Of a stretch of 64,000 nucleotides of DNA, positions 1 through 64,000 are shown one piece after another. Within the stretch, counting starts at the first letter, position 1; each line of letters begins with the position of its first letter. The stretch lies in the NCBI GenBank assembly GCA_017999615.1, contig JAGNLM010000001.1, forward strand, positions 614,739 to 678,738, read 5' to 3'. The notes under the pieces are model-generated. The model was not told the DNA's origin. It made no database searches and saw nothing but the letters and a program-made list of their open reading frames with translations. A program made the translations under genes and the position numbers. This DNA is from Gammaproteobacteria bacterium. GTDB taxonomy: Bacteria; Pseudomonadota; Gammaproteobacteria; JAABTG01.

Positions 1-100
1 CGGCCCTCTATGCTCCACTTATGATAACCCGCCCCGGTGGACCCGATCCCACCGACGGCCCCTTTCGGCCGCAGCCCTGGCTCCCAACGAGAACCCATCC

Positions 101-919
101 GTGAGCGATAGAGAACGAACCCAGAACCTGGCCGTCTTCTGCGATTTCGAGAACGTGGCACTCGGCGTGCGCGACGCCAAGTACGCGAAGTTCGACATGC
201 AGAAGGTGCTCGAACGCCTGCTCCTGAAGGGCAGCATCGTCGTGAAGAAGGCCTACTGCGACTGGGAGCGGTACAAGGAGTTCAAGGCCTCGATGCACGA
301 GGCGTCCTTCGAGCTTATCGAGATCCCGCACGTGCGCATGTCGGGCAAGAACTCCGCCGACATCCGGCTCGTGGTGGACGCGCTCGACCTCTGCTACACG
401 AAATCCCACGTCGACACGTTCGTCATCATCAGCGGGGATTCGGATTTCTCGCCCCTGGTCAGCAAGCTGCGGGAGAACAACAAGGCGGTCATCGGCGTGG
501 GGGTGAAGAAGTCCACCTCCGACCTGCTCATCGCCAACTGCGACGAGTTCATCTATTACGACGACCTGGTGCGCGAGAGCGAGAAGCAGCGCAGGACGCG
601 TAAGAAACCCGTGGCGAAGGCCGCGCCCACCGAGCCGGCCCCGGTCCCCAGCGAGGAGGACAAGCAGCAGCAGGCGCTCGACCTGGTCATGGAGATCGTC
701 GAGTCGCTCTTCGAAGAGCGGGGGGACGAGGAGAAGGTCTGGGGGTCCATGATCAAGCAGACCCTCAAGCGCCGGCGGCCGGGCTTCAACGAGGCCTATC
801 ACGGCTTCCGGACCTTCGGCAAGCTGCTGGAGGAGGCGCAGGCGCGGGGCCTGCTCGGCCTCGAGCTCGACGAGAAGTCCGGGGGCTACATCATCCGGCG
901 CCCCAGTCAGGGCGACTGA
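101..919 (+). CDS. NYN-domain (LabA-like, PIN-fold) protein with C-terminal OST-HTH/LOTUS domain
   Basis: N-terminal motifs LAVFCDFENV ... IISGDSDFSPLV typical of NYN/LabA nucleases; C-terminal VWGSMIKQ..RRPGFNEAYHGFRTFGKLL resembles OST-HTH RNA-binding domain. Confidence 0.6.
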   Translation: MSDRERTQNLAVFCDFENVALGVRDAKYAKFDMQKVLERLLLKGSIVVKKAYCDWERYKEFKASMHEASFELIEIPHVRMSGKNSADIRLVVDALDLCYTKSHVDTFVIISGDSDFSPLVSKLRENNKAVIGVGVKKSTSDLLIANCDEFIYYDDLVRESEKQRRTRKKPVAKAAPTEPAPVPSEEDKQQQALDLVMEIVESLFEERGDEEKVWGSMIKQTLKRRRPGFNEAYHGFRTFGKLLEEAQARGLLGLELDEKSGGYIIRRPSQGD

Positions 920-960
920 CGTATAATCCGGGGCAGGGCCGCCCACGACCGCGATCCCCT

Positions 961-1045
961 GCGAAAGTGGCGGAATCGGTAGACGCGCTGGATTTAGGTT
1001 CCAGTGGGGCAACCCGTGAGAGTTCGAGTCTCTCCTTTCGCACCA
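961..1045 (+). tRNA. tRNA-Leu (anticodon UAG)
   Basis: GCGAAAG acceptor stem pairing with CTTTCGC + ACCA; anticodon stem CTGGA/TCCAG with loop TTTAGGT (U33, TAG at 34-36, G37); long variable arm typical of Leu. Confidence 0.85.
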
Positions 1046-1221
1046 AGCTCCTGCCCCTGGTGCGTCCAGGGCGGGCGGCCCGTGCGCTGCCGCGCGCGGG
1101 CCGGCGGCACGCCAGTTACCATCCCTCCCCAGGGTTGAAGGGCCCCGGGAACGGGGCGAATCTCGCGGGGCGCGGGGGCGCCTCGCGTCCAGTCACGTGG
1201 AAGTGTCTCTGAGGTAGCGAC

Positions 1222-2541
1222 ATGCAGGTCACAGTGGAAGCGACGGGAAGCCTAGAGCGGCGGATGACGGTCGAGGTGCCGGAGGAGCGGATTGCCTCGG
1301 AGGTGCAGAGCCGGTTGCGAAGACTGGGCAAGACGGCCCGGATCCACGGCTTCCGTCCAGGCAAGGCGCCACCGCCGGTCGTGGAGCGCAGCTACGGGCG
1401 GCAGGTCCGGGACGAGGTCGTGGGGGAGATCCTGCGCTCGAGCTTCGCCGACGCCGTCGCCCAGAACTCCCTGGCGCCCGCGGGCGGGCCGACCATCCAC
1501 GAGCTGGCGGCGGCCCCTGGGCAGGGGCTCTCCTACACCGCCGTGTTCGAGGTGTACCCGAAGCTGAGCTTGCCGGACCTGAAGGAGCTCAAGGTCAGTC
1601 GTCCCGTTGCCGAGGTAAAGGAACAGGACGTGGACCAGATGATCCTGACCCTGCGCCGGCAGCGGCAGACCTGGCGGGTGGTCGACCGTGGGGCCCAGAC
1701 GGGCGACCGCGTGGTGCTCGACTACGAGGGCTCGGTGGACGGGGCGCCTCTGGAGGGCAATGCGGGCAAAGAGGTGCCCGTGGAGCTGGGCACCCACCGG
1801 CTGGTCGGGGAGATCGAGGAGCGCCTCGCCGGAATCCGGGCGGGCGAGGAGCGTGAGGTCACCGTGGACTTCCCGGCCGACCATCGCAACGCCTCGGCCG
1901 CGGGCAAGACGGTGTTCTTCAAGATCACCGCCCACAGGGTCGAGGAGCCGCAGCTGCCGGAGATGGACGAGGGCTTCTTCGCCAGCTTCGGGGTCGCCGA
2001 TGGGGGTGAGGCTGCCCTGCGCCGCGAGGTGCGGGAGAACATGGAGCGCGAGTTGCGCGAGAACCTTCAGGGCCGGGTCAAGACGGCGGTGATGGACGGC
2101 CTGCTGGCCGCCATTCCGCTGGATGTCCCCAAGGTCCTGGTGGACTCCGAGGCCCAGGCCCTTCGGCGCCAGGCCCAGGAAGGCCTGGTCCAGGGCCGCG
2201 GCGGGGCGCCGGCCCTGGAGCTGCCGCTGACGCTGTTCGAGGACCAGGCGCGGCGGCGGGTCGCTCTCGGCATGATCCTGTCGGAGGTCGTGCGTGCGAA
2301 CGAGCTCAAGGTCGACCCCGAGCGGGTTCGCGCCCGGGTGGCGTCCATCGCCTCGACCTATCAGGAGCCAGAGGAAGTGGTGCGGTGGTATTATTCCGAC
2401 AAGCGCCGTCTGGCCGACGCGGAGAACGTCGTGTTGGAGGACCAGGTGGTCGACTGGATCCTCGAGCGGGCACAGGTCACGGATTCGCCCACGACGTTTG
2501 ACGCCGTGATGAAGCCTGGGCAGACTCCCGGCGGAGGCTGA
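1222..2541 (+). CDS. tig: trigger factor (ribosome-associated PPIase chaperone)
   Basis: 439-aa ORF beginning [28 protein letters not shown], canonical trigger factor N-terminus; immediately upstream of clpP-clpX-lon as in E. coli. Confidence 0.95.
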
Positions 2542-2548
2542 ACGCGAA

Positions 2549-3190
2549 ATGCCACACTTTGCTGACCGCGCCAGCGGTCCGGAAGAGCGGGCGCTGAACC
2601 TCGTCCCCATCGTCGTCGAGCAGTCGGCGCGGGGCGAGCGTGCCTACGACATCTACTCCCGCCTCCTCAAGGAGCGCGTCGTTTTCCTGGTTGGGCCCGT
2701 GGAAGACCACGTGGCGAACGTGATCATCGCCCAACTCCTGTTCCTCGAGTCGGACAATCCGGACAAGGACATCCACCTCTACATCAACTCCCCCGGTGGG
2801 CTGGTGAGCGCGGGTCTCGCGATCTACGACACGATGCAGTTCATCAAGCCGGACGTGAGCACGATGTGCGTCGGGCAGGCGGCCAGCATGGGCGCGCTGC
2901 TCCTGGCGGGTGGCGCCAAGGGCAAGCGCTACGCGCTGCCGCACTCGAGGATCATGATTCACCAACCGCTCGGTGGTTTTCAGGGCCAAGCAACGGACGT
3001 CGACATTCACGCGCGGGAGATCCTCAAGACCCGGGAGCGCCTGAACGAGATACTGTCCCGCCACACGGGCCAGCCCCTGGAGCGGATTCGGCAGGACACC
3101 GACCGCGACTTCTTCATGGGTGGGACCGAGGCCGTGGAGTACGGCCTCATCGACGGGGTCCTGAGCCGGCGCGAGTCCCCGGCGAAGTAG
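2549..3190 (+). CDS. clpP: ATP-dependent Clp protease proteolytic subunit
   Basis: Highly conserved ClpP sequence ([44 protein letters not shown]). Confidence 0.95.
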
Positions 3191-3242
3191 GCGAGCCAGG
3201 GTGCGCGGGTTCCGTCGCCGACGTCTGGAAGCGAGGTAGCGT

Positions 3243-4526
<1,284 letters not shown>

Positions 4527-4539
4527 GAGGCAGGCTTCC

Positions 4540-6990
4540 GTGGTCGAATCCAACAAGCCGTCCGAGGTGGTGGAACCGACACTGGGGAGTCCGGTACTGC
4601 CCCTGCGGGACGTCGTCGTCTACCCGCACATGGTCATCCCCCTGTTCGTGGGGCGCGACAAGTCCATCCGCGCACTCGAGCGGGCGATGGAGGAGAACAA
4701 GCAGATCCTGCTGGTTGCGCAGAAGAGTGCGGCACAGGACAACCCGACCACCGACGACATCTACCGCATCGGAACGCTCTCTACGATCCTCCAGCTGCTG
4801 AAGCTTCCGGACGGCACCGTCAAGGTGCTCGTGGAAGGGGTCAAGCGGGCGCGGATCGTCCATTTCCTCGGGGAGGACGAGTACTTTTTCGCGCAGGTTC
4901 GGGTCCTCGAGGCTCAGGAGACCGACGAGCGTGAGGGTGAAGCCCTCAGCCGCTCGGTGCTGACGCAGTTCGAGCAGTACGTGAAGTTGAACCGCAAGGT
5001 TCCGCCCGAGATCCTGGCGTCCCTGTCGTCCATCGAGTCTCCGGGGCGGTTGGCGGACACCGTGGCCGCGCACCTTGCGGTGAAGCTCGATCAGAAGCAG
5101 AAGATCCTCGAGATCGAGGATACGCGCGAGCGGATGGAGGCGCTGATCGGGCTGCTGGAGACCGAGATCGATCTGCTTCAGGTGGAGAAGCGCATCCGCG
5201 GCCGCGTGAAGAAGCAGATGGAGAAGAGCCAGCGCGAGTACTATCTGAACGAGCAGATGAAGGCCATCCAGAAGGAACTGGGGGACCTGGACGAGGCTCC
5301 GAACGAGATTGAGGAACTCGGCAAGAAGATCGAGCAGGCGGGCATGACGCGGGAGGCCAGGGACAAGGCCGTGGGCGAACTGAACAAACTGAAGATGATG
5401 TCACCGATGTCGGCCGAGGCGACCGTCGTCCGGAACTACATCGACTGGCTCGTCAACGTGCCCTGGAAGAAGAGGAGCAAGATCCGCTTCGACCTGGGCG
5501 CCGCCGAGGCGGTTCTGAACGAGGACCACTACGGCCTGGAGAAGGTGAAGGAGCGCATCCTCGAGTACCTTGCGGTGCAGCAGCGCGTCAAGAAGCTGAA
5601 GGGCCCGATCCTCTGCCTGGTGGGCCCACCGGGGGTGGGCAAGACGTCCATCGGACGCTCGATCGCGCGGGCCACGAATCGCAAGTTCGTGCGCATGTCG
5701 CTCGGGGGCGTGCGGGACGAGGCGGAGATCCGCGGCCACCGGCGCACGTACATCGGGGCGCTGCCGGGGAAGATCCTCCAGAACCTTGCGAAGTCCGGTG
5801 TGCGCAACCCTCTCTATCTGCTCGATGAAGTCGACAAGATGTCGATGGATTTCCGGGGAGACCCGGCGTCGGCCCTGCTGGAGGTCCTGGACCCGGAGCA
5901 GAACAACTCGTTCAACGACCATTACCTGGAGGTCGACTACGACCTGTCCGAGGTGATGTTCGTCACCACGGCGAACACGCTGAACATCCCGCCGCCGCTG
6001 CTCGACCGGATGGAGGTCATCCGGCTCTCGGGCTACACGGAGCACGAGAAGCTCAACATCGCCACCCGCTACCTTATCCCGAAGCAGATCAAGAACAACG
6101 GCCTCACGGAGGCCGAGCTCAGGATTACTGACAGCGCGATCCGCGACATCGTCCGCTTCTATACGCGAGAGGCTGGCGTGCGCAACCTCGAGCGCGAGAT
6201 CGCCAAGATCGCGCGCAAGGTGGTGAAGGAGCTGGTGCGGACTCCCGGGCGCCGAAAGGTCACGGTGAGCGCGCGCAATCTCGAGACCTATCTCGGGGTC
6301 AAGCGCTACCGCTACGGCAAGGTAGAGGCGCAGGACCGGATCGGTGAGGTGACCGGGCTCGCCTGGACCGAGGTCGGCGGGGACCTCTTGACCATCGAGG
6401 CCGCGGTGATGCCCGGAAAGGGCAAGCTCATCCACACCGGGCAGCTGGGCGACGTGATGCAGGAGTCGATCCAGGCCGCGATGACGGTGGTGCGAAGTCG
6501 CTGCAAGAGCCTCGGTGTGGATCCCGACTTCTACCAGAAGCACGACATCCACATCCACGTGCCGGAGGGCGCGACCCCGAAGGACGGCCCGAGCGCGGGT
6601 ATCGGCATGTGCACGGCCCTGGTCTCTGTGCTGACGGGGATCCCCGTGCGATCGGACGTGGCGATGACGGGCGAGATCACGCTGCGGGGAGAGGTTCTGC
6701 CCATTGGCGGGTTGAAGGAGAAACTCCTGGCCGCCCTGCGGGGGGGGTTGCGGACGGTCCTGATACCGGAGGAAAACCGTCGGGACCTCACGGAGATCCC
6801 CGCCACCATCAAGCAGCACCTGGAGATCAGGCCGGTCAAGTGGATCGACGAGGTGCTGGGGATGGCCTTGCTCCATCTGCCTCAGCCCATGGAGGCGGAG
6901 AAGCTGGAGCCTCCTCCCGAGGCGCCCGTCGCGAAGCGCGAGGGCAAGGCGGCCGGCAGGAAGCGGGGCGGGGTGGCGACGACGCATTGA
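4540..6990 (+). CDS. lon: Lon protease (ATP-dependent serine endopeptidase La)
   Basis: Near-identity to the E. coli Lon N-terminus [21 protein letters not shown], Walker [10 protein letters not shown], catalytic region [11 protein letters not shown] opens at 4495 inside clpX, so I chose the in-frame GTG at 4540; the start is uncertain. Confidence 0.9.
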
Positions 6991-7053
6991 GCCGGCGGTG
7001 GTGGCGACGCCCCTTCGCCGGCGTGGTCACGCGGGGCGGGGAGGGCGCATTTC

Positions 7054-7083
7054 TTGACACTCTCGGAAGGCTGTTGGTATAAG
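7054..7083 (+). promoter_or_regulatory. candidate sigma70 promoter for hupB (TTGACA, 18-nt spacer, TATAAG)
   Basis: TTGACA at 7054-7059 and TATAAG at 7078-7083, about 85 bp upstream of the hupB start; sequence pattern only. Confidence 0.35.
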
Positions 7084-7167
7084 CCCCGTTCGTCCAGGGT
7101 GACGGTCTAGAGTCCCGGGGACGGTCGAAGAGCCAGCAGCTGCCATAACGAACGATGGGGGATCCGA

Positions 7168-7440
7168 ATGAACAAGGCAGAACTGATTGACGCGGTCGCG
7201 GCCGACGCGGACATCTCGAAGGCCTCCGCCGCCCGGGCGGTCGACTCTATGGTCGCCGCCATCACCAGCGCCCTCAAGTCCGGGGAGAGCGTGACGCTGG
7301 TGGGTTTCGGGACGTTTTCGGTGCGGGAGCGGCCTGCCCGCTCGGGCCGCAATCCGCGGACGGGGGAGACGATCCAGATCGACGCCTCCTCGACGCCAGT
7401 GTTCAAGGCTGGCAAGGCCCTCAAGGATGCGGTAAATTGA
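7168..7440 (+). CDS. hupB: DNA-binding protein HU-beta
   Basis: 90-aa [11 protein letters not shown]...[24 protein letters not shown], the classic HU/IHF fold signature; lon-hupB synteny. Confidence 0.9.
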
Positions 7441-7452
7441 CGCTATGCCTTG

Positions 7453-7528
7453 GGGTGCTTAGCTCAGCTGGGAGAGCATCGCCCTTACAAGGCGAGGGTC
7501 GGGGGTTCGAGCCCCTCAGCACCCACCA
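7453..7528 (+). tRNA. tRNA-Val (anticodon UAC)
   Basis: GGGTGCT.../...AGCACCC ACCA acceptor stem, anticodon stem TCGCC/GGCGA with loop CTTACAA, T-arm GGTTCGAGCCC. Confidence 0.85.
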
Positions 7529-7537
7529 GCCTGTCTC

Positions 7538-7614
7538 GGAGTGGTAGTTCAGCTGGTTAGAATACCGGCTTGTCACGCCGGGGGTCGCGGGTTCGAATCC
7601 CGTCCACTCCGCCA
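7538..7614 (+). tRNA. tRNA-Asp (anticodon GUC)
   Basis: GGAGTGG.../...CCACTCC GCCA acceptor stem, anticodon stem CCGGC/GCCGG with loop TTGTCAC, T-arm GGTTCGAATCC. Confidence 0.85.
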
Positions 7615-7625
7615 ATACCTGACCG

Positions 7626-7659
7626 GGGGTGTGCCAGAACGGCACACCCCTTTTGGTTT
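7626..7659 (+). terminator. rho-independent terminator after the tRNA-Val/Asp pair
   Basis: Perfect 10-bp stem GGGGTGTGCC / GGCACACCCC with loop AGAAC, followed by TTTTGGTTT. Confidence 0.6.
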
Positions 7660-7736
7660 GGGGGTCCAGCCGCAGGGGGGCCGTGGGCCGCTCCGGCAGC
7701 GGGACCGCCAGGCCGCCGTTCCACAGGGGTCTTGCC

Positions 7737-9317
7737 ATGCTGCTAGAGGACATCCGGAGCTGGGCCCACTCCTGGCTCATGACGATCCTGCTGGTGATGA
7801 TCATCGTCCCCTTCGCCTTCTGGGGCATCAACCAGTACTTCCACGGCGGCGGCTCGATGGTCGTGGCCGAGGTGGACGGCACCCCGATCGGGGTGAGGGA
7901 GTTCCAGCAGGCTCTGCAGCAGCAGCGTTATCGCCTTCAGACGGTCATGGGGAGCGGTCTCGAGTTGGACGAGGCCGCCGAAGACCGCCTGAAGCGCGAG
8001 ACCCTGAACGGGATGGTCGAGGAGTCGGTGCTGGTCGACCGGGCGACCCGCAAGGGAATGACGGTGGGTGACGAGCATCTCGCCACGCTCATCCACGCGC
8101 AGCAGGCCTTTCAGTCCAACGGGCAATTCTCCCGCGACCGGTACGAAGCCTGGCTCCACCGCCAGGGCTACGCCCCCGGAGGGTTCGAGCAGAGCTTCCG
8201 TCGATCGCTGGTCATCCGGCAACTGCAACAAGGGGTCGTCGAGGCCGCCTTCCTGACAGGGGCCGAGCGCGAGCGGCTCGAGCGCCTCCAGGGGCAGCGG
8301 CGGAGCTTCGCGTACCTGGTCATCCCGGCCGCGCGCTACCGGGGCCAGGTGCAGGTGAGCGACGAGCAGGTGCAGGAGTTCTATCGCGAGCACCAGTCCG
8401 ATTTCCTCTCGCCCGAGCAGGTCGACGCCGAGTACGTGGAGGTGTCGCGCGAAGCGCTGGCCGCCGGCGTGGGAGTCTCCGAGGAGGAGCTCCGGCAACG
8501 CTACGACTCCCAGCGCGCGAGCTTCGGCGATCGCTCCTTCGAGGACGTGCGGGCCACGCTCCTGCGCGAGGTCCAACTCGAGCGTTCGGAGGCGCCCTAC
8601 TTCGAGCAGGGGGAGCGGCTCGCCAACCTTGCCTTCGAGCACCCGGACTCTCTGGAGCCCGCGGCCAAGGCGCTGGGGCTCGAGGTTCTCAGCACCGGTT
8701 TCTTCTCCCGCAAGGGCGGGGAGGGCATCGCGGTGGAGCCCCGCTTCGCCTCCGCTGCCTTCGCTGAAGAGGTGTTCCAGCAGGGGCACAACTCGGAGCC
8801 GGTGGAGTTGTCCGGGGGGCGTGTCATCGTGCTGCGTGCCCGGGACGTCCGGCCTGCGGTTCAGCGCTCCCTGGACGAGGTCCGCGCGCAGATCGTCGAG
8901 CGGCTGACCGCTCGGGCGGCGACGGAACGGGCCGAGGCCGCGGCACGAGCGGTCGCGCAGGAACTGCAAGGGGGCCTCGATCGCACCGAGCTGGCGCGGC
9001 GCGAGGGCCTGGAGTGGGTGGAGGTGGTCGAGGGCAAACGTCGCGCGAGCGGCATCGACCCGGCGATCACCGCCCGTGTCTTCCAACTGCCGAAGCCGGT
9101 CGCGGAGCAACGGGTCTTTGGCACCACCCCGGTCGCCAACGGGGATGCCGCGGTGATCGCGCTGCAGTCGGTCCTCGACGGAGAGCCTGCCGCGAAGAAG
9201 GCGGGCGCGCCCGCGGACCGCATCCTCGATCAGGCCTATGGCCAGGCGACGTACGATTCCCTGGTCGAGACCCTGCGGACGGGCGCGAGCGTCGAGGTTT
9301 ACAACGACCGGCTCTGA
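7737..9317 (+). CDS. ppiD: periplasmic folding chaperone / peptidyl-prolyl isomerase PpiD (SurA-N domain, membrane anchored)
   Basis: MLLEDIRSWAHSWLMTILLVMIIVPFAFWGINQYF membrane anchor followed by SurA-like chaperone region; hupB-ppiD synteny as in E. coli. Start taken at ATG 7737 inside the longer listed ORF. Confidence 0.8.
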   Translation: MLLEDIRSWAHSWLMTILLVMIIVPFAFWGINQYFHGGGSMVVAEVDGTPIGVREFQQALQQQRYRLQTVMGSGLELDEAAEDRLKRETLNGMVEESVLVDRATRKGMTVGDEHLATLIHAQQAFQSNGQFSRDRYEAWLHRQGYAPGGFEQSFRRSLVIRQLQQGVVEAAFLTGAERERLERLQGQRRSFAYLVIPAARYRGQVQVSDEQVQEFYREHQSDFLSPEQVDAEYVEVSREALAAGVGVSEEELRQRYDSQRASFGDRSFEDVRATLLREVQLERSEAPYFEQGERLANLAFEHPDSLEPAAKALGLEVLSTGFFSRKGGEGIAVEPRFASAAFAEEVFQQGHNSEPVELSGGRVIVLRARDVRPAVQRSLDEVRAQIVERLTARAATERAEAAARAVAQELQGGLDRTELARREGLEWVEVVEGKRRASGIDPAITARVFQLPKPVAEQRVFGTTPVANGDAAVIALQSVLDGEPAAKKAGAPADRILDQAYGQATYDSLVETLRTGASVEVYNDRL

Positions 9318-9413
9318 GGCCTGCGGCGGTCCGGGACACCGGGCTACAGAGTCCGTCTCTGGAGCCCGGTTCCGGCGCGGGCGTCAGGCGGCGGCGCGGG
9401 CGTCAGGCGGGAG

Positions 9414-10202
9414 TCAGAGCGGGCCGGAGCCCATCGCTGTGACGTGGAATCCGCTGTCCACGTACACGACGTCTCCGGTCACCCCCGCGGCCAGGTCGGA
9501 GCAGAGGAAGGCCGCGACGTTTCCGACCTCTTCGATCGTGACGTTGCGCCGCAGCGGGGTGTTGCGCTCGCTGTAGTCCAGGAGACGCCGGAAGTCGCTG
9601 ATCCCGGCGGCGGCGAGCGTGCGGATGGGACCCGCGGACACGGCGTTCACCCGGATCCCCTCGGGGCCCAGGTTGTCCGCCATGTAGCGCACCGTCGCCT
9701 CCAGGCTCGCCTTGGCGATCCCCATGACGTTGTAGTGCGGCACGGCGCGTACCGCACCGAGATAGGTCATGGCAACGATCGCGGCCTTGCGCCCGCGCAT
9801 GAGTGGGCGCGCGCCCTTCGCGAGCGCGGCGAGACTGTAGGCGCTGATGTCCTGGGCGGTGCGGAACCCATCGCGGGTCACGGTGTCCAGAAAGTTGCCC
9901 TCGAGCTGCTCCTTTGGCGCGTAGGCGACCGAGTGCACCAGGATGTCGAGTGCGCCCCACTCGCGGCCGAGCCGGTCGAAGAGCGCCTGGATCTCCGCGT
10001 CGCTCGACACATCGCAGGGCAGGCACAGGTTGGAGCCGACCTCCGGCGCCAGGCTCTCGACCCGGTCCTTCAGCTTGTCGTTCTGGTAGGTGAACGCCAG
10101 GGTGGCGCCCTCACGGTGCATCGCCTGCGCGATCCCCCAGGCGATGGAGCGGTTGCTCGCGAGTCCGACGATCAGGCCGCGTTTCCCTTCGAGAAAACCC
10201 AT
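9414..10202 (-). CDS. fabI: enoyl-[acyl-carrier-protein] reductase (NADH) FabI
   Basis: [23 protein letters not shown] Rossmann N-terminus and catalytic Y-x6-K region of FabI short-chain dehydrogenase/reductase family enzymes; start set at MGFLEGK. Confidence 0.9.
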
Positions 10203-10273
10203 GGCGTTAGCCCCCGAGTGTGTGAGCATGCCGGCGAGTTATAATCGGTCGGCCCCCCAAAGGCAAACCTGCT

Positions 10274-12474
10274 TGGCGCCTCGTTCGCGCAGCTTTTTCG
10301 CTCTCTCCCCGCGGTGCCTGCGCCTGCTGGCGGGAGTGTGTTCCGCTGCCCTCGCGGGGTGCGGACCGCAGCCCTGGAACGATCCCTACCCGCGGGCACA
10401 GGCCGGCGGAAACGTCCTTTTCAGCTCCTTCTCCGAGCGCCCGAAGCACCTGGACCCGGTGCGCTCGTACAGCGAGAACGAATACGCGTTCATCGGCCAG
10501 ATCTACGAGCCGCCCCTCCAGTACCACTACCTCAAGCGCCCGTATCAACTGGTGCCCCTCACGGCCGCGGCCATGCCCGAGCCGGTCTATCGGGACGCGC
10601 AGGGGCGCACGCTTGCCCCGGACGCGCCGGCCGCGGCGGTCGCGCTCTCCGTGTACGAGGTGCGGATCCAGCCCGGGATCCTCTATCAGCCGCACCCCGC
10701 CTTCGCGCGTGACGAGGAGGGAAGGGCGCTGTACCTCGACCTGCCGCCCGGGGCGCTCGATCGGGTGCGCGGGTTGGGCGACTTTCCACGCACCGGCACG
10801 CGCGAGTTGGTGGCCGAGGACTACGTTCATCAGATCAAGCGCATGGCCCACCCGCGGCTCCACTCTCCGATTGCCGGCGTGATGGGTGAGTACATCGCGG
10901 GCCTCACCGGGTACGGCGAGTCCCTGCGCGCGGCCCTCGCCGGGCGTGAGCAAAGGGCGGGCGAGGGTGCCTTTCTCGATCTGCGGGAGTTTCCGGTCCC
11001 GGGTGCGGAGGTGGTGGATCGCTACACCTTCCGGATCACCGTGCGCGGGAAGTATCCCCAGTTCCTGTACTGGCTGGCGATGCCGTTCTTCGCCCCCATG
11101 CCCTGGGAGGTCGATCGCTTCTACGCGCAGCCCGGAATGGCGGAACGCAACCTCGTGCTGGACTGGTATCCGGTCGGCACGGGCCCCTACATGCTGGTGG
11201 AGAACAACCCGAACCGGCGCATGGTGCTGGTGCGCAACCCGAATTTTCGGGGCGAGCCGTACCCGGGAGAGGGCGAGCCCGAGGACCGGTCTCTCGGCCT
11301 GCTGGAAGACGCCGGCAAGCCCATGCCGTTCATCGAGCGCGCCGTCTACAGCCTGGAGAAGGAGGACATCCCCTATTGGAGCAAGTTCCTCCAGGGGTAC
11401 TACGACGCCTCCGGCATCACCTCCGACAGCTTCGACCAGGCGGTACGTCTCGGCAGCCAGGGCGACCCCGAGGTGACGGAGCGCCTGAGCGGGCAGGGCG
11501 TGCGCCTGGTGACGGCGGTGCGGGTCTCGACCTCGTACACGGGGTTCAACATGCTCGACCCCGTCGTCGGCGGCCACGGCGAGCCCGCGCGCCTCCTGCG
11601 CCGGGCCCTTTCCATCGTTGTCGACTTCGAGGAATTCATCTCCATCTTCGCCAACGGCCGGGGAGTCGCGGCGCAGGGGCCCGTTCCGCCCGGGATCTTC
11701 GGACACCGCGAGGGCAATGCCGGCGTCAACCCTTACGTCTATCTCTGGCGCGACGGCGGGGCCGCGCGCCGGGGTCTCGAGGAGGCGAAGCGGCTGCTGG
11801 CGCAGGCGGGCTTTCCCCACGGCCGCGATCAGGCGACCGGCAAGCCCCTGCTGCTGAATCTCGACACCACGGCCTCGGGCCCCGACGACAAGGCCCGGCT
11901 TGACTGGATGCGCAAGCAGTTCGCGAAGATCGGGGTGCAACTGGCGGTGCGCGCGACCGACTACAACCGGTTCCAGGAGAAGATGCGCAAGGGTACCGCG
12001 CAGATCTACCAGTGGGGATGGAACGCGGATTACCCCGACCCCGAGAATTTCCTCTTCCTGCTCTACGGGCCCAACGGGAAGGTGGAACACGGGGGGGAGA
12101 ATGCCTCCAATTACGCGAGCCCCGAGTTCGACCGCCTGTTCGAGGCGCTCAAGGATCTGGAGGACGGCCCCGAGCGCCAGGCCCTCATCGACCGTGCGGT
12201 GGAGGTCGCGCGCCGCGACGCACCTTGGATGTGGGGGCTGCACCCGAAGGCCTACTCCCTGCACCACGGCTGGTACTCGAACGTGAAGGTCAACCTGATG
12301 GCGAACAACACGCTGAAGTACCGCCGGGTCGACCCGGACCTGAGGGCCCGTCGTCTCGCCGAGTGGAACCGCCCCGTGCTCTGGCCGGTCGTGGCCGGCG
12401 GCGCCGCGGTCCTCCTTTCGCTCGTGCCGGCCATCGCGGGCTACCGGCGTCGCCAGCACCGGGGCGCCCTGTGA
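10274..12474 (+). CDS. ABC transporter substrate-binding protein, family 5 (peptide/opine type; YejA-like), lipoprotein
   Basis: Lipobox LLAGVCSAALAGC, then a long solute-binding family 5 fold; first gene of a four-gene ABC operon with overlapping stop/start codons. The ORF extends upstream into fabI, so I chose the TTG at 10274; the start is uncertain. Confidence 0.7.
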
Positions 12475-13448
12475 TCGCCTACCTGGCTCGCCGGCTGCTC
12501 TACGCGTTGCCCATCCTGGTCGGCGTGAACGTGCTGACGTTCTTCCTCTTCTTCGTCGTCAACAGCCCGGACGACATGGCGCGCCTGCACCTCGGGGTGA
12601 AGCGCGTGACCCCGGAGGCCATCGAGAAGTGGAAGGCCGAGCGGGGATATGACCGCCCCCTCTTCTGGAACGCGCCCGAGCCGGGGCTCGCCGCGCTGAC
12701 CGAAACGATCTTCTTTCAGAAGTCGGTGCGACTGTTCGCCTTCGACTTCGGGCGTTCGGACGAGGGCCGGGAGATCTCCCGCGACATCGCCGAGCGCACG
12801 TGGCCGAGTCTGGCCATCGCGGTGCCGGCGCTCCTGGTGGGGCTGCTGGTGAACGTCACGGTGGCCATGACGCTCGCGTTCTTCCGCGGCACGTACCTCG
12901 ACGCCTGGGGGGTCGTCTTCGCCGTGGTGCTGATGTCGGTGTCCAGCCTCTTCTACATCATCGGCGGGCAGTACCTCGTGGGGAAGCTGCTCCGTCTCGT
13001 CCCCATCTCCGGTTACGAGGGGGGGCTGGACGCGCTGAAATTCATCGTCCTGCCCGTGCTGGTCAGCCTCGCGGCCGGTGTGGGGTCAGGCACGCGCTGG
13101 TACCGCACGCTCTTCCTGGAAGAGTTGGGCCGGGACTACGTGCGGACCGCCCGCGCCAAGGGGCTCGCCGAGCGTGCCGTGCTCTTCAAGCACGTTCTGC
13201 GCAACGCCCTCATCCCGATCCTCACCGGCGTGGTCGTGGTACTGCCGCTGCTGTTCCTGGGCAGCCTGATCACGGAGGCGTTCTTCGGCATCCCCGGCCT
13301 CGGCAGCTACACCATCGACGCCATCCACCAGCAGGATTTCGCGGTGGTCCGAGCCATGGTGTTCCTCGGGTCGGTGCTCTACATCGTGGGGCTGCTCCTG
13401 ACCGACATCTCCTACACGCTCGTCGACCCGCGGGTGCGCCTCGAGTGA
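12471..13448 (+). CDS. ABC transporter permease (DppB/OppB/YejB-like)
   Basis: VIAYLARRLLYALPILVGVNVLTFFLF start typical of OppB-family permeases; GTG overlaps the upstream stop (GTGA); multiple TM segments. Confidence 0.8.
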   Translation: MIAYLARRLLYALPILVGVNVLTFFLFFVVNSPDDMARLHLGVKRVTPEAIEKWKAERGYDRPLFWNAPEPGLAALTETIFFQKSVRLFAFDFGRSDEGREISRDIAERTWPSLAIAVPALLVGLLVNVTVAMTLAFFRGTYLDAWGVVFAVVLMSVSSLFYIIGGQYLVGKLLRLVPISGYEGGLDALKFIVLPVLVSLAAGVGSGTRWYRTLFLEELGRDYVRTARAKGLAERAVLFKHVLRNALIPILTGVVVVLPLLFLGSLITEAFFGIPGLGSYTIDAIHQQDFAVVRAMVFLGSVLYIVGLLLTDISYTLVDPRVRLE

Positions 13449-14866
13449 TTGCGCCGGTCGTCCTCTGGACCGATGCCCTGATCTTCACCCTCGTCGGTGT
13501 GGCGCTGGTCTTCGGTCTGCACGCGCGACGCCGTGAGCACCTGCGCGAGCCCTGGCGGCGCGTGGCGCGCAGCCCCAAGGGGGTCGCCGCGGGGACGGTG
13601 CTCGCAGCCTTCGTCGCCGTCGGCCTGCTGGACTCGCTGCACTTCCACCCACGGCTCGACGGGGCGGAGGAGGGGGGCAGCGCCGAGCACTACTCGACGG
13701 AGGTCGTGAGCGTCTTCGACCTTCTCGTCTGGCCCCTGCGCGAGCGGGTCGAGAAGACCTACTCCGCACCGTTCGGGACCCACGCCTATGCGAAGGAGAC
13801 CCTCGACCTCGGGGGGGGACGGCAGGCGCGGGAGTACCCCCGGTTGGTCCACGGCGGGGCGCATCTGAGCGACCCGGGCAGGAGGGGGGCGGACATCGCG
13901 CTCCGGACCCTCGCGGGACTCGGTGCGAGCATCGCCCTCTGGCTGGCCCTGGTGGCCCTCTTCGTCGCGGTTCGGACAGCCCGGCGAGGAGATCGGTTCG
14001 GGCCCCTCTGGCGGGCCCTCTGGGCCGGGCATTGGCAGTGGCCCTGGCGCGCGTTCCTGGCGACCGCGGGGGTACTGCTCACCCTGGTGACCCTGGGTGT
14101 CGCCCTTGCGGGCGCCTACCACGTTCTCGGCACCGACAAGGTGGGTCAGGACGTCCTGTACCAGACCCTGAAGAGCGTTCGCACCGGGCTCGTCATCGGC
14201 ACGGTCTCGACGCTCGTGATGCTCCCCCTCGCCATCGCCCTCGGGATCTCGGCCGGATACTTCCGGGGGCTCGTCGACGACGCGGTGCAGTATCTCTACA
14301 CCACGCTGAACTCGATACCGGGGGTGTTGCTGATCGCGGCGGCGGTCCTGATGTTGCAGGTCTACATGGCCAACCACCCCGACGACTTCGAGAGCCTTGC
14401 CGAGCGTGCAGACCTGCGACTGCTGTTCCTCAGCATCATCCTGGGGGTGACCAGTTGGACGGGCCTCGCCCGGTTGCTGCGCGCCGAGACGCTCAAGCTG
14501 AGCCAGGTGGAGTTCGTGCTGGCGGCGCAGGCCCTCGGTGTGGCGAGCGGACGCATCCTGTCGCGCCACATCCTGCCCAACGTGATGCACATCGTCCTCA
14601 TCACGGTGGTGCTCGACTTCAGCGGGCTCGTCCTGGCCGAGGCCGTGCTGTCCTACGTGAGCATCGGCGTCGACCCGACCACCATCAGCTGGGGCAACAT
14701 GATCAACAGCGCACGCCTGGAGCTCGCCCGGGAGCCGGTCGTCTGGTGGTCCCTCGCGGCGGCCTTCGTCTTCATGTTCTCCCTGGTGCTCTCCGCCAAC
14801 CTCTTCGCCGACGTGGTGCGCGACGCCTTCGACCCGCGCCTGCGGGGCAGCGAGCGTCCCGCGTGA
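13445..14866 (+). CDS. ABC transporter permease (DppC/OppC/YejE-like) with extended N-terminal region
   Basis: GTG start overlapping the previous stop; C-terminal region with the EAA-like loop of OppC-family permeases; about 473 aa. Confidence 0.75.
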   Translation: MIAPVVLWTDALIFTLVGVALVFGLHARRREHLREPWRRVARSPKGVAAGTVLAAFVAVGLLDSLHFHPRLDGAEEGGSAEHYSTEVVSVFDLLVWPLRERVEKTYSAPFGTHAYAKETLDLGGGRQAREYPRLVHGGAHLSDPGRRGADIALRTLAGLGASIALWLALVALFVAVRTARRGDRFGPLWRALWAGHWQWPWRAFLATAGVLLTLVTLGVALAGAYHVLGTDKVGQDVLYQTLKSVRTGLVIGTVSTLVMLPLAIALGISAGYFRGLVDDAVQYLYTTLNSIPGVLLIAAAVLMLQVYMANHPDDFESLAERADLRLLFLSIILGVTSWTGLARLLRAETLKLSQVEFVLAAQALGVASGRILSRHILPNVMHIVLITVVLDFSGLVLAEAVLSYVSIGVDPTTISWGNMINSARLELAREPVVWWSLAAAFVFMFSLVLSANLFADVVRDAFDPRLRGSERPA

Positions 14867-16890
14867 CCGCCTCCGCGCAGGCCCTCCTCGAGGTCCGTGG
14901 CCTGCGGGTGTCGCTGAGCGTGCCGGGCGGGACGGTGCGCGCGGTCGACGGCGTGGACCTGACGGTGATGCCCGGGGAGACGCACGCGATCCTCGGGGAG
15001 TCGGGGTGCGGGAAGTCCATGACGGCGCTCTCGATCCTGCGTTTGCTGCCGGTGGCCGGGCGGGTCGTGGACGGCAGCGTACGGCTCGACGGGACCGACC
15101 TGCTGCGCCTGCCCGAGCACGCCATGCGCGCCGTTCGGGGCGGGCGCATCGCCATGATCTTTCAGGAGCCTCAGTCCTCGCTGAACCCGGTGCTGACCGT
15201 GGGCGACCAGATCGCCGAGGGCGTGCGCCGGCACCGGGGACTGTCGCGCCGGGCGGCGCTGCGTCGGGCCGTGGAGCTGCTGGAGGCGGTCGGCATCCCG
15301 GACCCTTCCCGGCGGGTGAGCGAGTACCCGCACCAGCTCTCCGGCGGCATGAAGCAGCGAGTGATGATCGCCAGCGCCCTGGCCGGTGAGCCGGACCTCC
15401 TGATCGCCGACGAGCCGACCACCGCGCTCGACGTCACCATTCAGGCCCAGGTGCTGGAACTGCTGGAGCGGCTGCGCCGCGAACGGGGAATGGCGGTCCT
15501 GCTGATCACGCACGACCTGGGGGTCGTGGCGGAGTCGGCGCAGCGGGTGGCGGTCATGTACGCCGGACAGGTGGTCGAGGAGGGTGCGACGGCCAGCCTC
15601 TTCGCCCGACCCCTGCACCCGTACACGCGGAAACTCTTCGCGGCCCTGCCTGCCGTGGGAAAACGGGGCGGAGCGCTCGAGGTCATCCCGGGGACGGTGC
15701 CGTCGTTGACCGAGGACGCCCCGGGTTGTCGCTTCGCCCCGCGCTGCGAGCAGGCGTGGGCGCGTTGTCGCGCCGCGGCGCCCGGCTGGCACCCGCTCGG
15801 GGAGGGGCAAGGGGTGCGCTGCCATCTGTACGCGGAAGGCCGGGACGCGGCGCCCGGCCTGCCTTCCGGCCCCGCCGTGGCCCGGACCTCCATGGCCGTT
15901 CCCGAGGAGGGGACCCCGGCACCCCTGCTGAGGATCCAGGGGCTGCAGGTGCATTTTCCCATCCGCCGCGGGCTCCTGCAGCGGGTCGTCGCGCAGGTGC
16001 GCGCCGTCGACGGGGTGGACCTGGACCTTGCGGCGGGGCGCACGCTCGCCCTGGTGGGGGAGTCGGGCTGTGGGAAGACCACAGTCGGCCACGCGATCCT
16101 GCAGTTTCGGCGCCCGACCGCGGGCTCGGTACGCTTCGACGGCGAGGAGTTGACCCACCTCTCCGGCCCGGCCCTGAGACGCCGCCGGCGGGAACTGCAG
16201 ATCGTCTTCCAGGACCCCTACGCCTCGATGAACCCCCGCATGCTGGTGGGGGACATCGTGGTGGAGGGGATGCTTGCCCAGGGCACGCTGCCGGACCGGC
16301 CTGCACGACGGAGCCGGGTGGCAGAGTTGCTGGCGCAGGTGGGACTCGGCCCCGGGGCCACGGACCGTTACCCCCACGAGTTCTCGGGCGGTCAGCGCCA
16401 GCGCATCGCGATCGCCCGCGCCCTGGCCGTGGAGCCGAGGCTGGTGGTGTGCGACGAGCCGACGAGCGCGCTCGACGTGTCGGTGCAGGCACAGATCCTG
16501 AATCTGCTTCGGAGCCTGCAGGACCGCCTGGGGCTGGCCTACCTGTTCATCACCCACAACCTGGCGGTCGTGGAATATCTCGCCCACGAGGTCGCGGTGA
16601 TGTATCTGGGCCGGATCGTGGAGCGAGGTCCGGTGGGCGCGGTGCTTCGCGGCCCCGCCCATCCCTACACTCGGGCGCTGCTCTCAGCGGTGCCGGTCCC
16701 CGACCCGACGAGCGGGCGCGCGGTGATCCACCTGGAGGGCGAGCTGCCGTCTCCTTCCCATCCGCCCCGGGGCTGCCACTTCCACCCCCGCTGCCCTCAG
16801 GCCGTGGACGTGTGCCGTGAGACCTATCCGGAGACGGTCGAGGTCGGTGCCGGCCACCGGGTGGCCTGCCACCTGTACCCTTCGTCGTAA
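14863..16890 (+). CDS. ABC transporter ATP-binding protein with two fused ATPase domains (YejF-like)
   Basis: Two Walker A sites (GESGCGKS and GESGCGKTT) and two LSGG signature motifs ([16 protein letters not shown]) plus C-terminal oligopeptide-ATPase extensions; GTG start overlaps the upstream stop. Confidence 0.85.
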
Positions 16891-16922
16891 CGGGAAGAAG
16901 CAGGGCGCATCGCGCCCGACGC

Positions 16923-18236
16923 TCAGGGGCGCGCGAGGGTCTCGCTGGTCTTGCCGAGCCGGGACACCAGCGTCTTCACGAAGGCCCGCAGGAATCGGAG
17001 TTGGGCCCCGGCGGAGACCTGTTCCACGTGGCTCGCGCCGAGCCGGAGGGCGGAGACGTCGTTCAGGGCGACGATGTTGGCGCTGCGGGGCACCTTTCCG
17101 AAGTAGCCCATCTCTCCGAAGCAGTCTCCGGCAGCGAGCGAGCTCAGAACCCGGGACCCCTTCTTCACCATGACGTCACCCGACACGATGATGTAGAAAA
17201 AATCCTCGATCGCGCCCTCGCTCACGATCCGGTCACCGCCGGTGAAACGGTGGCCGCTGGCGGCACGCACCACTTCCCACAGCTCCGCGTCGGAGAATTC
17301 GGAGAAGAACTCCAGCTTGCGGGCGCTCTCGAACCGCTCCTGCTCTTCGACGTGGGCCTCGACGCCGTCCAGGTGGTCGAAGGCCTGCGAGAGGTCGGCC
17401 GCCATCTCGTTGCCCATCGCGTAACGCTGGGCGCGGTCCCGCGCCAGCGCCTTCATGACGATGGCCTCGAGCTCCGGGGGGATGTCCGCGCGCAGGGTGC
17501 GCACGGGCGGTGGGGCGTCGTGGACGATGCGGTAGATGAGCCTCGAGAGGTTCTCCGCCTGGAAGGGCGTGCGCCCGGCGAGGAGTTCGTAGATCACGAC
17601 GCCGAGCGAGTAGAGGTCCGTCTGGTGGGTCAGCTCCGCTTCCTGGGCCTGTTCGGGAGACATGTACCGCGGTGACCCGACCATCCCCATGACCTGCGTG
17701 GTGTCCGAGTGCAGCTTGCGGGCGATGCCGAAGTCCGCGATCTTCACGTCGCCGTTGGGGGTCAGCAGGATGTTGCTCGACTTGATATCCCGGTGGATGA
17801 CCCCCGCGCGGTGCGCGTAGTCCAACGCACGCGCACACTTGAACGCGATTTCCACCACGCGCCGCAGCGGCAGGAGGGAGTCCGCCTGGCAGTGGTCCTT
17901 GAGCGTCCGCGACCCCTCCACGTACTCCATGACGATGTAGGGCCGCCCGTCCTCCTCGCCGGCATCGTAGACGGACAGGATGTTCGGATGTTTCAACAGG
18001 CCCGCGAGCCGGGCCTCGTTGAAGAAGATCCGGTGCGAGAGCCGGGCGGCCTCGGCGGAAGTGGGGATGCCTCCTACCTTGATGGCGACCGGGCGTTCCG
18101 CAAAGGGGTCATGGCCGAGGTAGACCACGCCCATCGCACCCCGCCCGATGGGCGCGAGCAACTCGTACTTGCCGAGCTTGCGCGGAGCGTCAGCGGGACC
18201 GTGACCGGGCAGGGTTTCGTCTGGACCGGAACTCAT
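16923..18236 (-). CDS. Hanks-type Ser/Thr protein kinase fused to a C-terminal cyclic-nucleotide-binding (CAP-effector) domain
   Basis: Kinase motifs GRGAMGVVY, VAIK, HRDIKSSNILL, DFGIA, SPEQ; C-terminal cNMP-binding signature FGEMGYF...RSANIVA. Confidence 0.8.
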   Translation of the reverse strand: MSSGPDETLPGHGPADAPRKLGKYELLAPIGRGAMGVVYLGHDPFAERPVAIKVGGIPTSAEAARLSHRIFFNEARLAGLLKHPNILSVYDAGEEDGRPYIVMEYVEGSRTLKDHCQADSLLPLRRVVEIAFKCARALDYAHRAGVIHRDIKSSNILLTPNGDVKIADFGIARKLHSDTTQVMGMVGSPRYMSPEQAQEAELTHQTDLYSLGVVIYELLAGRTPFQAENLSRLIYRIVHDAPPPVRTLRADIPPELEAIVMKALARDRAQRYAMGNEMAADLSQAFDHLDGVEAHVEEQERFESARKLEFFSEFSDAELWEVVRAASGHRFTGGDRIVSEGAIEDFFYIIVSGDVMVKKGSRVLSSLAAGDCFGEMGYFGKVPRSANIVALNDVSALRLGASHVEQVSAGAQLRFLRAFVKTLVSRLGKTSETLARP

Positions 18237-18312
18237 GGAGTGGGCGGACGGCCGCGAGGCGCCGAGGGCCCCAGGGGTGGCCCGGCGGCAGGAAGTCTGT
18301 ACGGAGAGGGGG

Positions 18313-20250
18313 TCAACCAGCTCGCGCGACGCGTGTGTCTTCGCGGTAGACGTTCAACTCCTGGCCTGCCCGTACTCCCTGACTCTCCCCGAGCTTGTTC
18401 CAGCGCCGGAGCATCGCCGGGCTGACACCGAAGCGTTGGGAGATCGCCCAGAGCGTCTCGCCGGGTTTCACCTTGTAACGGATCAACTCGGGCGTCGCCG
18501 TCTTCGCCGTCTTCGCTGTCTTCGTGGCCGCGGCGGACGCCTTTCCAGTGTCGGGCTTCGCAGCGCCAGGCTTGGCAGGCGCTACGACACTGGCTACCTG
18601 GGTGGCGGCTGCCTTCTTGCCTGGGGCGGAGGCGGCGGCATCGGGCCTCGTCGCCTTCTCGGGCTCGGCCTTGCCGCCCTTCTGGCCCGCCTCGGTCTTG
18701 TTGGGCGGCCCGCCTGCGCTGGCCACCACGGTGCGATCGTCCTGAACATGGACCGCCAGGGTCTGGCCCGCCTTCACGCCAGTCTTGGACGAGATGCCAT
18801 TCATGCTCGCCAGCGCCTGCGGCGTCACGCCGTAGCGGCGAGCCAGCGAGTAGAGCGTCTCGCCCGGACGGACGACGAACTTCTGGGTGACCGCTGCCGG
18901 CTCGCTCACCCTGAGAGTCGCGGGGGTCTTCCGTCCCCTGTTCTCGTCCTCGCCAGCGGAGCGGGACGCGGGCTGGGCCACGGCCTCGGATGCATCGGCG
19001 ACCAGGACGGCGGCGTTTGCGGTCTTGGCGCCAAGCGGCACGCGGACGACGTTCCCGGGGCGGACCCGGTTGCCGCTCAGCTGGTTCACCTCACGCAACG
19101 TGTCCGGTGTCGTCCCGAAGCGGCTTGCCAACATCGCGAGCGTCTCACCGCGGCGCACCACATGGCGCCTCCAGGGCAGCCGCTCGTGCTCGGGCATCTC
19201 GCTCAGGCGCGCAGAGAAGGAGTCCGCCTTGTGGATCGGCAGTACCAGGTGGTGTGGCCCGTCGGGGTCCGTCGCCCAGCGCGAAAAGCCGGGGTTCAGG
19301 TGGCGCAGGTCCGCCAGCGGAATCCCCGCTGCCGAAGCGGCGACGTTCAGGTCGACGGGACCCTGGAGCCCGACCCGGGTGAGATACGGCTCGTTCGGAA
19401 TGGCGGCGAGCTGCACCCCGTACGCGCGTGGGCTCGCGACGACGCGCGCCAGCCCGAGGAGCCGCGGCACGTAGCTGCGGGTCTCTTCCGGAAGGGACAG
19501 GCTCCAGAAATCGGTCGGCAGCCCCGCCCGCTGGTTCTCCTGGACCGCTCGGGCCACGGCGCCTTCGCCGCAGTTGTACGCGGCGACCGCCAGTTGCCAG
19601 TCGCCACCGAACTGATCGCGCAGGGCCGTCAGATAATCCAGAGCGGCGCGGGTGGAGGCGAGGATGTCGCGACGCCCGTCGTACCACCAGTTCTGCCGCA
19701 AGCCGAAACGCCGCCCCGTCTCCGGGATGAACTGCCAGATCCCGGACGCCCGCGCCGGCGAATACGCGAAGGGCTGGAACGCGCTCTCGACGATGGGGAG
19801 GAGCGCGATCTCGCTCGGCACGCCCCGCGACTCGACCTGTTCGACGATGTAGTGCAGGTAGGGCCGTGCGCGCTGGGCCGTGCGGTCCAGGAAACTCGTA
19901 TTGCGCACGTATCGGTCGATTTCCGCATCGATCGCCGGTTGCTCCGGCGACGGCATGCTGAACCCGCTGCGGATCCGCGCCCACAGGTCGGGGGAATCCT
20001 TGCTGCCGGGCTCCGGTTTGAAGCGGCCACGCGGGGCGCTCCGATACGCCTTTACGTCGGACGCGACCGCGCCTCTGCCCGAGTCGGTCACGGGACGTCC
20101 GTCGCTAGAGGTTACTTGGCCGAAGTCCCACCCTTCCGCATCCGCGCCGAAACCAGAGCGCGCAGGCTGGAGCCCACAGCCGGAAGAGAGCGATACAATA
20201 CCGACCAGAACCCCCGGGACGATCAGGCGCCGGGTCGCTCTTATTGTCAT
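18313..20250 (-). CDS. mltD: membrane-bound lytic murein transglycosylase D (SLT domain plus C-terminal LysM repeats), lipoprotein
   Basis: Lipobox SLSSGCG; SLT catalytic region ...ESAFQPFAYSPARASGIWQF; at least two LysM repeats (YKVKPGETLWAISQRFGV..., RVRPGNVV...) near the C-terminus. Start set at MTIRATRR (20250). Confidence 0.85.
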   Translation of the reverse strand: MTIRATRRLIVPGVLVGIVSLSSGCGLQPARSGFGADAEGWDFGQVTSSDGRPVTDSGRGAVASDVKAYRSAPRGRFKPEPGSKDSPDLWARIRSGFSMPSPEQPAIDAEIDRYVRNTSFLDRTAQRARPYLHYIVEQVESRGVPSEIALLPIVESAFQPFAYSPARASGIWQFIPETGRRFGLRQNWWYDGRRDILASTRAALDYLTALRDQFGGDWQLAVAAYNCGEGAVARAVQENQRAGLPTDFWSLSLPEETRSYVPRLLGLARVVASPRAYGVQLAAIPNEPYLTRVGLQGPVDLNVAASAAGIPLADLRHLNPGFSRWATDPDGPHHLVLPIHKADSFSARLSEMPEHERLPWRRHVVRRGETLAMLASRFGTTPDTLREVNQLSGNRVRPGNVVRVPLGAKTANAAVLVADASEAVAQPASRSAGEDENRGRKTPATLRVSEPAAVTQKFVVRPGETLYSLARRYGVTPQALASMNGISSKTGVKAGQTLAVHVQDDRTVVASAGGPPNKTEAGQKGGKAEPEKATRPDAAASAPGKKAAATQVASVVAPAKPGAAKPDTGKASAAATKTAKTAKTATPELIRYKVKPGETLWAISQRFGVSPAMLRRWNKLGESQGVRAGQELNVYREDTRVARAG

Positions 20251-20356
20251 CGTGCTGGTAGCGTAGGAGTTTGCGTGCGGTCGGTCAAGCGTCTGCGGAG
20301 ACATCGGTGAGTGCCGACAGTGGTTCACGGTCCGTGACGGTGGCGAGCCCCGTGGC

Positions 20357-21151
20357 GTGGCCCCGTTGACGCTGGGGGCTCGGCTGAGGGCCTGGTCCAC
20401 CTCCTGGCCGGGCCGCGCGGTTCTTGCGGCGGAGCGTGCGGCGCTCGAGGAATTCCTTCCGAATCTCTTCGGTTACTATCTGTTGCAGGTGGGCAGTCTG
20501 TGTGACCCACAGGCCCTCAGCGCCAGCCGCATCCGCAGCCGTGTCTGGGTGACGGACGCGCGCCCGAGGTTCGACGCGGAGTGTACGTCGGTCGTGGGGT
20601 CACCCCAGGCGCTCCCGTTCGCGGCCGACAGCGTCGACGTCGTCGTGCTGCAGCACGTACTGGAGTTTCAGGACTCGCCGCACGAGGCGCTGCGCGAGGC
20701 GGAGAGGGTGCTGGTCCCGGAAGGACACCTCGTGCTGGCGGGCTTCAACCCGTTCAGCCTCCTCGGGCTGTGGCGGGCCGCAGAGCGGCGACGCGCCGGT
20801 CCGCCCTGGTCGGGGCGCTTCGTCAGTCCGACGCGGGTCAAGGACTGGCTCGCGCTGCTCGGATTCGAGGCGACGGAGGTGCGTATGGTGTTCTTCCGCC
20901 CGCCGTTCTCCCGTCCGGCGCTGCTGCGGCGGCTTCGCCGGCTGGAGTCCATCGGTGCCCGCCTGTGGCCCTATACCGGCGGTGTCTACGTGATCGTCGC
21001 ACGCAAGCGCGTCGCGACGCTGACGCCCATCAAGCCGCGCTGGTTGCCGCGCCGGGGCCTCGTTGGGGTCCGCCTGGCCGAGCCGTCGGCCCGTTGGGAC
21101 CCCGGGCTGGAGATGCCACCCACTCGACGCGGGGGGGACCTGGCGGCGTGA
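20357..21151 (+). CDS. class I SAM-dependent methyltransferase (YafS-like)
   Basis: Type-11 methyltransferase motifs ([21 protein letters not shown]); positioned between mltD and rnhA like E. coli yafS. Confidence 0.6.
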
Positions 21152-21594
21152 CGCGGGACAGGGTCGAGGCCTTCACCGATGGTGCCTGCCGCGGTAACCC
21201 GGGGCCCGGCGGGTGGGCGGCGCTGCTGCGCTACAATGGCCACGAGAAGGTGATCTCCGGGGGCGAGCCCCACACCACCAACAACCGGATGGAGTTGCTG
21301 GGCGCCATTTACGCCCTCGAGGCGCTGAAACGCCCCTGCCACGTTCGCCTGCACACGGACTCGGAGTACGTGCGGCGAGGCATCACGGAGTGGATCGCCG
21401 GCTGGAAGCGCAAGGGCTGGAAGACATCGGCAGGGCAGCCGGTGAAGAACGTCGACCTCTGGGAGCGGCTCGATCGGGCGCGCTCTGCCCACACGGTCGA
21501 CTGGCAATGGGTGCGCGGCCACGCCGGACACCCGGAAAACGAGCGCGTAGACGCGGCGGCGCGCGAAGCGGCGGCCCGTCAGTCTCCGAACTGA
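21148..21594 (+). CDS. rnhA: ribonuclease HI
   Basis: [22 protein letters not shown]...[17 protein letters not shown]...HTDSEYV...[15 protein letters not shown], the canonical RNase H active site residues; GTG start chosen inside the longer ORF. Confidence 0.9.
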
Positions 21595-21605
21595 GAAGGG
21601 CATCC

Positions 21606-22322
21606 ATGCGACAGGTCGTCCTCGACACCGAGACCACCGGTCTCGACCCCGCACAGGGCCACCGGATCATCGAGGTGGGGTGCGTGGAGATCGTGAATCG
21701 CCGGGTGACCGACCGCACCTTTCATCAGTATCTGAACCCCGAGCGTGAGGTCGAAGCAGGCGCCCTCCAGGTCCACGGGATCAGCAACGAGTTCCTGGCG
21801 GACAAGCCACGTTTCGCGGACGTGGCGCACGACCTGCTCGAGTTCCTGGCCGGGGCGGAGCTCCTCATTCACAACGCGGCCTTTGACGTCGCCTTTCTGA
21901 ACCAGGAGCTTGCGCAACTGTCCGTGGGCCTCGAGCCGCTGGAGCGCCACTGCACGGTGACGGACACCCTGGCGCTCGCCCGGGAGCGTCATCCGGGTAA
22001 GAAGAACAGTCTCGACGCGCTCTGCCGGAACTATGGTGTGGACAACTCGCGCCGGGACCTGCACGGGGCCCTGCTCGACGCCCAGTTGCTGGCAGAGGTG
22101 TACCTTGCGATGACGGGGGGGCAGGTCACGCTCTCCCTGGTTCCGAGGGCCGCCGCGGGGATGGGGAAGCGGGCTGGAGAGGGTGGGGCGTGGAGCGGGA
22201 ATCGCGCGCGGCTGCCCGTCCATCACGCGGACGGGCAAGAGGCCGCCGCGCACGAGGCCCGGTTGGCCGCCCTGGACCGGGCGAGCGGTGGCCGTTGCCT
22301 CTGGCGTGAACTCGGCTGGTAG
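21606..22322 (+). CDS. dnaQ: DNA polymerase III epsilon subunit (3'-5' proofreading exonuclease)
   Basis: MRQVVLDTETTGLDP...IIEVGCVEI...HNAAFDVAFL...H.ALLDAQLLAEVY Exo I/II/III motifs. Confidence 0.9.
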   Translation: MRQVVLDTETTGLDPAQGHRIIEVGCVEIVNRRVTDRTFHQYLNPEREVEAGALQVHGISNEFLADKPRFADVAHDLLEFLAGAELLIHNAAFDVAFLNQELAQLSVGLEPLERHCTVTDTLALARERHPGKKNSLDALCRNYGVDNSRRDLHGALLDAQLLAEVYLAMTGGQVTLSLVPRAAAGMGKRAGEGGAWSGNRARLPVHHADGQEAAAHEARLAALDRASGGRCLWRELGW

Positions 22323-22468
22323 GACGAGGGCGCCTTGAATCGCCCGGGCACCGTGTCTAGACTCGCTCCACTTCGGGCGGGGCGACCTTACGCCGCGGTC
22401 CCGTTGCCTTAAACGCTGCAGGCATCCGTCCTGCCCCCGTCCAGCGAGTCGACCAAAGGAGAACTCCC

Positions 22469-23050
22469 ATGGCCTTCGAGCTTCCGCCCCTCCCGTATGC
22501 AAAGAACGCCCTGGCCCCGACCATCTCCGAGGAGACGGTCGAGTACCACTACGGCAAGCACCACCAGGCCTACGTCACCAACCTGAACAATCTCATCAAG
22601 GGCAGTGAGCTCGAGGCCATGGGGCTCGAGGACATCGTGCGCAAGTCCTCGGGGGGTGTCTTCAACAACGCGGCCCAGGTGTGGAACCACACGTTCTACT
22701 GGAATTGCCTCAAGCCGGGCGGCGGTGGCGCACCGACGGGGGCGCTCGCTGCGGCCATCGACAAGGCCTTCGGTTCCTTCGCGGCCTTCAAGGAGAAGTT
22801 CTCCAGTTCGGCCGTCGGCAATTTCGGCTCCGGCTGGACCTGGTTGGTGAAGAATGCAGACGGCAGTCTCGAGGTGGTGAACACCAGCAACGCGGGCACG
22901 CCGATGACGAGCGGGAATACGGCGCTGCTCACGTGCGACGTGTGGGAGCACGCCTACTACGTGGACTACCGCAACGCCCGGGCGAAGTACGTGGAGTCCC
23001 TCTGGGGGCTGGTGAACTGGGAGTTCGTGGCGAAGAACTTCGCCGGCTGA
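22469..23050 (+). CDS. sodB: superoxide dismutase (Fe/Mn family, Fe-type-like)
   Basis: [34 protein letters not shown]...DVWEHAYY; good AAGGAG ribosome-binding site upstream. Confidence 0.9.
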
Positions 23051-23103
23051 GGACACGCCGGGCGGCAGCCGCGGGCGGCCTCTTTGCGTTCAGGAAGTGC
23101 GTG

Positions 23104-24282
23104 ATGACAGATTCCCTGATGCGGACGTACGCCCGCCAACCGGTCACCTTCGATCGGGGGGAAGGCGTCTGGCTGTGGGACCAGGAGGGTCGCCGCTACC
23201 TCGATGCCGTCGCGGGCATCGCGGTCTGCGGCCTCGGCCACGCCCACCCCGCGGTGACGAAGGCCCTGTGCGAGCAGGCGGGCCGCCTGGTCCACACCTC
23301 GAACCTGTACCGGATCGCCGCCCAGGAAGAGTTGGCGGACGCGCTCAGGCGGATCTCGGGGATGAGCCGGGCGTTCTTCTGCAATTCCGGTGCGGAAGCG
23401 AACGAGGCGGCCATCAAGCTCGCCCGCTTGCACGGGCACGGCCTCCAGGTGGACGTGCCGGTGGTCGTCGTCATGGAAGGCAGCTTCCACGGCCGCACCC
23501 TCGCCACCCTGAGCGCGACGGCGAACCGCAAGGTCCAGGTGGGCTTCGAGCCGCTGGTCCAGGGCTTCCTGCAGGTTCCGTACGACGACCTCGAGGCCCT
23601 CGAGCGGGTGGCGCGCGAGCGCAAGGACGTGGCGGCGGTTCTCGTGGAGCCGGTGCAGGGGGAGGGTGGAATCATCGTGCCCGGTGCCGGTTACCTCGCG
23701 GGTGTGCGGCGGATCTGTGACGCGCAGGGTTGGCTGATGATGCTGGATGAGATCCAGACCGGGATCGGCCGCACGGGCCGCTGGTTCGCCCATCAGCACG
23801 ACGGGGTCCTGCCCGACGTCATGACCCTCGCCAAGGGGCTCGGGAACGGCGTTCCCATCGGTGCCTGTCTCGCGCACGGCGCCGCGGCGGAACTGATGGG
23901 ACCGGGCAGCCACGGCTCGACCTTCGGGGGCAACCCCCTCGCTTGCCGGGCCGCCCTGGCGGTGCTCGAGACAGTCGAGTCGGCGCGGCTGGCGGAGCGC
24001 GCTGAGGCCACGGGCGCGTATCTGCGCGAACGCCTGGCCGGGGCGCTGCAGGGGCTCCATTGCGTGCGTGCCGTGCGGGGCAGGGGACTGATGATCGGGG
24101 TCGAGCTCGCGCGCCCTTGCGGGGACCTGGTCGCGCAGGCCCGTGAGCGCGGGGTGCTGATCAATGTGACGGCCGAGAGAGTGGTGCGCCTGCTTCCACC
24201 GCTCATCCTGACGCGCGGGGACGCCGACCTCCTGGCGGACACGCTCGCCGACCTGATCCGCGAATTCTGCTCGCGGGTGTGA
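23104..24282 (+). CDS. argD: acetylornithine/succinylornithine aminotransferase (class III PLP)
   Basis: Class III PLP aminotransferase motifs ([40 protein letters not shown]); followed by argF. Confidence 0.85.
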
Positions 24283-24289
24283 GGCTTCC

Positions 24290-25195
24290 ATGGCTATCCG
24301 GCACTTCCTCACGTTGCTCGACCTGACCTCCGAGGAGATCGTCGCCCTGATCGACCGCGCCACCGAGCTCAAGGCGCGGCTTCGCGACGGTGTGATCGAC
24401 GAGCCCCTGAAGAATCGGACGCTCGCTCTGGTCTTCGAGAAGTCCTCCACCCGCACCCGTGTCTCCTTCGAGGCCGCGATGGTCCAGTTCGGGGGGGCGA
24501 CCCTGTTCCTTTCTCCGCGGGACACCCAGCTCGGGCGTGGCGAGCCCATCGAGGACACCGCACGAGTCCTCTCGCGCATGGTGGACGCCGTGGCGATCCG
24601 CACTTTCGAGCACGAGAAGATCGAGCGCTTCGCCGCCTACTCCGGTGTGCCCGTCATCAACGCGCTCACCGACCGGCACCACCCCTGCCAGTTGCTGGCC
24701 GACATGCAGACCTTCTTCGAGCACCGTGGCTCGATCGCCGGGCGCACGGTGGCCTGGATCGGTGACGGCAACAACATGTGCCACTCGTACATCGACGCCG
24801 CCCGGCAACTGGAGTTCCGGCTGCGGGTGGCCTCGCCCGAGGGATACGAACCGGACCCGCAGTTGGTAGCGGCCGGCTCGGGCTGGGTCGAGGTGATGCG
24901 AGATCCCAGGGAGGCCGTAGCGGGGGCCCACCTGGTGGCGACCGACGTGTGGGCGAGCATGGGCCAGGAATCCGAGCAGACCCAGCGCATCGAGCGCTTC
25001 TCGGCTTACCAGGTCAATCGGGACCTGATGCGGCTGGCCGCACCGGACGCCCTGTTCATGCACTGCCTGCCGGCGCACCGGGGTGAGGAGGTCACCGAGG
25101 ACGTCCTGCTCGGCCCCCAGAGTGTCGTGTGGGACGAGGCGGAGAACCGACTGCATGCTCAGAAGGCGTTGTTGGAGTTCCTGCTGCGTCGCTGA
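24290..25195 (+). CDS. argF: ornithine carbamoyltransferase
   Basis: STRTR carbamoyl-phosphate-binding motif ([12 protein letters not shown]), HPCQ, HCLPA motifs. Confidence 0.9.
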
Positions 25196-25216
25196 GCGTC
25201 CGGACCGGTTCGCCGC

Positions 25217-25972
25217 GTGCGCATCCTGATCAGCAACGACGACGGCTACCAGGCTCCGGGCATCGTCTGTCTCGCGCGACGCCTCGGCGAGGTCGGCGAG
25301 ATCTCCGTCGTGGCGCCGGAGCGTGAGCGCAGCGGCGCGAGCAATTCGCTCACCTTGCGCAACCCCGTGCGCGCGCGGCGCGCCGAGAACGGATTCATCT
25401 ATGTGGACGGGACGCCCACCGACTGCGTGCACCTCGCGATCACCGGGTTGCTCGACCCCGAGCCGGACCTCGTCGTGGCGGGCATCAATGCGGGGGCCAA
25501 CCTCGGCGACGACGTGCTCTACTCGGGCACGGTGGCCGCGGCGATGGAGGGGCGTTTCCTCGGACTGCCAGCGATCGCGGTGTCGCTGGTGGGGGACCAG
25601 TTCCAGCACTACGAGACGGCGGCCGACGTGGTGGTGTCCCTCGTGCGAAGCCTCCAGACCTCGCCCATTCCCCCGGCGACGATCCTCAACGTGAACGTGC
25701 CGGACGTCCCTGCCGAGGAGCTGTCGGGATTTCGCGTCACCCGCCTCGGGCAGCGGCATCGTTCGGAGCCCGTCGTGCGCACCCACGACCCTCGAGGCCG
25801 GGAGATCTTCTGGATCGGGCCGGCCGGGCCGGGACAGGACGCGGGGCCGGGCACCGACTTCCATGCGCTCGCCGGGGGCTACGTGTCCATCACGCCGCTG
25901 CACGTCGACCTCACTCGGCATGCGGCAATAGAGGACCTCTCGCGCTGGGTCGGAGGCCTGCGGGTCCGGTGA
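25217..25972 (+). CDS. surE: 5'/3'-nucleotidase SurE
   Basis: [15 protein letters not shown]...[21 protein letters not shown]; surE-pcm-nlpD-rpoS synteny. Confidence 0.9.
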
Positions 25973-26628
25973 CCACGCGATTCAACGGCATCGGCATGAC
26001 CTCCCAGCGCACGCGGGACCGGCTGATCGACCGCCTGCGCGCGCAGGGGATCAGCAACCCGGCGGTGCTCGAGGTGATCCGGCGCACTCCGCGCCACATC
26101 TTCGTGGACGAGGCGCTCGCGAGCCGCGCCTACGAAGACACCGCGCTGCCGATCGGTCACGGTCAGACGATCTCCCAGCCCTACATCGTCGCGCGCATGA
26201 CCGAGTTGCTGATCGGGGAGCGCTCTCCCCAGCGGGTGCTGGAGATCGGCACGGGCTGTGCCTACCAGACCGCGGTGCTGGCGCAACTCGTGCCCGCGGT
26301 CTTCAGCGTGGAGCGGATCCAGGCCTTGCTGCACCAGGCCCGGGAGCGGCTCTATCAGCTGAGGATCAACAACGCACGCCTGCGGCTGGCCGACGGCTCG
26401 CTCGGCTGGCCGGAGCATGCCCCCTACGATGGCATCCTGGTCGCCGCTGCGGCCCCGTCGATCCCCCAGGCACTCTGCGAGCAACTGGCCCCCGGCGGGC
26501 GCCTGGTCGCCCCCGTGGGCACGCGCGGCGCGCAACGCCTCGTGCTCATGGTGCGCGAGGAGGAAGGCTTTCAACAGCGCACTCTCGAGGCGGTGAGCTT
26601 CGTGCCGCTGGTTGCCGGGACCGGGTGA
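25969..26628 (+). CDS. pcm: protein-L-isoaspartate O-methyltransferase
   Basis: [19 protein letters not shown]...[16 protein letters not shown] motifs; start overlaps the surE stop. Confidence 0.9.
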
Positions 26629-26634
26629 CGGCGC

Positions 26635-27420
26635 GTGAGGGCCCGCACCTGGACCTGGAGATGTGCGCTCGGTTCAGTGGTCGTGCTCACCCTGGCCGGC
26701 TGTGGTTCCAGTGGCGTCAGGGCCCCGGTCGAGGAGCGGGCTGTGGTGGGTTCCATCTCGGTCCCTGACGCTCCCCGCGTCCGGGGTGCCCGCAGGCCTC
26801 AGGAACCGCCAAGGCGGGAGGCTGCGACGGAGGTGTCGGAGCTGACGAGGCGCCAGGTTCCGAGGGAGGTGCCGGAGCCGACGAAGCAGCCGGTGGCCAC
26901 CGAGGCTCGGGATCCAGGGAGCCAGCAGGTCGCAACCGCACCACGCGAGAGGGCGAGAGCAGCGGTCGAGACGAAGCCCCGGAAGCCGGTGACGTCGGCG
27001 AAATCGGCGAAGAAGGTCCAGCCCGAGGTGCTTGCGTGGGTCTGGCCCGCCACGGGCCGCGTGTTGCGCGGGTTCTCCGAGGGAGGCAACAAGGGCCTCG
27101 ACATCAGCGGTCGAACGGGGTTGCCCGTGTGCGCCGCCGCGCGGGGCCGAGTGGTCTATTCGGGCAGTGGACTCGTCGGATACGGCAAGCTTATCATCGT
27201 CAAACATAACAAGAGCTATCTGAGTGCGTACGCGCACAACGACAAGCTCCTGGTCAAGGAAGGTGACTCGGTGACGGGCGGTCAGCGCATCGCCCAGATG
27301 GGTCAGACCGGCACACAGGGGGTGAAGCTGCACTTCGAGATCCGTCGGGACGGCAGGCCGGTCGATCCGCTGATTTACCTTCCGCGCCGGGACCTGCCCC
27401 AGGAGGATTCGGATGCTTGA
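26635..27420 (+). CDS. nlpD: M23 family murein hydrolase activator / lipoprotein NlpD-like (no LysM domain seen)
   Basis: Lipobox LAGCGS, Pro/Glu-rich linker, C-terminal M23 LytM domain ([31 protein letters not shown]...LHFEIR); upstream of rpoS. Confidence 0.8.
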
Positions 27421-28440
27421 GCGGGACGAGGAGCGAGAGGAAGTCCTCGAACAGAACCGCGAGCCGAGCGAAGAAGCGCTCGGCGACGACGAGCTGCTCG
27501 AACCCGCAATCGGCGAGGGGCTGGTCGAGACTCTGGCGGAGGATCTCGAGGAGGATCCCGCGCTGGCCGAGCCGGAGACCGTCTCCTTTCCCCGGGACAT
27601 CCCGGAAGGGGAGATGGACGCCACCCGCCTGTACCTCAGCGAGATCGGCTACTCCCCCCTGTTGACCGCGGAAGAAGAAGTGCGTTTCGCGCGTGCGGGG
27701 CAGCGGGGCGACAAAGAGGCGCGCAAGCGCATGATCACCAGCAATCTCCGGCTGGTGGTGAAGATAGCCCGCCGGTACATGAACCGGGGCCTTGCGCTGC
27801 TCGATCTGATCGAGGAGGGCAACCTCGGCCTCATCCGGGCGGTGGAGAAGTTCGACCCCGAGCGCGGTTTCCGCTTCTCCACGTACGCTACCTGGTGGAT
27901 CCGTCAGACCATCGAGCGGGCGCTGATGAACCAGACCCGCACCATTCGTCTGCCCATCCACGTGGTGAAGGAGATCAACGTCTACCTGCGTGCCGCGCGC
28001 AAGCTCGCGCAGTCTCTCGATCGGGAGCCGAGTCCGGAGGACGTGGCCGGGATGCTCGACAAGCCCATCGAGGAGGTCAAGCGCATGCTGGGCCTGAACG
28101 AGCGTGTCGCCTCGGTGGACGTCCCGAGGACGCAGGACACCGAGAAGTCCCTCATCGACTCCATCCCCGACGAGCAGAATACCGACCCTTCCCTGCTGCT
28201 CCAGGACCGGGACGTGCAGCTCCACATCGACCTCTGGCTGTCGAAGCTGAACGACAAACAGCGAGCCGTGGTGGAGCGCCGGTACGGTCTGCACGGCCAC
28301 GAGAGCTCGACGCTCGAAGAGGTGGGCAACGAGCTCGGCGTGACCCGGGAGCGCGTGCGTCAGATCCAGATCGAGGCCTTGCGCCGCCTGCGGGAGATCC
28401 TGGAGCGGGAGGGCTTTTCCGTGGAGACCGTGTTCGAGGG

Positions 28441-28444
<4 letters not shown>
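27413..28444 (+). CDS. rpoS: RNA polymerase sigma factor RpoS (sigma-38)
   Basis: Sigma70 regions 2-4 ([39 protein letters not shown]), acidic N-terminus, nlpD-rpoS arrangement. Confidence 0.85.
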
Positions 28445-29627
<1,183 letters not shown>

Positions 29628-29694
29628 TTCCACACGGATTGCTTGACCGATTGTGTTTTTGAACTACAGTACGCAATAACCGTCCGACGCAACG

Positions 29695-30186
29695 ATGATG
29701 ATTCGACGAAGCGCGTTCCGGAGCGGGGACATCGGCAGACAACTGGGGGATGGATTGATGGCTGCTACTAGAAAGGCGGGTGCCCGGAAGGCCGTGGCAG
29801 GCCGCAAAGCGACGGCCAAGCCGGCTGCGGCGAAGGCGAAGGCGAAGGCGAAGAAGACGACCCGGACAGTTGCCGCGCGCAAAGCGGTTGCTGCGCGCCG
29901 CACCGTCGCCAGGGCGGCAGTGGCCCGCAAGACCACGAGCCGGCGCGCCGCATCCGCTCGGGCCCGCACGGCCACCCGGAAGAAGGCGGTGCCAGTGGAC
30001 GACCGCGAGGCGCGTCTGGTGGCACGTCTGGAGAAGGCGAAGGAGAAATTCCTCGCCCGTGAGGGCAAGCGCTTCGAGAAGGAGTTCTGGCGCAAGGAGC
30101 GCATGAAGGAGAAGGCCCGCATCCGCCGCAAGCGCGAGCGTGTGCGGGCGAAGAAGGCAGTGGTGGCGGCGCCGACGGCTGCCTGA
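29695..30186 (+). CDS. histone H1-like / AlgP-like Lys-Ala-Arg-rich nucleoid-associated protein
   Basis: Low-complexity basic repeats KAAKAKAKAKKTTRTVAARKAVAARR.., C-terminal charged helix (KEKFLAREGKRFEKEFWRKERMKEKARIRRKRER); alternative start MAATRK at 29758. Confidence 0.55.
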   Translation: MMIRRSAFRSGDIGRQLGDGLMAATRKAGARKAVAGRKATAKPAAAKAKAKAKKTTRTVAARKAVAARRTVARAAVARKTTSRRAASARARTATRKKAVPVDDREARLVARLEKAKEKFLAREGKRFEKEFWRKERMKEKARIRRKRERVRAKKAVVAAPTAA

Positions 30187-30292
30187 CACGCCGCCACCCG
30201 CGGCCCTGTTCTCCCGGCGTGGTCCGGGGCGGGACCGGGGGGATCGAGACCGGTATTTCCCCTCGCCGGGCTCCCACGGGAGCCCGGTTTCG

Positions 30293-31000
30293 TCAGGCTC
30301 CCTCCCGCAGGTGGACGATGGGCCACGCACGGCTCCGGGCGATGGTGCGCAGCGTCTCGTCCGGGTCCACGGCGACGGCGTGGTCCACACGCTCGAGCAG
30401 GGGCAGGTCGTTGTGCGAGTCGCTGTAGAACCACGTCTCGCTCGCGGGCTGCCCCTGTTCCTCCAGCCAGGCATCGAATCGGGTCACCTTGCCCGCGGCG
30501 TAGGCGGGAACCCCGGCGACCTCCCCGGTGAATCGGCCGGCTGAGGTCTCGGGGTCCGTCGCGATCAGATCCTCGACCCCGAGCAGGCTTGCGATGGGGC
30601 GGGTGATGAAGCGGTTGGTCGCAGTGATGATCAGCAACCGGTGACCGGCGCGCCGGTGCCGCTCCAGCAGGACGGCCGCCGCTGGCAGGAGGATGGGGCG
30701 GATCTTCTCTTCGATGAATCGCTCTCTCCACGCCAGCAGGTCGGGAAGGGGGAAGCGGGCGAGCGGCGCGAGTTGGAAGCGCAGGAACTCCCCGATGTCG
30801 AGGCGGCCGGCGAGGTAGTCGGCGTAGTAGCGCTCGTGCTCGCGCAGGAAGGCCTCGGCGTCCACCTTGCCGAGCTCGGCGAGGAACTCGCCCCAGAGGT
30901 AATCGCTGTCGCCGGCGATGAGGGTGTTGTCGAGATCGAAGATGGCAAGCTGCACGACCGGTCTCCCGTGGAGTGCGCACGTGGAGTGCGCGGGACCCAT
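30293..31000 (-). CDS. HAD-IB family hydrolase (phosphoserine-phosphatase-like)
   Basis: HAD motif [12 protein letters not shown], motif II IITATN, motif [13 protein letters not shown]; divergent from rppH. Start set at MGPAH. Confidence 0.6.
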
Positions 31001-31077
31001 CCCCCGGGGACGACGGGCATTTGCCGTGCCCAGGGCCTTGTGCAAGAATCCTACCAGAGCACTCGAAGCCAGCAACC

Positions 31078-31638
31078 GTGATCGACGCCGACGGTTTCAG
31101 GCCCAACGTCGGAATCATCCTGATCAATCAGGGCGGTCAGGTCTTGTGGGCGCGTCGCGTGGGCCAGGACGCCTGGCAGTTTCCCCAGGGCGGCATCCGG
31201 CGGCACGAAAGGCCCGACGAGGCGCTCTTTCGCGAGCTCTACGAAGAGGTCGGCCTGACTGTTTCTCAGGTGAAGGTCATCGGCTGCACCCGCGGTTGGC
31301 TCCGCTATCGCCTGCCCGAGCGCTTCATCCGCCGCCACCGCCAGCCCCTGTGCGTGGGCCAGAAGCAGCGCTGGTACATCCTGCGCTTCGTGGGGGAGGA
31401 GACAGACGTCTGCCTTACCCGGGGCGAGCGGCCGGAGTTTGACGACTGGCGCTGGGTGGACTACTGGACCCCCCTGAAAGAGGTGGTCTTCTTCAAGCGG
31501 CAGGTCTACCAGCGCGCGCTCGAGGAGCTCGCCCCGCTGGTCGGCCGGACCGGTCTCGCCGAGGTGTCCGAGGCGGACGAGGAGGGACCGCCGGAGGACC
31601 CCGGGTTGCCCCTGAGCCCGACCTCATCCTCCGAGTAG
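31078..31638 (+). CDS. rppH: RNA pyrophosphohydrolase RppH (NudH), Nudix hydrolase
   Basis: Nudix box GG..R.E...A..REL.EEVGL and the conserved RppH N-terminus YRPNVGIIL; GTG start chosen inside the longer ORF. Confidence 0.85.
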
Positions 31639-31738
31639 GGAGGTGCCGACACCCGGCGGGTTCGAGTGCCCCTGGAGGGGGGCGGGCGTGGCCTGCCGGC
31701 GGTTGGAGCGCTGCTTACCCTATCCACACAATCAACTT

Positions 31739-31752
31739 TTGACGTTGGTCAA
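31739..31752 (+). promoter_or_regulatory. FNR/Dnr/NNR-type palindromic box TTGAC-GTTG-GTCAA upstream of napD
   Basis: Perfect TTGAC-N4-GTCAA inverted repeat centred about 85 bp upstream of the napD start codon; the CRP/FNR-family consensus is TTGAT-N4-ATCAA. Confidence 0.4.
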
Positions 31753-31830
31753 TCCAGCGCTCGCGGATCTGGCGTGTCGGCTGTTATTAATCTCGTCTAG
31801 ACTCTTGCGTGTAGGTCCCCCCCCCCGCCC

Positions 31831-32145
31831 ATGAACATATCCGGAATCCTGGTCGTCGTTCCGCCCGAGCGCCTGGAGCAGGCAGTCCTGGAGCTCGCCG
31901 CGCTACCCGGGGTCGACGTGCACCACACCGACCCCGCGACCGGGCGGATCGTCATCACCCAGGAGGGGGAGACCATCGGCGCCGAGGTGGACGGACTCAA
32001 GCGCATCAAGGCCCTTCCGTACGTGGTGCTCGCCGAGATGGTGCACCACCGATTCGAGGACAGCAGCGAGATCATCGACGCGATACCGTCGGAGTTGGAG
32101 GAGGACGACGGCCTCGCGCGAGTTCCGCCGTTTCTGAATGAGTAG
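31831..32145 (+). CDS. napD: NapD, chaperone for periplasmic nitrate reductase NapA
   Basis: About 100-aa protein [12 protein letters not shown]......L..LPGV..H.....GRIV.T.E.E, matching the NapD ferredoxin-like fold family; directly precedes napA. Confidence 0.7.
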
Positions 32146-32195
32146 GACCGGACCCCAAGGCTGGAATAACAGCACGACACTCGAGGAGGCTGGCT

Positions 32196-34937
32196 ATGGC
32201 TGTTACCCGTCGTGATTTCCTGAAGAGCAGTGTTGCGGCATCCACGGCCATGGCGGTCGGGTTGCCCATAGGCGAGGCCGCCGCGGCCGCCGCGGGTGGC
32301 GGCGAAGAGGGCTGGCAGTGGGACAAGGGGGCGTGCCGGTTCTGCGGCACGGGCTGCGGCATCATGATCGCCACGAAGGACGGGCGGGTGGTCGCCACCA
32401 AGGGTGACCCTGACGCGCCGGTCAACAAGGGCCTGAACTGCATCAAGGGCTACTTCAACGGCAAGATCATGTACGGCAAGGACCGCATCACGCAGCCCCT
32501 GATGCGGATGACCGACGGCAAGTTCGACAAGAAGGGCAAGTTCACGCCGGTGACCTGGCAGCAGGCGCTGGACGAGATGGAGAAGCAGTTCCGCAAGGCC
32601 TACGACGAGAAGGGGCCGACCGGTATCGCCGTCATCGGGTCGGGACAGTACACGATCCAGGAAGGCTACGCCGCCTCCAAGCTGATCAAGGGCGGTTTCC
32701 GCAGCAACAACCTGGACCCGAACGCCCGGCACTGCATGGCCTCGGCGGTCGTGGCATTCATGCAGACCTTCGGCATCGACGAGCCCGCGGGCAGCTACGA
32801 CGACATCGAGCACACCGACACGATCGTGTCCTGGGGCGCCAACATGGCCGAGGATCACCCGATCCTCTGGTCCCGCGTCACCGACCGCAAGATTGGCAAC
32901 CCGAACGTCAAGGTGGTGAACCTGACGACGTTCCGCAACCAGACCTCGCACATCGCGGACGTCGAGATCATATTCCGGCCCGGCACCGACCTCGCGATCA
33001 CGAACTACATCGCCCGAGAGATCGTCGCCCGCGACGCCTGGAACAAGCCCTTCGTCGAGAAGCACTGCGCCTTCGTCACCGGGCCCTACGACATCGGCTA
33101 CGGCATGCGCCCGACCGACAAGTTCGCGTTCCCGGCCGAGAAGGACATCCAGGCGAAGGAGCTGAAGGTCGCGCTGGACAAGTACGAGGCCGTCGGTCAG
33201 CGCCGCCAGGAAGGGGAGGTGGTGGAGCAGAAGAGCGCGGCGAACCCCGACGCTCACTGGGTCATCAGCTTCGAGGACTTCAAGAAGGCGGTCGAGCCCT
33301 ACACGCTCGACTTCGTCGCCGAGCTCTCCAAGGGCGACGTGGACGAGCCGCTGGATGCCTACAAGAAGAAGCTGCAGCAGCTCGCCGACTGGTACATCGA
33401 CCCGAAGCGCAAGGTCGCTGCCTGGTGGACGATGGGCTTCAACCAGCACTATCGGGGCAGCTGGGTCAACGAGCAGCTCTACATGATCCACCTGCTGCTC
33501 GGCAAGATTGCCCAGCCGGGTAACGGGCCGTTCTCCCTGACCGGCCAGCCCTCGGCGTGCGGCACCGCGCGCGAGGTGGGGACCTTCTCCCATCGGCTGC
33601 CCGCCGACATGGTGGTCGCCAACCCGAAGCACCGGGAGACCACCGAGGGCATCTGGAAGCTGCCGGCGAAGACGCTCAACCCGAAGGTCGGCAGCCACAT
33701 CATGAAGATCCTGCGCGACCTCGAGGACGGGTCGGTCAAGTTCTGCTGGGTGCAGGTGAACAACCCGTTCCAGGCATCGCCGAACGCCAACCACTGGCTG
33801 AAGGCGGCGCGCGACATGGACAACTTCATCGTGGTCTCGGACCCCTACCCGACGGTCTCGGGCAAGGTGGCCGACCTGATCCTGCCGGCGTCGATGATCT
33901 TCGAGAAGTGGGGCGCCTACGGCAACGGCGAGCGCCGCACCCAGGTCTGGCGCCAGCAGGTGCCGCCCATGGGTGATTCGCGCAGCGACGTCTGGATGAT
34001 GCTGGAGTTCTCCAAGCGCTTCAAACTGAAGGAGGTCTGGGGCGAGAAGTCGATTCCCGGCCTCAAGGCGGAGGGGTTCGAAGACGGCAAGCTGCCGAGC
34101 GTGCTGGCCGAGGCCGAGAAGATGGGCTACTCGCCCGAGGACACGCTCTACAAGGTGCTTTTCGAGACCGAGGCCAACAAGAAGTTCAAGTGGCCGGACC
34201 CGGTCGCCAAGGGCCACGACAACCAGACCGTCAAGTACCTCGGCGTCAACTGGTTCGTGGAGAAGGCGCTGTTCGAGGAGTACGCCCAGTTCGGCCGTGG
34301 CCACGCCCACGACCTGGGGGACTTCGACCTCTACTACGACGACAAGGTGCGCGGTCTGCGCTGGCCGGTGGTGAAGGGCAAGGAGACCGTGTGGCGGTAC
34401 AACGAGGAGCACGACCCGTACGTCGAGAAGGGCAAGGGCTTCTCGTTCTACGGCAAGGCCTTCAAGGAACTGCCCAAGGGTGATCTGGACAAGGTGACGG
34501 GCGAGGAGAAGGTGAAGCTCGGCGACAAGGCCAAGATCTTCTTCCGGCCGTACGCCGCTCCGCCCGAGGCGCCGGACAAGAACTACGACCTCTGGTTCTG
34601 CACCGGCCGCGTGCTCGAGCACTGGCACACCGGCACCATGACCCGGCGCGTGGAGGAGCTCCACCGGGCCTATCCGGCCGCCCAGCTCTGGATGAACCCG
34701 AAGGACGCCGAGGCGCGGGGCCTGAAGCGCAACGACCTGGTCTGGATCGAGTCCCGGCGCGGGAAGATCCAGGCGACGGTCGAGACCCAGGGCCGGAACA
34801 CCATGCCCAAGGGATACACCTTCATCGTGTTCCACGACGAAGGCGTGTTCGTGAACAAGGTGTGTCTGGACGTGACCTGCCCGCAGTCGAAAGAGGCTGA
34901 CTTCAAGAAGGCGGCGGTGAAGGTCTACAAGGCGTAA
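32196..34937 (+). CDS. napA: periplasmic nitrate reductase catalytic subunit NapA (Mo-bisPGD, 4Fe-4S)
   Basis: Tat signal [18 protein letters not shown]; N-terminal Cys cluster CRFCGTGCG; conserved NapA body. At 913 aa it is the long type, compared with about 830 aa in E. coli. Confidence 0.95.
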
Positions 34938-35081
34938 GCCGTGGGGGACGAGGTGGCCGGTCGTTCCTGGCCGGCTGCCTCGCGTGGTGGCCGTCGGAGC
35001 GCGGTTCTCCGGCGGCCCACCCCAGAGCCCACAGAGGGCCCCGAGTGAAAGGCGTTCCATCCCCGGTGCCCTCTGTGTGCT

Positions 35082-35873
35082 TTGTGGAAATCGACCGGAA
35101 GGCGTTGGGCTGTCGTGAGTGAATCGTCGCGGCGTGATTTCTTGATCAAGGCGGCCCAGGGCACGGCTCTGGCGGCGACGGGCGGCTTGGTCTGGTGGTT
35201 CCTGCTGCAGAATCAGGCGCGGGCCACGCCGTTCGCGATCCGCCCCCCGGGGGCGGGCACGGAGGCCGAGTTCAACGCGCTCTGCATCAAGTGTGGCCTG
35301 TGCCTGCCGGCGTGCCCCTACGGCACGCTGAAGCTGGCGGCCGCGGGTGAGTCCATCCCCATCGGCACCCCGTACTTCTTGCCCCGGGACGTGCCCTGCT
35401 ACATGTGCCCGGACATCCCCTGCAAGGTGGCCTGTCCCACGGGGGCCCTCGATCCGGGGCTCACGGACATCAACCAGGCGCGCATGGGGCTGGCGGTCAT
35501 CGACATCGAGAGCTGCCTGTCCTGGCAGGGTCTGCGGTGCGAGGTTTGCCACCGGGAATGCCCGGTGTCGAACCAGGCGATCACGGTCGCTCACCACCCG
35601 CGCAAGACCAGCAAGCACGCTGTGTTCGTACCGCTGGTGCACAGCGAGCACTGCACCGGTTGCGGGGTGTGCGAGAAGGCGTGCCCGACGGACGTGCCGG
35701 CCATCCGCATCGTCCAGGCGGACCTCGTGCAGGGAAAGATGGGGGCGCACTACCGGCTCGGGTGGACCATCGACACCCCGATCACCCAGGAGTTCGTGCC
35801 GGCCCAGGAGGCGGGCCCGGCCGGACCGGGGCGCGATACGACCGGGGCCGGCATCGATTATCTGAATGACTGA
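35082..35873 (+). CDS. napG: NapG, periplasmic ferredoxin-type 4x[4Fe-4S] protein
   Basis: Tat motif SRRDFL, four Cys clusters (CIKCGLCLPACP, CYMCPDIPCKVACP, CEVCHRECP, CTGCGVCEKACP); alternative GTG start at 35115. Confidence 0.85.
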   Translation: MWKSTGRRWAVVSESSRRDFLIKAAQGTALAATGGLVWWFLLQNQARATPFAIRPPGAGTEAEFNALCIKCGLCLPACPYGTLKLAAAGESIPIGTPYFLPRDVPCYMCPDIPCKVACPTGALDPGLTDINQARMGLAVIDIESCLSWQGLRCEVCHRECPVSNQAITVAHHPRKTSKHAVFVPLVHSEHCTGCGVCEKACPTDVPAIRIVQADLVQGKMGAHYRLGWTIDTPITQEFVPAQEAGPAGPGRDTTGAGIDYLND

Positions 35874-35881
35874 GCGGAGTC

Positions 35882-36850
35882 ATGGCAACGGCACCTGACA
35901 CCAGAGAGGGTTCGCAGCGGGGGGGGCGTCCGCCCGCGCGGCCCTTCGTGATGCCAGCGACCCTCGGGGGCAAGCTTCGCGTGTGGCGCTTCCTCATCGC
36001 CCGGCGCGCCGTCCAGGCGGGCCTGCTGTTGCTCTTCTTCGGGTCGCTGCACTGGGGCTGGAGCCTGTTCGGCCGGCTGCTCCTGGTGGGCAACTACTCG
36101 GCCTCCGAGGTGCTGGGGCTCGTGCCGCTCGCCGACCCGTTCGCCGTTCTGCAGACGGTGCTCACCGGTTACTTTCCGACCGCCGAGGTGCTGATCGGCG
36201 GGGGCCTGGTCCTGCTGTTCTACGGAGTCGTCGGGGGGCGGACGTGGTGTGCGTGGGTCTGTCCCATGAACCTGGTGACCGATGCCGCGGCCTGGCTGCG
36301 CAAGCGCCTGAAGGTCCGGGACCTCGCCAACGTGACCCGCAAGGTCCGTTACGGGGTGCTCGCACTCACCCTCGTTCTCTCCGCCCTCGCGGGTGTGGCC
36401 GCGTTCGAGTGGGTCAGCCCGATCTCGATGTTCCACCGGGAACTCCTCTTCGGGGCGGGTATCGGGTGGGCCGCGGTCCTCGGCGTGTTCCTGTTCGACG
36501 CCCTCGTGCTGCGTGATGGCTGGTGTGGGCACCTGTGTCCGCTCGGGGCCTTCTACGCGGTGCTGGGGGAGCGCACGGCGCAGGTGCGGGTTGCGTTCGT
36601 GGACGAACGCTGCAGCCGCTGCGGAGAGTGTGTTCGGGTCTGCCCGGAGCCGCAGGTCCTGAATTTCAAGAAGGCCGCAGAGGCCGGCATGGTTGCCTCA
36701 GGAGAGTGCATCAACTGCGGGAGCTGTATTCCAGTTTGCCCCGAGGATGCCCTGCGGTTCGATTGGCGCCACCGTATCGTGGCGGCACGGCGCGCGGGGG
36801 ATTCGGGGCTCGAAAAGTCGCAGGTACCACCCAAAAGGAGGGTCGCATGA
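35882..36850 (+). CDS. napH: NapH, membrane-bound ferredoxin-type protein (quinol dehydrogenase partner of NapG)
   Basis: TM helices, conserved CAWVCP motif and C-terminal CxxCxxCxxxCP clusters (CSRCGECVRVCP, CINCGSCIPVCP). Confidence 0.85.
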   Translation: MATAPDTREGSQRGGRPPARPFVMPATLGGKLRVWRFLIARRAVQAGLLLLFFGSLHWGWSLFGRLLLVGNYSASEVLGLVPLADPFAVLQTVLTGYFPTAEVLIGGGLVLLFYGVVGGRTWCAWVCPMNLVTDAAAWLRKRLKVRDLANVTRKVRYGVLALTLVLSALAGVAAFEWVSPISMFHRELLFGAGIGWAAVLGVFLFDALVLRDGWCGHLCPLGAFYAVLGERTAQVRVAFVDERCSRCGECVRVCPEPQVLNFKKAAEAGMVASGECINCGSCIPVCPEDALRFDWRHRIVAARRAGDSGLEKSQVPPKRRVA

Positions 36851-37308
36851 AAATCAAAACCGTTCTGATCGCTTCCGCATTGGCGCTGGCGGCCGCGGGC
36901 ATCGTGCAGGCTGCGGGCACCGCGATGGACGACAAGGAGATGGGACTCAGCAAGTCGAGCGTCTTCGACGTGCCCGTCCCGCCGGCGTGGGATTACGCGA
37001 CGACGCAGGGGACGATGCCCCGTTACTTCGGGGATGCCCCGCCGATGATCCCGCACTCGATCGCGGCCTACGAGAACATCACGCCCACCATGAACATGTG
37101 CGTCAGCTGCCACAAGCAGCCGGACAAGATGGGCCAGAAGGTCGCCGCGGGGATGCCGACGCCGATGCCCGCGAGCCACTACACGGACCTGCGGAATTCA
37201 CCGACCAAGGTGGACAAGGAAGTGGACGGGTCCCGTTACAAGTGCACGCTGTGCCACCAGGCACAGGCGGACGCGAAGCCGCTGGTCGAGAATACGTTCA
37301 AGAAGTAG
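36847..37308 (+). CDS. napB: NapB, diheme cytochrome c subunit of periplasmic nitrate reductase
   Basis: Signal peptide MKIKTVLIASALALAAAG, two CxxCH motifs (CVSCH, CTLCH); ATG at 36847 overlaps the napH stop. Confidence 0.85.
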   Translation: MKIKTVLIASALALAAAGIVQAAGTAMDDKEMGLSKSSVFDVPVPPAWDYATTQGTMPRYFGDAPPMIPHSIAAYENITPTMNMCVSCHKQPDKMGQKVAAGMPTPMPASHYTDLRNSPTKVDKEVDGSRYKCTLCHQAQADAKPLVENTFKK

Positions 37309-37467
37309 CCGTCCGTCTCGCGCGGGGCTTCCCCAGGGGAGCCCCCTCCGCCCCGGGGCGGAGTCGAGGGTCTTTCGAGGCGGGGCAGACAGCGTGTTGC
37401 CCCGCTTCGGTAGTTTGCATTGGCAGGCGCGCCCCGCGCCCAGCAGCGTCGGTATCCCATTGCCCCC

Positions 37468-38694
37468 ATGAGCGGCGAAGCCTCCACGCTTTCTTTCGAT
37501 GATGCGCTCGCCTTTCTGCTCGAGCGCGCCCGGCCCGTACAGGACACCGAGACCTCGGAGCTGCCGGCCGCGCTGGGCCGCGTGCTGGCAGGGCCGGTGG
37601 TGTCTCCGCACGACGTCCCGCCCTGGGACAACAGCGCCATGGACGGTTACGCCGTGCGCGTGGCGAACGTCTCGGGCGCGGGCGAGACGCGGCTTCGGGT
37701 GAGCCAACGCATCCCGGCTGGACACCGGGGCGAGCCCCTCGTCCCCGGGACAGCCGCGCGCATCTTCACCGGCGCCCCGGTGCCCGAGGGCGCCGAGGCG
37801 GTCGTCGTCCAGGAGGACTGCCGGGAGGAGGCGGGGGAGGTGATCCTCTCCGGCCCGGTACGCGCTGGTGACAACGTTCGCCCCCGCGGCAGCGACATCC
37901 GGGCCGGCAGCGAGGTCGTGGGCCGCGGCGAGCGGCTGCGCCCCCAGCATCTCGGTCTGGCGGCCTCGGTCGGCGCCGCTCGTCTCGAGGTGTACCGCCG
38001 CCTGCGCGTCACGCTGTTCTCCACGGGAGACGAACTGGTCGAGCCCGGTCTGCCGCTCGGCGAGGGGCAGATCTACAACTCGAACCGCTACACCCTTCGG
38101 TCCCTCCTCGGGATGCTCGGGTGCGAGGTCCGCGACCTGGGCATCGTTGCCGACGACTTCGAGACGACGCGTCGGGCGCTCGCGGAGGCCTCCGGGGCCA
38201 CCGACGTCCTGTTGACGACCGGCGGCGTCTCGGTCGGGGAGGAAGACCACGTCAAGGCAGCGGTGCGCTCGCTCGGCCGCCTGGACCTCTGGCGGATCCG
38301 CGTCAAGCCCGGCAAGCCGCTGGCCTTCGGCCGGGTGGGGGAGGCGGATTTCCTGGGTGTGCCCGGGAATCCGGTCTCGGCCTTCGTCACCTTCCTGCTC
38401 TTCGTGCGGCCCTTCCTGCTGCGGCGCATGGGGGTGCTGAGGCCCGAGGTCCCGCGGTTCTCGGTGCCCGCGGATTTCCGGCACGAGCGGGCGGGAAAGC
38501 GCCGGGAGTTCCTGCGCGCCCGCCTGGTCGCCGGGCCGGACGGGACGGCGCAGGCGACGCTCTTCCCGCGCCAAGGCTCGGAGGTCCTTTCCTCTATCGC
38601 CTGGGCCGATGGCCTGGTCGAGTTGCTCGAGGGCAAGGTCGTCGCACCCGGCGACTTCGTCGGCTATCGCAGTTTTGCCGACCTGCTGAGCTGA
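37468..38694 (+). CDS. moeA: molybdopterin molybdotransferase MoeA
   Basis: LSFDDALAFLLERARPV...SPHDVPPWDNSAMDGYAVR...GGVSVGEEDHVK, the conserved MoeA/gephyrin E-domain motifs. Confidence 0.85.
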   Translation: MSGEASTLSFDDALAFLLERARPVQDTETSELPAALGRVLAGPVVSPHDVPPWDNSAMDGYAVRVANVSGAGETRLRVSQRIPAGHRGEPLVPGTAARIFTGAPVPEGAEAVVVQEDCREEAGEVILSGPVRAGDNVRPRGSDIRAGSEVVGRGERLRPQHLGLAASVGAARLEVYRRLRVTLFSTGDELVEPGLPLGEGQIYNSNRYTLRSLLGMLGCEVRDLGIVADDFETTRRALAEASGATDVLLTTGGVSVGEEDHVKAAVRSLGRLDLWRIRVKPGKPLAFGRVGEADFLGVPGNPVSAFVTFLLFVRPFLLRRMGVLRPEVPRFSVPADFRHERAGKRREFLRARLVAGPDGTAQATLFPRQGSEVLSSIAWADGLVELLEGKVVAPGDFVGYRSFADLLS

Positions 38695-38757
38695 GGGGTC
38701 CCCGGCTGCAGGGCTCGGTGCTCCCGTGACCGGGGTTCCCGGGGGGAAGCTGGCGCG

Positions 38758-39423
38758 ATGAGGCTCTTACTGGTCGAGGACGACGCGCCGCTGCGTGAGC
38801 GCTTGCGCTCGGGGCTGCGTCAGGCGGGCTTCGCCGTCGATGTCGCCGCTGACGGGCTCGAGGCCGAGTCTTGCGGGGTGGCCGAGCCCTACGACGCGGT
38901 CGTGCTCGACCTGGGGCTGCCCGGCAAGAGTGGTCTCGACGTGCTGCGTGGCTGGCGGGCGGAGGGAAATCAGGTCCCGGTGCTCGTACTGACGGCCCGG
39001 GATACCTGGTCCGAGCGGGTGGACGGCCTCAAGGCGGGGGCCGACGATTATCTGGGCAAGCCGTTCCACCTGGAGGAACTGGTGGCCCGTCTGAACGCGC
39101 TCCTCCGCCGGAGCCACCCCGAGGCGGAGTCCTCCCTGGCGGCCGAGGGATTGCGCCTGGACGAGGACCGGCAGGTGGCCGTGCGGGCCGACGGCCAGGT
39201 GGTCCCTCTCACCGGGACCGAGTTCCGGCTCCTGCGCTACCTCATGCACCACCCGGGCAGGGTACTGTCGAAGAGCCGGCTGAGCGAGCACGTGTACGAG
39301 CTCGACGAAGACCGGGACAGCAACGTCATCGAGGTCTACGTCAATCGCCTGCGCCAGAAGCTCGGAAAGGACCTGATCCGCACCCGCCGCGGGCAGGGCT
39401 ACGTCTTCGGCGAGGGGGACTGA
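38758..39423 (+). CDS. two-component response regulator, OmpR/PhoB family (receiver + winged helix)
   Basis: MRLLLVEDD...[13 protein letters not shown]......R.......PVLVLTARD and a C-terminal winged helix ([13 protein letters not shown]...[11 protein letters not shown]). Confidence 0.85.
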
Positions 39424-39424
39424 C

Positions 39425-40759
39425 GTGTTCTCCCTGCGGGCGCGGCTCACCGGCTGGCTGGTGGTCACGCTGGTGATCCTGCTCGCCCTGCACTGGCTCG
39501 TTTCGGGGATGGCGCCCCGGTTCATCGCCCAGGACTTCGTGGCGACGCGGCTCGGGCACGATACGGAGTCCCTCCTCGCGGGCCTGCACGTGGAAGAGGC
39601 AGGGGGGCTGCGGCTCGACGCGACGCACGTCGCGCCGGTCTACGATCGCCCCTTTTCCGGGCATTATTTCGTCATCTCGGGTGAGCGGGGCGAGGTCCGG
39701 TCCCGATCGTTGCACGGCGAGGACCTCCCGGGGCGTGCCCCGGAGACACCGGGCGTGGTGAGGATCTCCGAGGCCTGGGGTCCGCGGGGCCAGCCGCTGC
39801 TCGTGCGGGCCGAGACGCACGTGGTGTCCGGCAGGCCGGTGGGTCTGATGGTCGCCGAGGACCTCACCCCGGTCAGGGAGCACCTCGCTCGCATGCATCT
39901 GTGGTTCTCCGTGGGCACGCTGGCGGTCATGGGCTTGCTGCTCCTCATCCAGGGGGTGGTGGTCCGCTGGGGGCTGAGCCCCCTCGAGCGGGTGCGGGAG
40001 GACTGCCTGCGGCTCGAGTCGGGCGAGGTGGGCCGACTGTGCGAGGACGTGCCCCTGGAGGTCCGTCCGCTCGTGAACGAGGTGAACCGGCTCCTCGGGG
40101 TGATGAATCAGCGCCTGGAACGCTCGCGGAATGCCCTCGGGAATCTCGCCCACGCCATCAAGACGCCGCTCACTCTGCTGGCTCACGCCCTGGATGAGCG
40201 GGGAGGGGAGCGGCTCGGGCCTGATGTGCGTCAGGGCGTGGCGAAGATCCAGGAGGTGGTCGATCACGAGCTCGCGAGGGCCCGTCTGGCGGGACGCTCG
40301 TCCTCGACCGAGAGCTTCGCGCCGGCCCGGGAGCTCCCCGACCTGGTGGAGGTGATGCGCCGGGCTCACGCCGGACGTGCGCTCGACTTCGAGTTGCAGG
40401 TGCCGGAAGGGCTTGCGTTCCGGGGCGACCGGCAGGACCTCCTGGAGCTCTTCGGCAATCTCCTCGACAACGCGGCGAAGTGGGCCAGAGAGCGGGTGGT
40501 CCTGCGGGTGAGTGAGGGCGCGGGCCTCGCCTTCACCGTGGAGGACGATGGTCCGGGCATCCCCGGGGAGCGGCTGGGAGAGCTCTCGGGGCGCGGGGTC
40601 CGGCTCGACGAGTCGGTCCCCGGTCACGGCATCGGACTCCCCATCGTACGGGAGATCGTGGACCACTACGGCGGCTCCCTTGCCTTCTCCCGCTCGCAGG
40701 CCCTCGGCGGCCTGCGTGCCGAGGTCCGCCTTCCTGGGGCCGGGTACGGCCCGTTTTAA
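39425..40759 (+). CDS. sensor histidine kinase (cognate to the upstream regulator)
   Basis: Two TM segments, HisKA H-box LGNLAHAIKTPLT, HATPase N/G boxes (LFGNLLDNAAKWA, DDGPGIP, GHGIGLPIV); the start is only 1 bp after the regulator stop. Confidence 0.85.
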   Translation: MFSLRARLTGWLVVTLVILLALHWLVSGMAPRFIAQDFVATRLGHDTESLLAGLHVEEAGGLRLDATHVAPVYDRPFSGHYFVISGERGEVRSRSLHGEDLPGRAPETPGVVRISEAWGPRGQPLLVRAETHVVSGRPVGLMVAEDLTPVREHLARMHLWFSVGTLAVMGLLLLIQGVVVRWGLSPLERVREDCLRLESGEVGRLCEDVPLEVRPLVNEVNRLLGVMNQRLERSRNALGNLAHAIKTPLTLLAHALDERGGERLGPDVRQGVAKIQEVVDHELARARLAGRSSSTESFAPARELPDLVEVMRRAHAGRALDFELQVPEGLAFRGDRQDLLELFGNLLDNAAKWARERVVLRVSEGAGLAFTVEDDGPGIPGERLGELSGRGVRLDESVPGHGIGLPIVREIVDHYGGSLAFSRSQALGGLRAEVRLPGAGYGPF

Positions 40760-40813
40760 GGTTGGATTCAGGCGCCTCCTCTATTCTGTGTACGGGTAGA
40801 GGAGGTACCGGCG

Positions 40814-41074
40814 ATGAATGCAGGCGAAGAACGTTCGCGGGGCATCGGCGATGCGGCCCTGGTCTTGCGCTGGATCCGGGCCAACGCCCTGGAGGCCTTC
40901 ACCCTGCGGGAGTGTCAGCAGCGGCTGCGGGGGCGCTTCCGTAAGGCGGCGCAGCTCGAGCCGGTCATCGAGAGCCTGGTCGAGCAGGGGCGGCTCGAGC
41001 GCGTGGTTCCCCCACCGAAGGTCGGCCGCCCGCCGCGGCTCTTCCGGGTGGTCGACGCCGGCGCAAACGGTTGA
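40814..41074 (+). CDS. hypothetical small protein, possible winged-helix fragment
   Basis: 86-aa ORF in a 370-bp gap; no recognisable family; could be a remnant. Confidence 0.3.
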   Translation: MNAGEERSRGIGDAALVLRWIRANALEAFTLRECQQRLRGRFRKAAQLEPVIESLVEQGRLERVVPPPKVGRPPRLFRVVDAGANG

Positions 41075-41128
41075 GGGGCCCGTGCAGTCTCGGGCCTGCA
41101 TCCCCGGGGCGAAGGCTCGGGCAAGTCC

Positions 41129-43384
41129 CTAGGGCTCGAGCGGCGGGGTCGGCGGGAGCCGCAGGGGGGTGTTGGCCCCCGCGGGGTCCAGCACCACGCC
41201 GAGGGGAGAATCGAGCGCCGCCCACTCGCCCTGGAGGGCGGCCTGCAGGCTCGGTGTGTCGAAGACGACGTAGCCCTGACGCCCGTAGTGGCGCAGCTTG
41301 CGGGCGATGCCCGCGACGGCTGCCTCATCCTCGGCGCCCACCCAGCCCAGCACCGCGGACGGCGCGTCCCGGCGGGGCAGCGCGAGCGTGAAGGCGTGCC
41401 CGGCCCTCGGCAGCGTCCGGTCGGCAAGCGTGACCCGGCCGCCGGAGAGGCCGCTGCTCCCCGGGGGGGAGGCATCAAATTCGTCCCGTCCGCGCGGGTG
41501 CGGCTCCTCGAGGTGGTCGCCCTGCCGGGCGAGGGCGTCCGCCACGTCAGCGAGGAAGCGGTTTTCCCACCCCAGGACCCACACCGGGCGATCGGCGGAA
41601 ATGCTCTGGACCTCACTGTCCAGCACGGCCTCTCCGCCGCCACGGGCCCACTCGGCGGCGAGCGACCGATACGCCTGGAGAAGGGTGGCCGGCGCCGCAC
41701 CGGGTAGCACCAGCAGGGGCTGACGGGCCCCGAAGAGCCGGCCGAGAGAGGCCGGGAGCTCCGCAGGGTCGAGCCGGCGGAAGAGGTCGAACCGCGGGTC
41801 CACCTGCAGGCGCACGGGCCGCGTGCTCGTGCGCACCTCGAACGGGGCGGACCGCCCGTCGAGCGCGACGGTCTTCACCACCGCCGGCAAGTCTCCCTCG
41901 CCCTGTACCGCCACGGGCACCTGCAGGCGATACGGCCGGCCCGTGCCGGTCTCTTCGATGCGTCCGCTCACCGCGTATCCGCCGCCCACGGCGGTCGCGG
42001 TGACCCCGGACAGACGGATCCTCGGCGCGCCCGTGCGCTCGACCCACTGCGCGAAGAACCAGCCCAGATCGCGCCCCGCCTCGGCCTCGAAGGCTCGCTG
42101 CACGTCCGCCCAGCCCGCGGTGCGGAAGAGGTGCTCCCGGTAGAGCCGGCGCAGCCCCTCCACGAAGGCCCGCTCGCCGACCTCCTGGCGCAAGGTGTGG
42201 AAGACCATCAGGGCCTTGTTGTACCCCACCGCCTGGGTGACCTCCCCGTGGCGTCCCCGGAAGGACGTGAGGGGGAAGTCCTGCGCCTCGTCGACGTAGT
42301 CCGCGTATTTCTGCAACGCCGCTCTCCGGTGGGCCGTGCCGCGTCCTTGCCGCTCCTGGACGAGGTGGTCGGCCAGGTACGAGGTCAGGCCCTCGGCCCA
42401 GTTGCCGGCGCGGTAGTCGATCCAGACCCCGTTGCCCCACCAGTTGTGGAGGATCTCGTGGGGGTAGGAGCTCTCCAGCAGGAACGGCAGCCGCAGGACC
42501 CGGGAGCCGATGAGGGTGAAGGAGGGCATCCCGTAGCCGGTCTCCCAGGTGTTCTCCAGGAGCGCGAACTTCCCGTAGGGGTAGGGCCCCAGGAGCTGGC
42601 TGTAGAGGTCCAGGTAGCGGTCGGTGGCCTCCAGGTAGCGCTGGGCGAGGTCCGGATCCGGGGCCCGGAGGTAGACCTGGGCCTCGCCGTGGGGCGTCGC
42701 CTTCCGGTACACCGTGAAAGGGGCGGCCACGAGGTAGATCTCGTCCTGGAGCCGGCGCTCTACCCAGCGGGTCCCCTCTGTCCAGCGGGTCCCCTCGGTC
42801 CCGCCCACCGTCCCGGCACCGTCCTCGACCCCCTGGCTCACCGACCTCCAGCCCGGGGGAAGCGACACCGTGAGGGAGAAGGTGAGGGGTCCGCCAGGGT
42901 CGGGATACCAGCCGCTCGCCCCGTCCAGGTACACGGTCGCAGGGTCGATCAGGCCCGGGGTGCTGGGCATCGGTCTGCCGCCGTCGGTCGCGATGTCGGT
43001 GACGGGGTGGCGCAAGAGTCCCCCGTAACGGATCGTGAGCCGGGGGCTCTGCGCCGGGACCTGCGCGCGAAACCTTTCGAGCGGGACGGCGGCGGTGGCG
43101 GTGCCGGTCCGCTCCAGGCTTGCGCCGGGCGTCCCGGTCCTCGGCTCGAGACCCGCGTGCAGGGTAAGCTCGAGCGTGGTCGTCCCGGCGGGGAGCGTCA
43201 GCGTATCCTCCGCATCGAGCCTACCGCGCAGGGGGTCGAGCTGGACCTGCAGGTCATGGTGGACCTGGGTCGGGGCGGGTGGGGTGACGGTGAGCGCGAG
43301 CACGCCGAGGAGCGCTGGAACCCAGAAGGGGGTCCGGTGGTCAGGGTAGGGGTAGGCAGAACGGGACATCCGCATGAACCTCAT
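41129..43384 (-). CDS. M1 family zinc metallopeptidase (aminopeptidase N-like), secreted
   Basis: Gluzincin motif YPHEILHNWWGNGV...E (HEXXH-x18-E) and upstream GYGMPSF exopeptidase-like motif; N-terminal hydrophobic segment. The start at MRFMRM overlaps the divergent gene by 11 bp; the third Met at 43369 does not. Confidence 0.8.
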   Translation of the reverse strand: MRFMRMSRSAYPYPDHRTPFWVPALLGVLALTVTPPAPTQVHHDLQVQLDPLRGRLDAEDTLTLPAGTTTLELTLHAGLEPRTGTPGASLERTGTATAAVPLERFRAQVPAQSPRLTIRYGGLLRHPVTDIATDGGRPMPSTPGLIDPATVYLDGASGWYPDPGGPLTFSLTVSLPPGWRSVSQGVEDGAGTVGGTEGTRWTEGTRWVERRLQDEIYLVAAPFTVYRKATPHGEAQVYLRAPDPDLAQRYLEATDRYLDLYSQLLGPYPYGKFALLENTWETGYGMPSFTLIGSRVLRLPFLLESSYPHEILHNWWGNGVWIDYRAGNWAEGLTSYLADHLVQERQGRGTAHRRAALQKYADYVDEAQDFPLTSFRGRHGEVTQAVGYNKALMVFHTLRQEVGERAFVEGLRRLYREHLFRTAGWADVQRAFEAEAGRDLGWFFAQWVERTGAPRIRLSGVTATAVGGGYAVSGRIEETGTGRPYRLQVPVAVQGEGDLPAVVKTVALDGRSAPFEVRTSTRPVRLQVDPRFDLFRRLDPAELPASLGRLFGARQPLLVLPGAAPATLLQAYRSLAAEWARGGGEAVLDSEVQSISADRPVWVLGWENRFLADVADALARQGDHLEEPHPRGRDEFDASPPGSSGLSGGRVTLADRTLPRAGHAFTLALPRRDAPSAVLGWVGAEDEAAVAGIARKLRHYGRQGYVVFDTPSLQAALQGEWAALDSPLGVVLDPAGANTPLRLPPTPPLEP

Positions 43385-44588
43385 CGCTCGTTCCGGTGCG
43401 GCCGCCGCGACCCTTGCGGTGCTGCTCCTGTCGGTTCCTGCCGCCGCGGTTCCCGGCGCGGTTCCCGGCTCGGGTCCCGGATCGGTTCCCGGCGCAGGGC
43501 CGCGTGAGCGGCCGGCGCAGGGCTTGGCGGCCCCGGAAGGTTCGCCTGTCGCGAGGGCCATCGATATGCGCGCAGTGCCCGCCCTGGAGCGGATCATCCC
43601 ACGTCTGGACCGGACGCGGGTCGTGTTCGTCGGGGAGACTCACGACCGTCTCGACCACCACCTGAACCAGTTCGAGGTGATCCGGGGCCTCCACGCGCGG
43701 CGCCGGGCGATCGCCATCGGCATGGAACAGTTCCAGCAGCCTTTCCAGGGTGTGCTCGACGACTACGTGGCGGGCCGCGTCTCCGAGCGCGAGATGCTGG
43801 AGCGTACGGAGTACTTCGAGCGCTGGCGCTTCGACTACCGCCTGTACCGGCCCATCCTGCAGTACGCCCGGGAGCACGGCATCCCCTTGGTCGCCCTGAA
43901 CGTTCCCGCCGAGATCACCACGAAGATCGGCCGGGAGGGCCTCGGGGGTCTGAGCGAGGCCGAGCGCGCCCAGGTGCCCGCGGAGATCGACCGCAGCGAC
44001 GAGGCCTACCACGCGCGGCTGCGCACCATCTTCGATCAGCACCCGAGGGGCGGCGAGCAGAGCTTCGAGCGCTGGCTCGAGGTGCAGCTGACCTGGGACG
44101 AGGGCATGGCCGAGTGCGCCGCCCGTTACCTCGCAGAGAACCCCCGCCGCACGCTGGTCGTGCTGGCCGGTTCCGGGCATCTCACCTACCGCTCGGGGAT
44201 CCCCAACCGGGTGGCACGCCGTTCGGGTGTCTCCGGAATGGTGCTCCTGCCCATGGACGGTGTGGCGCTCGAGCCCGAGGTGGGCGACTTCCTCCTGACC
44301 TCCCCGTCGCGGAGCCTGCCCCCGTCGGGCCGGCTGGGGGTGGGAATCGAGACGCAGGAGGGCCGGGTGCGGGTGGCGTCCGTGGAAGCGAACAGCGGCG
44401 CGCAGGAGGCGGGGATGCGGGAAGGCGACGAGATCGTCGCCATCGACGGTCATCCGGTCGCGCGGTTCTCGGACGTGCGCCTCGCGCTCTGGGATCGGTC
44501 GGCCGGTGAGCAGTCCACGGTCGAGGTCCTTCGCCGGCGCTGGATCGGCCCGGACGAGCCAGCGACGCTCACGGTCACGTTGCGCTAG
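43374..44588 (+). CDS. ChaN-family (DUF399, Tiki/TraB-like) protein fused to a C-terminal PDZ domain, secreted
   Basis: Signal peptide MNLIARSGAAAATLAVLLLSVPAAA; ChaN motifs VVFVGETHD and VVLAGSGH; C-terminal PDZ (GVGIE...G.RVASV...SGAQEAGMREGDEIVAIDG). Confidence 0.7.
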   Translation: MNLIARSGAAAATLAVLLLSVPAAAVPGAVPGSGPGSVPGAGPRERPAQGLAAPEGSPVARAIDMRAVPALERIIPRLDRTRVVFVGETHDRLDHHLNQFEVIRGLHARRRAIAIGMEQFQQPFQGVLDDYVAGRVSEREMLERTEYFERWRFDYRLYRPILQYAREHGIPLVALNVPAEITTKIGREGLGGLSEAERAQVPAEIDRSDEAYHARLRTIFDQHPRGGEQSFERWLEVQLTWDEGMAECAARYLAENPRRTLVVLAGSGHLTYRSGIPNRVARRSGVSGMVLLPMDGVALEPEVGDFLLTSPSRSLPPSGRLGVGIETQEGRVRVASVEANSGAQEAGMREGDEIVAIDGHPVARFSDVRLALWDRSAGEQSTVEVLRRRWIGPDEPATLTVTLR

Positions 44589-44655
44589 GCCTGCGCCAGG
44601 CCTGCGCTGAGGCTGCGCCGGGCCTGCGGCAGGGCTGCGCCAGGCCTGCGCTGGG
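44583..44655. repeat. imperfect tandem repeat, about 6 copies of an 11-12 bp unit G(C/G)CTGCGC(C/T)(A/G)G
   Basis: gcctgcgccag gcctgcgctgag gctgcgccggg cctgcggcagg gctgcgccagg cctgcgctggg, between convergent gene ends. Confidence 0.5.
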
Positions 44656-44661
44656 CCGTGC

Positions 44662-45912
44662 TCACGGGCGGTACATGGGGCAGGCCGAGACGCGGCGGTC
44701 GACCTCGTCGAGCACCTCCTGGTAGGCGGGGCTCCCGACCTCGCCGTACCGGCGCCGGAGCTCGATTTCGGAGAGGTACTCGGGCAGGCCGTCGACCGCC
44801 GGCATGAAATCGGCCTCCGTGGTCTGCGCCGCCAGCCGGGCCCGCCACGCACGCGCGGTGTCGGGCGAGCGCACGGCAAGCTCGCCGAAGCGAGTCCCGG
44901 CCCGGTCCGCGGCCAGGTCCGTGAAGCTGAAGCCGCTGCCGCCACGGGCGTCGGCGAGCTCCTTGGAGAGCCCGAGGGCCTCGGAGACCGCGCTGCCGGA
45001 GGCCGCGGTGACCGCGGCAGACGTGAGGAAGTGCTGGGCGAGGTCGACCCGGCCCCGCAGGACCAGACGCACGCCGCGCCGGGGAGCGGCCTCGGCGTCG
45101 GGCGCGAGCAGGCGCAGGTCCTTGCCGAGGGCGTGGGCGGCGAGGACGACCAGGAGGGCCCGGTTCTCGGCCGCCGGGTCGTCCCCTGCGGGCTCCACCC
45201 CGGTGAGGTCACGGAGAGCGCTCGCAAGCGGCAAGGACCGGCCGGCAGGCACGGCGGCGAGGGATGCGAGGAGTCTGCGCTGGAACTCCATCAGGCGCTC
45301 CCGGTCGGCGGGCGGCACGAGCTGGTCCCGCGCGGCACCGACCAGGTCGGGCCGCCACTCGTAGCGGACTCGGAGCGCGTCGGGCGCGACCTGGACCTCG
45401 CGCACCGATTCCCGGGCGATGCGAAAGCCCGGCTCCTTGGCCAGTTGTTCCCACGTCCGCCGCCAGGCCCAGGCGGCGAGGGCGTCCGGAACGGGTACCC
45501 GACCGACCCGCAGGTCGCCGAGGGAGAGCTCGGCGCCCCTCGCGCGCAGGGTCGCCTCGACGTTCAGGAAACGCCCCGCCGGGTTCTCGGGCAGCTCGCG
45601 GCTGCCGACCAGACGCACCTCACCGGTCCCGAGGGTCGCCCGCGTCGCGGCCATCCCGACGCGCTGACCCAGGTAACCCACCAGCGCGTTCACGTCCTGG
45701 GCGCTCAGGGAGAGCGTGCGGTCGCCCGATTCCGGCTGCCGCCGGGGGTCGTGCTCGCGCAGCATGCGCTCGGCCCGGGTGAGCTCCTCCGGCGAGAGAG
45801 GGGCGACGTTGGTGACGAGGGGTTGGTCGTCCAGGGCCAGCACCAGCAACAGCCCGGCGGCGGCCAGGGCGATGGCGGGGAGGAACAGGACCAGGCGCAG
45901 GATCAGTCGCAT
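44662..45912 (-). CDS. hypothetical membrane-anchored periplasmic protein
   Basis: N-terminal TM anchor MRLILRLVLFLPAIALAAAGLLLVLAL; no family recognised by eye. The ORF upstream of MRLIL reads as GC-frame noise, so the start was set at 45912. Confidence 0.45.
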   Translation of the reverse strand: MRLILRLVLFLPAIALAAAGLLLVLALDDQPLVTNVAPLSPEELTRAERMLREHDPRRQPESGDRTLSLSAQDVNALVGYLGQRVGMAATRATLGTGEVRLVGSRELPENPAGRFLNVEATLRARGAELSLGDLRVGRVPVPDALAAWAWRRTWEQLAKEPGFRIARESVREVQVAPDALRVRYEWRPDLVGAARDQLVPPADRERLMEFQRRLLASLAAVPAGRSLPLASALRDLTGVEPAGDDPAAENRALLVVLAAHALGKDLRLLAPDAEAAPRRGVRLVLRGRVDLAQHFLTSAAVTAASGSAVSEALGLSKELADARGGSGFSFTDLAADRAGTRFGELAVRSPDTARAWRARLAAQTTEADFMPAVDGLPEYLSEIELRRRYGEVGSPAYQEVLDEVDRRVSACPMYRP

Positions 45913-45978
45913 GGCAGGCACCCTGGCGTCGACGGTTGGGGCACCGTAGGATCGCGCCCGTTTTCGGAGGGGTCGGCA

Positions 45979-46542
45979 ATGAAGGCAAGCGAGCTCAAGC
46001 GGGGCACGGTAGTCTCCATCGAGGGCCGCGCGTACATGGTACGCGAGGTGAGCGTCCAATCGCCCTCCTCGCGCAGTGGAAACACCCTGTACAAGGTCCA
46101 GTTCCGTGAAGTGGTGACCCGCCAGAAGCTCGAGCAGTCCTACCGGGGCGACGACGACCTGCAGGAGGTGTCGTTCGAGCGCCGGCCGGTGCAGCTCCTG
46201 TTCCGGGAAGTGGACTCCTGCACCTTCATGGACCTGGAGGACTACCAGCAGTACCCGATGGACCACGAGGCGATTGCCGCCGAACTGCCCTATCTCGTGG
46301 ACGGACTCACGGGCCTCTACGCCCTGGTCTCGGAAGGTACCGTGCTCGGGCTCGAGCTTCCGGCGACGGTCGAGCTGGAGATCGTGGACTGCGCCCCTTC
46401 GCTGAAGGGCGCTTCGGCGTCCGCTCGGACCAAGCCGGCCACTCTCTCCACGGGCCTCGTCGTCCAGGTGCCGGAGTACATCGCCCCAGGAGAGCGGGTG
46501 CGGGTGAACACGGTCACCGGCGAGTTCATGGCGCGGGCCTGA
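45979..46542 (+). CDS. yeiP: elongation factor P-like protein YeiP (EfpL)
   Basis: MKASELKRGTVV...EGR.Y.V.E......G.G......K.......L.......D, EF-P family KOW/OB domains, about 187 aa. Confidence 0.85.
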   Translation: MKASELKRGTVVSIEGRAYMVREVSVQSPSSRSGNTLYKVQFREVVTRQKLEQSYRGDDDLQEVSFERRPVQLLFREVDSCTFMDLEDYQQYPMDHEAIAAELPYLVDGLTGLYALVSEGTVLGLELPATVELEIVDCAPSLKGASASARTKPATLSTGLVVQVPEYIAPGERVRVNTVTGEFMARA

Positions 46543-46576
46543 GGCGCGGGCTCACGGCCAGCGCGGGGGGCGCGGG

Positions 46577-46915
46577 GTGTTCAGTCTGGAAGTCGTCATG
46601 GGGCTCGCGGCCCTCGCCCTGGCCACCCATCTCTGGCAGGACGGACTGCGCGCCCGTGAGGGGGCCCTGGCCGCCGCGCGCCGCGCCTGCCAGGACCTGG
46701 ACGTTCAGCTCCTGGACCAGACCGTCGCACTGCGCCGGCTCTCCTTCGCCCGGGGCGCGAGCGGCTGGTTGCGCCTGCGGCGCGAGTTCGGTTTCGAGTT
46801 CAGCGTCGAGGGAACCGAGCGGCGCCGCGGCTACGCGGTGGTCCTCGGCGGTCGCGTCGAGACCGTGCACCTGGAGCACCCCGAGGGCCCGGTGGTCCTT
46901 CCGCGCTACCCCTGA
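46577..46915 (+). CDS. DUF3301-like small membrane-anchored protein
   Basis: 112 aa with an N-terminal hydrophobic helix then RE.A..AARRAC.....QLLDQTVAL......RGY.FEF..., a pattern resembling DUF3301. Confidence 0.4.
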   Translation: MFSLEVVMGLAALALATHLWQDGLRAREGALAAARRACQDLDVQLLDQTVALRRLSFARGASGWLRLRREFGFEFSVEGTERRRGYAVVLGGRVETVHLEHPEGPVVLPRYP

Positions 46916-46972
46916 GCGCGGCCCCATCAAGCGCCACGGACGGGTGCCGATAAGTCCTCCGAGCCCGGGCCG

Positions 46973-48187
46973 GTGCACCGCGTGAGGAGGCCAGCTTTGC
47001 TGGAGAAGAGAGTCACTCTCAGGCAACTACGCCCGGGCATGTACGTCTCGCGGCTCGACCGCCCGTGGCTCGGGACGCCCTTCCCCCTGCAGGGCTTCCA
47101 GATCCGCGTCGGATCGGACATCGCGGAGCTGCACAAGCACTGCAAATTCGTCTACATCGACGTCGAGCGGGGCCTCGACGCCAAGCCCGAGAAGCTCGAC
47201 ATCCCGCCGCCCACCCTGAGGAGCAAGCCCGACCCGGTGGAGGCCCAGGTCGAGCTCCCGAAGGCCAGGCAGAGCACGGAGCAGGTCTCCAGCGAGCTCA
47301 CGCGGATCTTCGAAGGTGCCAAGTCCGGCGGTCGGGCCATCCAGACCGCCCAGCTCAAGGCGGGCATCACGGGGCTGGTCGACAGCGTCCTGCGCAGCAC
47401 CGACGCCGCACTGCTCCTCGCCCGGCTCAAGCGCAAGGACAACTACACCTACACGCACGTCCTCAGCTGCTCGCTGCTGGCTGTCATTCTCGGCAAACAA
47501 CTCATGCTCGAGAAGGGCGAGCTGCAGAAGCTCGCCCTCGCGGCGTCCCTGTTCGACATCGGCAAGACCCACGTTCCGGACGAGCTGCTCGTGAAGAGCG
47601 GCCCCATGACGGCAGCGGAATTGTCGCTCTTGCGCCGGCACGTCGAATTCGGGGTGAAGGTGCTGAAGGAGACGCGGGACATCGACGAGAGCACCATCAA
47701 CGCGGCCCGCTACCACCACGAGCGTCACGACGGCAGCGGTTACCCCGAAGGACGGGTGGGCAGGGACATCCCGCTCTTCGCGCGCATCGTCGGGCTCGTG
47801 GACACCTACGACGCGATGACCAGCACCCGCGTGTACCGCAGCGCGATGTCCCACGAGAGCGCGATCCGCGAGCTCTACGAGCTGCGCGACAAACACTTCC
47901 AGCCGGAGCTGATCGAACACCTGATCCAGTGTCTCGGAACCTACCCGGCGGGCACGCTCGTGGAGCTGACGACCGGTGAGGTGGCCATCGTGGTGGAGCA
48001 AAACCTGGTCCGCCGGCTGCGCCCCAAGGTCATGGTGATCCTGGACGCCGACAAGCGGCCGCTCGAGCACTTTCCCCAGGTCGATCTCCTCACCGAGTCG
48101 GTCAGCGACCACGGGACACCCGTTGCGATTGCCTCGACGCTCGCCCCCGGAAGCTACGGGGTGGACGCGAGCGAGTACTTCATCTGA
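46973..48187 (+). CDS. HD-GYP domain c-di-GMP phosphodiesterase with N-terminal DUF3391
   Basis: DUF3391-like LRPGMYVSRLDRPWLGTPF; HD motif H....L; canonical HHERHDGSGYP. Confidence 0.8.
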   Translation: MHRVRRPALLEKRVTLRQLRPGMYVSRLDRPWLGTPFPLQGFQIRVGSDIAELHKHCKFVYIDVERGLDAKPEKLDIPPPTLRSKPDPVEAQVELPKARQSTEQVSSELTRIFEGAKSGGRAIQTAQLKAGITGLVDSVLRSTDAALLLARLKRKDNYTYTHVLSCSLLAVILGKQLMLEKGELQKLALAASLFDIGKTHVPDELLVKSGPMTAAELSLLRRHVEFGVKVLKETRDIDESTINAARYHHERHDGSGYPEGRVGRDIPLFARIVGLVDTYDAMTSTRVYRSAMSHESAIRELYELRDKHFQPELIEHLIQCLGTYPAGTLVELTTGEVAIVVEQNLVRRLRPKVMVILDADKRPLEHFPQVDLLTESVSDHGTPVAIASTLAPGSYGVDASEYFI

Positions 48188-48234
48188 CGGCCGGCGAGCC
48201 TCTCGGCAGCACGGGACGAACGGACAGGCGACGG

Positions 48235-49599
48235 ATGGCGCTCGATCAGCAACCCCTCGGCCGGCCCCACGAGACGTGCCAGCGCCTTTCGCGCACGGGG
48301 GTGGTCTCCCTGGTCGCGGAGGAGTTGGGCCGCAGCCCGGGCTCGAGCGCCGCGCTCATCCTCCTCGCACTGCGCACCTATCGGGTCATCAACACGACCT
48401 TCGGGTACGGTGCCGGCGAAGAGTTCGTGCAGCAGGTCGGCACCATGCTGCAGGCCCAGTTGCGCCCGGTGGACCGCGTGGCCACGCTGGGCGGCGGAGA
48501 GATCGCGGTCGTCCTGCCGGGGTTGAAGAACCCCGAGCACGCGCTGCTCGCCGTGGCCAAGGTCAGACGCTTGCTGACCGGCAAGTTGAAGGTCGGCACG
48601 GAGCTCTTGGGGATGAATTCGACGCTCGGCGTGGCGGTGTTCCCCGCCCACGCGGGGACCGCCGAAGGCCTGGTGCAGCGCGCCGACGTCGCCCTCGGAA
48701 CGGCGCTCAAGCACGGAAAGCCCTTCGTTCCGGCGACTGCGCTGGAAGGGCAGCCCGACAGCGCACTGCTGCTGGCGCAGGAGCTCGAGGCCGCGATCGC
48801 GGGGAACGACCTCTCGCTGTACTACCAACCGAAGGTGGCGCTGGCCGAGGGCCGCATCTGCGGTGTGGAGGCGCTGAGCCGCTGGCGGAGCCCCACGCGG
48901 GGCTTCGTCTCTCCGGATCGGTTCGTGACGGTCGCCGAGGAGCACGACCTCATCAAGCCGCTCACCCTCTGGTCGCTCAACGTCGCGCTGAAGCACGCGC
49001 GCGACTGGAGCGAGATCTGGCCGGGGGCGAGCGTCGCGGTCAACCTCTCGGCGGCACTCCTGGCGGACCCGGAGATCACCGCGCTCGTCCAGCAGGCGCT
49101 CAACATCTGGGACGTGGTCCCCGACCGCCTCACCCTCGAGGTCACCGAGAGCGCGGTCATGGAGGACCCGGAGCGCAGCCTCGCGACCCTGGGGCGCCTG
49201 CGCGAGGTCGGGGTGGGTCTGGCGATCGATGACTTCGGGACGGGCTACTCGTCGTTCAACTACCTGCGCAAGCTGCCCGTCGACGAGCTGAAGATCGACA
49301 AGTCCTTCGTCCTCGGGATGCTGGGGGACCCGAGCAGCGCCAAGATCGTGAAGGCCGTCGTGGACCTGGGCCACACGTTCGGGCTGAAGATCGTCGCCGA
49401 GGGCGTGGAAGACGCCGACACGGTGCAGGCGCTCACCGAGCTCGGCTGTGATTGCGGACAGGGCTACCACTACGCACGCGCCCTGCCCGCCGAGGAGATG
49501 GCGCAGTGGCTCGTCTCACCCCGCAGCGGACTCATGCGCAGTGCGCCGGCGAGCCCGGAGCGGCTCACTCGATGCCGAGCAGCTCCACGTCGAAGATGA
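48235..49599 (+). CDS. degenerate-GGDEF / EAL domain protein (c-di-GMP phosphodiesterase candidate)
   Basis: N-terminal GGDEF-like fold with the signature degenerated to GGGEI; intact EAL motifs (EALSRW, DDFGTGYSS, KIDKSFV, E..E). Confidence 0.8.
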   Translation: MALDQQPLGRPHETCQRLSRTGVVSLVAEELGRSPGSSAALILLALRTYRVINTTFGYGAGEEFVQQVGTMLQAQLRPVDRVATLGGGEIAVVLPGLKNPEHALLAVAKVRRLLTGKLKVGTELLGMNSTLGVAVFPAHAGTAEGLVQRADVALGTALKHGKPFVPATALEGQPDSALLLAQELEAAIAGNDLSLYYQPKVALAEGRICGVEALSRWRSPTRGFVSPDRFVTVAEEHDLIKPLTLWSLNVALKHARDWSEIWPGASVAVNLSAALLADPEITALVQQALNIWDVVPDRLTLEVTESAVMEDPERSLATLGRLREVGVGLAIDDFGTGYSSFNYLRKLPVDELKIDKSFVLGMLGDPSSAKIVKAVVDLGHTFGLKIVAEGVEDADTVQALTELGCDCGQGYHYARALPAEEMAQWLVSPRSGLMRSAPASPERLTRCRAAPRRR

Positions 49600-50311
49600 G
49601 CGTCTCGTCCGGCCCGATGACCCCGCCCGCACCGGCGTGGCCGTAGGCGAGGTCGGAAGGCACGAAGAGCTGCCAGCGTGAGCCGACCGGCATCCGGGTG
49701 AGGGCCTGCTGCCAGCCCTCGATCACCTGGCCGACGCTGAGTACGGTGGGCTCCCCGCGCCGGTAGGAGCTGTCGAACTCCGTACCGTCGATGAGGGTCC
49801 CGGCATAGTGCACCCGCACCTGGTCGGTGGCCTGGGGTACCGGCCCGGTGCCGGCCTTGACCACGCGGTACTGCAGGCCCCCCGGAAGCTCCACCACGTC
49901 GGGGTTGTTGCGGTTCGCCGTGAGGAATGCCGCCCCCTCGCTGCGGTTGCGCTCCGCCTCGGCGAGTCCCGCCTGGCCCTGTTTCGCCTCGAACTGGCGC
50001 AGCACGTTCTCGCGGTCGCCCGCGGAGAGCCGCGGCGGCGAGCCGGCCGCGCCGTCCTGTACCCCTCGTGCCAGTACGGAGGCATCCAGGGGCAGCGCCT
50101 CGCGCCGCAGTTGCTCCCCCAGCTGGTACCCGATGGTGTAGCTGAGGCGACGGGCGTCGGTGTCGAGCCGCGGGGCCTCGCCACTCGGCGCACTCCCGGC
50201 CGCAGACGGGGTGTTCCCTGCGGCGGGGGGTGGCGCGCCGTCCCCGCACCCGGCGAGGACGGCGGCGAACAGGGTGGGCAGTGCCCGGCGAGCGAGCGTC
50301 AGTCGAGACAC
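49565..50311 (-). CDS. fkpA: FKBP-type peptidyl-prolyl cis-trans isomerase (FkpA/FklB-like), lipoprotein
   Basis: Lipobox LAGCG; C-terminal FKBP domain (VHYAGTLIDGTEFDSS, IEGWQQAL, GPDETLIFDVELLGI); start set at VSRLTL. Confidence 0.8.
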   Translation of the reverse strand: MSRLTLARRALPTLFAAVLAGCGDGAPPPAAGNTPSAAGSAPSGEAPRLDTDARRLSYTIGYQLGEQLRREALPLDASVLARGVQDGAAGSPPRLSAGDRENVLRQFEAKQGQAGLAEAERNRSEGAAFLTANRNNPDVVELPGGLQYRVVKAGTGPVPQATDQVRVHYAGTLIDGTEFDSSYRRGEPTVLSVGQVIEGWQQALTRMPVGSRWQLFVPSDLAYGHAGAGGVIGPDETLIFDVELLGIE

Positions 50312-50360
50312 GTCAGAGCCTCCCCCGTGGATGGGAATTCGGGTGCGCGCCGCTCTCACC

Positions 50361-51161
50361 TCAACAGCCCTCGTTCACGATCAATCCCCCACCGCCGGCC
50401 GGTGCCGCGGGTGCCGCCGGGGCTGCGGGAGCCGTGGGCGCAGCGGGCGCGGCCGGTGCCGCGGGCGCAATCGGGGCAGCCGGGGCCGCCGGTGCGGCGG
50501 GAGTGGGCGCCTCGAGCGGTGCGACCGGCGGGGTGAAGGCGGCCGCCGGCGCAGAGGGCAGGGCCGCAGAGGCGGGTGGCGTCGGTGCCTGTGCGGAGGC
50601 GGCTGCCTCCGCGACCCTCACGAAGCCGCTCGTGCGTGCCTGGGCCCACTCGGCGGATTCGCGGCAGGCCGCCGCGAGCCGCTTGCCGTCGCCCGGATCG
50701 CGCGCCCCGAGGGCCGTTGCCTGACCCAGGTGGGCGAGCCAACCCCGGTAGCCGCCGTCGAGCGAATAGGCCTCGATGCCGGCGAGGCGCAGCAGCACCG
50801 CAGCCTGTGCCCCGGAAGAGGCCTCCTCCCCGTACACCACGACCACGCCCCCTTTGCCAAGGCGCTCGGCGCCCGCCCGGCTCACGGCCTCCGGGAGCGG
50901 CATGTGCTCCGCGCCCCGGATGGGCCCCGCGTCGAACTCGGAGTGGGTGCGCAGGTCCACGAGCCGCAGGGCGCGATTTCCCGCGGCGACCCAGTCCGAG
51001 AGCTGCTGCGCTGTCAGCCGGTACTCCCCCTGGGCCACGCCGGCCGCGACCGCGCCGAGAGAGGGGGCGGCGGAGGCCACCGGGGCCCGCTCACAGCCGG
51101 CCAGGGGGGTGCTCGCCAGGGCCGCGGCCAGGGCTGCGATGCGGAAGGCCTTTGCGTTCAT
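50361..51161 (-). CDS. rhodanese-fold lipoprotein lacking the catalytic Cys, with (PAA)n arm and C-terminal Cys
   Basis: Lipobox LAGCE; rhodanese fold (LRLVDLRTHSEFDAGPIRGAEH...VVVVYGEEASSGAQAA) in which the active-site Cys position is Gly; C-terminal PAAPAAPAAPIAPAAP...GGGGLIVNEGC. Start set at MNAKAF. Confidence 0.65.
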   Translation of the reverse strand: MNAKAFRIAALAAALASTPLAGCERAPVASAAPSLGAVAAGVAQGEYRLTAQQLSDWVAAGNRALRLVDLRTHSEFDAGPIRGAEHMPLPEAVSRAGAERLGKGGVVVVYGEEASSGAQAAVLLRLAGIEAYSLDGGYRGWLAHLGQATALGARDPGDGKRLAAACRESAEWAQARTSGFVRVAEAAASAQAPTPPASAALPSAPAAAFTPPVAPLEAPTPAAPAAPAAPIAPAAPAAPAAPTAPAAPAAPAAPAGGGGLIVNEGC

Positions 51162-51169
51162 GGTCTCGT

Positions 51170-52180
51170 TCACTCCCGAGTTGAGTGGAGCCGCTCCAGC
51201 CACCGCGCGTCGTGCTCCTGGGCGTACTGCTGGTAGGCGGTGCGCTGTCCGATCTCCACGGTGATCTCGCGCAACAGGTATCCGCCCACGAGCACGAGGA
51301 GCGGTGCGGCGAGGAACCAGAGGCAGATCCCCCTCAGCTCGAGCACCTCGAGCCCGAGCGGCACCAGGAGCCCCAGGCCCACGAACAGGACCCAGAAGGC
51401 CAGCGCCTGCTCGCCGAAGAACACCTCGCGGGCGGCCTCCACCTGGACCGCGCTGCCCGTCGCGAGGCTCACCAGCAGGAGGGCGACGAGCACGAGCTCG
51501 GCCAGGATGAGGCCGATGTCGATGCGGGTGAAGAGGGTCTTCTCCTCGTGGTGGAAGCGGGCCGCGAGGACGATGAGCGCCGCCGCGGTGGAGAGCCCCG
51601 ACACGAGGAAGAGCGGCCCGAGGACGCCGGAGTTCCAGAAGGGCCGGGCGTTGAAGGCGCTCAACAGGATCCCGGTGTAGACCCCGAGCGCGGCGCCGGA
51701 GACGAGGGTCGCCGCCGCGATGGGGCGGCGTGTCCGCTCGGCCGCATCGATCAGGGCGGACATGCCGGGCACCCGGGCCGCCTGGGCGGCGAGCGCGGGA
51801 TAGCCGGCCCGCAGGCTTGCGAGGATGAGGGCGATGCTGGCCGGGTAGACGAGGAGGAGGAACCAGGCGCCCCAGGACATGGGCGAGGTCGGCTCGAAGG
51901 TGGTGTAGAAGCGGTAGACGTAGAGCTTGTGGGAGAGGTCGAGGAACAGGAACAGCATCCCCGCGGAGAGCACCAGGGGGGCCAGCAGGATCGCCTGCCG
52001 GCCGGCGAAGGGCGACTGCTCCTCGCGCCGGGTGAGCACGATGACCGCGGCGAATACCATGAGCCCGGCGGTGAGCCCCCCGAGGTAGAGGTAGAGCGGG
52101 ATCTCCCAGCCCCAGACGGAGAGCACCGGGTCGATGCCGGGGTTGTGGCGCAGCGTGACGAGCAGCTCTTCGGTGGCCAT
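51170..52180 (-). CDS. NrfD/PsrC-family integral membrane quinol-interacting subunit
   Basis: Eight or more TM helices and the conserved W-x-x-P.YLYLGG N-terminal motif of PsrC/NrfD/DmsC-family anchors. Confidence 0.8.
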   Translation of the reverse strand: MATEELLVTLRHNPGIDPVLSVWGWEIPLYLYLGGLTAGLMVFAAVIVLTRREEQSPFAGRQAILLAPLVLSAGMLFLFLDLSHKLYVYRFYTTFEPTSPMSWGAWFLLLVYPASIALILASLRAGYPALAAQAARVPGMSALIDAAERTRRPIAAATLVSGAALGVYTGILLSAFNARPFWNSGVLGPLFLVSGLSTAAALIVLAARFHHEEKTLFTRIDIGLILAELVLVALLLVSLATGSAVQVEAAREVFFGEQALAFWVLFVGLGLLVPLGLEVLELRGICLWFLAAPLLVLVGGYLLREITVEIGQRTAYQQYAQEHDARWLERLHSTRE

Positions 52181-52723
52181 CTAGGTGAGGTAGTACACGT
52201 TGGGCTGGTTGCCGGTCTCCGGGAGCAAGACCTTCCAGGGGCGGGTCGCCAGCAGGCGGCTCACCGTGCTCGCGGGGTCGTCGAGCACGCCGAAGTGCAT
52301 GCAGTGCGTGGGGCAGGTCGCGACACACGCCGGGTCGAGTCCGCGCTCCACGCGGTGCGCGCAGAAGGTGCACTTGTCCACGTAGCCGTCGGGGCGCATC
52401 ACCAGGCGCGCGTCGTAGGGGCAGGCCGCGATGCAGGCCTTGCAGCCCGTGCACTTCTCGGGTGCCACCAGCACGATGTTGGTGTCGCCCCAGAAGTGGC
52501 TCGCGCCGGTGGGGCAGGTGTACACGCAGGTGGCATGCGAGCAGTGGTTGCAGCGCTCGCTGCGAAACTCTGTGCGGAGCTCGGGGTAACGGCCGTGGGT
52601 GGCCTCGACGACCCAGTCACGGTTCAGGCCGTCGGGGACGCGGTTCTCGGTCTTGCAGGCGACCACGCAGTCCCCGCAGCCGATGCACAGCCGGGTGTCG
52701 ATCACCATTGCGTAGCGGGTCAC
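52181..52723 (-). CDS. 4x[4Fe-4S] ferredoxin-type subunit (PsrB/DmsB-like)
   Basis: CIGCGDCVVACK, CNHCSHATCVYTCP, CTGCKACIAACP, CTFCAHRVERG...CVATCP clusters. Confidence 0.85.
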   Translation of the reverse strand: MTRYAMVIDTRLCIGCGDCVVACKTENRVPDGLNRDWVVEATHGRYPELRTEFRSERCNHCSHATCVYTCPTGASHFWGDTNIVLVAPEKCTGCKACIAACPYDARLVMRPDGYVDKCTFCAHRVERGLDPACVATCPTHCMHFGVLDDPASTVSRLLATRPWKVLLPETGNQPNVYYLT

Positions 52724-54966
52724 GCCGGCGTGTCCTCCGCCATCACGGTCACGAAATTCGCACGCATGCCCGTGCCGCCCATCAGCGGGTCGACCTTCAC
52801 CCGCGTCATCAGGCCCGTGTCGTCAGCCCCGGCCCCGCGGGCGAGGTTGAGCCCGGGCGCGGTGTGGCCGAAGCCGTGGGCGAGGTACACGCAGTCGGGG
52901 CGGATCCGCTCGGTGACGCGCACGCGCACCGGCAGGCTCACCGCGCCGTCCTGGTTCTTCAGGCGCACCCGTTGCCCGCTCGCGAGGCCGCGCGGACGGG
53001 CGGCGTCCGGGTGCACCCACAGGGTGTTCTCCGGCATCAACTGGAAGAGCAGCGGGTTGTTGCCGGTGCGCCCGAAGGTGTGGGCGGGCGCGCGGCCGTA
53101 GACGAGGCGCAGGAAGCCAGCGGGCGTCTCCTCGGGCGGGGTGTAGCGGGGCAGGGGGTCGAGCCCGGCCTTCGCGAGCTCCGTGGAATGGAGCTCGATC
53201 TTGCCCGTCGGTGTCCGGAAGCGCACCGCCTGTCCCGGCGTGAAGTACGCTGCGGTCTTGCGCGGGAAGCGCTTGAGCCCCACGCGCTGCATCTCCGCGA
53301 GGGAACTGCCGACCTGCTGCAACTGCCAGTCCAGCACCTCCGCGTAGTCTTGCCACGGGAACCAGGCGCCGAGCCCCAGGCGGTGGCCCAGCTCGCGCGC
53401 GATCCACCAGGCCGGCTTCGTCTCGTAGCGGGGGGCTAGCGCAGGCATGCGCAGGGCGAGGGAGGGCTCGCGCTCGGGGGCGTTGCGCAGCTCGTCGTAG
53501 CGCTCCAGGTAGGTGCACTCGGGCAGGACGACGTCCGCGTACCCCGTCACCTCGGCGGGCTGCACGTCCACGACGACGAAGAGGTCCAGTTTCTGCGAGG
53601 CCTCCTCGAGCTTGCCGGTGACCGCGGGGATGCTGAGTGGAAGGTTCGTGCCGTAGACGATCCAGCCCCGATAGTAAGGCCGCTCACCCACCGAGGCGTC
53701 GATGACGGCGTTGGTGACGTCGGCGTCGGCGAACGGGAACCCCCCGCGCCGGGCCTGGAGGTCCGCCGCCTTCGACTTGGGGTAGGGCGGCGTCGGGTAT
53801 TCCGGCAGGCTCACCTTCTCCGGCGCGTAGAAGCCGCCCGGCCGGCCCCAGGACCCGAGAAGCGCGTTCAGGATGGCGATGGCCCGGCTGCGCTGGGTGT
53901 CGTCCCCGTACCACGTGACGTGGCGGCCCGGGTGCACCAGGGTCGCGGGGGCGTGCCGCGCCATCTCGCGGGCGGTCTCGCGGATCACCTGCGGGTCGAT
54001 GCCCGTCTCGAGCCAGGCCCACTCGGGGGTGAACGGCTCGACGTGCCGGGTCAGCTCGGCGAGGCCGTGGCAGTAGCGCTGGACGTAGTCGCGGTCGTAG
54101 AGCCCCTCGCCCACGATGACGTGCGTCCAGGCGAGCAGGAGCGCCAGATCGGTGCCCGGGCGGATCGGCAGCCAGTACCGGGACTTCGCGGCGGCGACCG
54201 AGAACCTCGGGTCGACCGTGATGACGCTGGCACCGGCCTCGATCGCCCCGATGAAGTCCTGCACCTGCCCGTTGTGCAGGTTCTCCCCGAGGTGCGAGCC
54301 GATCAGCACGATGCAGCGCGAGCGTGCCATGTCGGTGCGCTCGGGGGAGCCGAGCAGCTCCCCGAAGGTCAGCCGGAAGCCGACGTCGCGCGGACCCCGA
54401 CACTGGGCGAAGGAGGGCGCGGCGTAGGTGTCCGCGCCATAGGCCCGCAGCAGGTGTCGGAAGAAGGCCCCGCCGGAGCCGTGGCTGAAGAGCGCGACCC
54501 GCTCGGGGCCGTGCTCCCTCGCGATCCGCTGCAGGCGCTCGGCGATGTAACCGAGCGCTTCGTCCCAGGAGACGGGCCGGAAGCGCTGCTGCCCGGGCTT
54601 CCCTTCGCGCAGCAGCGGCTGGCGCAGCCGGCTCGGGTCGTCCCAAGCCCCCGGTCCGGCGGTGCCCCGGGTACACAAGCGCCCGCCCGAGTGCGGGTCG
54701 TCCGGGTGGCCGCTGACCTTCCAGGGCCGCCCGTCGTGCACGTGGGCGTAGCCCGCGCACCTCCAGAAGCACACCTCGCAGACGGTCGGGGTGACCACCG
54801 CCTCCGAGTCCCGGGGCACGCGGGGCTCGACCCCGCAGCCGGGGAGCGCCCCCGTGGCGGCACCGAGTCCGGCGGCGCCGGATATCCGGATGAAGTCACG
54901 CCGTTTCAAGTTCTTCGGGCTCTCGAAAAAGGTCGGAGATCGATGGGGTGCCCCGCAAGGGGACAC
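52720..54966 (-). CDS. Tat-exported molybdopterin (Mo-bisPGD) oxidoreductase catalytic subunit, Psr/Phs/Sre-like
   Basis: Twin-arginine signal KRRDFIRISGAAGLGAATG; N-terminal FeS-binding CEVCFWRCAGY....C...; 748 aa, the size of polysulfide/thiosulfate reductase A subunits. Confidence 0.8.
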   Translation of the reverse strand: MSPCGAPHRSPTFFESPKNLKRRDFIRISGAAGLGAATGALPGCGVEPRVPRDSEAVVTPTVCEVCFWRCAGYAHVHDGRPWKVSGHPDDPHSGGRLCTRGTAGPGAWDDPSRLRQPLLREGKPGQQRFRPVSWDEALGYIAERLQRIAREHGPERVALFSHGSGGAFFRHLLRAYGADTYAAPSFAQCRGPRDVGFRLTFGELLGSPERTDMARSRCIVLIGSHLGENLHNGQVQDFIGAIEAGASVITVDPRFSVAAAKSRYWLPIRPGTDLALLLAWTHVIVGEGLYDRDYVQRYCHGLAELTRHVEPFTPEWAWLETGIDPQVIRETAREMARHAPATLVHPGRHVTWYGDDTQRSRAIAILNALLGSWGRPGGFYAPEKVSLPEYPTPPYPKSKAADLQARRGGFPFADADVTNAVIDASVGERPYYRGWIVYGTNLPLSIPAVTGKLEEASQKLDLFVVVDVQPAEVTGYADVVLPECTYLERYDELRNAPEREPSLALRMPALAPRYETKPAWWIARELGHRLGLGAWFPWQDYAEVLDWQLQQVGSSLAEMQRVGLKRFPRKTAAYFTPGQAVRFRTPTGKIELHSTELAKAGLDPLPRYTPPEETPAGFLRLVYGRAPAHTFGRTGNNPLLFQLMPENTLWVHPDAARPRGLASGQRVRLKNQDGAVSLPVRVRVTERIRPDCVYLAHGFGHTAPGLNLARGAGADDTGLMTRVKVDPLMGGTGMRANFVTVMAEDTPA

Positions 54967-55006
54967 CCCAAGTGTTGCACATCTTCGCCAGTCCGTCGCT
55001 CGCCCC

Positions 55007-56308
55007 TCACTCGAAGACGTAGCTGCCGTCGCCCTTGATGGTGAGCGCGTCGTTCAGGAAGCGCACCTGGTCGTAGCCGAGCTTCTTCAGGAACTGGTAC
55101 GCCATCTCGGAGCGGGATCCGTTGGTGCAATAGGCGACGATGGGACGGTCCTTCGGCAGCGACGAGGGATCCGCCTGCAGCTTGTCGAGGGGCAGGTGCG
55201 TCGAGCCCTTCAGCACACCCATCGCGGCCTCCTTGGCGTCGCGCACGTCCAGCAGCAGCGCGTTGCCGGGCGCGGCGACCACTTTCGCGAACTCCTCGGT
55301 CGACAGCGAGCCTTCCTTCGGCTTCTTCGTGTAGGCGATCTGGGTCGGGGCTTCGCCGGTGACCGTCGGCCGGCCCTCCTTCACCCACGCCTGGTAGCCG
55401 CCCCCGAGGATCGTGGCGTTCTTGTAGCGGTACTTCTTCAGCTCCGCGAACGCGGTGAGGACGTCCTCGCCGTTGTCCGTGTTGCCATAGACCACGATGG
55501 GCGCCCCCATGTCGGCCACGCCCGGGAGCCTCGCCGGTGCCTTCTCGGCGATGAATTTCTGGGTCATCGCGGGGAACGCCGCGGACTCGATCGACACCGC
55601 CCCCGGCAGGTGCCCTGCGGCCACCTCCGCCTTCGGGCGCACGTCGATGACGACGTGATGCGGGTCGAGGTGGGCCGCGACCCACTCGGGTACCGAGGTC
55701 ACCGGCTTGCCGGCCTTCTTCCACGCGGGAATGCCGGCCTGGAAGCCCTTCAGGTTGGTGTGGCCGGCCTTGGTGGCGATCTCGATGGAGCTGCCCGTGT
55801 AGGGACAGGTGGGACCACCACAATAGAAGATGACCATCGTGCCCTTGTCGGTGGGCAGCTTGTCCAGGTTGTTCGGCAGGTCCTTCCAGAAGATCTGGAT
55901 GGCGCCCGGGATGTGCCCTTCGAGGTACGGTCCCTTCGGGCGGGCGTCGACTAGCAGGAACGGGTCCTTGCCGGCGCGGATCCGCTCGAGCTCCTCCATG
56001 CTGATCTCGGCCCCGGGCGGAAGGGCGAACACCACCTTGGTGATCCGGGTGGCCGGCTGACCGGGCGTGTGCTCGACCTTGATCAGGTCCGGGGTGCCGA
56101 GCTCCTTGATGCCCGCCGCGTTGACGAACTCGGTCTGCGGACCGAAGAGCACGACCTGGGACTTTCCGCTCACCTCGACCTGGATGGTGTTGGCCTTGTT
56201 CGAGATGTCTTCGATGCGGCCCTCCACGGTGTCGGCCCGGGCGGTCGGGACCAGGGCGAGCAGGGCGGCGAGCAGGGCGGAGAGGGGCGTCGGGCGCGGG
56301 ATCGACAT
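55007..56308 (-). CDS. periplasmic multi-rhodanese protein (three rhodanese domains, the middle one Cys-less)
   Basis: Signal peptide; rhodanese 1 active loop FYCGGPTCPY, rhodanese 2 with YGNTDNGED replacing the Cys loop, rhodanese 3 YCTNGSRSEMAY; unknown N-terminal domain of about 110 aa. Confidence 0.75.
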   Translation of the reverse strand: MSIPRPTPLSALLAALLALVPTARADTVEGRIEDISNKANTIQVEVSGKSQVVLFGPQTEFVNAAGIKELGTPDLIKVEHTPGQPATRITKVVFALPPGAEISMEELERIRAGKDPFLLVDARPKGPYLEGHIPGAIQIFWKDLPNNLDKLPTDKGTMVIFYCGGPTCPYTGSSIEIATKAGHTNLKGFQAGIPAWKKAGKPVTSVPEWVAAHLDPHHVVIDVRPKAEVAAGHLPGAVSIESAAFPAMTQKFIAEKAPARLPGVADMGAPIVVYGNTDNGEDVLTAFAELKKYRYKNATILGGGYQAWVKEGRPTVTGEAPTQIAYTKKPKEGSLSTEEFAKVVAAPGNALLLDVRDAKEAAMGVLKGSTHLPLDKLQADPSSLPKDRPIVAYCTNGSRSEMAYQFLKKLGYDQVRFLNDALTIKGDGSYVFE

Positions 56309-56463
56309 GAGCGGATACCTCGCAGGTGGCTGAGTTCCCGGTGGGGCACGCTGCGCGGGGCAACACCACCAACCCGGGGGGCCCGAAGGCCCCCCTGAGT
56401 ATAGGCCCTGACGACGACCGTCCGCGATGAGTATCTGGTTGTTTTAACTAAGATTAATATCGT

Positions 56464-57768
56464 TCACTCGAGGACGTAGCTGCCATCGCCCTTGATCACC
56501 AGTGACTCGTTCAGGAAGCGGACCTTCTCGAAGCCGTTCTTCTTCAGGAAGTCGTACGCCATCTCCGAGCGAATGCCGTTGCTGCAGTAGGTGATGACGG
56601 GCTTGTCCTTCGCCAGGACGGACGGGTCGGCCTGAAGGCGGTCGATGGGGATGTGCAGCGCTCCCGGCAATTTGCCGCCTGCCACCTCCTTGTCCTCGCG
56701 CACGTCCACCAGGATCGTGTCGCCCCGGTTCTCGACCAGCTTCGCGAACTCGTCCCGGGACACCGCGCCGGGCTTCAGCTTCTTCACGTAGCTGATCTGC
56801 GTCGTGGCCGCCCCCGCCTCGATCGGCAGGCCCTGCTTCACCCATTCGGGGTAACCCCCCTTCAGGATGGCGGCGTTCTTGTACTGGTACTTCTTCAGCT
56901 CCCCGTAGGCCGTGAGCACGTCCTGCCCGTTCTCGGTGTCCCCGTACACGACGATGGGAGCCGCCATGTCGGCGACACCCGGCAACCGGGCCACCTGCTT
57001 CTCGGCGACGAACTTCTGGGTCATCGCAGGGAACTCCGCAGCCTCCATCGCCACGGCCCCTTTGACATGACCTTTGGCCGATTCGGCCTTCGCGCGCACG
57101 TCGATCACCACGGTGTTCGGGCCGAGACCGGCGGCGACCCACGAGGGGCTGGCGACGACCGGCTTGCCGGCCTTCTTCCAGGCGGGAATTCCGGCCTGGA
57201 AACCCTTCAGGTTCGTGTGGCCGGCCTTGGCCGCGATCTCGATGGACTGCCCCGTGTACGGGCAGGTCGGGCCGCCGCAGTAGAAGATGAGCATCACCCC
57301 CTTGTCGGCCGGCAGCTCGTTCAGGCGGTTCGGCAAGTCCTTCGGGAAGATGTTGATGCTGCCCGGCAGGTGCCCCGTGACATATTGCTTCTCGGGACGG
57401 GCGTCCACGAGGACGAAGGGTTCCTTGCCCGCGCGAATCGCCTCGAGCTCCTGCAGGCTCACCTCCGCTCCGGGTGGCAGGCCGAAGACCACCTTGGTGA
57501 TCCTGGTCGCGGGCTTGCCGGGGGCGTACTCGACCTCGATCAGGTCCGGCGAGCCGAGGTCCTTCACGCTGGCCGCGTTCACGTACTGCGTCTCCGGTCC
57601 GAAGAGAACCGTGACCGGCGGCTGGCCTTCGGGGGTCAGCTTGATGGTGGACCCCTTGTTGGAGATGTCGTCGATGCGGCCCTTGACGGTGTCCGCACCA
57701 GCGCCGGCCGACAGCGCGAGGCCGCCGGTCAAGACGAGGACGAGGCAGGTGATTCGCCTGTGGGACAT
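56464..57768 (-). CDS. paralog of the multi-rhodanese protein (tandem duplicate, about 70% identical by eye)
   Basis: Same architecture: FYCGGPTCPY, YGDTENGQD, YCSNGIRSEMAY; collinear with the downstream copy. Confidence 0.75.
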   Translation of the reverse strand: MSHRRITCLVLVLTGGLALSAGAGADTVKGRIDDISNKGSTIKLTPEGQPPVTVLFGPETQYVNAASVKDLGSPDLIEVEYAPGKPATRITKVVFGLPPGAEVSLQELEAIRAGKEPFVLVDARPEKQYVTGHLPGSINIFPKDLPNRLNELPADKGVMLIFYCGGPTCPYTGQSIEIAAKAGHTNLKGFQAGIPAWKKAGKPVVASPSWVAAGLGPNTVVIDVRAKAESAKGHVKGAVAMEAAEFPAMTQKFVAEKQVARLPGVADMAAPIVVYGDTENGQDVLTAYGELKKYQYKNAAILKGGYPEWVKQGLPIEAGAATTQISYVKKLKPGAVSRDEFAKLVENRGDTILVDVREDKEVAGGKLPGALHIPIDRLQADPSVLAKDKPVITYCSNGIRSEMAYDFLKKNGFEKVRFLNESLVIKGDGSYVLE

Positions 57769-57858
57769 GCTCCTATCCTCCTCTGGTTCTGCGTTTGCCT
57801 ATGGGATATTGCCTCCCTAACTATGACCCAAGTGTATTGCCTATGTAAATTTCGTTCG

Positions 57859-59835
57859 CTAGGGGAGGAGGCAGTTTGCGGTGGGGTCGGTCGGCGTGGG
57901 TGGGCAGACGAAGGCGAGCACCCCGCCGTCAGGTCGGACCTCGATGCGCAGGTCCTGCAGGCGAGAGAGCACGTCCATCCCGAGCACCGGCTTCCAGTGG
58001 CTGTCCGCGGAGGCACAGGCGAGCGCCCGCACGCCGGGCAACACGCAGGAACCGATGCGCAGTCCTTCGAGGAGGTAGTGCCTTGCCTCGGCGCCACCAC
58101 CGTGGATGAGCTCCACGTTCACTTCCCCGAGGGGCAGCGCCCGGTTGCGCCCGCACATGCGCTGCAGGTGCGGGTGGGGGAGCACGGTGACGGCCGAGCC
58201 GGTGTCGAGCAGCAACGAGAGGTCCGGGTCCTGCACGCAGCCCACGAGCCGGACCGGGACGTGCAGCAGTCCCTCGCGCAGGGTGAGGGGCACGCGCTCG
58301 GGACCGTTGCGCTCGGCAGGGGCCTCGCCGGGCGGGGGAGCGGCCGACGGAGCGGACGGGGGAGCGGACGGGGGAGCGGACGGGGTAGCGGGCGGGGGAG
58401 CGGGCGGCGTGCCGTGGCAGCTCCCGCAGGCCCGCGCCGGCCCCACCGTGTGCGGGCTGATGGGCACGAGCTCGCGCCACGACCGCACCGCCGCGGGCCC
58501 GCCAGCGGGAGGCGGGAACTCCGCGCTCATGGCCATGCCGGGGACGAAGGGTGCGATGCGCCCGTCGGGTCGCTCCCCGAGGTTCGGCACGACGGGCTGC
58601 ATCTTCCCGCGGTCCGCGAGCCAGCGCCCGGGGGTCAGCCGGCGCTCGTGATGGTCCCACTGCTCGGCGCCCGGCTCGAAGCGCACGTGGCAGCCCTCGC
58701 ACTGGGGCGCCCACTGGCTGTGGCAGGCCTCGCAGGTGAGGCGAGCGTGCTCGCGCGCGTATGGGTGGGCGGGCATCCGCGCCTTTCCGCCCTCGCGGTG
58801 GCAGTCCTCGCAGACGGGACCGGCCTTCCCCGCCAGGCCCATCACCTGGGTCCCGCGGTGACAGTCGACGCAGCGCATTCCCGCCCGGTGGTGGGCGTCG
58901 CCCGGGACGCGCTCCACCAGTCGGCCGTCGGGGAGCCGCCCCAGGCGTGACCGGTCCACCCGTGCGAGCGCGGACTCGTCCACCTCGGCGAGGCCGGAGT
59001 AGGCGAGGGCCATGCGCGTGGCGCGGGAGTGACAGCCGAAGCAGCGCTCGTCCCGCACCCGGGCGGAGAGCTCGGCGTGCGCACCCGCGGGGTAGTCGTT
59101 CAGGTGGCAGGCGAGGCACCCGCCCCCGCGGTCGCGCACCGGGTCGAGCGCGTGCCGGGCCTTGGGGTGCGCGATGTGGCAACTCGCGCAGAGCTTGCGA
59201 AAGAGCGAGTCGGCCGGTGACTGGCCGAGGCTGGCGACGCCCGCGGCCGCCGCCGGGGCGGACTTCCGATCGCCTGCGGGGGCCTCGCCAAAGGCCTGCC
59301 GGTTGCCCGTCACCATCCCGCGCAGGGTCGCCATGGGACTCGCGCGCACACCGGCCAGCTCTGCCGGGTGACAGCGCCCGCAGGTCCGCTCCGCGTTCTC
59401 CAGGTTCCCCGGGAAGGCGACGAGCCCGGCGTGCGCGAGCTCCCGTGTCGCGGCCGCGGCGTCGCCGGCGTGGCAGGCGGTGCAGTCTCCCGCAGCGAAG
59501 GCATGTCCCGCCGGGTGGCCCTGGTCGCGGACGGGGTGGCAGCCGAGGCATCCGGGGACGGCGGCTGCGGCCACCGCTTCGAGGCCGAGAAGGGCCGTGA
59601 GGGGCAGGGCGGTGAGGGCCAGGGGCGTCAGCACGAGGGGCGCCAGGGTGAGGAGCGCGAGGGCCAGGAGCGGCGCGCGCACGCTCCCGCCGGCGCGGCG
59701 GTCCGACCGGCCCGGGCTCCCCGCAAGCGGGGCCACGAATGGAGCCGCGCTTCGCCTCCCCGCAGATTTGCGCCAGATCAAGTGGCCTGCATCTTGGTCA
59801 AGGACCTGGTGGACGCACTCCGGTTCGTCACTCAT
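57859..59835 (-). CDS. undecaheme c-type cytochrome fused to a C-terminal retropepsin-like (clan AA) aspartic protease domain
   Basis: 11 CxxCH motifs; Pro/Ser/Ala linker PPAPPPATPSAPPSAPPSAPSAAPPP; C-terminal domain with LLLDTGSAV and VLGMDVL retropepsin signatures; hydrophobic low-complexity N-terminus. Alternative in-frame GTG start at 59682. Confidence 0.65.
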   Translation of the reverse strand: MSDEPECVHQVLDQDAGHLIWRKSAGRRSAAPFVAPLAGSPGRSDRRAGGSVRAPLLALALLTLAPLVLTPLALTALPLTALLGLEAVAAAAVPGCLGCHPVRDQGHPAGHAFAAGDCTACHAGDAAAATRELAHAGLVAFPGNLENAERTCGRCHPAELAGVRASPMATLRGMVTGNRQAFGEAPAGDRKSAPAAAAGVASLGQSPADSLFRKLCASCHIAHPKARHALDPVRDRGGGCLACHLNDYPAGAHAELSARVRDERCFGCHSRATRMALAYSGLAEVDESALARVDRSRLGRLPDGRLVERVPGDAHHRAGMRCVDCHRGTQVMGLAGKAGPVCEDCHREGGKARMPAHPYAREHARLTCEACHSQWAPQCEGCHVRFEPGAEQWDHHERRLTPGRWLADRGKMQPVVPNLGERPDGRIAPFVPGMAMSAEFPPPAGGPAAVRSWRELVPISPHTVGPARACGSCHGTPPAPPPATPSAPPSAPPSAPSAAPPPGEAPAERNGPERVPLTLREGLLHVPVRLVGCVQDPDLSLLLDTGSAVTVLPHPHLQRMCGRNRALPLGEVNVELIHGGGAEARHYLLEGLRIGSCVLPGVRALACASADSHWKPVLGMDVLSRLQDLRIEVRPDGGVLAFVCPPTPTDPTANCLLP

Positions 59836-59881
59836 GATTCCCTCACCGTCTTTGGGGTGATTTTCTTCAACAATAACCTGG

Positions 59882-61195
59882 ATGAATCGGATGGAGGTCG
59901 TCGTGCGCAGCCGCTCACTCGTCCTGACCCTCGCTCTCGTGCTGATCGGAGGTTTCCCGGCGCATTCGGCGTACGCCGCCCGTACGACGGCGGACGACGA
60001 GGCCGAAGAGCCGTTCCAGGGAAGGACCGTTCAGTATTATCGCCCGGAAGCTTGCAAGAAGTGCCACGAGGAAATCTACAACCAGTGGAAGTCCTCGATG
60101 CACGCGAAGAGCACGGCGCTGAAGGACCCCATCCACGAGGCGATGTACCAGATGGAGGTCGGCTCGCCGACGGAGGAGGGCGTCAAGCACAAGAAGTCTC
60201 AGACCTATCCGGTCTGCCTGCAGTGCCACGCGCCGGTCGCGGCGATGGAGAAGAAGACCAAGCTTGACGAGAAAGAGGCCTACAGCAACGGCGTCGGGTG
60301 CGTGGTGTGCCACTCCTTCGCCCACTTCAAGGGCATCAAGAAGCCGGACGGCAAGTACCAGCTCGGCCAGCTGGCCTATCAGGTCGACACCGAGCAGCTC
60401 TACGGGCCCTCCGGCATCTCCTACACCAAGAAGCGGGTGCCCAAAGGGTCTACGTGGCCGATTCCGGTCAACCACCCCCAGCCCATCAAGGGCAGCAAGG
60501 CGTCGCTCTTCAAGAGCAACGACCTCTGCATGGGATGCCACGACCAGCGCAACAACCCGAAGGAAGTGCCCCTCTGCATGACCGGCCCCGAGTACGAGAA
60601 GGGCAAGGCCTTCATCAACTGCCAGGCCTGCCACATGGCGCCGACCGAGGTGGTGAACAAGGACGGCGAGAAGGTCAAGGTGTTCGACCACACCATGGCC
60701 GGTGGGCACCACGACAAGATGATCACCCAGGGTGTCGCGTTGAGCATGGACGTGAAGCGCGAGGGGGACAATTTCAAGGTCGACATCACGCTGCGTAACC
60801 GCCTGCCGCACGCCTACCCGACCGGCGCGCCGTTCCGCAACGCCATCGTGCGGGTGGCCGCGTACGACAAGGACGGGAAGCTGCTGTGGCAGAACTACGA
60901 GAAGCACCCCTCCAAGGACGACCCCAAGGCCTTCCTCCTCCTCGCCCTCGGCAAGGACGGCAAGCCGGTGATGCCACCCGAGGCCACCGAGATCCTGAAC
61001 GACTCGCGCCTGCAGCCGGACGAGACCCGCGCGCTCGAGTACAGCTTCACCGCCGCGGGCGTCGGCATCGTGCGCACCGAGCTGCTCTACCACCTGCTGA
61101 CGCCGCCGGTGCTCGAGATGTTCGGGGACAAGCTGCCGGAAGAAGTGAAGAAGGCAAGGGTCGCGGCCTCGGCCGAGGAACGCTTCGAAAGCTGA
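59882..61195 (+). CDS. periplasmic pentaheme c-type cytochrome (NrfA/ONR/MccA-superfamily-like)
   Basis: Signal peptide ...AHSAYA; five CxxCH motifs (CKKCH, CLQCH, CVVCH, CMGCH, CQACH); N-terminal CKKCHEEIYNQWKSSMH and CQACHMAP resemble motifs of multiheme reductases. Confidence 0.7.
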   Translation: MNRMEVVVRSRSLVLTLALVLIGGFPAHSAYAARTTADDEAEEPFQGRTVQYYRPEACKKCHEEIYNQWKSSMHAKSTALKDPIHEAMYQMEVGSPTEEGVKHKKSQTYPVCLQCHAPVAAMEKKTKLDEKEAYSNGVGCVVCHSFAHFKGIKKPDGKYQLGQLAYQVDTEQLYGPSGISYTKKRVPKGSTWPIPVNHPQPIKGSKASLFKSNDLCMGCHDQRNNPKEVPLCMTGPEYEKGKAFINCQACHMAPTEVVNKDGEKVKVFDHTMAGGHHDKMITQGVALSMDVKREGDNFKVDITLRNRLPHAYPTGAPFRNAIVRVAAYDKDGKLLWQNYEKHPSKDDPKAFLLLALGKDGKPVMPPEATEILNDSRLQPDETRALEYSFTAAGVGIVRTELLYHLLTPPVLEMFGDKLPEEVKKARVAASAEERFES

Positions 61196-61305
61196 GGACC
61201 CCGGCGGCGAAACGCGGTTCCCGGGGCGGGCGGGGCGCCAGCACGCCCGCCCCGTGAGAGGCCGCAGCGGTCGGTCGAGCCCCACGGTATCGGTGGTCAG
61301 GAGGA

Positions 61306-62028
61306 TTGACGATGGTCTCGCTTGGAACATGGCTTCGGTCGCGCGCCCTGTGGAGCGGAGCCTGCCTGGTGGCCCTGCTGCCCCTCGCAGCGGTGGGTGA
61401 CGGGGCGAGCGACGAGGTGAGCGACAAGCCCGCGGTCGCCCGACCGGCGCCCCGCACCCTGGAGACGGTCCACCCGGAGGCGAACCCCGCCAAGACAGTG
61501 GACGGCCAGGCGCCGTTCGAGGAAGCCCCGCTGTTCCGGGTCGTCACCCGGAAGAAGGACTCGGACATGCACCCCTGCGGGGATTGCCACGACGAGACGC
61601 TGTCGGACTTCAAGCCGCGGGACCTGCAGCGGCCCCACGACGACTTCAAGCTCGAGCACGGGCTGCACGGCCGCGGCGAGTTCTGGTGCTTCACCTGCCA
61701 TCGCGTGAAGGGCACGGGCGGCCTGAAGACGATGGAGAGCGAGCGGCTCGGGTTCGACGACGCCTACGTCATCTGTTCCCAGTGCCACGCCCAGGAAGCC
61801 CGGGACTGGACCCACGGCGCCCACGGCAAGCGCGTGGGGGGCTGGGAGGGAGACCGCACGCTGCTCAGTTGCACCGTCTGCCACTTCCAGCACCGCCCGA
61901 AGATGGACCCGCGCAAGGCCGAGGAGCCTCCGCCGGTGCGCCGGGGCCTCCCTCGCCAGGACACCAATCCCCACGAGCCGTTGCCGGTGTGGGAGCGCCA
62001 CGGGGCCCAGGGCCCGGTGACCAAGTGA
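61306..62028 (+). CDS. periplasmic tetraheme c-type cytochrome
   Basis: Signal peptide; four CxxCH motifs (CGDCH, CFTCH, CSQCH, CTVCH); about 240 aa. Confidence 0.65.
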   Translation: MTMVSLGTWLRSRALWSGACLVALLPLAAVGDGASDEVSDKPAVARPAPRTLETVHPEANPAKTVDGQAPFEEAPLFRVVTRKKDSDMHPCGDCHDETLSDFKPRDLQRPHDDFKLEHGLHGRGEFWCFTCHRVKGTGGLKTMESERLGFDDAYVICSQCHAQEARDWTHGAHGKRVGGWEGDRTLLSCTVCHFQHRPKMDPRKAEEPPPVRRGLPRQDTNPHEPLPVWERHGAQGPVTK

Positions 62029-62082
62029 CCGGGTAACTCGGCGGCACCCAAACATCCGGATCGAACACGTACACGGACAACG

Positions 62083-63018
62083 TTGGCCATGAGCGACCAC
62101 GACCAGCACGACGACGCACCCGACCGCGCCCGCCGGCGCTTCCTGCAGCGGGTCGGTACCGTGGCAGCCGCAGCCGCGGCGGCCCCGGCGAGCGAGGGGG
62201 CCTGGGGCGGCAAGACCCTCGAGGACGCCCTGGGGGAGTTCTTCCAGGACAACTACCGGCGCATGACGCCGGAAGAGGTGAAGGAGGCGATCGGGCGCAT
62301 CGAGCGCCGGGCGAAGCGCCTGTACGGCGTGGACATCACCGTCGGCAACGAGCCGCCGCTGCCCGGGGTCGTCTTCGGGTACGCGATCAACGTCTCCAAG
62401 TGCCGCGGATACCGGGACTGCGTTCGCGCCTGCGGCGAGGAGAACAACCAGAGCCTCGACATGCAGTACATCCGGGTGCTGCAGCTCGACCAGGGCAGCC
62501 TGAACTTCGAGCAGGCCGAGCACTACTACCCGGGCGACCAGGTCCCGGTCGAGGGCAAGCACTACGTCCCGGTGCAGTGCCAGCAGTGCGACAACCCCCC
62601 GTGCGTGAAGGCCTGCCCGGTCGGCGCGACCTGGAAGGAGCCCGACGGCGTCGTGGTGGTCGACTACGACTGGTGCATCGGTTGCCGGTACTGCATGGCG
62701 GCCTGCCCTTACCAGGCCCGCGTGTTCAACTGGGGCGCGCCGGACCTGCCGGCCGAGCGCATCAACCCCAAGACCCACTACCTCGGCAACCGCCCGCGGC
62801 AGGCCGGATCGGTCGAGAAGTGCCACTTCTGCCTGCAGCGCACGCGCGTCGGCAAGCTGCCCGCCTGTCAGGAGGCCTGCCCGACCGGGGCACGGGTGTT
62901 CGGGAACCTGCTCGATCCGGAGAGCGAGATCCGCTACGTGCTCGAGCACAAGGTCGTCTTCCGGCTGAAGGAGGACGTGGGGACCGAGCCGAAATTCTGG
63001 TACTACCGGGACGTCTGA
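62083..63018 (+). CDS. Tat-exported 4x[4Fe-4S] ferredoxin-type protein (NrfC/HybA-like)
   Basis: Twin-arginine RRRFLQRVGTVAAAAAAA; Cys clusters CRGYRDCVRACGEEN, CQQCDNPPCVKACP, CIGCRYCMAACP, CHFCLQRTRVGKLPACQEACP. Confidence 0.8.
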   Translation: MAMSDHDQHDDAPDRARRRFLQRVGTVAAAAAAAPASEGAWGGKTLEDALGEFFQDNYRRMTPEEVKEAIGRIERRAKRLYGVDITVGNEPPLPGVVFGYAINVSKCRGYRDCVRACGEENNQSLDMQYIRVLQLDQGSLNFEQAEHYYPGDQVPVEGKHYVPVQCQQCDNPPCVKACPVGATWKEPDGVVVVDYDWCIGCRYCMAACPYQARVFNWGAPDLPAERINPKTHYLGNRPRQAGSVEKCHFCLQRTRVGKLPACQEACPTGARVFGNLLDPESEIRYVLEHKVVFRLKEDVGTEPKFWYYRDV

Positions 63019-63031
63019 GGAGGGGTGAGGC

Positions 63032-64000
63032 GTGGCCCTGTTTCGATTCCTTTCCAATGGAGTGCGGCATGCCTTCCGGGGCTCGCCGACCTACTGGGCG
63101 TGGCTGGGATTCCTGGTGCTGGTGATCGCGAACGGGCTGTGGGCCTATTCGCACCAGCTGTCCGAGGGGCTCATCGCCACGAACATGAGCAGCCAGGTCT
63201 CCTGGGGCTTCTACATCGCGAACTTCACCTACCTGGTGGGGGTCGCCGCGGCGGCCGTGCTGCTCGTCATTCCCGCCTACATCTTCCATCGCCAGGACGT
63301 GAAGGACGTGGTGCTGCTCGGCGACACCATGGCGGTCGCCGCGGTGATCATGGCGATCCTGTTCGTGGTGGTCGATCTGGGGCGGCCGGACCGCATCTGG
63401 CATCTGCTGCCGGGGGTTGGCATCTTCAACTTCCCGACCTCGATGCTGGCCTGGGACGTGGTGGTGCTCTCGGGCTACCTGCTGCTGAACCTCGGGATCT
63501 CGTTCTACATCGTCTACAGCCACTACCGCGGCCGCCAGCCGGTGCTGCGCTATTACTTCCCCTTCGTGCTGCTGGCGATGTTCTGGGCGATCTCCATCCA
63601 CACCGTGACGGCCTTCCTGTTCTCCGCGAACAGCGGCCGGCCGTTCTGGTCGAACCCGCTGCTCGCGCCGCGGTTCATCGCCTCTGCGTTCGCCTCGGGA
63701 CCCGCGCTCAGCATCATCGCCCTCACCATCGTGCGCAAGACGACGCGCTACCCCGTGCAGCAGAGCGTGATCGACATGCTCTCGGTGGTGATGACGGTGG
63801 CGCTCCAGATCACGCTCTTCTTCGTGGGCGCGGAGCTCTTCACCGAGTTCTACAACGAGGGGCACCACGCGGCGTCCGCGCGCTACCTGTTCCTCGGCCT
63901 GCACGGGCACGGCGTGCTGGTGCCCTGGATCTGGACGGGCATCGGGATGCTCGCGGTGGCGGTCTTCATCCTGATGGTCCACCCGCTTCGCCGGCAGCCG
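63032..64000 (+). CDS. NrfD-family integral membrane protein (partial; continues past the window end)
   Basis: Frame not listed in the ORF track because no stop occurs in the window. GAGGAGGGG ribosome-binding site then a GTG at 63032; the hand translation VALFRFLSNGVRHAFRGSPTYWAWLGFLVLV... shows many TM helices typical of NrfD/PsrC. Confidence 0.6.
   Translation, partial: MALFRFLSNGVRHAFRGSPTYWAWLGFLVLVIANGLWAYSHQLSEGLIATNMSSQVSWGFYIANFTYLVGVAAAAVLLVIPAYIFHRQDVKDVVLLGDTMAVAAVIMAILFVVVDLGRPDRIWHLLPGVGIFNFPTSMLAWDVVVLSGYLLLNLGISFYIVYSHYRGRQPVLRYYFPFVLLAMFWAISIHTVTAFLFSANSGRPFWSNPLLAPRFIASAFASGPALSIIALTIVRKTTRYPVQQSVIDMLSVVMTVALQITLFFVGAELFTEFYNEGHHAASARYLFLGLHGHGVLVPWIWTGIGMLAVAVFILMVHPLRRQP

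Follow-up and report, generated by a model that had tools for sequence, protein, structure and literature searches.

A soluble PknB-like protein kinase with a C-terminal cyclic-nucleotide-binding domain, and its link in relatives to a CpdA-like phosphodiesterase gene

In bacteria, cAMP is known to act mainly via CRP-type transcription factors and a few enzymes fused to a cyclic-nucleotide-binding (CNB) domain. Direct control of Ser/Thr phosphorylation by cyclic nucleotides (cNMPs) is a central eukaryotic route. We found no demonstration of such control in bacteria in the openly available full-text literature. Among the bacterial enzyme fusions, the mycobacterial acetyltransferase Pat is controlled allosterically by its attached CNB domain. 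Another characterised fusion with a CNB-controlled enzyme is the CNB-EAL protein Bd1971 from Bdellovibrio (PMC6717892). Furthermore, Kannan et al. (2007; PMC2246266) described an "Other_bacterial" class of CNB domains, which are attached to CheY, rhodanese, kinases or DNA-binding domains and have the phosphate-binding cassette (PBC) consensus GEMALLDGEPRSATVVA. Kinase-CNB fusions have been catalogued in surveys since 2007, and the architecture is common, not rare. A survey of orthologs, which the original prediction had called for, found hundreds of such proteins of about 430 amino acids in metagenome-assembled genomes (MAGs) of gamma- and betaproteobacteria. No functional study, ligand-binding assay or kinase assay of any member was found in the same literature.

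Here we describe a kinase-CNB gene in a 64-kb stretch of gammaproteobacterial DNA (hereafter, the window). The features of the gene and its surroundings are listed in Table 1. The open reading frame starts with ATG and encodes a protein of 437 amino acids. An exact-sequence look-up showed that MBP7711374.1 ("protein kinase" at NCBI) has the same sequence, and the same protein is present on at least 23 metagenome contigs. The window gene thus brings no new architecture; it is an ordinary, already deposited member of a catalogued family. The highest 19-residue Kyte-Doolittle mean in the protein is 1.07 and the AlphaFold2 (AF2) model contains globular elements only (mean pLDDT 84.5, pTM 0.74). 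Thus, the protein has no transmembrane segment, as had been predicted.

Table 1. Features of the kinase-CNB gene and its neighbourhood (window coordinates).
Feature	Position	Strand	Basis or remark
Kinase-CNB fusion gene, complete including stop codon	16923..18236	(-)	ORF, Pfam, exact-sequence look-up
Hanks-type (PknB-like) Ser/Thr kinase domain, residues 24-274	17415..18167	(-)	Pfam Pkinase, PknB similarity, Foldseek
Activation segment, DFG to SPE, residues 168-195	17652..17735	(-)	Translation, PknB alignment
C-lobe end and helical connector into CNB N-terminal helices, residues 275-329	17250..17414	(-)	AF2, alignment
CNB beta-barrel, residues 330-407, including beta2-beta3 glycine G341	17016..17249	(-)	Pfam, PDB sequence matches, AF2
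PBC FGEMGYFGKVPRSANI, residues 373-388	17073..17120	(-)	Translation, alignment, PMC2246266 consensus
Long C-terminal helix (hinge/lid), residues 409-435	16932..17012	(-)	AF2, alignment, translation
MltD-like lytic transglycosylase, SLT and two LysM	18313..20091	(-)	Gene calls and Pfam of L081, identical to window
YejF-like double ABC ATPase	14863..16890	(+)	Convergent; last gene of yejABEF-like transporter operon
Terminator-like hairpin GGGCGC-GAT-GCGCCC and T-rich tail	16893..16917	(-)	5 nt past kinase stop; consensus scan

The original prediction described a complete Hanks-type kinase domain, and all the motifs quoted for it (GRGAMGVVY, VAIK, HRDIKSSNILL, DFGIA and SPEQ) are found in the translation. 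The Pfam model PF00069 (Pkinase) matches residues 24-274 with 178.9 bits against a cut-off of 31.7 (E 1.6e-52). The kinase residues G31/G33/G36, K53, E74, H148-R149-D150, K152, N155, D168-F169-G170, S193-P194-E195 and R271 are all present. We assessed their conservation in 31 relatives, which share 52-84% identity with the window protein. G33, K53, E74, the HRD motif, K152, N155, the first two residues of DFG, T180, SPE, D207 and R271 are invariant in these relatives, and these include the three residues that had been singled out as decisive (VAIK Lys, HRD Asp and DFG Asp). G31 and G36 are not invariant and are kept in at least 90% of the relatives, and G170 is replaced by Ser in one subfamily. 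T180 in the activation segment aligns with T171 of PknB, and residues 176-184 have low pLDDT in the AF2 model, as expected of a mobile loop. The best solved relatives of the domain are PknB, StkP, PknA and PknE (E 2e-49 to 5e-41). When the model was compared with the PDB by Foldseek, the TM-score to PknB was 0.89 (target-normalised) and the top 19 matches were all PknB; only the kinase half was aligned, and none among the matches listed spanned both domains. Judged from its sequence, the kinase is most likely catalytically competent and of the RD type. The top NCBIfam match of the domain was the PASTA kinase model NF033483 (residues 22-300). However, we rejected membership of the PASTA kinase (Stk1/PknB) family because the score of 307 bits is below the cut-off of 450 and the protein has a C-terminal CNB domain instead of a transmembrane segment and PASTA domains.

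The second half of the protein passes the named test on a cNMP-binding model: PF00027 (cNMP_binding) matches residues 330-407 with 57.9 bits against a cut-off of 27.5 (E 1e-15). The reported FGEMGYF...RSANIVA is found in the translation, and the AF2 model places the strands of the domain at residues 327-400. Together, the E-values for the two domains rule out a chance match. Therefore, we regard the gene as real and intact, and as predicted to encode a soluble bacterial protein kinase joined to a cyclic-nucleotide sensor domain. Among the pocket residues, E340-G341, G353, G370-D371-C372, G374-E375, R384 and A386 are invariant in the 31 relatives. Residue 385 is Ser in the window protein and Thr in most relatives, and is Ser, Thr or Gln across the family. 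By the criteria of Kannan et al. (PMC2246266), the protein carries the canonical PBC signature (Gly-Glu ... Arg-Ser/Thr-Ala) and the beta2-beta3 Gly; according to the same study, the PBC Arg and this Gly co-evolve with cAMP binding. Because E375 and R384 are invariant, the pocket is predicted to be competent. It had been suggested that the conserved Arg and Glu be used to predict cAMP, cGMP or an inactive pocket. The residue next to the PBC Arg, Ser or Thr, does not tell cAMP from cGMP.

Other ligands can also be bound by CNB domains whose PBC looks canonical, and many CNB folds of the CRP/FNR superfamily are dimerisation or docking modules. An alternative is that the domain is not a cAMP or cGMP sensor but binds another small molecule, or is a constitutive dimerisation or docking module of an active kinase. 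CNB families that bind something else are on record (PMC2246266), the window ORFs examined contain no cyclase gene, the long C-terminal helix has an invariant face as a dimer interface would have, and a distant DFS-type subfamily has no link to a phosphodiesterase (see below). However, CNB families with non-nucleotide ligands show a non-canonical PBC (PMC2246266), whereas G374-E375, R384-[S/T]-A386 and the beta2-beta3 Gly are kept here, although residue 385 varies. Moreover, in the four lineages that we looked up, a CpdA-like gene adjoins the kinase gene or overlaps it. We consider this alternative unlikely.

We infer that the protein is regulated by a cNMP. In the AF2 model, residues 275-329, which comprise the end of the kinase C-lobe and a short, conserved connector into the N-terminal helices of the CNB domain, have helices at 275-285, 289-306 and 316-325 (pLDDT about 79-95), and A279, L282, F286, L289, F302, L308, F310 and F311 are invariant in the 31 relatives. 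The C-terminal helix of 27 residues has an invariant face made of Q412, F415, F419, L423, R426 and L427, and is, in the model, a candidate for the element that couples the sensor to the kinase. From these features, and from the phosphodiesterase linkage and purifying selection described below, we propose that the protein is probably a PknB-like cytosolic RD kinase, whose activity is under the allosteric control of a 3',5'-cyclic nucleotide (cAMP favoured, cGMP possible) at its single C-terminal CNB domain. Binding of the ligand in the PBC would shift the position of the hinge/lid helix, which is how other CNB domains respond. This movement might be relayed via the rigid connector, the invariant helix face or both, and might alter the docking of the CNB domain on the kinase or the dimerisation of the protein. 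The altered docking or dimerisation would then allow trans-autophosphorylation of T180 and phosphorylation of substrates.

The kinase gene had been described as wedged between a yejF-like gene and mltD, and this is correct: its end is 32 bp from the end of the yejF-like gene, and the co-directional mltD-like gene lies 76 bp before its start. Because three terminator-like sites were seen against 1.6 expected, the hairpin is weak on its own. A scan with the E. coli consensus found no sigma70-like promoter in the gap between mltD and the kinase gene. The absence of a partner phosphatase or FHA gene nearby, also noted originally, was borne out: neither PP2C nor FHA nor a cyclase was found in the Pfam annotation of about 6923-28236 and in ten further ORFs (a few more ORFs past 28 kb were judged by eye only). 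The window ORFs examined contain no phosphodiesterase gene, and tblastn found no second kinase-CNB copy in the window (nothing below E ~1). Genes for c-di-GMP signalling, about 30 kb from the kinase gene, are the only nucleotide-signalling genes found in the ORFs scanned.

The position next to mltD raises the idea that the kinase serves to remodel the cell wall: co-transcribed with the MltD-like gene, it would connect a nucleotide signal to peptidoglycan turnover, in a cytosolic variation on the PASTA-kinase theme. In the window, and likewise in all six related contigs of the clade at 49-85% identity (L085-L091, L034), mltD lies upstream in the same direction. The short gap without a recognised promoter and the PASTA kinase model as the top match of the kinase domain are in line with this idea. 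However, mltD-methyltransferase-rnhA-dnaQ is a housekeeping block, and the adjacency may therefore be mere synteny; in one relative, a CBS gene separates mltD from the kinase gene. In relatives at about 50% identity, the kinase gene is beside pgi and not mltD. When the window neighbours were compared by tblastn with 60 genome loci, the mltD context was found in L034 only. Thus, the relatives at about 50% identity belong to a different subfamily with a different context. In addition, the promoter scan applied an E. coli consensus to a genome of 69% GC, and the PASTA score is below its cut-off for a protein that has neither PASTA domains nor a transmembrane segment. We think that a cell-wall output is rather improbable. 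It should be mentioned that this idea concerns the target of the kinase and is compatible with gating by a cNMP.

We also considered whether the protein acts in defence against phages, as a PD-T4-6-like kinase or as an effector that a nucleotide activates in the manner of Pycsar or CBASS, in place of housekeeping signalling. Defence effectors that respond to cyclic nucleotides can contain CNB domains, PADLOC models for PD-T4-6 gave up to about 292 bits and that for mad6 gave 244 bits, and the NCBIfam MADS6 model gave 163 bits. However, the PADLOC matches, which come without cut-offs, are confined to the generic kinase domain (about residues 22-300) and are no better than those of PknB models, and the MADS6 cut-off is 460 bits. 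There is no adjoining cyclase gene, and the chromosomal position between housekeeping genes is constant across lineages down to 49% identity. The GC content of the gene is like that of its flanks (0.66-0.69), and no mobile-element genes were found near it in the Pfam annotation of about 6.9-28.2 kb. Therefore, we rejected PD-T4-6 or MADS membership as generic kinase-domain similarity in conserved housekeeping synteny, and a role in defence seems very improbable.

The gene neighbourhoods of the relatives bear on both the ligand and the history of the window gene. We looked up four lineages, at 85, 64, 59 and 58% identity. In all of them, the kinase gene is directly followed by a CpdA-like Metallophos gene for a protein of 253-266 amino acids, with a 4-bp overlap or a gap of 13-46 bp. 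This phosphodiesterase linkage is a new finding of our analysis. All four products match Pfam Metallophos, and their database relatives are annotated as CpdA or Icc. The motifs SDTH, TGD, GNHD, HHHP and GHVH in the partner sequence are, we assume, the metal-binding set of class III phosphodiesterases. The best NCBIfam model of all four is NF008359, 3',5'-cyclic-AMP phosphodiesterase (E 6e-61 to 2e-50). However, the scores of 206, 216, 195 and 172 bits are below the equivalog cut-off of 225, and a 2',3'-cNMP phosphodiesterase model is the second-best match; the four are therefore candidate cAMP phosphodiesterases. Among the matches listed, the kinase-linked copies form a clade of their own at 52-100% identity, compared with 38-48% for generic CpdA/Icc. 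Downstream of the kinase gene, three of the four lineages also have a gene for a conserved polytopic membrane protein (membrane protein X). In relatives, the yejF-like gene and the kinase gene are separated by the cpdA-like gene, the gene for membrane protein X or both. The relatives at about 50% identity, the DFS-type subfamily, showed no phosphodiesterase link; Inmirania thermothiophila has a kinase-CNB protein of this subtype.

Neither a displaced cpdA-like gene nor one for membrane protein X was found in the window by tblastn (nothing below E ~1), and none of the best 120 database matches of CpdA-like proteins lies on the 744-kb source contig (744,101 bp; one contig of the MAG). The best explanation of these gene orders is that the ancestral cluster of the clade was probably mltD, kinase-CNB, cpdA-like phosphodiesterase and membrane protein X, and that the last two genes were deleted in the window lineage. 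In the ancestral cluster, the phosphodiesterase would have terminated the signal locally. Thus, the description of the kinase gene as isolated is true of the window, but the isolation is a derived state because the relatives carry the CpdA-like gene directly downstream. The loss of both partners from the whole window, together with the lack of a CpdA-like match on the source contig, could mean that the kinase is a decaying orphan or a pseudokinase. However, neither the reading frame nor any motif is disrupted, and the identical protein recurs on the metagenome contigs mentioned above. In the comparison with the partner-bearing relative at 85% identity, dN/dS was 0.12 (kinase) and 0.10 (CNB domain); only this pair was used because the strong GC3 bias leaves dS saturated in the farther relatives (about 0.7-1.2). 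Purifying selection is strong on both halves, even though the phosphodiesterase and membrane protein X have been lost. A decaying orphan or a pseudokinase is therefore extremely improbable.

Considering the family as a whole, we tentatively propose that it may be a bacterial counterpart of PKA and PKG that evolved independently and works as a single chain, in which a PknB-type kinase is switched on directly by cAMP or cGMP at a C-terminal CNB domain without a pseudosubstrate. Ancestrally, it would have been a self-contained three-gene module of sensor kinase, dedicated CpdA-like phosphodiesterase and polytopic membrane protein. The family, which is widespread among Gamma- and Betaproteobacteria from the environment, shows every sequence hallmark of a cNMP-controlled kinase. 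Because the kinase is tied to a cAMP-phosphodiesterase-like gene in the clade of the window gene, the idea can be tested by simple biochemistry. If it is true, this would be the first demonstrated bacterial route from a cyclic mononucleotide directly to Ser/Thr phosphorylation, and the window copy would show the kinase working without a dedicated phosphodiesterase. The main interest of the window gene is that it is a natural variant, which has lost its partners and is still under strong constraint.

In comparison with known systems, the kinase domain is most like those of PknB and PknA from M. tuberculosis and StkP from S. pneumoniae (about 36-38% identity to PknB; E 2e-49 to 1e-42), with which it shares the RD type and, for PknB, the aligned activation-loop Thr. 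K23 and D91, invariant in the 31 relatives, are presumably the counterparts of the N-lobe pair R10/D76 of PknB. In contrast to PknB-type kinases, the protein has no transmembrane helix or extracellular PASTA domains, and its CNB sensor is cytosolic and C-terminal. The nearest solved relatives of this CNB domain by sequence are PKG and PKA-R, followed by MlotiK1, and CRP-type regulators are weaker. The label "CAP-type", used in the original prediction, is thus imprecise, although a CNB domain is indeed fused to the kinase: unlike CRP/FNR factors, the protein has no HTH by Pfam and ends about 30 residues past the barrel, and its match to the CRP model, at 23.6 bits, is far from the cut-off of 266. 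Pat (Rv0998/MSMEG_5458) and Bd1971 are similar in that a single CNB domain is attached to a soluble enzyme, and both gave weak sequence matches (Pat model, E 2.6e-4; Bd1971, E 1e-4). However, the output here is a Hanks kinase and not GNAT or EAL, and the CNB domain is C-terminal. The window PBC, GEMGYFGKVPRSANIVA, resembles the consensus of the "Other_bacterial" class, which is a catalogue entry that gives neither a mechanism nor a ligand and says nothing on gene context or on the structure of subfamilies. The partner in relatives is, like E. coli CpdA and class III cNMP phosphodiesterases, a Metallophos protein of equal length with NF008359 as its best model; it differs from E. coli CpdA in its sub-cut-off scores (172-216 bits) and separate clade, and its gene is missing from the window. 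Finally, PKG and PKA (R and C) also combine a Ser/Thr kinase with canonical CNB domains, and the PBC signature is common to both. The reminiscence of these kinases that had been pointed out holds only as a functional likeness. The catalytic domain is PknB-like and not AGC, and PKG entries rank lower (E about 1e-40) although their kinase and CNB stretches are summed. The order is reversed, with the kinase N-terminal, and there is one CNB domain instead of two to four. Only about 12 residues lead from the kinase to the first CNB helix. Between the last kinase helix (up to residue 285) and the first CNB helix (from 289), a pseudosubstrate or autoinhibitory segment would not fit, and the PKA/PKG mechanism therefore cannot apply to this protein. 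Most simply, the kinase-CNB protein is an independent fusion relative to PKA and PKG.

The kinase-CNB protein (N-terminal Hanks kinase, C-terminal cyclic-nucleotide-binding (CNB) domain) contains every motif quoted in the original prediction. In Pfam, Pkinase (residues 24-274, E 1.6e-52) and cNMP_binding (residues 330-407, E 1e-15) both lie far over the gathering score. No TM segment was found in the protein, in which the top 19-residue hydropathy mean is 1.07. Thus, a fusion without a TM segment, as first read from the sequence, is confirmed: it is real, and a chance match is ruled out. The GC content of the gene (0.66-0.69) is the same as that of its flanks. Within the same 90% cluster, a length of 403 aa is frequent among public gene calls, and one such sequence occurs on 177 contigs. 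A start at M35 would give this length and would remove strand β1 and most of the Gly-rich loop. The 403-aa calls look like an artefact of start-codon choice; the complete form is that of 437 aa, which NCBI also has.

Among solved structures, the kinase half is closest to the PknB, StkP, PknA and PknE kinase domains (E 2e-49 to 5e-41), and the Foldseek superposition of the model on PknB gives a target-normalised TM of 0.89. We aligned 31 members of the family, which share 52-84% identity with the window protein. Invariant residues are K53, E74, H148-R149-D150, K152, N155, D168-F169, S193-P194-E195, D207 and R271, so that the key kinase residues (K53, HRD Asp D150 and DFG Asp D168) are all retained. 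Activation-loop T180, which pairs with PknB T171 in our mapping from the alignments, is also invariant. Because the fold is PknB-like and the catalytic residues and T180 are invariant, the kinase half is predicted to be a competent RD kinase, which should depend on activation-loop phosphorylation.

In the AF2 model (mean pLDDT 84.5, pTM 0.74), three residues separate the last kinase helix (275-285) from helix 289-306, and helix 316-325 comes next. The CNB barrel has eight strands (327-400) and is followed by a short helix and a 27-residue C-terminal helix (409-435). The phosphate-binding cassette (PBC) is FGEMGYFGKVPRSANI. In the alignment, G374-E375, R384, A386 and the β2-β3 glycine G341 are invariant; Kannan et al. 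tie the PBC Gly-Glu, Arg and Ala and the β2-β3 Gly to canonical nucleotide-binding CNB domains (PMC2246266). The original prediction asked whether the conserved Arg and Glu of the cassette point to cAMP, cGMP or an inactive pocket. Both residues are present, but the residue following the Arg (Ser in the window protein, Thr in most relatives) does not discriminate between the two. The label "CAP-type" is imprecise because the CNB sequence matches PKG and PKA-R CNB domains first, then MlotiK1, and CRP-type regulators more weakly, and because no HTH domain was found by Pfam or NCBIfam. Connector residues A279, L282, F286, L289, F302, L308, F310 and F311 are invariant among the 31 members, as are Q412, F415, F419, L423, R426 and L427, which form one face of the C-terminal helix; both sets are likely coupling elements.

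As predicted, the gene lies between mltD-like and yejF-like genes: in the window, dnaQ, rnhA and a methyltransferase gene on the opposite strand are followed by mltD-like, kinase-CNB and a convergent yejABEF-like transporter. The position beside mltD is kept in all five close relatives (see table). A kinase output in peptidoglycan remodelling with MltD is improbable: the adjacency may be plain synteny, although this reading is itself compatible with cNMP gating. An anti-phage kinase is much less probable still, given that the PADLOC matches are generic to the kinase domain and the gene context is housekeeping synteny. Two c-di-GMP signalling genes, approximately 30 kb from the kinase, were the sole further nucleotide-second-messenger genes seen in the window. 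The NYN protein at 101-919 was confirmed, as were ClpP/ClpX in the apparent tig-clpP-clpX-lon block beside it; Lon was partly confirmed, and tig was read by eye.

Coordinates of kinase-CNB genes and associated features (L, loci of relatives with their own coordinates; P, relative proteins with identity to the window protein)
Locus	Position	Feature	Context
Window	16923..18236 (-)	kinase-CNB, ATG start, 437 aa	downstream neither Metallophos gene nor membrane protein X
Window	18134-18236	first 34 codons	lost with start at M35
Window	16893-16917	terminator-like GC-rich hairpin, T-rich tail	32-bp spacer, kinase stop to convergent yejF-like stop
Window	101-919 (+)	NYN-domain (PIN-like RNase) protein	immediately upstream of apparent tig-clpP-clpX-lon block
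Window	46973-48187 (+)	DUF3391 + HD-GYP-type HD_5 protein	c-di-GMP signalling
Window	48235-49599 (+)	GGDEF-EAL protein	c-di-GMP signalling; adjoins HD_5 gene
L085-L087 (P0003, 85%)		Metallophos gene, then membrane protein X	4-bp overlap with kinase
L085	6676-7821	membrane protein X	downstream of kinase/cpdA-like genes
L089 (P0011, 64%)		Metallophos gene, then membrane protein X	4-bp overlap with kinase
L089	5001-5957	membrane protein X	downstream of kinase/cpdA-like genes
L088 (P0010, 63%)	9355-10530	membrane protein X only	downstream of kinase
L090 (P0018, 59%)		Metallophos gene	13-bp gap after kinase
L090	10377-12691	second Hanks kinase with DUF8082; Tll0287-like + HAMP protein	behind cpdA-like gene
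L091 (P0021, 58%)		Metallophos gene	46-bp gap after kinase
L091	7313-7906	CBS gene	between mltD and kinase
L007	7334-7870	CBS gene (also at six other distant loci, seven in all)	upstream, or nearby on opposite strand
L001	1991-3547; 7384-8652	paired kinase-CNB paralogues	
L005	4902-6257; 8001-9311	paired kinase-CNB paralogues	

The Metallophos copies (253-266 aa) all have 3',5'-cyclic-AMP phosphodiesterase as their top NCBIfam model (E 6e-61 to 2e-50). Because they score 172-216 bits, under the equivalog cut-off of 225 bits, we term them CpdA-like; their database relatives carry CpdA/Icc annotation. Contigs of 24,275 bp and 9,413 bp, lengths that recur among both the kinase-CNB and the CpdA-like database matches, suggest the same linkage in two further lineages. 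Membrane protein X, from three lineages, is polytopic (318-391 aa, about five TM-like segments, 57-68% identity between lineages) and had no match in Pfam and NCBIfam searches. The cluster at L090 suggests a larger signalling cluster in its lineage.

Neither gene was found anywhere in the 64-kb window, and the kinase is isolated there, as originally described. The hairpin, which may be a shared terminator of the kinase and yejF-like genes, marks the site where relatives hold approximately 2 kb more DNA. Because the five relatives carry a CpdA-like gene, membrane protein X or both at this site and the window does not, the isolation of the kinase is a derived state, through loss of approximately 2 kb. 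Comparison with the 85% relative gives dN/dS values of 0.12 (kinase) and 0.10 (CNB domain). These values contradict a decaying orphan or pseudokinase, which is hardly credible, and such constraint after partner loss argues that the sensor is still functional.

We propose, as the best-supported reading, that kinase-CNB is probably a PknB-like cytosolic kinase that responds to cAMP or cGMP, with the C-terminal CNB domain as its gate. T180 autophosphorylation would activate the kinase, and the dedicated phosphodiesterase of the ancestral operon would end the signal. A CNB fold that takes another ligand, or serves only for dimerisation, is unlikely in view of the canonical, invariant PBC and the phosphodiesterase linkage.

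A second subfamily (~50-54% identity) has DFS in place of DFG, carries two extra residues in the activation loop, and occupies a different gene context from the window's clade. In 14 of 40 distant loci (among L001-L022), two paralogous kinase-CNB genes lie on the same strand, 2-4 kb apart; a phosphoglucose isomerase gene usually accompanies them, either in between or alongside. The two paralogues each have DFS and a canonical PBC. They could be a heterodimeric pair, or reflect a tie to sugar-phosphate metabolism. No phosphodiesterase linked to kinase-CNB was found at the DFS-subfamily loci. Since the subfamilies differ in this way, context points to no common substrate. A small CBS-domain protein, often close to the DFS-type genes, adjoins kinase-CNB in both subfamilies. 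CBS domains bind adenosyl ligands; therefore, this neighbour may be an energy-state link.

The window protein, encoded on a 744-kb contig, was already deposited (MBP7711374.1, "MAG: protein kinase [Gammaproteobacteria bacterium]"), and at least 23 metagenome contigs encode an identical protein. The database search gave more than 120 full-length proteins (426-449 aa, same two Pfam domains, 52-98% identity). A scan with a single genome for each species located full-length relatives at approximately 40 loci, which belong to gammaproteobacterial and betaproteobacterial MAGs and to one contig binned as Thermodesulfovibrionales. When 1.84 billion cluster representatives were searched with the CNB domain alone, the best 150 matches included approximately 35 proteins of ~406-462 aa that carry the CNB domain at ~275-440. 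Surveys mention bacterial CNB-kinase fusions (PMC2246266; PMC11032199). Kinase-CNB thus belongs to the Hanks kinase and CNB superfamilies and to a catalogued bacterial fusion family, and its architecture is already known. No biochemical or genetic study of this family was found in the literature covered, most subscription journals being outside that coverage. The most useful outcome is the module of kinase, phosphodiesterase and membrane protein found in relatives, which offers a concrete, testable hypothesis for cNMP-dependent protein phosphorylation in bacteria.

The original prediction also noted a resemblance to cGMP/cAMP-dependent kinases. The likeness to PKG and PKA holds in the predicted principle of action. 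However, kinase-CNB stands outside that family: its kinase is not AGC, the domain order is reversed, the CNB domain is single, and there is no pseudosubstrate, for which the space between the kinase and CNB domains is too small.

Follow-up and report, generated by a model that had tools for sequence, protein, structure and literature searches.

Sequence does not tell which substrates Psr/Phs-clade enzymes use, as stated explicitly in PMC13047784. For Shewanella ANA-3, PMC12949373 describes a Psr homologue which contributes to tetrathionate respiration. MccSep, which has a His/Cys haem, has been proven to reduce polysulfide; its selenocysteine is needed for reduction, and the U325A variant loses most of the activity (PMC13510729). 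A role in sulfur metabolism was suggested for the T. tepidum c552 by Chen et al. 2019, as cited in PMC11976967, where c552-type pentahaems are also likened to nanowire cytochromes. The "DsrOhPh-tetrahaem" locus, of unknown function, has its nearest relatives in gamma- and betaproteobacterial sulfur oxidisers (PMC13047784). The window analysed here, a 64,000-nt stretch of gammaproteobacterial DNA, ends in an island which combines relatives of these systems. We read it, with a probability of about 0.6, as one chromosomal instance of a conserved cluster of Gammaproteobacteria handling zero-valent (sulfane) sulfur, as polysulfide or S0, in the periplasm through a quinone-linked relay. The substrate would be polysulfide or sulfane sulfur. 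A periplasm-facing unit for sulfur redox chemistry and trafficking, centred on a Psr/Phs-type Mo enzyme and rhodanese partners, had been proposed in the sequence-only reading, and this part of it is supported.

Gene content of the island

The island extends from position 50361 to ~64288, overrunning the window end by ~288 nt; a PEP-CTERM protein and then a polysaccharide exporter gene lie beyond its far end. Genes were called by a GC3-based procedure, domains assigned with Pfam and NCBIfam, and motifs checked by script. Every item of the earlier inventory was verified at its coordinates by these means (Table 1). The claim that each product carries a signal peptide, a lipobox or a Tat motif holds in part. 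PsrB has none of these, and is presumably exported together with PsrA. PsrC and the second NrfD protein cross the membrane several times, and the undecahaem cytochrome, in which a conserved stretch of ~55 aa precedes an apparent signal anchor, seems to have a cytoplasmic N-terminus and is probably anchored in the membrane. Despite these exceptions, the system is periplasm-facing.

Table 1. Genes of the island, with coordinates in the window
Feature	Coordinates	Strand	Basis
RhdLipo, rhodanese lipoprotein, 266 aa	50361..51161	-	lipobox LAGC, Pfam Rhodanese
PsrC, NrfD-family membrane subunit, 336 aa	51170..52180	-	Pfam NrfD
PsrB, four-cluster [4Fe-4S] subunit, 180 aa	52181..52723	-	Fer4_11 and related Pfam
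PsrA, Tat-exported Mo-bisPGD catalytic subunit, 729 aa, TTG start	52720..54909	-	Molybdopterin and Molydop_binding domains
Rhd3b, secreted OB-fold and three-rhodanese protein, 433 aa	55007..56308	-	Pfam domains
Rhd3a, Rhd3b paralogue, 434 aa	56464..57768	-	67% identity to Rhd3b
Undecahaem cytochrome and aspartic-protease fusion	57859..59835	-	exactly 11 CxxCH (motif script), DTGS
Pentahaem cytochrome, T. tepidum low-potential c552 family	59882..61195	+	5 CxxCH
Periplasmic tetrahaem cytochrome c, 238 aa	61312..62028	+	4 CxxCH
FeS2, Tat-exported DsrO-like FeS protein, 309 aa	62089..63018	+	RRRFL (motif script), NCBIfam DsrO
NrfD2, DsrP-like NrfD-family membrane subunit, clipped by window end	63029..64000	+	NCBIfam DsrP

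PsrA matches T. thermophilus PsrA (2VPW-2VPZ) over its full length with 684.7 bits (E 1.5e-204), against 183 bits for the next best match, formate dehydrogenases being included among the rest. By its sequence it is a full-length homologue of the Thermus enzyme and a member of the Psr/Phs clade; identification as a formate dehydrogenase was rejected on the same scores, and the Mo subunit does not side with non-sulfur enzymes, in agreement with the type first assigned to it. The best NCBIfam family is PhsA (472 bits, under the equivalog cut-off of 694). The motif script detected a Tat motif (RRDFI) and the FS0 pattern CxxCxxxC...C, and the residues aligning with Thermus Cys173 (the Mo ligand), His145 and Arg332 are kept. 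PsrB is assigned four [4Fe-4S] clusters because the script found four Cys groups (CIGCGDCVVAC, CNHCSHATCVYTCP, CTGCKACIAAC and CTFC...CVATCP). PsrC, with nine hydrophobic segments and 146.7 bits to Pfam NrfD, is the putative quinone/quinol-interacting integral membrane subunit.

The cytochromes had been likened to Nrf, Sir and Mcc(A) modules, and this comparison does not hold. No CxxCK or octahaem catalytic cytochrome was detected in the island by the motif script, and the NrfC and NrfD models of NCBIfam score island proteins far under their cut-offs. What is found instead is a T. tepidum c552-type pentahaem, an ExtM-like undecahaem and a tetrahaem accompanied by a DsrO/DsrP-like pair. The pentahaem matches PDB 5ZE8, the T. 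tepidum c552, with E 1.6e-101, but MccSep (9WT8/9WT9) only with E ~1e-3; the MccSep/ExtKL-like fold is shared, and MccSep is a distant relative. Non-haem Cys232 does not vary among 20 orthologues, nor does the loop HAYPTGAPFRN. A low-confidence profile alignment pairs Cys232 with MccSep Cys239, and Ala316 with Sec325; the Sec position of MccSep thus corresponds to an invariant Ala in c552-type pentahaems, and Cys232 is a candidate ligand of the catalytic haem. The undecahaem reaches 134.6 bits with the ExtM model (cut-off 800), the likeness covering its N-terminal half. Pfam matches of the tetrahaem are weak, and its 120 closest homologues are all gammaproteobacterial and all annotated "hypothetical protein". 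FeS2 scores 192.7 bits with NCBIfam DsrO, slightly below the cut-off of 200, and has three canonical Cys groups and one variant according to the script. NrfD2 measures 419 aa in the full-length copy from locus L001, which exceeds the equivalog cut-off of DsrP (404.2 vs 350 bits), and features eleven hydrophobic segments. The tetrahaem is the partner of this pair, and the three make up a module of the "DsrOhPh-tetrahaem" type.

Conservation of the cluster and its candidate sulfur carriers

Gammaproteobacterial loci were retrieved using Rhd3 as bait, and linkage was counted over the assessable loci. PsrA is linked to Rhd3 in 53 of 55 loci, PsrB in 47 of 49, PsrC in 45 of 46. RhdLipo is found in 38 of 44, and clustering added six more, for at least 44 loci in total. 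The undecahaem gene accompanies Rhd3 in about two thirds of the loci (26/38). The pentahaem c552, tetrahaem, DsrO-like and DsrP-like genes adjoin Rhd3 in about half of them, and the tetrahaem adjoins FeS2 and NrfD2 in 23 of 47. Since about half of the loci have no adjacent cytochrome/DsrOP-like module, each module may function without the other. The hosts belong to Chromatiales, Ectothiorhodospiraceae, Thioalkalivibrio, Sedimenticolaceae and similar groups, mostly sulfur oxidisers. Wenzhouxiangella is also among them, and is not known, to our knowledge, as a sulfur lithotroph. Dozens of genomes carry the same gene set, and the arrangement is therefore far beyond chance: the island is a real, widely conserved and uncharacterised gene set, not a one-off. 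Neither a description of the whole unit nor an experiment on any member of the cluster was found in the literature searched, in line with the earlier remark that the island maps onto no single described operon.

The closest relative, L003, has one Rhd3, which is orthologous to Rhd3a (86%). Among 59 gammaproteobacterial loci, two show a tandem duplication of Rhd3, although one of these is probably due to a split hit; a few metagenome relatives show the duplication as well. In Rhd3b, the loop of domain 1 reads YCGGPTCP and that of domain 3 CTNGSRS, and domain 2 has no Cys; the active-site loops are invariant among Rhd3 orthologues. Soluble Rhd3, with its two Cys-bearing loops, would capture sulfane sulfur and deliver it as persulfide, a role like that of Sud, which serves Wolinella Psr. 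Distant Rhd3 homologues adjoin an Otr-family octahaem in a Nitrospirae MAG, and lie beside Psr, Otr and ExtM/N in a Geobacteraceae MAG. These neighbours are other sulfur-compound oxidoreductases, and have been counted toward the sulfur-relay reading.

RhdLipo belongs to a protein family without a name. Pfam Rhodanese (50.7 bits) is the only domain found, and the catalytic Cys is missing, here as in every member of the family; a conserved internal Cys (Cys166) is present. The protein ends ...LIVNEGC, the last residue being Cys266, and the family pattern is xEGC. Disorder is predicted for a Pro/Ala-rich linker of ~75 residues; AF2 models the rhodanese domain with pLDDT >90 and shows residues 191-266 as disordered. 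All the orthologues from ~44 loci terminate in Cys, and the family is anchored by either a lipobox or a TM helix. In an exhaustive search the terminal Cys was present in 80 of 104 single-domain-sized representatives, and in none of the 45 multi-rhodanese hits used as controls. Such an end recalls SoxY, as does that of variants closing with ...EGGCG. By analogy with the SoxY swinging arm, the terminal Cys may be a covalent sulfur carrier: RhdLipo would be a tethered, catalytically dead rhodanese domain offering sulfur on the Cys of a long disordered arm.

Function, electron flow and alternative explanations

In the scheme proposed, zero-valent sulfur would pass along carrier proteins to a Mo enzyme and to cytochromes tied to the membrane quinone pool. 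The core module would consist of quinone-coupled PsrABC and two kinds of sulfur-handling proteins, Rhd3 and RhdLipo. In a second module the tetrahaem, DsrO-like and DsrP-like proteins would link the quinone pool with periplasmic low-potential cytochromes, namely the c552-type pentahaem and the membrane-anchored undecahaem. The domain identities, the signals of periplasmic topology, the linkage of the genes and the retained residues are shown by the sequences; the substrate, the loading of sulfur onto the terminal Cys and the path of the electrons are inferred. Sequence does not settle the direction of the flow. Provided that the core reading holds, net oxidation has slightly better than even odds: sulfide would be converted into carrier-bound or free polysulfide chains, and electrons would reach quinone and then, for instance, Nap. 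We lean this way because hosts are mostly sulfur oxidisers, napDAGHB resides in the window, and c552 lacks the Sec of MccSep. All the characterised relatives (Thermus and Wolinella Psr, MccSep) are reductases, which counts against such a lean, and reductive mobilisation of S0 or polysulfide falls just short of even odds. Reduction had been taken for granted earlier, a choice which the predominance of sulfur oxidisers puts in question; nothing speaks for an N oxyanion, also entertained as a substrate.

A strictly respiratory polysulfide/thiosulfate reductase, as first imagined, is unlikely, yet deserves serious attention. External or stored S0 would be respired under anoxia; PsrC and the DsrP-like protein would oxidise quinol, electrons would reach PsrA and the cytochromes, and the rhodaneses would supply polysulfide sulfur in the manner of Wolinella Sud. 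The nearest characterised homologues, Thermus PsrABC on the one hand and MccSep with the S0-induced ext cluster (PMC13510729) on the other, are all reductases, and PhsA is the best model for PsrA. In Chromatium, Beggiatoa and other sulfur storers, reduction of the stored S0 takes place during darkness or anoxia, a role for which Psr has been proposed. However, the hosts of the cluster are for the most part aerobic or denitrifying sulfur oxidisers, in which the reaction would be strongly uphill if they are ubiquinone-based, as reduction of polysulfide by ubiquinol is by standard potentials. Moreover, c552 carries an invariant Ala where MccSep requires Sec, and the genes linked to the cluster include none for a hydrogenase or a formate dehydrogenase as electron donor.

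Recent acquisition of the island as a foreign, accessory element is improbable. The cluster is patchily distributed, its flanks vary by genome, with fkpA adjacency only in this species, and the gene order is rearranged here, the cytochrome module being divergent and Rhd3 duplicated. Yet, the island is not compositionally distinct. In tetranucleotide usage it correlates with the remainder of the window (0.97-0.98) just as other segments do, GC is inside the window's range, and CAI values of 0.70-0.89, against a housekeeping mean of 0.74, denote that host-preferred codons are used at least as well. No tRNA lies beside the island, no integrase or transposase was found among the major ORFs scanned, and L003 shares the local gene order. 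Composition and codon usage thus argue against the recent foreign origin suspected earlier; the cluster is well adapted to the host. The content of the island had been contrasted with that of the rest of the window; the remainder is not purely housekeeping, since it also includes moeA and napDAGHB, encoding the Nap nitrate reductase 13 kb from the island.

Still less probable is a reductase of selenite, tellurite or other chalcogens or metalloids, modelled on Geobacter Ext or Bacillus selenitireducens Srr, in which reduction of the oxyanion would fall to the Mo enzyme or the cytochromes, and handling of selenium to the rhodaneses. SrrA is a Psr-clade enzyme encoded beside rhodanese-domain proteins. 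Three proteins find their top named NCBIfam match in the "selenite/tellurite reduction operon" families ExtM and ExtKL and in rhodanese (seleno)protein models, and MccSep also supports selenite-dependent oxidation of methyl viologen (PMC13510729). However, the Ext-model scores are far below the cut-offs (134.6 vs 800 and 78.9 vs 250), Sec occurs in none of the proteins, including at the MccSep position, and the cluster lacks ExtI porin, ExtJ and subunits of the Rieske and cytochrome b kinds. The distribution tracks sulfur-cycling taxa, and the physiological role of ExtKL was re-assigned in 2026 to S0/polysulfide respiration (PMC13510729).

The least probable view is that the cytochrome/DsrOP-like module merely neighbours an unrelated Psr operon: the role it would give the module has been considered for the DsrOhPh-tetrahaem complex of cable bacteria, some hosts of which lack sulfur metabolism (PMC13047784), the nanowire comparison (PMC11976967) fits, and the module is missing beside about half of the Psr/Rhd3 loci, but coincidence is hard to accept because, where present, the module lies immediately upstream of Rhd3-PsrABC, in fixed order and on the same strand, in >20 species-level genomes, no outer-membrane porin/cytochrome partner was found in the cluster or in recurrent flanking genes, and c552 appears to retain Cys at the sulfur-chemistry haem-ligand position.

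The fusion of the undecahaem to a protease, noticed earlier as part of the island, is present but does not belong to the conserved system. A Pro/Ser linker joins the cytochrome to a clan-AA retropepsin-like aspartic-protease domain (57862-58338; Pfam gag-asp_proteas, 27.8 bits). Each of ~28 orthologues has 11 CxxCH and none carries the protease. The fusion is recent and specific to this lineage; in L003 an ORF of its own, between the undecahaem gene and Rhd3, encodes the protease as a secreted protein.

Gene content and host setting of the island

Because the G+C content of the window is ~69%, most long ORFs are artefacts. Genes were picked by third-position GC, and a single coherent set emerges in the 50.3-64.0 kb region, with four plus-strand genes divergent from seven minus-strand ones (see the table). 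The gene inventory of the sequence-only reading is borne out, description by description, by Pfam and NCBIfam models and by a scripted motif count. How misleading long ORFs are at such a G+C content can be seen in the 44611-46551 interval, where two overlapping ORFs of >630 aa lie on opposite strands, both with gene-like GC3; the sole recognisable gene is the 3' end of the plus-strand ORF, encoding an EF-P-like YeiP protein (187 aa in L001, a 317-kb metagenome contig carrying the same locus).

Table. Features of the island and of the nap region (window positions), with examples of a gene pair found in related loci (positions in the named loci)
Feature	Position	Strand	Basis or remark
Rhodanese lipoprotein	50361-51161	-	lipobox LAGC
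PsrC	51170-52180	-	Pfam NrfD 147 bits
PsrB	52181-52723	-	four FeS Cys groups
PsrA	52720-54909	-	Tat motif RRDFI
Rhd3b, three rhodanese domains	55007-56308	-	Pfam, NCBIfam, motif count
Rhd3a, three rhodanese domains, in tandem with Rhd3b	56464-57768	-	Pfam, NCBIfam, motif count
11-haem cytochrome with C-terminal aspartic-protease domain	57859-59835	-	11 CxxCH
Pentahaem c552	59882-61195	+	5 CxxCH
Tetrahaem cytochrome	61312-62028	+	4 CxxCH
Tat FeS protein, DsrO-like	62089-63018	+	Tat motif RRRFL
Second NrfD-family protein, DsrP-like	63029 to window end	+	419 aa full length in L001
napD	31801-32145		
napA	32142-34937		
napG	35049-35873		
napH	35870-36850		
napB, dihaem	~36840-37308		
moeA	37420-38694		
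Rubrerythrin-like/UbiA-family genes, related loci	L032 15792-17315; L046 8273-9731; L061 2139-3591; L055 9226-9786; others		

The notion that every product carries a signal peptide, a lipobox or a Tat motif has to be amended, since PsrB has no signal of its own and both NrfD-family proteins are polytopic membrane proteins. The 11-haem protein seems signal-anchored, because a ~55-residue N-terminal extension is kept in the closest relative. In L001 the DsrP-like gene ends ~288 nt beyond the window. Just past the window end (L001 5-1741) come a PEP-CTERM (flocculation PepA-like) protein and then a Wza-type polysaccharide exporter, a pair with which an exopolysaccharide/floc locus begins, and the island ends there because the two follow the DsrP-like gene. 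The 247-aa protein encoded beyond the window was discarded as an island member, being a PEP-CTERM protein of the exopolysaccharide locus that is not conserved with the cluster. The exact island proteins are present in an NCBI MAG (MBP7711409-12) as well as in hundreds of metagenome assemblies, the triple-rhodanese proteins being annotated there as 'hypothetical protein'. Relative to L001, island proteins are mostly 100% identical (PsrB 98%, PsrC 96%); the lipoprotein is 89% identical (window 50361-51161, 266 aa; L001 15148-15891, 247 aa).

Among the genes of the remaining window are tig, clpP, clpX, lon, ppiD, fabI, sodB and one for an RpoS-like sigma factor. The napDAGHB genes and moeA (31801-38694, that is 31.8-38.7 kb) lie 13 kb from the island. 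The host therefore respires nitrate, via a NapGH-type quinol dehydrogenase, and the window holds two periplasmic Mo enzymes, of which Nap is quinol-dependent. The island had been suspected to be accessory, and possibly foreign. GC, tetranucleotide and codon-adaptation profiles are unremarkable: the tetranucleotide correlation between the island and the remaining window is 0.97-0.98, equal to that of other segments, and the CAI of island genes (0.70-0.89, housekeeping mean 0.74) indicates that host-preferred codons are used at least equally. The island is not an accessory element of foreign origin. No tRNA is found near it, an Rfam scan of 49-64 kb (E <= 0.1) gave no match, and a promoter/terminator scan gave nothing above shuffle expectation. 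Elsewhere in the window, a fusion of a Ser/Thr protein kinase with a cyclic-nucleotide-binding domain (16923-18353, minus strand) adjoins a LysM/SLT lytic transglycosylase (18313-20472), with no relation to the island.

Conserved linkage, the Mo enzyme and its rhodanese-fold partners

The alignment of Rhd3, the OB-fold protein with three rhodanese domains, was used as bait to scan one genome per species. The island proteins were mapped by tblastn onto the 80 loci retrieved, and linkage was counted in gammaproteobacterial loci whose contig extends far enough for the gene in question to be assessed. In these, Rhd3 occurs together with PsrA in 53/55, with PsrB in 47/49 and with PsrC in 45/46 loci, and with the rhodanese lipoprotein in 38/44, with six further copies coming from clustering of flanking ORFs. 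The cytochrome/NrfD module lies next door in 22-24 of 44-53 loci, roughly half, and the 11-haem gene borders the cluster, on one side or the other, in 26/38. The usual order, on one strand, is c552, tetrahaem, FeS, NrfD, Rhd3, PsrA, PsrB, PsrC, lipoprotein; the window version is rearranged, the cytochrome module being divergent and Rhd3 duplicated. The closest genome is that of an uncultured Ectothiorhodospiraceae bacterium (L003), which shares the local order at 55-86% identity. Hosts are found among Chromatiales, Ectothiorhodospiraceae, Thioalkalivibrio, Wenzhouxiangella, Competibacteraceae, Sedimenticolaceae and Arenicellales. The neighbouring fkpA is left out of the system because its adjacency is seen only in the species of the window, and on the same ground it was rejected as an MccB-like partner. 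A full cluster of gammaproteobacterial type, 51-83% identical to the window proteins, resides in contig JABDRC010000269.1 (L009), whose label 'Halobacteria archaeon' is most likely a binning error and not the sign of an archaeal copy.

PsrA aligns end to end with the Thermus thermophilus enzyme (2VPW-2VPZ) at 684.7 bits, the next PDB families being acetylene hydratase (183), formate dehydrogenases (<=162) and ArrA (137 bits). The grouping with formate dehydrogenases that the sequence-only reading had considered as contrary evidence is thus not seen. Next to the Tat signal, PsrA carries an FS0 motif (CEVCFWRC...C) and the sequence SFAQCRGPRD, aligned with Thermus Cys173; residues aligned with Cys173, His145 and Arg332 are conserved. 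Cys173 was reportedly recognised as the Mo ligand by Jormakka et al. in 2008. Among NCBIfam models PsrA scores 472.5 with PhsA, 234 with DmsA, 207 with Fdh, 125 with ArrA and 40 with TtrA. Since the best score falls under the cut-off of the PhsA equivalog NF012032 (472 vs 694), the protein should not be called PhsA, and is filed in the Psr/Phs clade with no substrate named. In this clade sequence does not reveal substrate, as PMC13047784 states explicitly, and PMC12949373 reports a Psr homologue that has a part in tetrathionate respiration. In PsrA the Tat signal is followed by ...GALPGC/GVEP (54830-54909, minus strand), which includes a lipobox-like, atypical LPGC motif, and the protein might be a Tat-exported lipoprotein.

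The pairing of Psr with a sulfurtransferase is classical; Sud is the periplasmic sulfurtransferase partner of PsrABC in Wolinella succinogenes. The island conforms to the Thermus/Wolinella scheme in its Tat-exported Mo-bisPGD A subunit with FS0, four-cluster B and NrfD-type C subunits, in the kept active-site residues and in the periplasmic rhodanese-fold partner encoded alongside. In contrast to it, the partners are much more elaborate, namely an OB-fold triple-rhodanese protein and a tethered lipoprotein with a terminal Cys, the cluster has a second quinone module and multihaem cytochromes linked to it, and the hosts are mainly sulfur oxidisers, not sulfur respirers. In both Rhd3 copies an active-site Cys is found in domains 1 and 3 (invariant C163 and C394) and is missing in domain 2.

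Rhd3 has distant homologues (30-36% identity) in Desulfurivibrionaceae, Desulfobulbaceae, Geobacteraceae and Nitrospirae. A sigma-54 regulator and an Otr-family octahaem cytochrome are encoded between two Rhd3-type proteins in a Nitrospirae MAG (L064 9848-16464), where the OB-fold triple-rhodanese design thus keeps company with another sulfur-compound oxidoreductase. In a Geobacteraceae MAG (L065 4724-21039) genes follow each other in the order Otr-family octahaem, a 715-aa protein matching no family, Rhd3-like, PsrA-like, NrfD-like, FeS protein, chemoreceptor, true ExtM (997 bits) and ExtN/O: a Psr/rhodanese unit is here physically joined to ext cytochrome genes. The neighbourhood of a Desulfurivibrionaceae homologue (L072) is uninformative, holding regulators and housekeeping genes only. 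The Rhd3 protein type thus partners several kinds of periplasmic sulfur-compound oxidoreductase, which would suit a protein that hands over substrate, as Sud does to Psr in Wolinella.

The lipoprotein has a rhodanese domain which lacks the catalytic Cys (present in 0 of ~38 orthologues). All orthologues end in a Cys residue (...LLIGEGC, ...LLIKAEC, ...LIVDEGC; ...LIVNEGC in the window), preceded by a low-complexity linker, usually with DPLGLGLGLG motifs and Pro/Ala-rich in the lineage of the window, and all have a membrane anchor, either a lipobox or an uncleaved TM helix. Most feature an internal QAVxC[YF]FEGDY motif. AlphaFold models the rhodanese domain at pLDDT 92-97, two helices with the internal Cys and a disordered tail of ~75 residues. 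In an exhaustive profile search, 80 of the 104 single-domain-sized representatives end in Cys (GEGC, KEGC, EEGC and others), as opposed to none of the 45 multi-rhodanese matches. We infer from this anatomy, and by analogy, that the lipoprotein may be a tethered covalent sulfur carrier. As in the arm of SoxYZ and the C-terminal arm of DsrC, a conserved Cys sits at or beside the C-terminus of a flexible peptide, and the putative carrier is periplasmic and encoded with sulfur redox enzymes, including a candidate His/Cys-haem cytochrome. Unlike in SoxYZ and DsrC, the fold is an unrelated, Cys-less rhodanese domain, lipid- or TM-anchored, the tether is far longer (~75 residues), and the Cys is usually the very last residue. 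SoxY is recognised by the SoxY fold and a C-terminal GGCGG, while the lipoprotein has a rhodanese fold and an xEGC tail; a few variants end in ...ILEGGCG or ...IGNPCGG, close to the SoxY arm. The likeness is one of functional analogy only. Such a terminal-Cys rhodanese-fold protein is not described in the literature searched.

Multihaem cytochromes and the DsrO/DsrP-like module

The pentahaem cytochrome clearly belongs to the family of the low-potential c552 of Thermochromatium tepidum (5ZE8), which it matches over residues 47-425 (379 residues, E 1.6e-101, 344 bits), and the two share five haem motifs and the PLC and PTGAPFRN motifs. T. tepidum c552 was reportedly studied in isolation, with no assigned function, by Chen et al. 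in 2019. The island gene differs in having a fixed context, formed by the tetrahaem cytochrome, a DsrOP-like pair, Rhd3 and Psr. All the 20 cluster-linked homologues have five CxxCH, an invariant non-haem Cys232 and an invariant HAYPTGAPFRN stretch.

Five CxxCH and an Ig-like C-terminal domain, both present in the pentahaem cytochrome, also characterise MccSep/ExtKL. MccSep, described in 2026, is a pentahaem selenoprotein acting as polysulfide reductase in the S0 respiration of Geobacter; its haem 2 is liganded by His122 and Cys239, Sec325 is essential, and Sec or Cys at the U325 position defines the family according to its authors (PMC13510729). In the island c552 the Sec position is taken by Ala316, and Ala is found in 20/20 homologues and in 5ZE8 as well, which rules out membership in the MccSep family. 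Similarity to MccSep/ExtKL (9WT8/9WT9) is faint (E ~1e-3), and the NCBIfam ExtKL score of 78.9 is far short of the cut-off (250). In a profile alignment Cys232 falls, with low posterior confidence, opposite MccSep Cys239, the distal haem-2 ligand, and c552 may retain a His/Cys haem, as is typical of cytochromes that handle sulfur.

The undecahaem cytochrome shows a partial match to ExtM (134.6 bits, cut-off 800), and a PDB sequence search with it found no relative of known structure. All of the ~28 orthologues have exactly 11 CxxCH. The retropepsin-like protease domain (DTGS; window 57862-58338, minus strand), fused via a Pro/Ser linker, is missing from all other orthologues (~28), and in L003 the protease is a separate small secreted ORF between the cytochrome gene and Rhd3 (4654-5616, plus strand). 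Two independent metagenome assemblies, one from ENA and one from JGI, give an identical fused sequence. The protease domain is thus specific to the lineage of the window, and its fusion was dismissed as a conserved feature.

The island and the extHIJKLMNOPQS/MccSep genes of Geobacter sulfurreducens (PMC13510729, PMC5877670) follow the same overall logic, the latter encoding a ~49 kDa rhodanese (ExtH), an Ig-like pentahaem cytochrome, the large multihaem proteins ExtM/N and a membrane module that oxidises quinol. They differ in that the island c552 has neither Sec nor Cys at the catalytic position, where Ala is invariant, the ExtI porin and ExtJ are missing, the membrane module is DsrOP-like and not of the Rieske/cytochrome b type, and a Mo enzyme is present. 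Neither a porin nor a Rieske protein nor a cytochrome b was found among the island ORFs.

The suggestion that the cytochromes are Nrf/Sir/Mcc-like did not survive closer inspection. None of them has CxxCK, and scores fall short of the cut-offs of both the NrfC (164 vs 378) and the NrfD (101 vs 348) models; the island is not a system of the Nrf/Sir/Mcc type. The full-length DsrP-like protein scores instead 404 bits with the NCBIfam DsrP model, above the equivalog cut-off of 350, and the Tat FeS protein 192.7 bits with DsrO, marginally under the cut-off of 200. Though DsrO/DsrP-like subunits are present, identity with DsrMKJOP was rejected, as no DsrM, DsrK or trihaem DsrJ is encoded in the island or in the L001 flank; neighbours are the tetrahaem cytochrome and c552. 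The tetrahaem, DsrO-like, DsrP-like order, apart from dsrMKJ, corresponds to the gene set of the 'DsrOhPh-tetrahaem' locus, reported in 2026 in cable bacteria/Desulfobulbales as being without known function, and having its closest relatives in gamma- and betaproteobacterial sulfur oxidisers (PMC13047784). Both loci encode DsrO-like and DsrP-like subunits with a periplasmic tetrahaem cytochrome. The island differs in lacking the TMH1 gene, and the 120 closest homologues of the tetrahaem cytochrome are all unnamed gammaproteobacterial proteins, with no named cable-bacteria protein among them. A link to Psr, rhodaneses or c552 is not reported for that locus in the accessible text of PMC13047784. 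The fixed linkage to c552, Rhd3 and PsrABC in >20 genomes represents, as far as can be told, a new functional context for the module.

A candidate sulfur relay and its redox direction

The analysis directly shows the domain identities, the export signals, and which residues and gene linkages are conserved. The reading we prefer, with a probability of about 0.6, is that of a quinone-linked periplasmic relay for polysulfide or sulfane sulfur, irrespective of redox direction. Rhd3 and the tethered carrier would take up sulfane sulfur (polysulfide or S0) in persulfide form and present it to PsrA. Electrons would move between PsrA and the quinone via PsrB and PsrC, and the tetrahaem, DsrO-like and DsrP-like proteins would link the quinone to c552 and the undecahaem cytochrome, one of which may itself act on carrier-bound sulfur.

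As to direction, the balance tips slightly toward an oxidative or bidirectional use of the relay, in which sulfide would be oxidised onto polysulfide or carrier chains. Such use is in keeping with the prevalence of sulfur oxidisers among the hosts, the nearby NapGH-type nitrate reductase, and the absence from c552 of the Sec that MccSep needs for reduction. Moreover, polysulfide reduction with ubiquinol as donor would be strongly uphill, on standard potentials and assuming that the host uses ubiquinone. The characterised relatives, on the other side, are all reductases, and reduction would be only a little less plausible.

A more daring scheme, which we regard as unlikely, would see in the lipoprotein a periplasmic covalent S0 carrier, the counterpart of SoxY/DsrC, worked on by both PsrA and c552. 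The two enzymes would build polysulfide chains on, or remove them from, the terminal Cys, with chains possibly bridging to the internal Cys166; because the invariant Ala replaces Sec, the second nucleophile of c552 would come in trans from the carrier arm. If true, a carrier-protein-based S0/polysulfide redox pathway would operate in sulfur-oxidising Gammaproteobacteria, and both T. tepidum c552 and the DsrOhPh-tetrahaem complex would gain a function.

The components of the quinone-linked relay belong to, or resemble, the known Psr, rhodanese, c552/PHC, ExtM and DsrO/DsrP families. The conserved eleven-gene unit, the link among three items left without function, and the terminal-Cys carrier family appear to be undescribed. 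Papers on A. vinosum on pyrite, on Thiocapsa and on soda-lake/Mono Lake metagenomes contain only generic psrA/phsA calls, and no cluster; the 'candidate gene' of a Thioalkalivibrio arsenite-stress paper was rejected as a match, being SoeABC at a different locus. The movement of insoluble zero-valent sulfur among environment, sulfur globules and enzymes is a long-standing gap in the sulfur cycle. The cluster joins Psr-like enzymes of sulfur oxidisers, T. tepidum c552 and the DsrOP-homologue/tetrahaem complex, which stand apart and function-less in the recent literature. Dozens of species-level genomes carry it, in groups of environmental importance such as Chromatiales, Thioalkalivibrio, Competibacteraceae and Sedimenticolaceae, and the unnamed carrier family includes at least 80 clusters at 50% identity. 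Since at least one host, Wenzhouxiangella limi, is cultured, these hypotheses are directly testable.

In 8-12 related loci, genes encoding a rubrerythrin-like protein (~187 aa) and a UbiA-family prenyltransferase (~290 aa), both absent from the window, directly adjoin the cluster. The pair may hint at a dedicated quinone or prenylated cofactor.

Follow-up and report, generated by a model that had tools for sequence, protein, structure and literature searches.

The window analysed here, a 64,000-nt stretch of contig JAGNLM010000001.1 within which all coordinates are given, encodes a pseudo-rhodanese from a large and unnamed family whose genes, as far as sequence allows us to judge, nearly always follow those of a polysulfide/thiosulfate-reductase-type enzyme. 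Loss of the catalytic cysteine and gain of a C-terminal one appear to define the whole family. We tentatively suggest that the protein is a tethered fourth component of Psr whose tail thiol would carry sulfane sulfur, in the manner of SoxY but unrelated to it. The window protein has the full family signature: a membrane anchor, a dead rhodanese domain, a disordered linker, a C-terminal [EG]-G-C and a gene placed right after psrC (Table 1).

Table 1. Features of the pseudo-rhodanese gene and its neighbours (positions within the window)
Feature	Residues	Position	Strand	Basis
Pseudo-rhodanese ORF	266 in all	50361-51161	(-)	ORF reading
Signal peptide and lipobox (...PLAG/C23)	1-23	51093-51161	(-)	Sequence and family-alignment column
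Rhodanese-homology domain	50-143	50733-51014	(-)	Pfam, AF2, Foldseek, HMM matches
Gly111 codon	111	50829-50831	(-)	Family alignment, profile alignment
Helical extension past the domain	156-190	50592-50696	(-)	
Cys166 codon	166	50664-50666	(-)	
Ala/Pro-rich disordered linker	191-255	50397-50591	(-)	Composition, TRF, AF2
Conserved linker motif F-T-P-P-V-A-P	209-215	50517-50537	(-)	
PAA-type run	221-255	50397-50501		
C-terminal tip GGGGLIVNEGC (Cys266 last)	256-266	50364-50396	(-)	
Stop codon TGA, directly after Cys266 codon TGT		50361-50363	(-)	
psrC, NrfD-family membrane quinol subunit		51170-52180	(-)	PF03916, E 1.6e-42
psrB, four-cluster ferredoxin subunit		52181-52723	(-)	PF13247 and related Fe-S models
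psrA/phsA-like molybdopterin catalytic subunit (Tat signal KRRDFIR)		52720-54966	(-)	
Rhd3a, periplasmic triple-rhodanese		55007-56308	(-)	Three Pfam Rhodanese stretches, E 7.8e-45
Rhd3b, second triple-rhodanese paralogue		56464-57768	(-)	

The gene has a GGGAG about 12 nt 5' of its ATG start. Read from the sequence, the hydrophobic h-region of the signal peptide leads into a lipobox, L-A-G-C, at residues 20-23, and the protein is predicted to be a lipoprotein with an N-terminal membrane tether, C23 being the lipidation cysteine. In the family alignment most N-termini also carry a lipobox and the rest an uncleaved hydrophobic signal-anchor helix; the lipoprotein +2 residue is Glu in the window protein and is variable among family members. 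The initial annotation made the gene the last of a psrABC-like operon. Its membership of the psrABC cluster stands but the last place is doubtful: a same-strand FKBP lipoprotein gene comes next, about 50 nt further downstream, and the transcript may therefore run past the pseudo-rhodanese gene.

The rhodanese domain is readily recognised, as had been claimed. Pfam matches PF00581 with an E-value of 2.5e-13 and a score of 50.7 bits, well over the curated cutoff of 22.2, and all 52 members of family alignment A1 match the same model. AF2 predicts the fold with pLDDT above 90 across residues 40-150, and Foldseek matches it with probability 1.00 to many solved rhodaneses (e.g. 3TP9, 3NHV and 3ILM). 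Catalytic rhodaneses of the GlpE, PspE and Sud type have a cysteine opening the CxxGxR[ST] loop; in the window protein this position is occupied by Gly111 (VVVVYG111EE), as located both by the family alignment and by a profile alignment in which the family's 'lySed..AAqaa' falls on 'vYCRTGGRSAIAA' of PDB 3TP9. The loop around Gly111 is acidic, G-E-E-A-S-S-G in place of CxxGxR. Alignment thus bears out the proposed loss of the active-site cysteine and extends it to the family, since the cysteine is missing in 86 of 88 aligned members; the position holds Ser in 48, Gly in 17, Ala in 14 and Asp in 6 (85 of the 88 together), Cys in 2 and Thr in 1. We conclude from the alignments that the domain is catalytically dead. 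Against the NCBIfam GlpE model the window protein scores 25.6 bits where the cutoff is 102, and membership of ExtH, GlpE, PspE, TsoB or any other curated family was rejected, the similarity being sub-threshold and of a generic rhodanese kind.

What the family has gained is a cysteine at its C-terminus. The tip has the consensus L-[IL]-[IV]-x-E-G-C-COOH; among 111 members Cys occupies position -1 in all (by selection), Gly position -2 in 89, Glu position -3 in 78 and Leu position -7 in 69. The terminal residue appears, from these comparisons, to be the one universally conserved cysteine of the family. A Cys lies within the last three residues in 87 of 114 single-domain-size relatives, compared to 2 of 40 larger rhodanese proteins; it is at the very end in 79 of the 114, and 60 end in EGC. 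A minority ends in GGCG, GCG or CGG, and one subfamily has a polybasic KKKKxGC ending rather than an acidic tip. The tip is joined to the rest of the protein by a linker of very biased composition, with 35 Ala and 21 Pro among the 71 residues from 185 to 255. The "roughly 60-residue Pro/Ala repeat" first described is accurate as regards a Pro/Ala-rich linker, which spans about 70 residues, but the strict PAA repeat accounts for only about 35 of these. An [FYL]xPP[VLIF] motif is found in 59 of 111 family members. AF2 gives the linker no secondary structure (pLDDT 58-76) and the tip pLDDT below 50; the tail is below 50 in two family members modelled from independent alignments, and is predicted to be disordered. 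The flexible arm bearing a C-terminal cysteine is therefore upheld by disorder prediction and by the family-wide presence of the residue. A docked C-terminus, with Cys266 in the empty active-site pocket or beside C166, was considered and found unsupported in two AF2 runs, which place the tail at pLDDT below 50.

The genetic context is conserved. The cluster encodes a Tat-exported molybdopterin subunit, a four-cluster ferredoxin and an NrfD membrane subunit, as a PsrABC/PhsABC-type operon does. The psrA product contains the Pfam Molybdopterin, Molydop_binding and TAT_signal domains and matches Thermus PsrA (2VPW) over its full length (E 2.6e-204); its match to NCBIfam PhsA (E 1e-141, 473 bits) is below the equivalog cutoff of 694. 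Only 8 nt separate the psrC stop from the pseudo-rhodanese start codon, and the two genes are read in different frames. Further upstream, Rhd3a has intact catalytic Cys loops (motifs FYCGGPTCPYTG and AYCTNGSRSE), Rhd3b also keeps its catalytic Cys, and Rhd3a is likely to be the active sulfurtransferase partner. The proposed linkage to psrABC held up: among 30 related GTDB loci, collected with a 14-sequence subset of the family and biased to Proteobacteria with an AAQAAxLLRL motif, psrC is directly upstream of the family gene in 28, across several gamma- and betaproteobacterial families, psrA-psrB is present in 27, and in 18 a gene for a triple-rhodanese homologue precedes psrA. At one locus (L012) the family gene stands with no psrABC beside it. 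Of the 30, a single locus (L011) comes from an isolate, Sinimarinibacterium sp. CAU 1509. The psr linkage is also seen in independent metagenome contigs (L032, L037, L038 and L039), and other lineages have YeeE/YedE-type sulfur-transporter genes in the cluster as well. PsrB is 70-84% identical across the related loci, and within the same loci the family protein is 27-40% identical, PsrA about 60% and PsrB about 80%; such fast divergence of the family protein would be less expected of an enzyme than of a tether or adaptor.

Such a tightly syntenic gene, probably translationally coupled with psrC, could instead encode a structural or assembly subunit that docks on PsrABC, carries no sulfur and uses the terminal Cys for a fixed disulfide or as a haem or metal ligand of a neighbouring cytochrome. 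A domain devoid of catalytic residues would suit this, as would the multihaem cytochromes encoded beside the cluster, among them an ExtM-like one near the window gene. A fixed link would however hardly be expected to run through a disordered linker that varies from 60 to 180 residues across the family, neither a partner Cys nor a ligand site was identified, and the many sulfur-transfer proteins in the cluster (Rhd3, YeeE) point to sulfur chemistry. We regard a purely structural role as unlikely.

The description of the tip cysteine as unique did not survive, as it overlooked C166 (AAAC166RESAEW), which with C23 and C266 makes up the cysteines of the window protein. C166 lies on the helical extension, where AF2 predicts helices at 156-167, 170-178 and 183-190 (pLDDT means of 68-88 over 10-residue blocks), within a family motif A-x-x-C-[YW]-F-x-G-D-Y. 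It is present in 56 of 88 aligned members; by alignment it is conserved in at least 90% of A1 and is invariant in A2 and A3. The most common cysteine count in the family is three, lipobox Cys included, and a typical mature member thus has exactly two free cysteines, the C166 equivalent and the terminal one. This pairing, together with the position of C166 on a moderately confident helix adjoining the domain, invites the idea of a redox-switched plug or regulator in which a C166-C266 disulfide sequesters the tail until reduction, or attack by sulfide or polysulfide, frees it to gate PsrA or signal sulfur. Yet the terminal Cys is the sole cysteine in 14 members, including the signal-anchored polybasic-tail subfamily, so that the pair is not required for the core function, and in the AF2 models the tail is not docked beside C166. 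A switch of this kind seems to us quite improbable.

A more prosaic account would hold the protein to be an ordinary degenerate rhodanese-like lipoprotein with a Pro/Ala tail that is filler or an assembly artefact and a terminal Cys that is coincidental. Public annotation is indeed generic ('rhodanese-like domain-containing protein' or 'hypothetical protein'), and the GC-rich imperfect repeat is error-prone; the 89% identical P0001 loses frame inside it. In the window protein, by contrast, the frame is open through the repeat and lands on GGGLIVNEGC, which is identical in orthologues only 52-61% identical overall, settling the question whether orthologues retain the terminal Cys. The linker is free to change: a 29-residue linker indel separates P0005 from P0006, which are otherwise near-identical orthologues, and the tip is invariant. 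Repeat-number variation had been called plausible, and linker length does vary, but there is little to support slippage as the source, since the DNA repeat is not a perfect one (a 9-bp unit, roughly 7 to 12 copies, 69-75% matches by TRF). Chance is excluded, since dozens of diverged homologues (27-60% identity) share the dead site, the terminal Cys and the linkage to psrC; these family-wide statistics and the synteny leave coincidence extremely improbable and for practical purposes refuted. The informative search for relatives was an exhaustive HMMER run with residues 1-190, two word-indexed protein searches having been saturated by the low-complexity linker (only 7 and 15 matches); tblastn against a plasmid collection gave no match. 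Pfam and NCBIfam hold no curated model for the family beyond generic rhodanese, and our literature search found no description of a terminal-Cys pseudo-rhodanese family.

Read-through of the TGT TGA codons, which would give a slightly longer protein with a Cys-Sec redox tip like that of TrxR and for which the rhodanese-related selenoprotein models of NCBIfam (TsoB, LYCAU; weak matches) offer a precedent, is refuted: among relatives the stop is TGA in 20, TAA in 5 and TAG in 2, L001, the nearest full-length orthologue, being one that uses TAG, and the translations past the stop are unrelated and unconserved among the relatives compared. Since the stop codons vary, Cys266 is the true end.

We therefore return to the sulfur carrier for PsrABC. 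On this reading the rhodanese domain would be a pseudo-enzyme, probably serving only for docking or as a scaffold, and the reactive group would have been relocated to Cys266 on a disordered tether of about 100 residues. The tail thiol would take up sulfane sulfur, becoming a persulfide or polysulfide, with the sulfur donated by the upstream triple-rhodaneses or by free polysulfide, thiosulfate or stored sulfur. The anionic tip (Glu-Gly-Cys-COO-) would then take the sulfur to the active-site funnel of PsrA, where it would become sulfide with electrons from quinol via PsrC and PsrB, a step that may run in reverse in sulfur-oxidising hosts. Cys166 may help to resolve or park the sulfur through a di- or trisulfide, as in DsrC. 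The parts that we infer are the loading of sulfur, the contact with PsrA and which way the reaction runs. An anionic tip that mimics polysulfide cannot be general because of the KKKKxGC subfamily. The crystal structure of Thermus PsrABC is not known to contain a fourth subunit, and so Psr enzymes in principle need no carrier partner. A free periplasmic thiol would be a target of DsbA, and thus C166 and C266 could merely form a structural disulfide. We note that this possible disulfide, the polybasic-tail subfamily and the L012 gene without psrABC all count against a carrier.

A bolder form of the proposal, possible but doubtful, is that the true substrate of this Psr clade is the persulfide or polysulfide on the C-terminal Cys of the carrier rather than free polysulfide or thiosulfate, which would make the protein a third independently evolved carrier beside SoxYZ and DsrC. 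The rhodanese thiol would then in effect have left the catalytic loop for the end of a "fishing line" of about 100 residues, which would pick up sulfur held by active rhodaneses, by sulfur globules or by YeeE-type transporters and thread it into the PsrA funnel.

It has long been asked how insoluble or unstable zero-valent sulfur gets to the buried Mo of polysulfide and thiosulfate reductases, and what 'Psr-like' complexes do in sulfur-oxidising bacteria. If the carrier proposal is true, a conserved single-thiol carrier encoded right after psrC would make sulfur delivery experimentally simple to address, and a pseudo-enzyme whose Cys has shifted to a flexible tail would be a new design on the short list of protein sulfur carriers. 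The signature (dead loop, C-terminal [LI][IV]xEGC and place after psrC) could serve as a family model and a marker of the Psr clade.

Several known systems share features with the family. P21 of Acidithiobacillus ferrooxidans is an exported 21-kDa rhodanese-like protein induced by sulfur compounds and with no rhodanese activity in vitro (PMC6335251); the family protein, too, is exported and rhodanese-like, P21 being compared by description only. Figure 6 of the same review places rhd genes beside tsd, sbp and doxDA in a cluster for thiosulfate metabolism, and not with psrABC. ExtH of the Geobacter ext selenite/tellurite cluster is likewise a rhodanese-like lipoprotein, encoded in a respiratory cluster together with multihaem cytochromes, but it is linked to a porin-cytochrome conduit rather than psrABC. 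Its model (NF040901) gives no match to the window protein and, of 52 family members, touches just 3, with E-values no better than 0.0035.

DsrC/TusE proteins have conserved cysteines on a flexible C-terminal arm that is itself the substrate or product of sulfur redox enzymes. A similar two-Cys chemistry (trisulfide or disulfide) is conceivable for C166 and C266. DsrC/TusE are however cytoplasmic and of another fold, and their arm holds both cysteines, with a spacing of about 10 residues compared to about 100 in the window protein; many family members have the terminal Cys only. Sud of Wolinella succinogenes binds sulfane sulfur and hands it to a polysulfide reductase. It shares with the family a periplasmic rhodanese fold (PDB 1QXN) and a distant profile similarity (E 9.8e-5); but Sud is soluble with a canonical Cys in the active-site loop, whereas the family is membrane-anchored, has lost the loop Cys and places its Cys on a long tail, and the closer analogues of Sud in this locus are the upstream Rhd3a and Rhd3b, which keep the catalytic Cys.

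The molybdoenzyme SoxCD is one partner of SoxY. The Cys of the carboxy-terminal GGCGG of SoxY binds the sulfur substrate (PMC6067878), and this swinging arm carries the sulfur while partner enzymes act on it (PMC6067878, PMC5336275). Differences from SoxY are plain: the rhodanese domain is the only fold detected in the window protein, where SoxY is a beta-sandwich; the conserved gene clusters contain no SoxZ partner or Sox-type neighbour; the arm is a disordered stretch of about 100 residues, where that of SoxY has only a few; the family protein is tethered to the membrane and usually ends E-G-C-COOH with Cys last; and its genetic partner is PsrABC, not SoxAX, SoxB or SoxCD. Both are nevertheless periplasmic. 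SoxY has its single functional Cys, after a short hydrophobic stretch, in a Gly-rich C-terminal motif on a mobile arm; the window protein ends GGGGLIVNEGC on an arm predicted to be disordered, and some family members end GGCG, GCG or CGG. The analogy with SoxY is a reasonable one, and we suggest that the two are alike in design rather than by descent.

The window protein, encoded by the gene after psrC, has an ATG start preceded at about 12 nt by GGGAG, and the ATG lies 8 nt downstream of the stop of the NrfD/psrC gene. Its sole Pfam domain is Rhodanese (residues 50-143, E 2.5e-13), and NCBIfam gives generic rhodanese matches only, all sub-threshold. Comparison of the family profile with solved rhodaneses, with which the family alignment is concordant, places Gly111 (VVVVY-G-EEASSG) where rhodaneses have the catalytic cysteine ('lySed..AAqaa' in the family, 'vYCRTGGRSAIAA' in 3TP9), and the loss reported in the initial annotation is confirmed. 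The active-site loop is canonical in length and acidic instead of cationic. Two to three helices C-terminal to the domain (residues 156-190) carry Cys166 (AAAC166RESAEW), which was overlooked when the terminal Cys266 was called unique. The proline/alanine arm described at the same time does exist (residues 185-255; Ala 35/71, Pro 21/71), but its strict repeat covers about 35 residues rather than 60; the corresponding DNA (nt ~50393-50503) shows an imperfect repeat with a 9-bp unit and 69-75% matches. The chain ends GGGGLIVNEGC, followed by TGA. In P0001, a homologue on a 957-bp ENA contig (89% identical), the frame is lost inside the GC-rich P/A repeat and the end is unrelated sequence; the repeat is accordingly liable to errors in sequencing or assembly, or to genuine frameshifts, and its copy number in the window (50397-50503) should be read with caution.

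Features of the window and of the rhodanese-like lipoprotein
Feature	Position	Strand	Remark
GGDEF-EAL protein	48235-49599	+	just beyond the cluster
FKBP-type peptidyl-prolyl isomerase lipoprotein	49565-~50311	-	lipobox LAGC; directly downstream of the Pro-rich putative carrier gene
Rhodanese-like lipoprotein gene	50361-51161	-	ORF, 266 residues
psrA	52720-54966	-	Tat signal; Thermus PsrA 2VPW, E 2.6e-204
Triple-rhodanese paralogue	55007-56308	-	intact catalytic loops
Triple-rhodanese paralogue	56464-57768	-	intact catalytic loops
ExtM-like 11-haem cytochrome	57859-59835	-	first in minus-strand gene order
c554-like 5-haem cytochrome	59882-61195	+	divergent operon
Small multihaem cytochrome	61306-62028	+	divergent operon
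4Fe-4S protein	62083-63018	+	divergent operon
Signal peptide and lipobox L-A-G-C23	residues 1-23		from sequence
F-T-P-P-V-A-P motif	residues 209-215		linker
PAA-type run	residues 221-255		linker

On the minus strand psrA is followed by psrB, psrC, the lipoprotein gene and the FKBP gene; the lipoprotein gene was thought to be last in the operon, which the FKBP gene about 50 nt downstream on that strand calls into question. Among 30 related loci from species-representative genomes, a sample biased by the search pattern, psrC lies directly upstream of the family gene in 28 (the exceptions are a contig end and L012, a locus without psr), psrA-psrB are present in 27, and a triple-rhodanese gene precedes psrA in 18. 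These loci span Ectothiorhodospiraceae, Chromatiaceae, Competibacteraceae, Thiobacillaceae, Nevskiales, Sinimarinibacterium and unclassified gamma- and betaproteobacteria, and across them the family protein is 27-40% identical, compared with ~60% for PsrA and ~80% for PsrB. Other subfamilies on independent metagenome contigs are linked likewise: NrfD then the rhodanese gene (L032); molybdopterin subunit, FeS, NrfD, rhodanese gene (L037); and MHC, FeS, NrfD, triple-rhodanese, PsrABC, rhodanese gene (L038 and L039). Linkage to a PsrABC-type enzyme is near-obligatory, the family gene is probably translationally coupled to the genes of that enzyme, and active periplasmic rhodaneses and sulfur transporters frequently co-occur with it. 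The region that follows the rhodanese domain measures 98 residues in the median (range 5-184). Ala, Pro and Gly are abundant in it, and it usually carries [FY]xPP[VL]xP and/or DPLGLGLGLG motifs. A structural or assembly subunit, its terminal Cys held in a fixed disulfide or metal link, would be consistent with the synteny; however, the long variable tether and the sulfur-transfer neighbours fit this role more poorly, and we regard it as unlikely.

The repeat D-P-L-G-L-G-L-G-L-G-L-G-P occurs in the tether of most members (e.g. P0156-P0160, L004-L028), (GL)n being found in 51 of 111, often C-terminal to [FY]xPP[VL]xP; it is missing from the window protein, where PAA repeats take its place. YeeE/YedE-type membrane protein genes lie in or beside the cluster in several independent lineages: two (PF04143, Sulf_transp) separate psrC from the terminal-Cys rhodanese gene in L035/L036 and L033, and genes of this type are found ahead of psrA in L006 and L026.

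Five full-length orthologues (P0003-P0007, 52-61% identity) share the ending GGGLIVNEGC, so the terminal cysteine is kept as had been expected, and differ in linker sequence and length. Length variation in the linker is seen even in a nearly identical pair: P0005 and P0006 differ by a single substitution and an indel of 29 linker residues only. Run exhaustively with residues 1-190, linker and tip left out, HMMER matched many proteins of 200-280 residues that align from the N-terminus. Cys falls within the last three residues in 87 of 114 single-domain-size matches (the very last residue in 79 of these 87; EGC ending in 60) and in 2 of 40 larger, multi-rhodanese matches; several matches without it are visibly truncated or frame-shifted, and a minority of members end in GGCG, GCG or CGG. 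Over 111 non-redundant members the tip consensus reads L-[IL]-[IV]-x-E-G-C-COOH; 78 of them have E at -3 and 89 have G at -2. At the catalytic position, 88 aligned members have Ser (48), Gly (17), Ala (14), Asp (6), Thr (1) or Cys (2), and 56 of them possess a Cys equivalent to C166; in one subfamily the internal Cys comes a few residues later (ARALxxCP), and it is missing from a signal-anchored subfamily whose tail is polybasic. A redox-switched plug operating via C166-C266 is more doubtful still, as the terminal Cys is the sole Cys in 14 members. A meaningless degenerate tail or an assembly artefact is highly improbable and is refuted by the tip, which diverged orthologues conserve in frame. 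Reading of the TGA as selenocysteine is negligible as an explanation: the stop after the Cys varies (TGA 20, TAA 5, TAG 2) and downstream sequence is unrelated between loci, which identifies the Cys as the true C-terminus and also excludes a Cys-Sec tip.

AlphaFold2 on the window protein (52-sequence alignment) gave a mean pLDDT of 80.9. The rhodanese core scored above 90, the post-domain helices had block means of 68-88, the linker 58-68 and the FTPPVAP block 76, and the final four residues were below 50. A second member, P0158, modelled from an independent alignment, shows the same pattern with its tail below 50, and the tail is therefore predicted to be a free tether rather than a docked element. 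The data show a membrane-tethered pseudo-rhodanese in which a long disordered tether carries one universally conserved thiol at its free end; the initial annotation had found something real, and broader than a single sequence could show. Going beyond anatomy, conservation and synteny, the most economical interpretation, offered tentatively, is that the protein acts as a dedicated carrier/adaptor of the PsrABC-type enzyme, in which Cys266 would acquire a persulfide from the triple-rhodanese proteins, or straight from polysulfide or thiosulfate, and offer this sulfur to PsrA. A strongly anionic tip would result from the conserved Glu at -3 together with the free alpha-carboxylate and the persulfide anion; basic residues reportedly line the PsrA substrate funnel in Thermus PsrABC. 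By analogy with DsrC, C166 might resolve or store the sulfur in di- or trisulfide form. Since most hosts oxidise sulfur, the enzyme could run in either direction, in dark reduction of stored sulfur or in sulfide oxidation to carrier-bound polysulfide.

The tandem paralogous, exported triple-rhodanese proteins (433 and 434 aa) have an unusual FYCGGPTCPYTG loop in domain 1, no Cys in domain 2 and a canonical YC(T/S)NGxRSE loop in domain 3; their N-terminal domain of ~95 residues has no family match. The ExtM-like cytochrome (658 aa, 11 CxxCH motifs; NF040943, E 3.5e-39) is an odd fusion, its C-terminal ~100 residues matching clan-AA (retropepsin-like) aspartic protease models (PF13975, TIGR02281). 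G+C is 0.61-0.67 in the triple-rhodanese and c554-like cytochrome genes (55000-57999, 59800-60999) against 0.70-0.78 in the surrounding psr/cytochrome genes, and their products are Lys-rich; these genes may be of different evolutionary origin. The divergent operon (59882-64000, +) continues past the window end. Its module recurs in L038 (cytochrome, unannotated gene, FeS, NrfD) co-linear with and upstream of triple-rhodanese-psrABC-rhodanese, which points to a two-module quinone-linked system. The FKBP gene, with a likely GTG start near 50311 and a GGAGG RBS, adjoins the family gene also in L001, the closest orthologous locus (80% identity), and not in more distant loci; the clusters of L008, L022 and L025 too have EAL-domain homologues downstream.

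Beyond generic rhodaneses, neither Pfam and NCBIfam (family models) nor Foldseek and profile searches (folds) offered a match, and source annotations read just 'rhodanese-like domain-containing protein' or 'hypothetical protein'. We found no description of the family in full-text literature, a coverage that omits most subscription journals and leaves an earlier description possible. The window protein belongs to a widespread but unnamed family, linked to PsrABC, of anchored pseudo-rhodaneses whose tether ends in a cysteine. The catalytic Cys that defines Sud-type sulfurtransferases was tested for in the window protein and is absent, so the protein is not of the Sud type, and model comparison shows that it is not an ExtH member. 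P21 of A. ferrooxidans, an exported inactive rhodanese (PMC6335251), is possibly related. SoxY holds its sulfur on the cysteine of the GGCGG motif in a C-terminal swinging arm (PMC6067878, PMC5336275); the window protein may resemble it in working mode, by analogy of a Cys-tipped C-terminal arm as sulfur carrier, but differs in fold and partners, has no SoxZ and is not a SoxY member. The family makes substrate delivery to Psr enzymes directly testable, the carrier function itself being putative. Protein sulfur carriers with C-terminal Cys arms and rhodanese helpers of Psr are already known; a sulfur-metabolism specialist would be surprised by the relocation of the thiol and by the strict linkage to psrC.

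Follow-up and report, generated by a model that had tools for sequence, protein, structure and literature searches.

We analysed a 64,000-nucleotide stretch of DNA (the window) in which one uninterrupted minus-strand frame of 658 codons joins an 11-haem c-type cytochrome to a retropepsin-like domain (Table 1). The frame, the Pro/Ser/Ala-rich linker after the cytochrome and a hydrophobic N-terminus encoded by GC-rich quasi-repeats had been described in the initial annotation, and all three were found again here. GC3 is 0.90 in this frame and similar in the neighbouring genes. The host is a gammaproteobacterium from wastewater and is apparently common in wastewater metagenomes; samples with the contig include PRJEB27054.

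Table 1. Positions of the fused gene, its parts and the neighbouring genes in the window.
Feature	Position	Strand	Remarks
Whole fused ORF	57859-59835	minus	658 aa and stop codon, uninterrupted
N-terminal segment preceding the anchor, aa 1-53	59677-59835	minus	probably cytoplasmic
Hydrophobic Leu/Ala/Pro/Thr segment, aa 54-85	59581-59676	minus	putative signal anchor or long signal peptide
11-haem c-type cytochrome domain, aa 96-474	58414-59550	minus	distant ExtM homologue, by profile score
Pro/Ser/Ala-rich interdomain linker, aa 475-513	58297-58413	minus	in-frame 12-bp tandem repeat inside
Retropepsin-like (clan AA) domain, aa 514-658	57862-58296	minus	profile matches, active-site alignment, predicted fold
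Catalytic motif D544-T-G-S within LLLDTGSAV	58195-58206	minus	aligned to EIAV protease DTG
Predicted flap beta-hairpin VELIHGGGAEARHYL, Gly-rich tip	58072-58116	minus	strands E61-70 and E76-89, model m478aaa6eb300
LGMDVL motif, aa 618-623	57967-57984	minus	counterpart of retroviral G-R-D/N; single short helix next
Triple-rhodanese protein, 434 aa	56464-57768	minus	ExtH-like in size and domain content; downstream; syntenic in all related loci
Second triple-rhodanese paralogue, 433 aa	55007-56308	minus	67% identical to the first
PsrABC/PhsABC-like reductase genes	51170-54966	minus	
Mo-bisPGD catalytic subunit (PsrABC/PhsABC-like)	52720-54966	minus	
4Fe-4S subunit (PsrABC/PhsABC-like)	52181-52723	minus	
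NrfD/PsrC membrane subunit	51170-52180	minus	
Divergent gene set	59882-64000	plus	
ExtKL-like/cytochrome c554-family 5-haem protein	59882-61195	plus	5 CxxCH
4-haem cytochrome, 240 aa	61306-62028	plus	
DsrO-like FeS protein	62083-63018	plus	
DsrP/NrfD-like membrane protein	from 63032	plus	runs past the window end

The ATG at 59835 is taken as the true start because the N-terminal segment is conserved and a good Shine-Dalgarno sequence, GAGGGA, lies 3 nt upstream. The first 24 residues are conserved in the proteins P0001 and P0242 and partly in P0003, where the motif MSDExxCVHQVLDQD..LIWRKS is kept to the same extent. The GTG at 59682, previously put forward as an alternative start, was rejected on both grounds. 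The hydrophobic segment that follows is encoded by two 15-bp quasi-repeats at 59591-59672 and is 5 aa shorter in P0001; its role as a signal anchor or long signal peptide, and hence the topology, is predicted from sequence.

The cytochrome part carries exactly eleven CxxCH motifs, the identical set listed in the initial annotation, and matches PF14537 and PF14522. Its best NCBIfam match is NF040943 (ExtM), with 134.6 bits over profile positions 16-306 of 599; the equivalog cutoff is 800 bits, and membership was rejected on this score. Eleven haem motifs combined with the profile matches are far beyond chance. The earlier call of a multihaem cytochrome therefore stands, and its unclassified status does not, since by its ExtM profile score the protein is a distant ExtM homologue. 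More than 800 homologues of the cytochrome were retrieved, and all nine of those checked have 11 CxxCH.

Of the 39 linker residues, 16 are Pro, 9 Ala and 4 Ser, and 6.6 in-frame copies of the 12-bp tandem repeat occupy 58329-58407. The predicted full-length structure has pLDDT below 50 over aa 445-506. Measured against known retropepsin cleavage preferences, no hydrophobic site of the retropepsin type is obvious in the linker. An internal start giving a separate protease was also considered: the sole in-frame GTG near the domain boundary encodes the V of ERVPL, and it was rejected on the junction sequence, which has no Shine-Dalgarno at a suitable distance and would give a product without an export signal.

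Both retropepsin signatures noted earlier in the C-terminal domain, LLLDTGS with Asp544 and LGMDVL, are in place. Alignment to the EIAV protease puts Asp at the catalytic position, and no sequence covering this site in the subfamily defined below lacks D[TS]G, over a range of 30-76% identity, so that the Asp substitution named earlier as a possible refutation was not borne out. LGM[DN] is nearly invariant in the subfamily, as is LGMDVL among 19 bacterial homologues. In the predicted structure of the domain, the helix H115-118 follows LGMDVL, and the hairpin E61-70/E76-89 has a GGG tip; its position suggests that it is the flap. The hairpin motif is conserved in subfamily alignments A1 and A4, with the Gly-rich tip kept among closer members. 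The predicted fold is a single-lobe beta-barrel of ~100-130 aa, superimposable on retroviral protease. Of the profile families proposed at the outset, PF13975 (gag-asp_proteas, gathering threshold 28.2 bits) was borderline, scoring 27.8 bits with the whole protein and 30.5 bits when the C-terminal 143 aa were taken alone, and TIGR02281 (clan_AA_DTGA) was rejected at 25.7 bits, below its cutoff of 57.95. The domain's own N-terminal membrane segment is gone, and the motif in this group is DTGS or DTGA. The P0001/P0246 allele is without 11 aa that form the first beta-strand of the domain, which in retropepsins is part of the dimer platform.

The divergent pentahaem gene had been placed about 46 bp away, and its product indeed carries five CxxCH, with 46 bp between the listed starts. 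The same divergent arrangement is found in loci L007-L011 and L014. This ExtKL-like neighbour scores 78.9 bits against 250, and the ExtI porin, ExtN, the Rieske protein ExtO, the cytochrome b ExtP, ExtQ and ExtS were not found among the 10 neighbouring genes scanned. The location is thus not of the extHIJKLMNOPQS type, as only ExtKL-like and rhodanese neighbours are present and the other partners are PsrABC-like and DsrOP-like. By type we label the gene cluster sulfur/selenium respiratory.

The GC-rich tandem repeat in the linker is a typical place for an assembly error, and one alternative assembly (L012, protein P0002) breaks ~70 bp upstream of the 12-bp repeat. It is nevertheless highly improbable that a sequencing or assembly error, by frameshift or by collapse of this repeat, merged two genes. 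Public assemblies contain the exact 658-aa protein in 273 indexed blocks, with contigs reaching 0.2-1 Mb, and the same genes flank it in all 23 contigs examined. Looking up this sequence, and four versions of it from other starts, for an NCBI protein name gave no match. Two further fused alleles exist, P0001/P0246 and P0245, and only in-frame indels, of 48 and 33 bp, and point changes set them apart from the window; the L001 linker is 16 aa shorter than that of the window, and linker indels among the fused alleles are exclusively in frame. Furthermore, the unfused state has a stop codon, a signal peptide and at least 150 bp between the genes; all three are physically absent here, and an error of 1-2 bp would be insufficient to remove them. 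L012 equals the window at 100% over 2,125 bp and then continues into unrelated sequence; P0002, which diverges after residue 453, was rejected as an alternative reading since BLAST shows a chimeric scaffold end, and L012 therefore provides no evidence against the fusion. With purifying selection on both halves (see below), the frameshift merger named earlier as a possible refutation is effectively refuted, and the fusion is a genuine gene.

Adjacent split genes, which had been anticipated in related genomes, occur at L006, L007-L009, L010 and L013, in the order cytochrome, stop codon, 150-440 bp, signal-peptide-bearing retropepsin-like gene, rhodanese and Mo-oxidoreductase. Ectothiorhodospiraceae-like relatives encode an ExtM-like cytochrome, a separate secreted retropepsin-like protein, an ExtH-like triple rhodanese and PsrABC-like proteins. 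Synteny with these relatives, in which the two genes are neighbours, explains the origin of the fusion: as read from gene order, a deletion in the window lineage is shown to have taken the cytochrome's stop codon together with the DNA between the genes and the signal peptide of the protease. Between the window and the L007 lineage the protease is 73% identical and the cytochrome about 55-61%. Comparison of the window with L001 gave dN/dS estimates of 0.19 (protease domain) and 0.20 (cytochrome), which show both halves to be under purifying selection. In a relative-rate comparison against outgroups, standalone orthologues have diverged at least as far as the fused domain, and relaxed selection after the fusion was rejected on these two results.

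The window domain belongs to a Cys-rich secreted retropepsin-like subfamily, which we define here as P0121-P0127 together with P0140-P0144 and which is small, previously undescribed and frequently encoded beside rhodanese genes. It fits the signature RDGLxxVxV..GC ... D[TS]G ... GxC ... LGM[DN] ... FxCP ... C, with four invariant Cys, and is 54-76% identical to close members. A large gap in score separates the subfamily (86 bits or more) from the nearest outgroup proteins (52 bits or less). The other members are standalone proteins of about 146-205 aa with their own signal peptide, and the standalone orthologues have precomputed PF13975 and mostly PF13650 as well. In the window protein the linker to the cytochrome has replaced the signal peptide, and it is thus a derived variant of the subfamily. 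CxxCH was absent from 106 representative matches to the subfamily profile, and a search for a second fused cytochrome-protease among the 120 whole-protein matches listed found PF13975 in P0001 only. Profile searches with the subfamily alignment yielded no confirmed locus in metagenome contigs and only one, L013, in genome contigs. A full-text search of the literature returned no paper on an aspartic protease-multihaem cytochrome fusion, nor on a retropepsin with a rhodanese.

We consider as the best explanation, with a probability of about 0.5, that the fused domain is a working aspartic protease coupled to this respiratory module. Since relatives encode both parts as neighbouring genes, the protease probably works with the respiratory gene cluster. 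The gene product would be a membrane-anchored, periplasm-facing 11-haem ExtM-like cytochrome joined to a small secreted, probably disulfide-stabilised retropepsin-like aspartic protease, a 'Rosetta stone' protein in which the protease would reach the periplasm by the cytochrome's N-terminal export signal. The tether would be flexible, Pro-rich and ~40 aa long, its length varying through the 12-bp repeat. The domain may still be a working endopeptidase, active as a homodimer with one Asp544 per chain as in other retropepsins, and its periplasmic substrate or substrates may lie within the same module, among the ExtM-like and ExtKL-like cytochromes, the ExtH-like rhodaneses and the PsrABC-like reductase. 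Its role could be maturation, trimming or turnover of module components, performed either tethered or after cutting itself free. Periplasmic location, dimerisation, catalysis and substrate are all inferred.

A rather doubtful extension of this idea makes the domain a protease devoted to processing or regulating a periplasmic module of chalcogen (S/Se) respiration, in which ExtM-like and ExtKL-like cytochromes, ExtH-like rhodaneses and a Psr-like reductase take part. On this reading the fused protein would be a bacterial 'polyprotein' whose protease is exported behind the cytochrome, dimerises and cleaves itself or a partner.

We regard it as unlikely that the retropepsin fold is non-catalytic and only dimerises, pairing two 11-haem cytochromes, or binds a peptide or docks a partner. 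The D[TS]G motif persists down to 30% identity in all sequences covering the site, LGM[DN] is nearly invariant, and the tip of the hairpin, conserved among closer members, points the same way. Moreover, the ancestral form was a free secreted protein, and a pure cytochrome-dimerising role therefore makes no sense.

Another somewhat unlikely alternative is that the fusion was a tolerated accident, a nearly neutral deletion in which a protease with general periplasmic housekeeping duties or little role, unrelated to the cytochrome, survives tethering. The linker and protease segment is wholly lost in L015-L017, whose flanks are ~94.5% identical to L001 and whose flanking genes are otherwise unchanged. 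Because so close a relative lost it, some backgrounds at least can do without the protease module. The subfamily also occurs in unrelated, cytochrome-free contexts, beside an RND pump and NnrS (L002-L004) or PucC (L019), and the distant ExtM-like locus L022 has no such protease gene. In addition, the fusion is limited to a narrow lineage, and the protease module is an accessory specific to its clade. Against an accident, the order cytochrome-protease-rhodanese is kept in several unfused lineages, and rhodanese genes adjoin or lie near subfamily genes in L002/L003, L005, L006, L007-L010 and L018, an adjacency that recurs even with a subfamily member only ~30% identical. The fused domain is also under the same purifying selection as the cytochrome, its rate did not accelerate after the fusion, and the linker has changed in frame only.

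To our knowledge, there are many retropepsin-like proteases in bacteria, but a role is known for just a handful and substrates for fewer still. PerP and SpoIIGA are among those with a known role. Roles are also known for APRc (PMC4140852), RloA (PMC12239564) and RimB. When genes that share an operon are naturally fused, this ranks with the stronger forms of genomic evidence that their products act as partners, and here it gives the subfamily a specific and tractable set of candidate partners: the 11-haem cytochrome, the multi-rhodanese proteins and a Psr/Phs-type molybdoenzyme. As regards multihaem cytochromes, the assembly of such chains might include a step of proteolytic maturation or of enforced dimerisation. 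If the 'polyprotein' reading were true, it would provide the first example of an aspartic protease integrated in a respiratory electron-transfer system.

In the retroviral Gag-Pro-Pol, a retropepsin lies inside a larger precursor behind unrelated domains, dimerises for activity and can then self-excise. The likeness to the window protein is an analogy only, as the partner domains are not homologous and the window protein is cellular, exported and respiratory. Among bacterial enzymes, APRc/ApRick (RC1339) of Rickettsia conorii (PDB 5c9b/5c9f) is 15-18% identical to the window domain; it is membrane-anchored and dimeric and autoprocesses from N-terminal fusions (PMC4140852). Its N-terminal part consists of three TM helices where the window protein has the cytochrome and, unlike the window protein, it is an outer-membrane protein of an intracellular pathogen, in which it processes autotransporters (PMC4140852). 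It also has neither the window's Cys pattern nor an operon link to respiration. A precedent for such an enzyme in the periplasm comes from Pseudomonas, whose secreted, signal-peptide-bearing and dimeric retropepsin-like peptidases RloA, RloA2 and RloA3 (PDB 9g59 and others) are stapled by a disulfide and act there (PMC12239564); Legionella Lpg0085 (2pma) is a periplasmic, signal-peptide-bearing, disulfide-stabilised dimer of the same kind. The RloA-type disulfide is conserved only in exported forms, which parallels the standalone ancestors P0121-P0126.

The best sequence-profile matches of the window domain are bacterial proteins of PF13975 gag-asp_proteas and PF13650 Asp_protease_2, and TIGR02281. 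The nearest outgroup, P0128-P0139, has both Pfam domains and shares LLLDTGA and LGMDVL with the window subfamily, which differs from proteins of that type in its four invariant Cys and a C-terminal CPxxPxxxxxxC tail. On the cytochrome side, the best NCBIfam match points to ExtM (GSU2935) of the Geobacter sulfurreducens extHIJKLMNOPQS selenite/tellurite-reduction cluster (PMC5877670), and the window neighbours resemble that cluster in including an ExtKL-like 5-haem cytochrome and ExtH-sized (~49 kDa) multi-rhodaneses. ExtM has 12 haem-binding motifs (PMC5877670), against 11 in the window cytochrome, and carries no protease domain; unlike the Geobacter ext cluster, the window cluster combines PsrABC-like and DsrOP-like modules.

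The initial annotation had described a single uninterrupted minus-strand frame joining a multihaem cytochrome to a retropepsin-like domain, and each element of this observation was confirmed. The codon-position GC of the frame (0.78/0.59/0.90) is typical of genuine genes in this window (69% GC), and GAGGGA precedes its ATG at 59835. All eleven listed CxxCH motifs, and no others, were found between residues 96 and 474; they are followed by the Pro/Ser/Ala-rich linker (aa 475-513; 16 Pro, 9 Ala and 4 Ser in 39 aa), whose DNA is a 12-bp tandem repeat, and by the two retropepsin signatures, LLLDTGS (Asp544) and LGMDVL (aa 618-623), both in the C-terminal domain. The hydrophobic N-terminal stretch is indeed encoded by two 15-bp repeats, and conservation of the first 24 residues in relatives indicates that the long N-terminus is real. 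Both the linker and the hydrophobic anchor vary in length when the window is compared with the related fused locus L001, and these repeat-coded differences look, in the sequences, like slippage-driven variation of protein length.

Coordinates and composition of features in the window and at related loci
Feature	Coordinates	Strand	Remarks
Trigger factor at window start	1222-9317 (region)	+	
NapA (913 aa), NapG, NapH, then MoeA, two-component system	31831-36850	+	periplasmic nitrate reductase cluster
ORF, 822 aa	41129-43597	-	no NCBIfam match at E <= 1e-15; gene-like GC3
ORF, 534 aa	44662-46266	-	no NCBIfam match at E <= 1e-15; gene-like GC3
Triple-rhodanese paralogues	55007-56308 and 56464-57768	-	tandem, 67% identical
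Fused ORF	57859-59835	-	658 codons
Equivalent of L001 deletion	58255-58287		33 bp, in frame; PLTLREGLLHV, protease first beta-strand
Linker repeat	58329-58407		12 bp x 6.6, GC-rich, in frame
Segment shared with L012	58477-60601		100% identical
Hydrophobic anchor repeats	59591-59672		15 bp x 2.5, twice, GC-rich, in frame
Divergent gap, GTG start	59836-59902		about 67 bp
ExtKL-like cytochrome	59882-61195	+	single uninterrupted ORF, 437 aa, 5 CxxCH
Module-less segment	9394-9495 in L015		e.g. ENA ERZ25038436 NODE_549
Split-locus order			ExtM-like cytochrome, 150-440 bp gap, retropepsin-like gene, triple rhodanese (434 aa), Mo-oxidoreductase
Split-locus divergent side			c554-family cytochrome, 241-aa protein, FeS protein, NrfD-type protein

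An index of public assemblies contains the exact 658-aa product in 273 blocks, on contigs of up to 0.2-1 Mb, and the gene had the same neighbours in 23 of the 23 contigs read, including a 128-kb wastewater contig. Other fused alleles were found as well. P0001/P0246 share 82% identity with the window protein by BLASTP (87% over the columns aligned in A3), carry a linker shortened by 16 aa and lack 11 aa of the first beta-strand; P0245 shares the short linker and has an intact first strand. Every length difference among the fused alleles is a multiple of three. Between the window and L001, the cytochrome and the protease domain gave dN/dS values (Nei-Gojobori) of 0.20 and 0.19, and the linker 0.49. 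Thus the suspicion that a frameshift had merged two genes was not upheld, an artefactual fusion is most improbable, and the fusion is a real gene.

A 470-aa database protein (P0002) was considered as a conflicting reading of the gene and rejected, its source being a chimeric scaffold end: L012 (ENA ERZ28615756 scaffold_24781) departs from identity with the window about 70 bp upstream of the 12-bp repeat and continues for 136 bp of unrelated sequence to its end. The L001 deletion is flanked by CGT.CC microhomology; the coverage of L001 is just 1.2x, nevertheless the deletion is also present in P0246 from another contig, and P0245, of the same 90% cluster, retains the strand.

The profile check proposed for the C-terminal domain gave a borderline result: PF13975 scored 27.8 bits with the whole protein and 30.5 bits with the isolated domain (gathering score 28.2), and PF13650 (23.8, threshold 24.3) and TIGR02281 (25.7, cutoff 57.95) stayed below. 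A subfamily profile matched the EIAV protease active site in PDB (E = 0.0055), with DTG aligned to DTG, and in the predicted structure the flap position is occupied by a hairpin whose tip is Gly-rich, and a single short helix follows LGMD. Profile alignment and model together settle the assignment of fold and motif, that of a retropepsin. The full-length model consists of two independently folded parts connected by residues 445-506 with pLDDT < 50.

HMMER searches against 1.84 billion representatives returned only six close ones (E < 1e-19; 99-205 aa, two of them fragments), then, beyond a gap, generic Asp_protease_2/gag-asp_proteas proteins; none of 106 subfamily-profile matches contained a haem motif. 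Shared features of the subfamily are D[TS]G, LGM[DN] and four Cys that are invariant (GC, GxC, FxCP and one C-terminal C), a pattern that would fit an exported protein held by disulfides, by analogy with the periplasmic Rlo retropepsins (PMC12239564). Members of the subfamily adjoin or lie near rhodanese genes at the related loci L002/L003, L005, L006, L007-L010 and L018; this adjacency is not universal, as the L019 gene adjoins pucC. At L002-L004 the immediate neighbours are an RND pump and an NnrS/pentapeptide-repeat set.

When the C-terminal domain was used as query, standalone proteins of 160-192 aa were obtained, 54-76% identical and each with its own signal peptide. The adjacent split genes whose search had been proposed were found in L006, L007-L009, L010 and L013, an Ectothiorhodospiraceae MAG and related metagenome contigs, where the ExtM-like cytochrome (486-498 aa) terminates directly past its last haem. 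In the junction DNA alignment the stop codon, the entire intergenic region and the signal-peptide codons are all absent from the window and L001, replaced by a short Pro-rich segment; the fusion thus came about by deletion between neighbouring operon genes, with later linker expansion through repeat slippage.

The surroundings had been called a sulfur/anaerobic-respiration island, an accurate description. In the operon the fused gene is followed by two triple-rhodanese genes and PsrABC/PhsABC-like genes. Products of the divergent operon are the ExtKL-like cytochrome, rightly reported as pentahaem, a 4-haem cytochrome and DsrO/DsrP-like subunits; NapAGH, MoeA and regulators lie upstream. Two triple-rhodanese copies occur in the fused lineages (window, L001, L014) and one in the split relatives L007-L010, ahead of the Mo-oxidoreductase; in both window paralogues the middle domain apparently lacks the active-site Cys, from a by-eye reading of the translation. 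The listed divergent starts are 46 bp apart, as first noted, and the gap widens with a GTG start following GGAGG for the ExtKL-like gene, which the 430-aa call in L014 implies; both divergent promoters would need to reach into coding sequence. The stretch separating the fused gene from the first rhodanese gene is richer in AT and contains a promoter-like site, TTTACA-18-CATAGT. The genes following trigger factor resemble, by size and order, clpP-clpX-lon-hupB-ppiD.

The fused domain is not accelerated relative to standalone orthologues, and between fused and split lineages the protease domain shares 73% identity, the cytochrome about 55-61%. L015-L017, about 94.5% identical to L001 in their flanking sequence, have ~102 bp of unrelated DNA in place of the linker and protease segment (~478 bp), and their cytochrome carries a different 30-aa tail; hence the module can be lost and is dispensable in a sister lineage. 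A neutral fusion of functionally unrelated neighbours appears rather doubtful. The region upstream in L015-L017 holds polysaccharide export, Wzz-like and MtrB/PioB-like barrel genes, not the divergent ExtKL-like operon; L015-L017 could represent a second locus or a rearranged one. The more distant ExtM-like locus L022 clusters rhodaneses and Mo-oxidoreductases with no retropepsin-like gene, indicating that the protease is a clade-specific accessory. Other distant ExtM-like proteins (P0008, P0014, P0019) have another conserved C-terminal extension of ~90 aa past the last haem (ALGLGxGxL...DGLPADAW...RILDA), absent from the clade with a downstream or fused retropepsin-like gene.

We propose that the cytochrome, type II-anchored or Sec-exported, would bring the attached protease domain into the periplasm, where it may act on proteins of the same respiratory module. 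Characterised retropepsins dimerise (PMC4140852, PMC12239564) and this domain would probably do likewise; that it serves as a non-catalytic dimerisation or binding module is unlikely. A full-text search of the available library found no paper linking retropepsins with multihaem cytochromes or rhodaneses, and sequence searches gave no other such fusion. The fusion is a well-supported Rosetta-stone lead from sequence toward a substrate class of a putative protease, its importance tempered by lineage restriction, dispensability in a sister lineage and an inferred protease role.

The cytochrome part is, judged by homology, a distant relative of ExtM (134.6 bits against NF040943, cutoff 800), with 11 haems whereas ExtM has 12 (PMC5877670). 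Geobacter ExtKL is reported to contain selenocysteine and to span two annotated genes (PMC5877670); the ExtKL-like cytochrome here is a single ORF. Self-excision, a feature of APRc and retroviral enzymes, is for the fused protein only a possibility by analogy. Bacterial clan AA retropepsin-like proteins are a known kind, and the domain is one of them; the novelty lies in the fusion architecture, in the Cys-rich subfamily and in the association of that subfamily with the operon.
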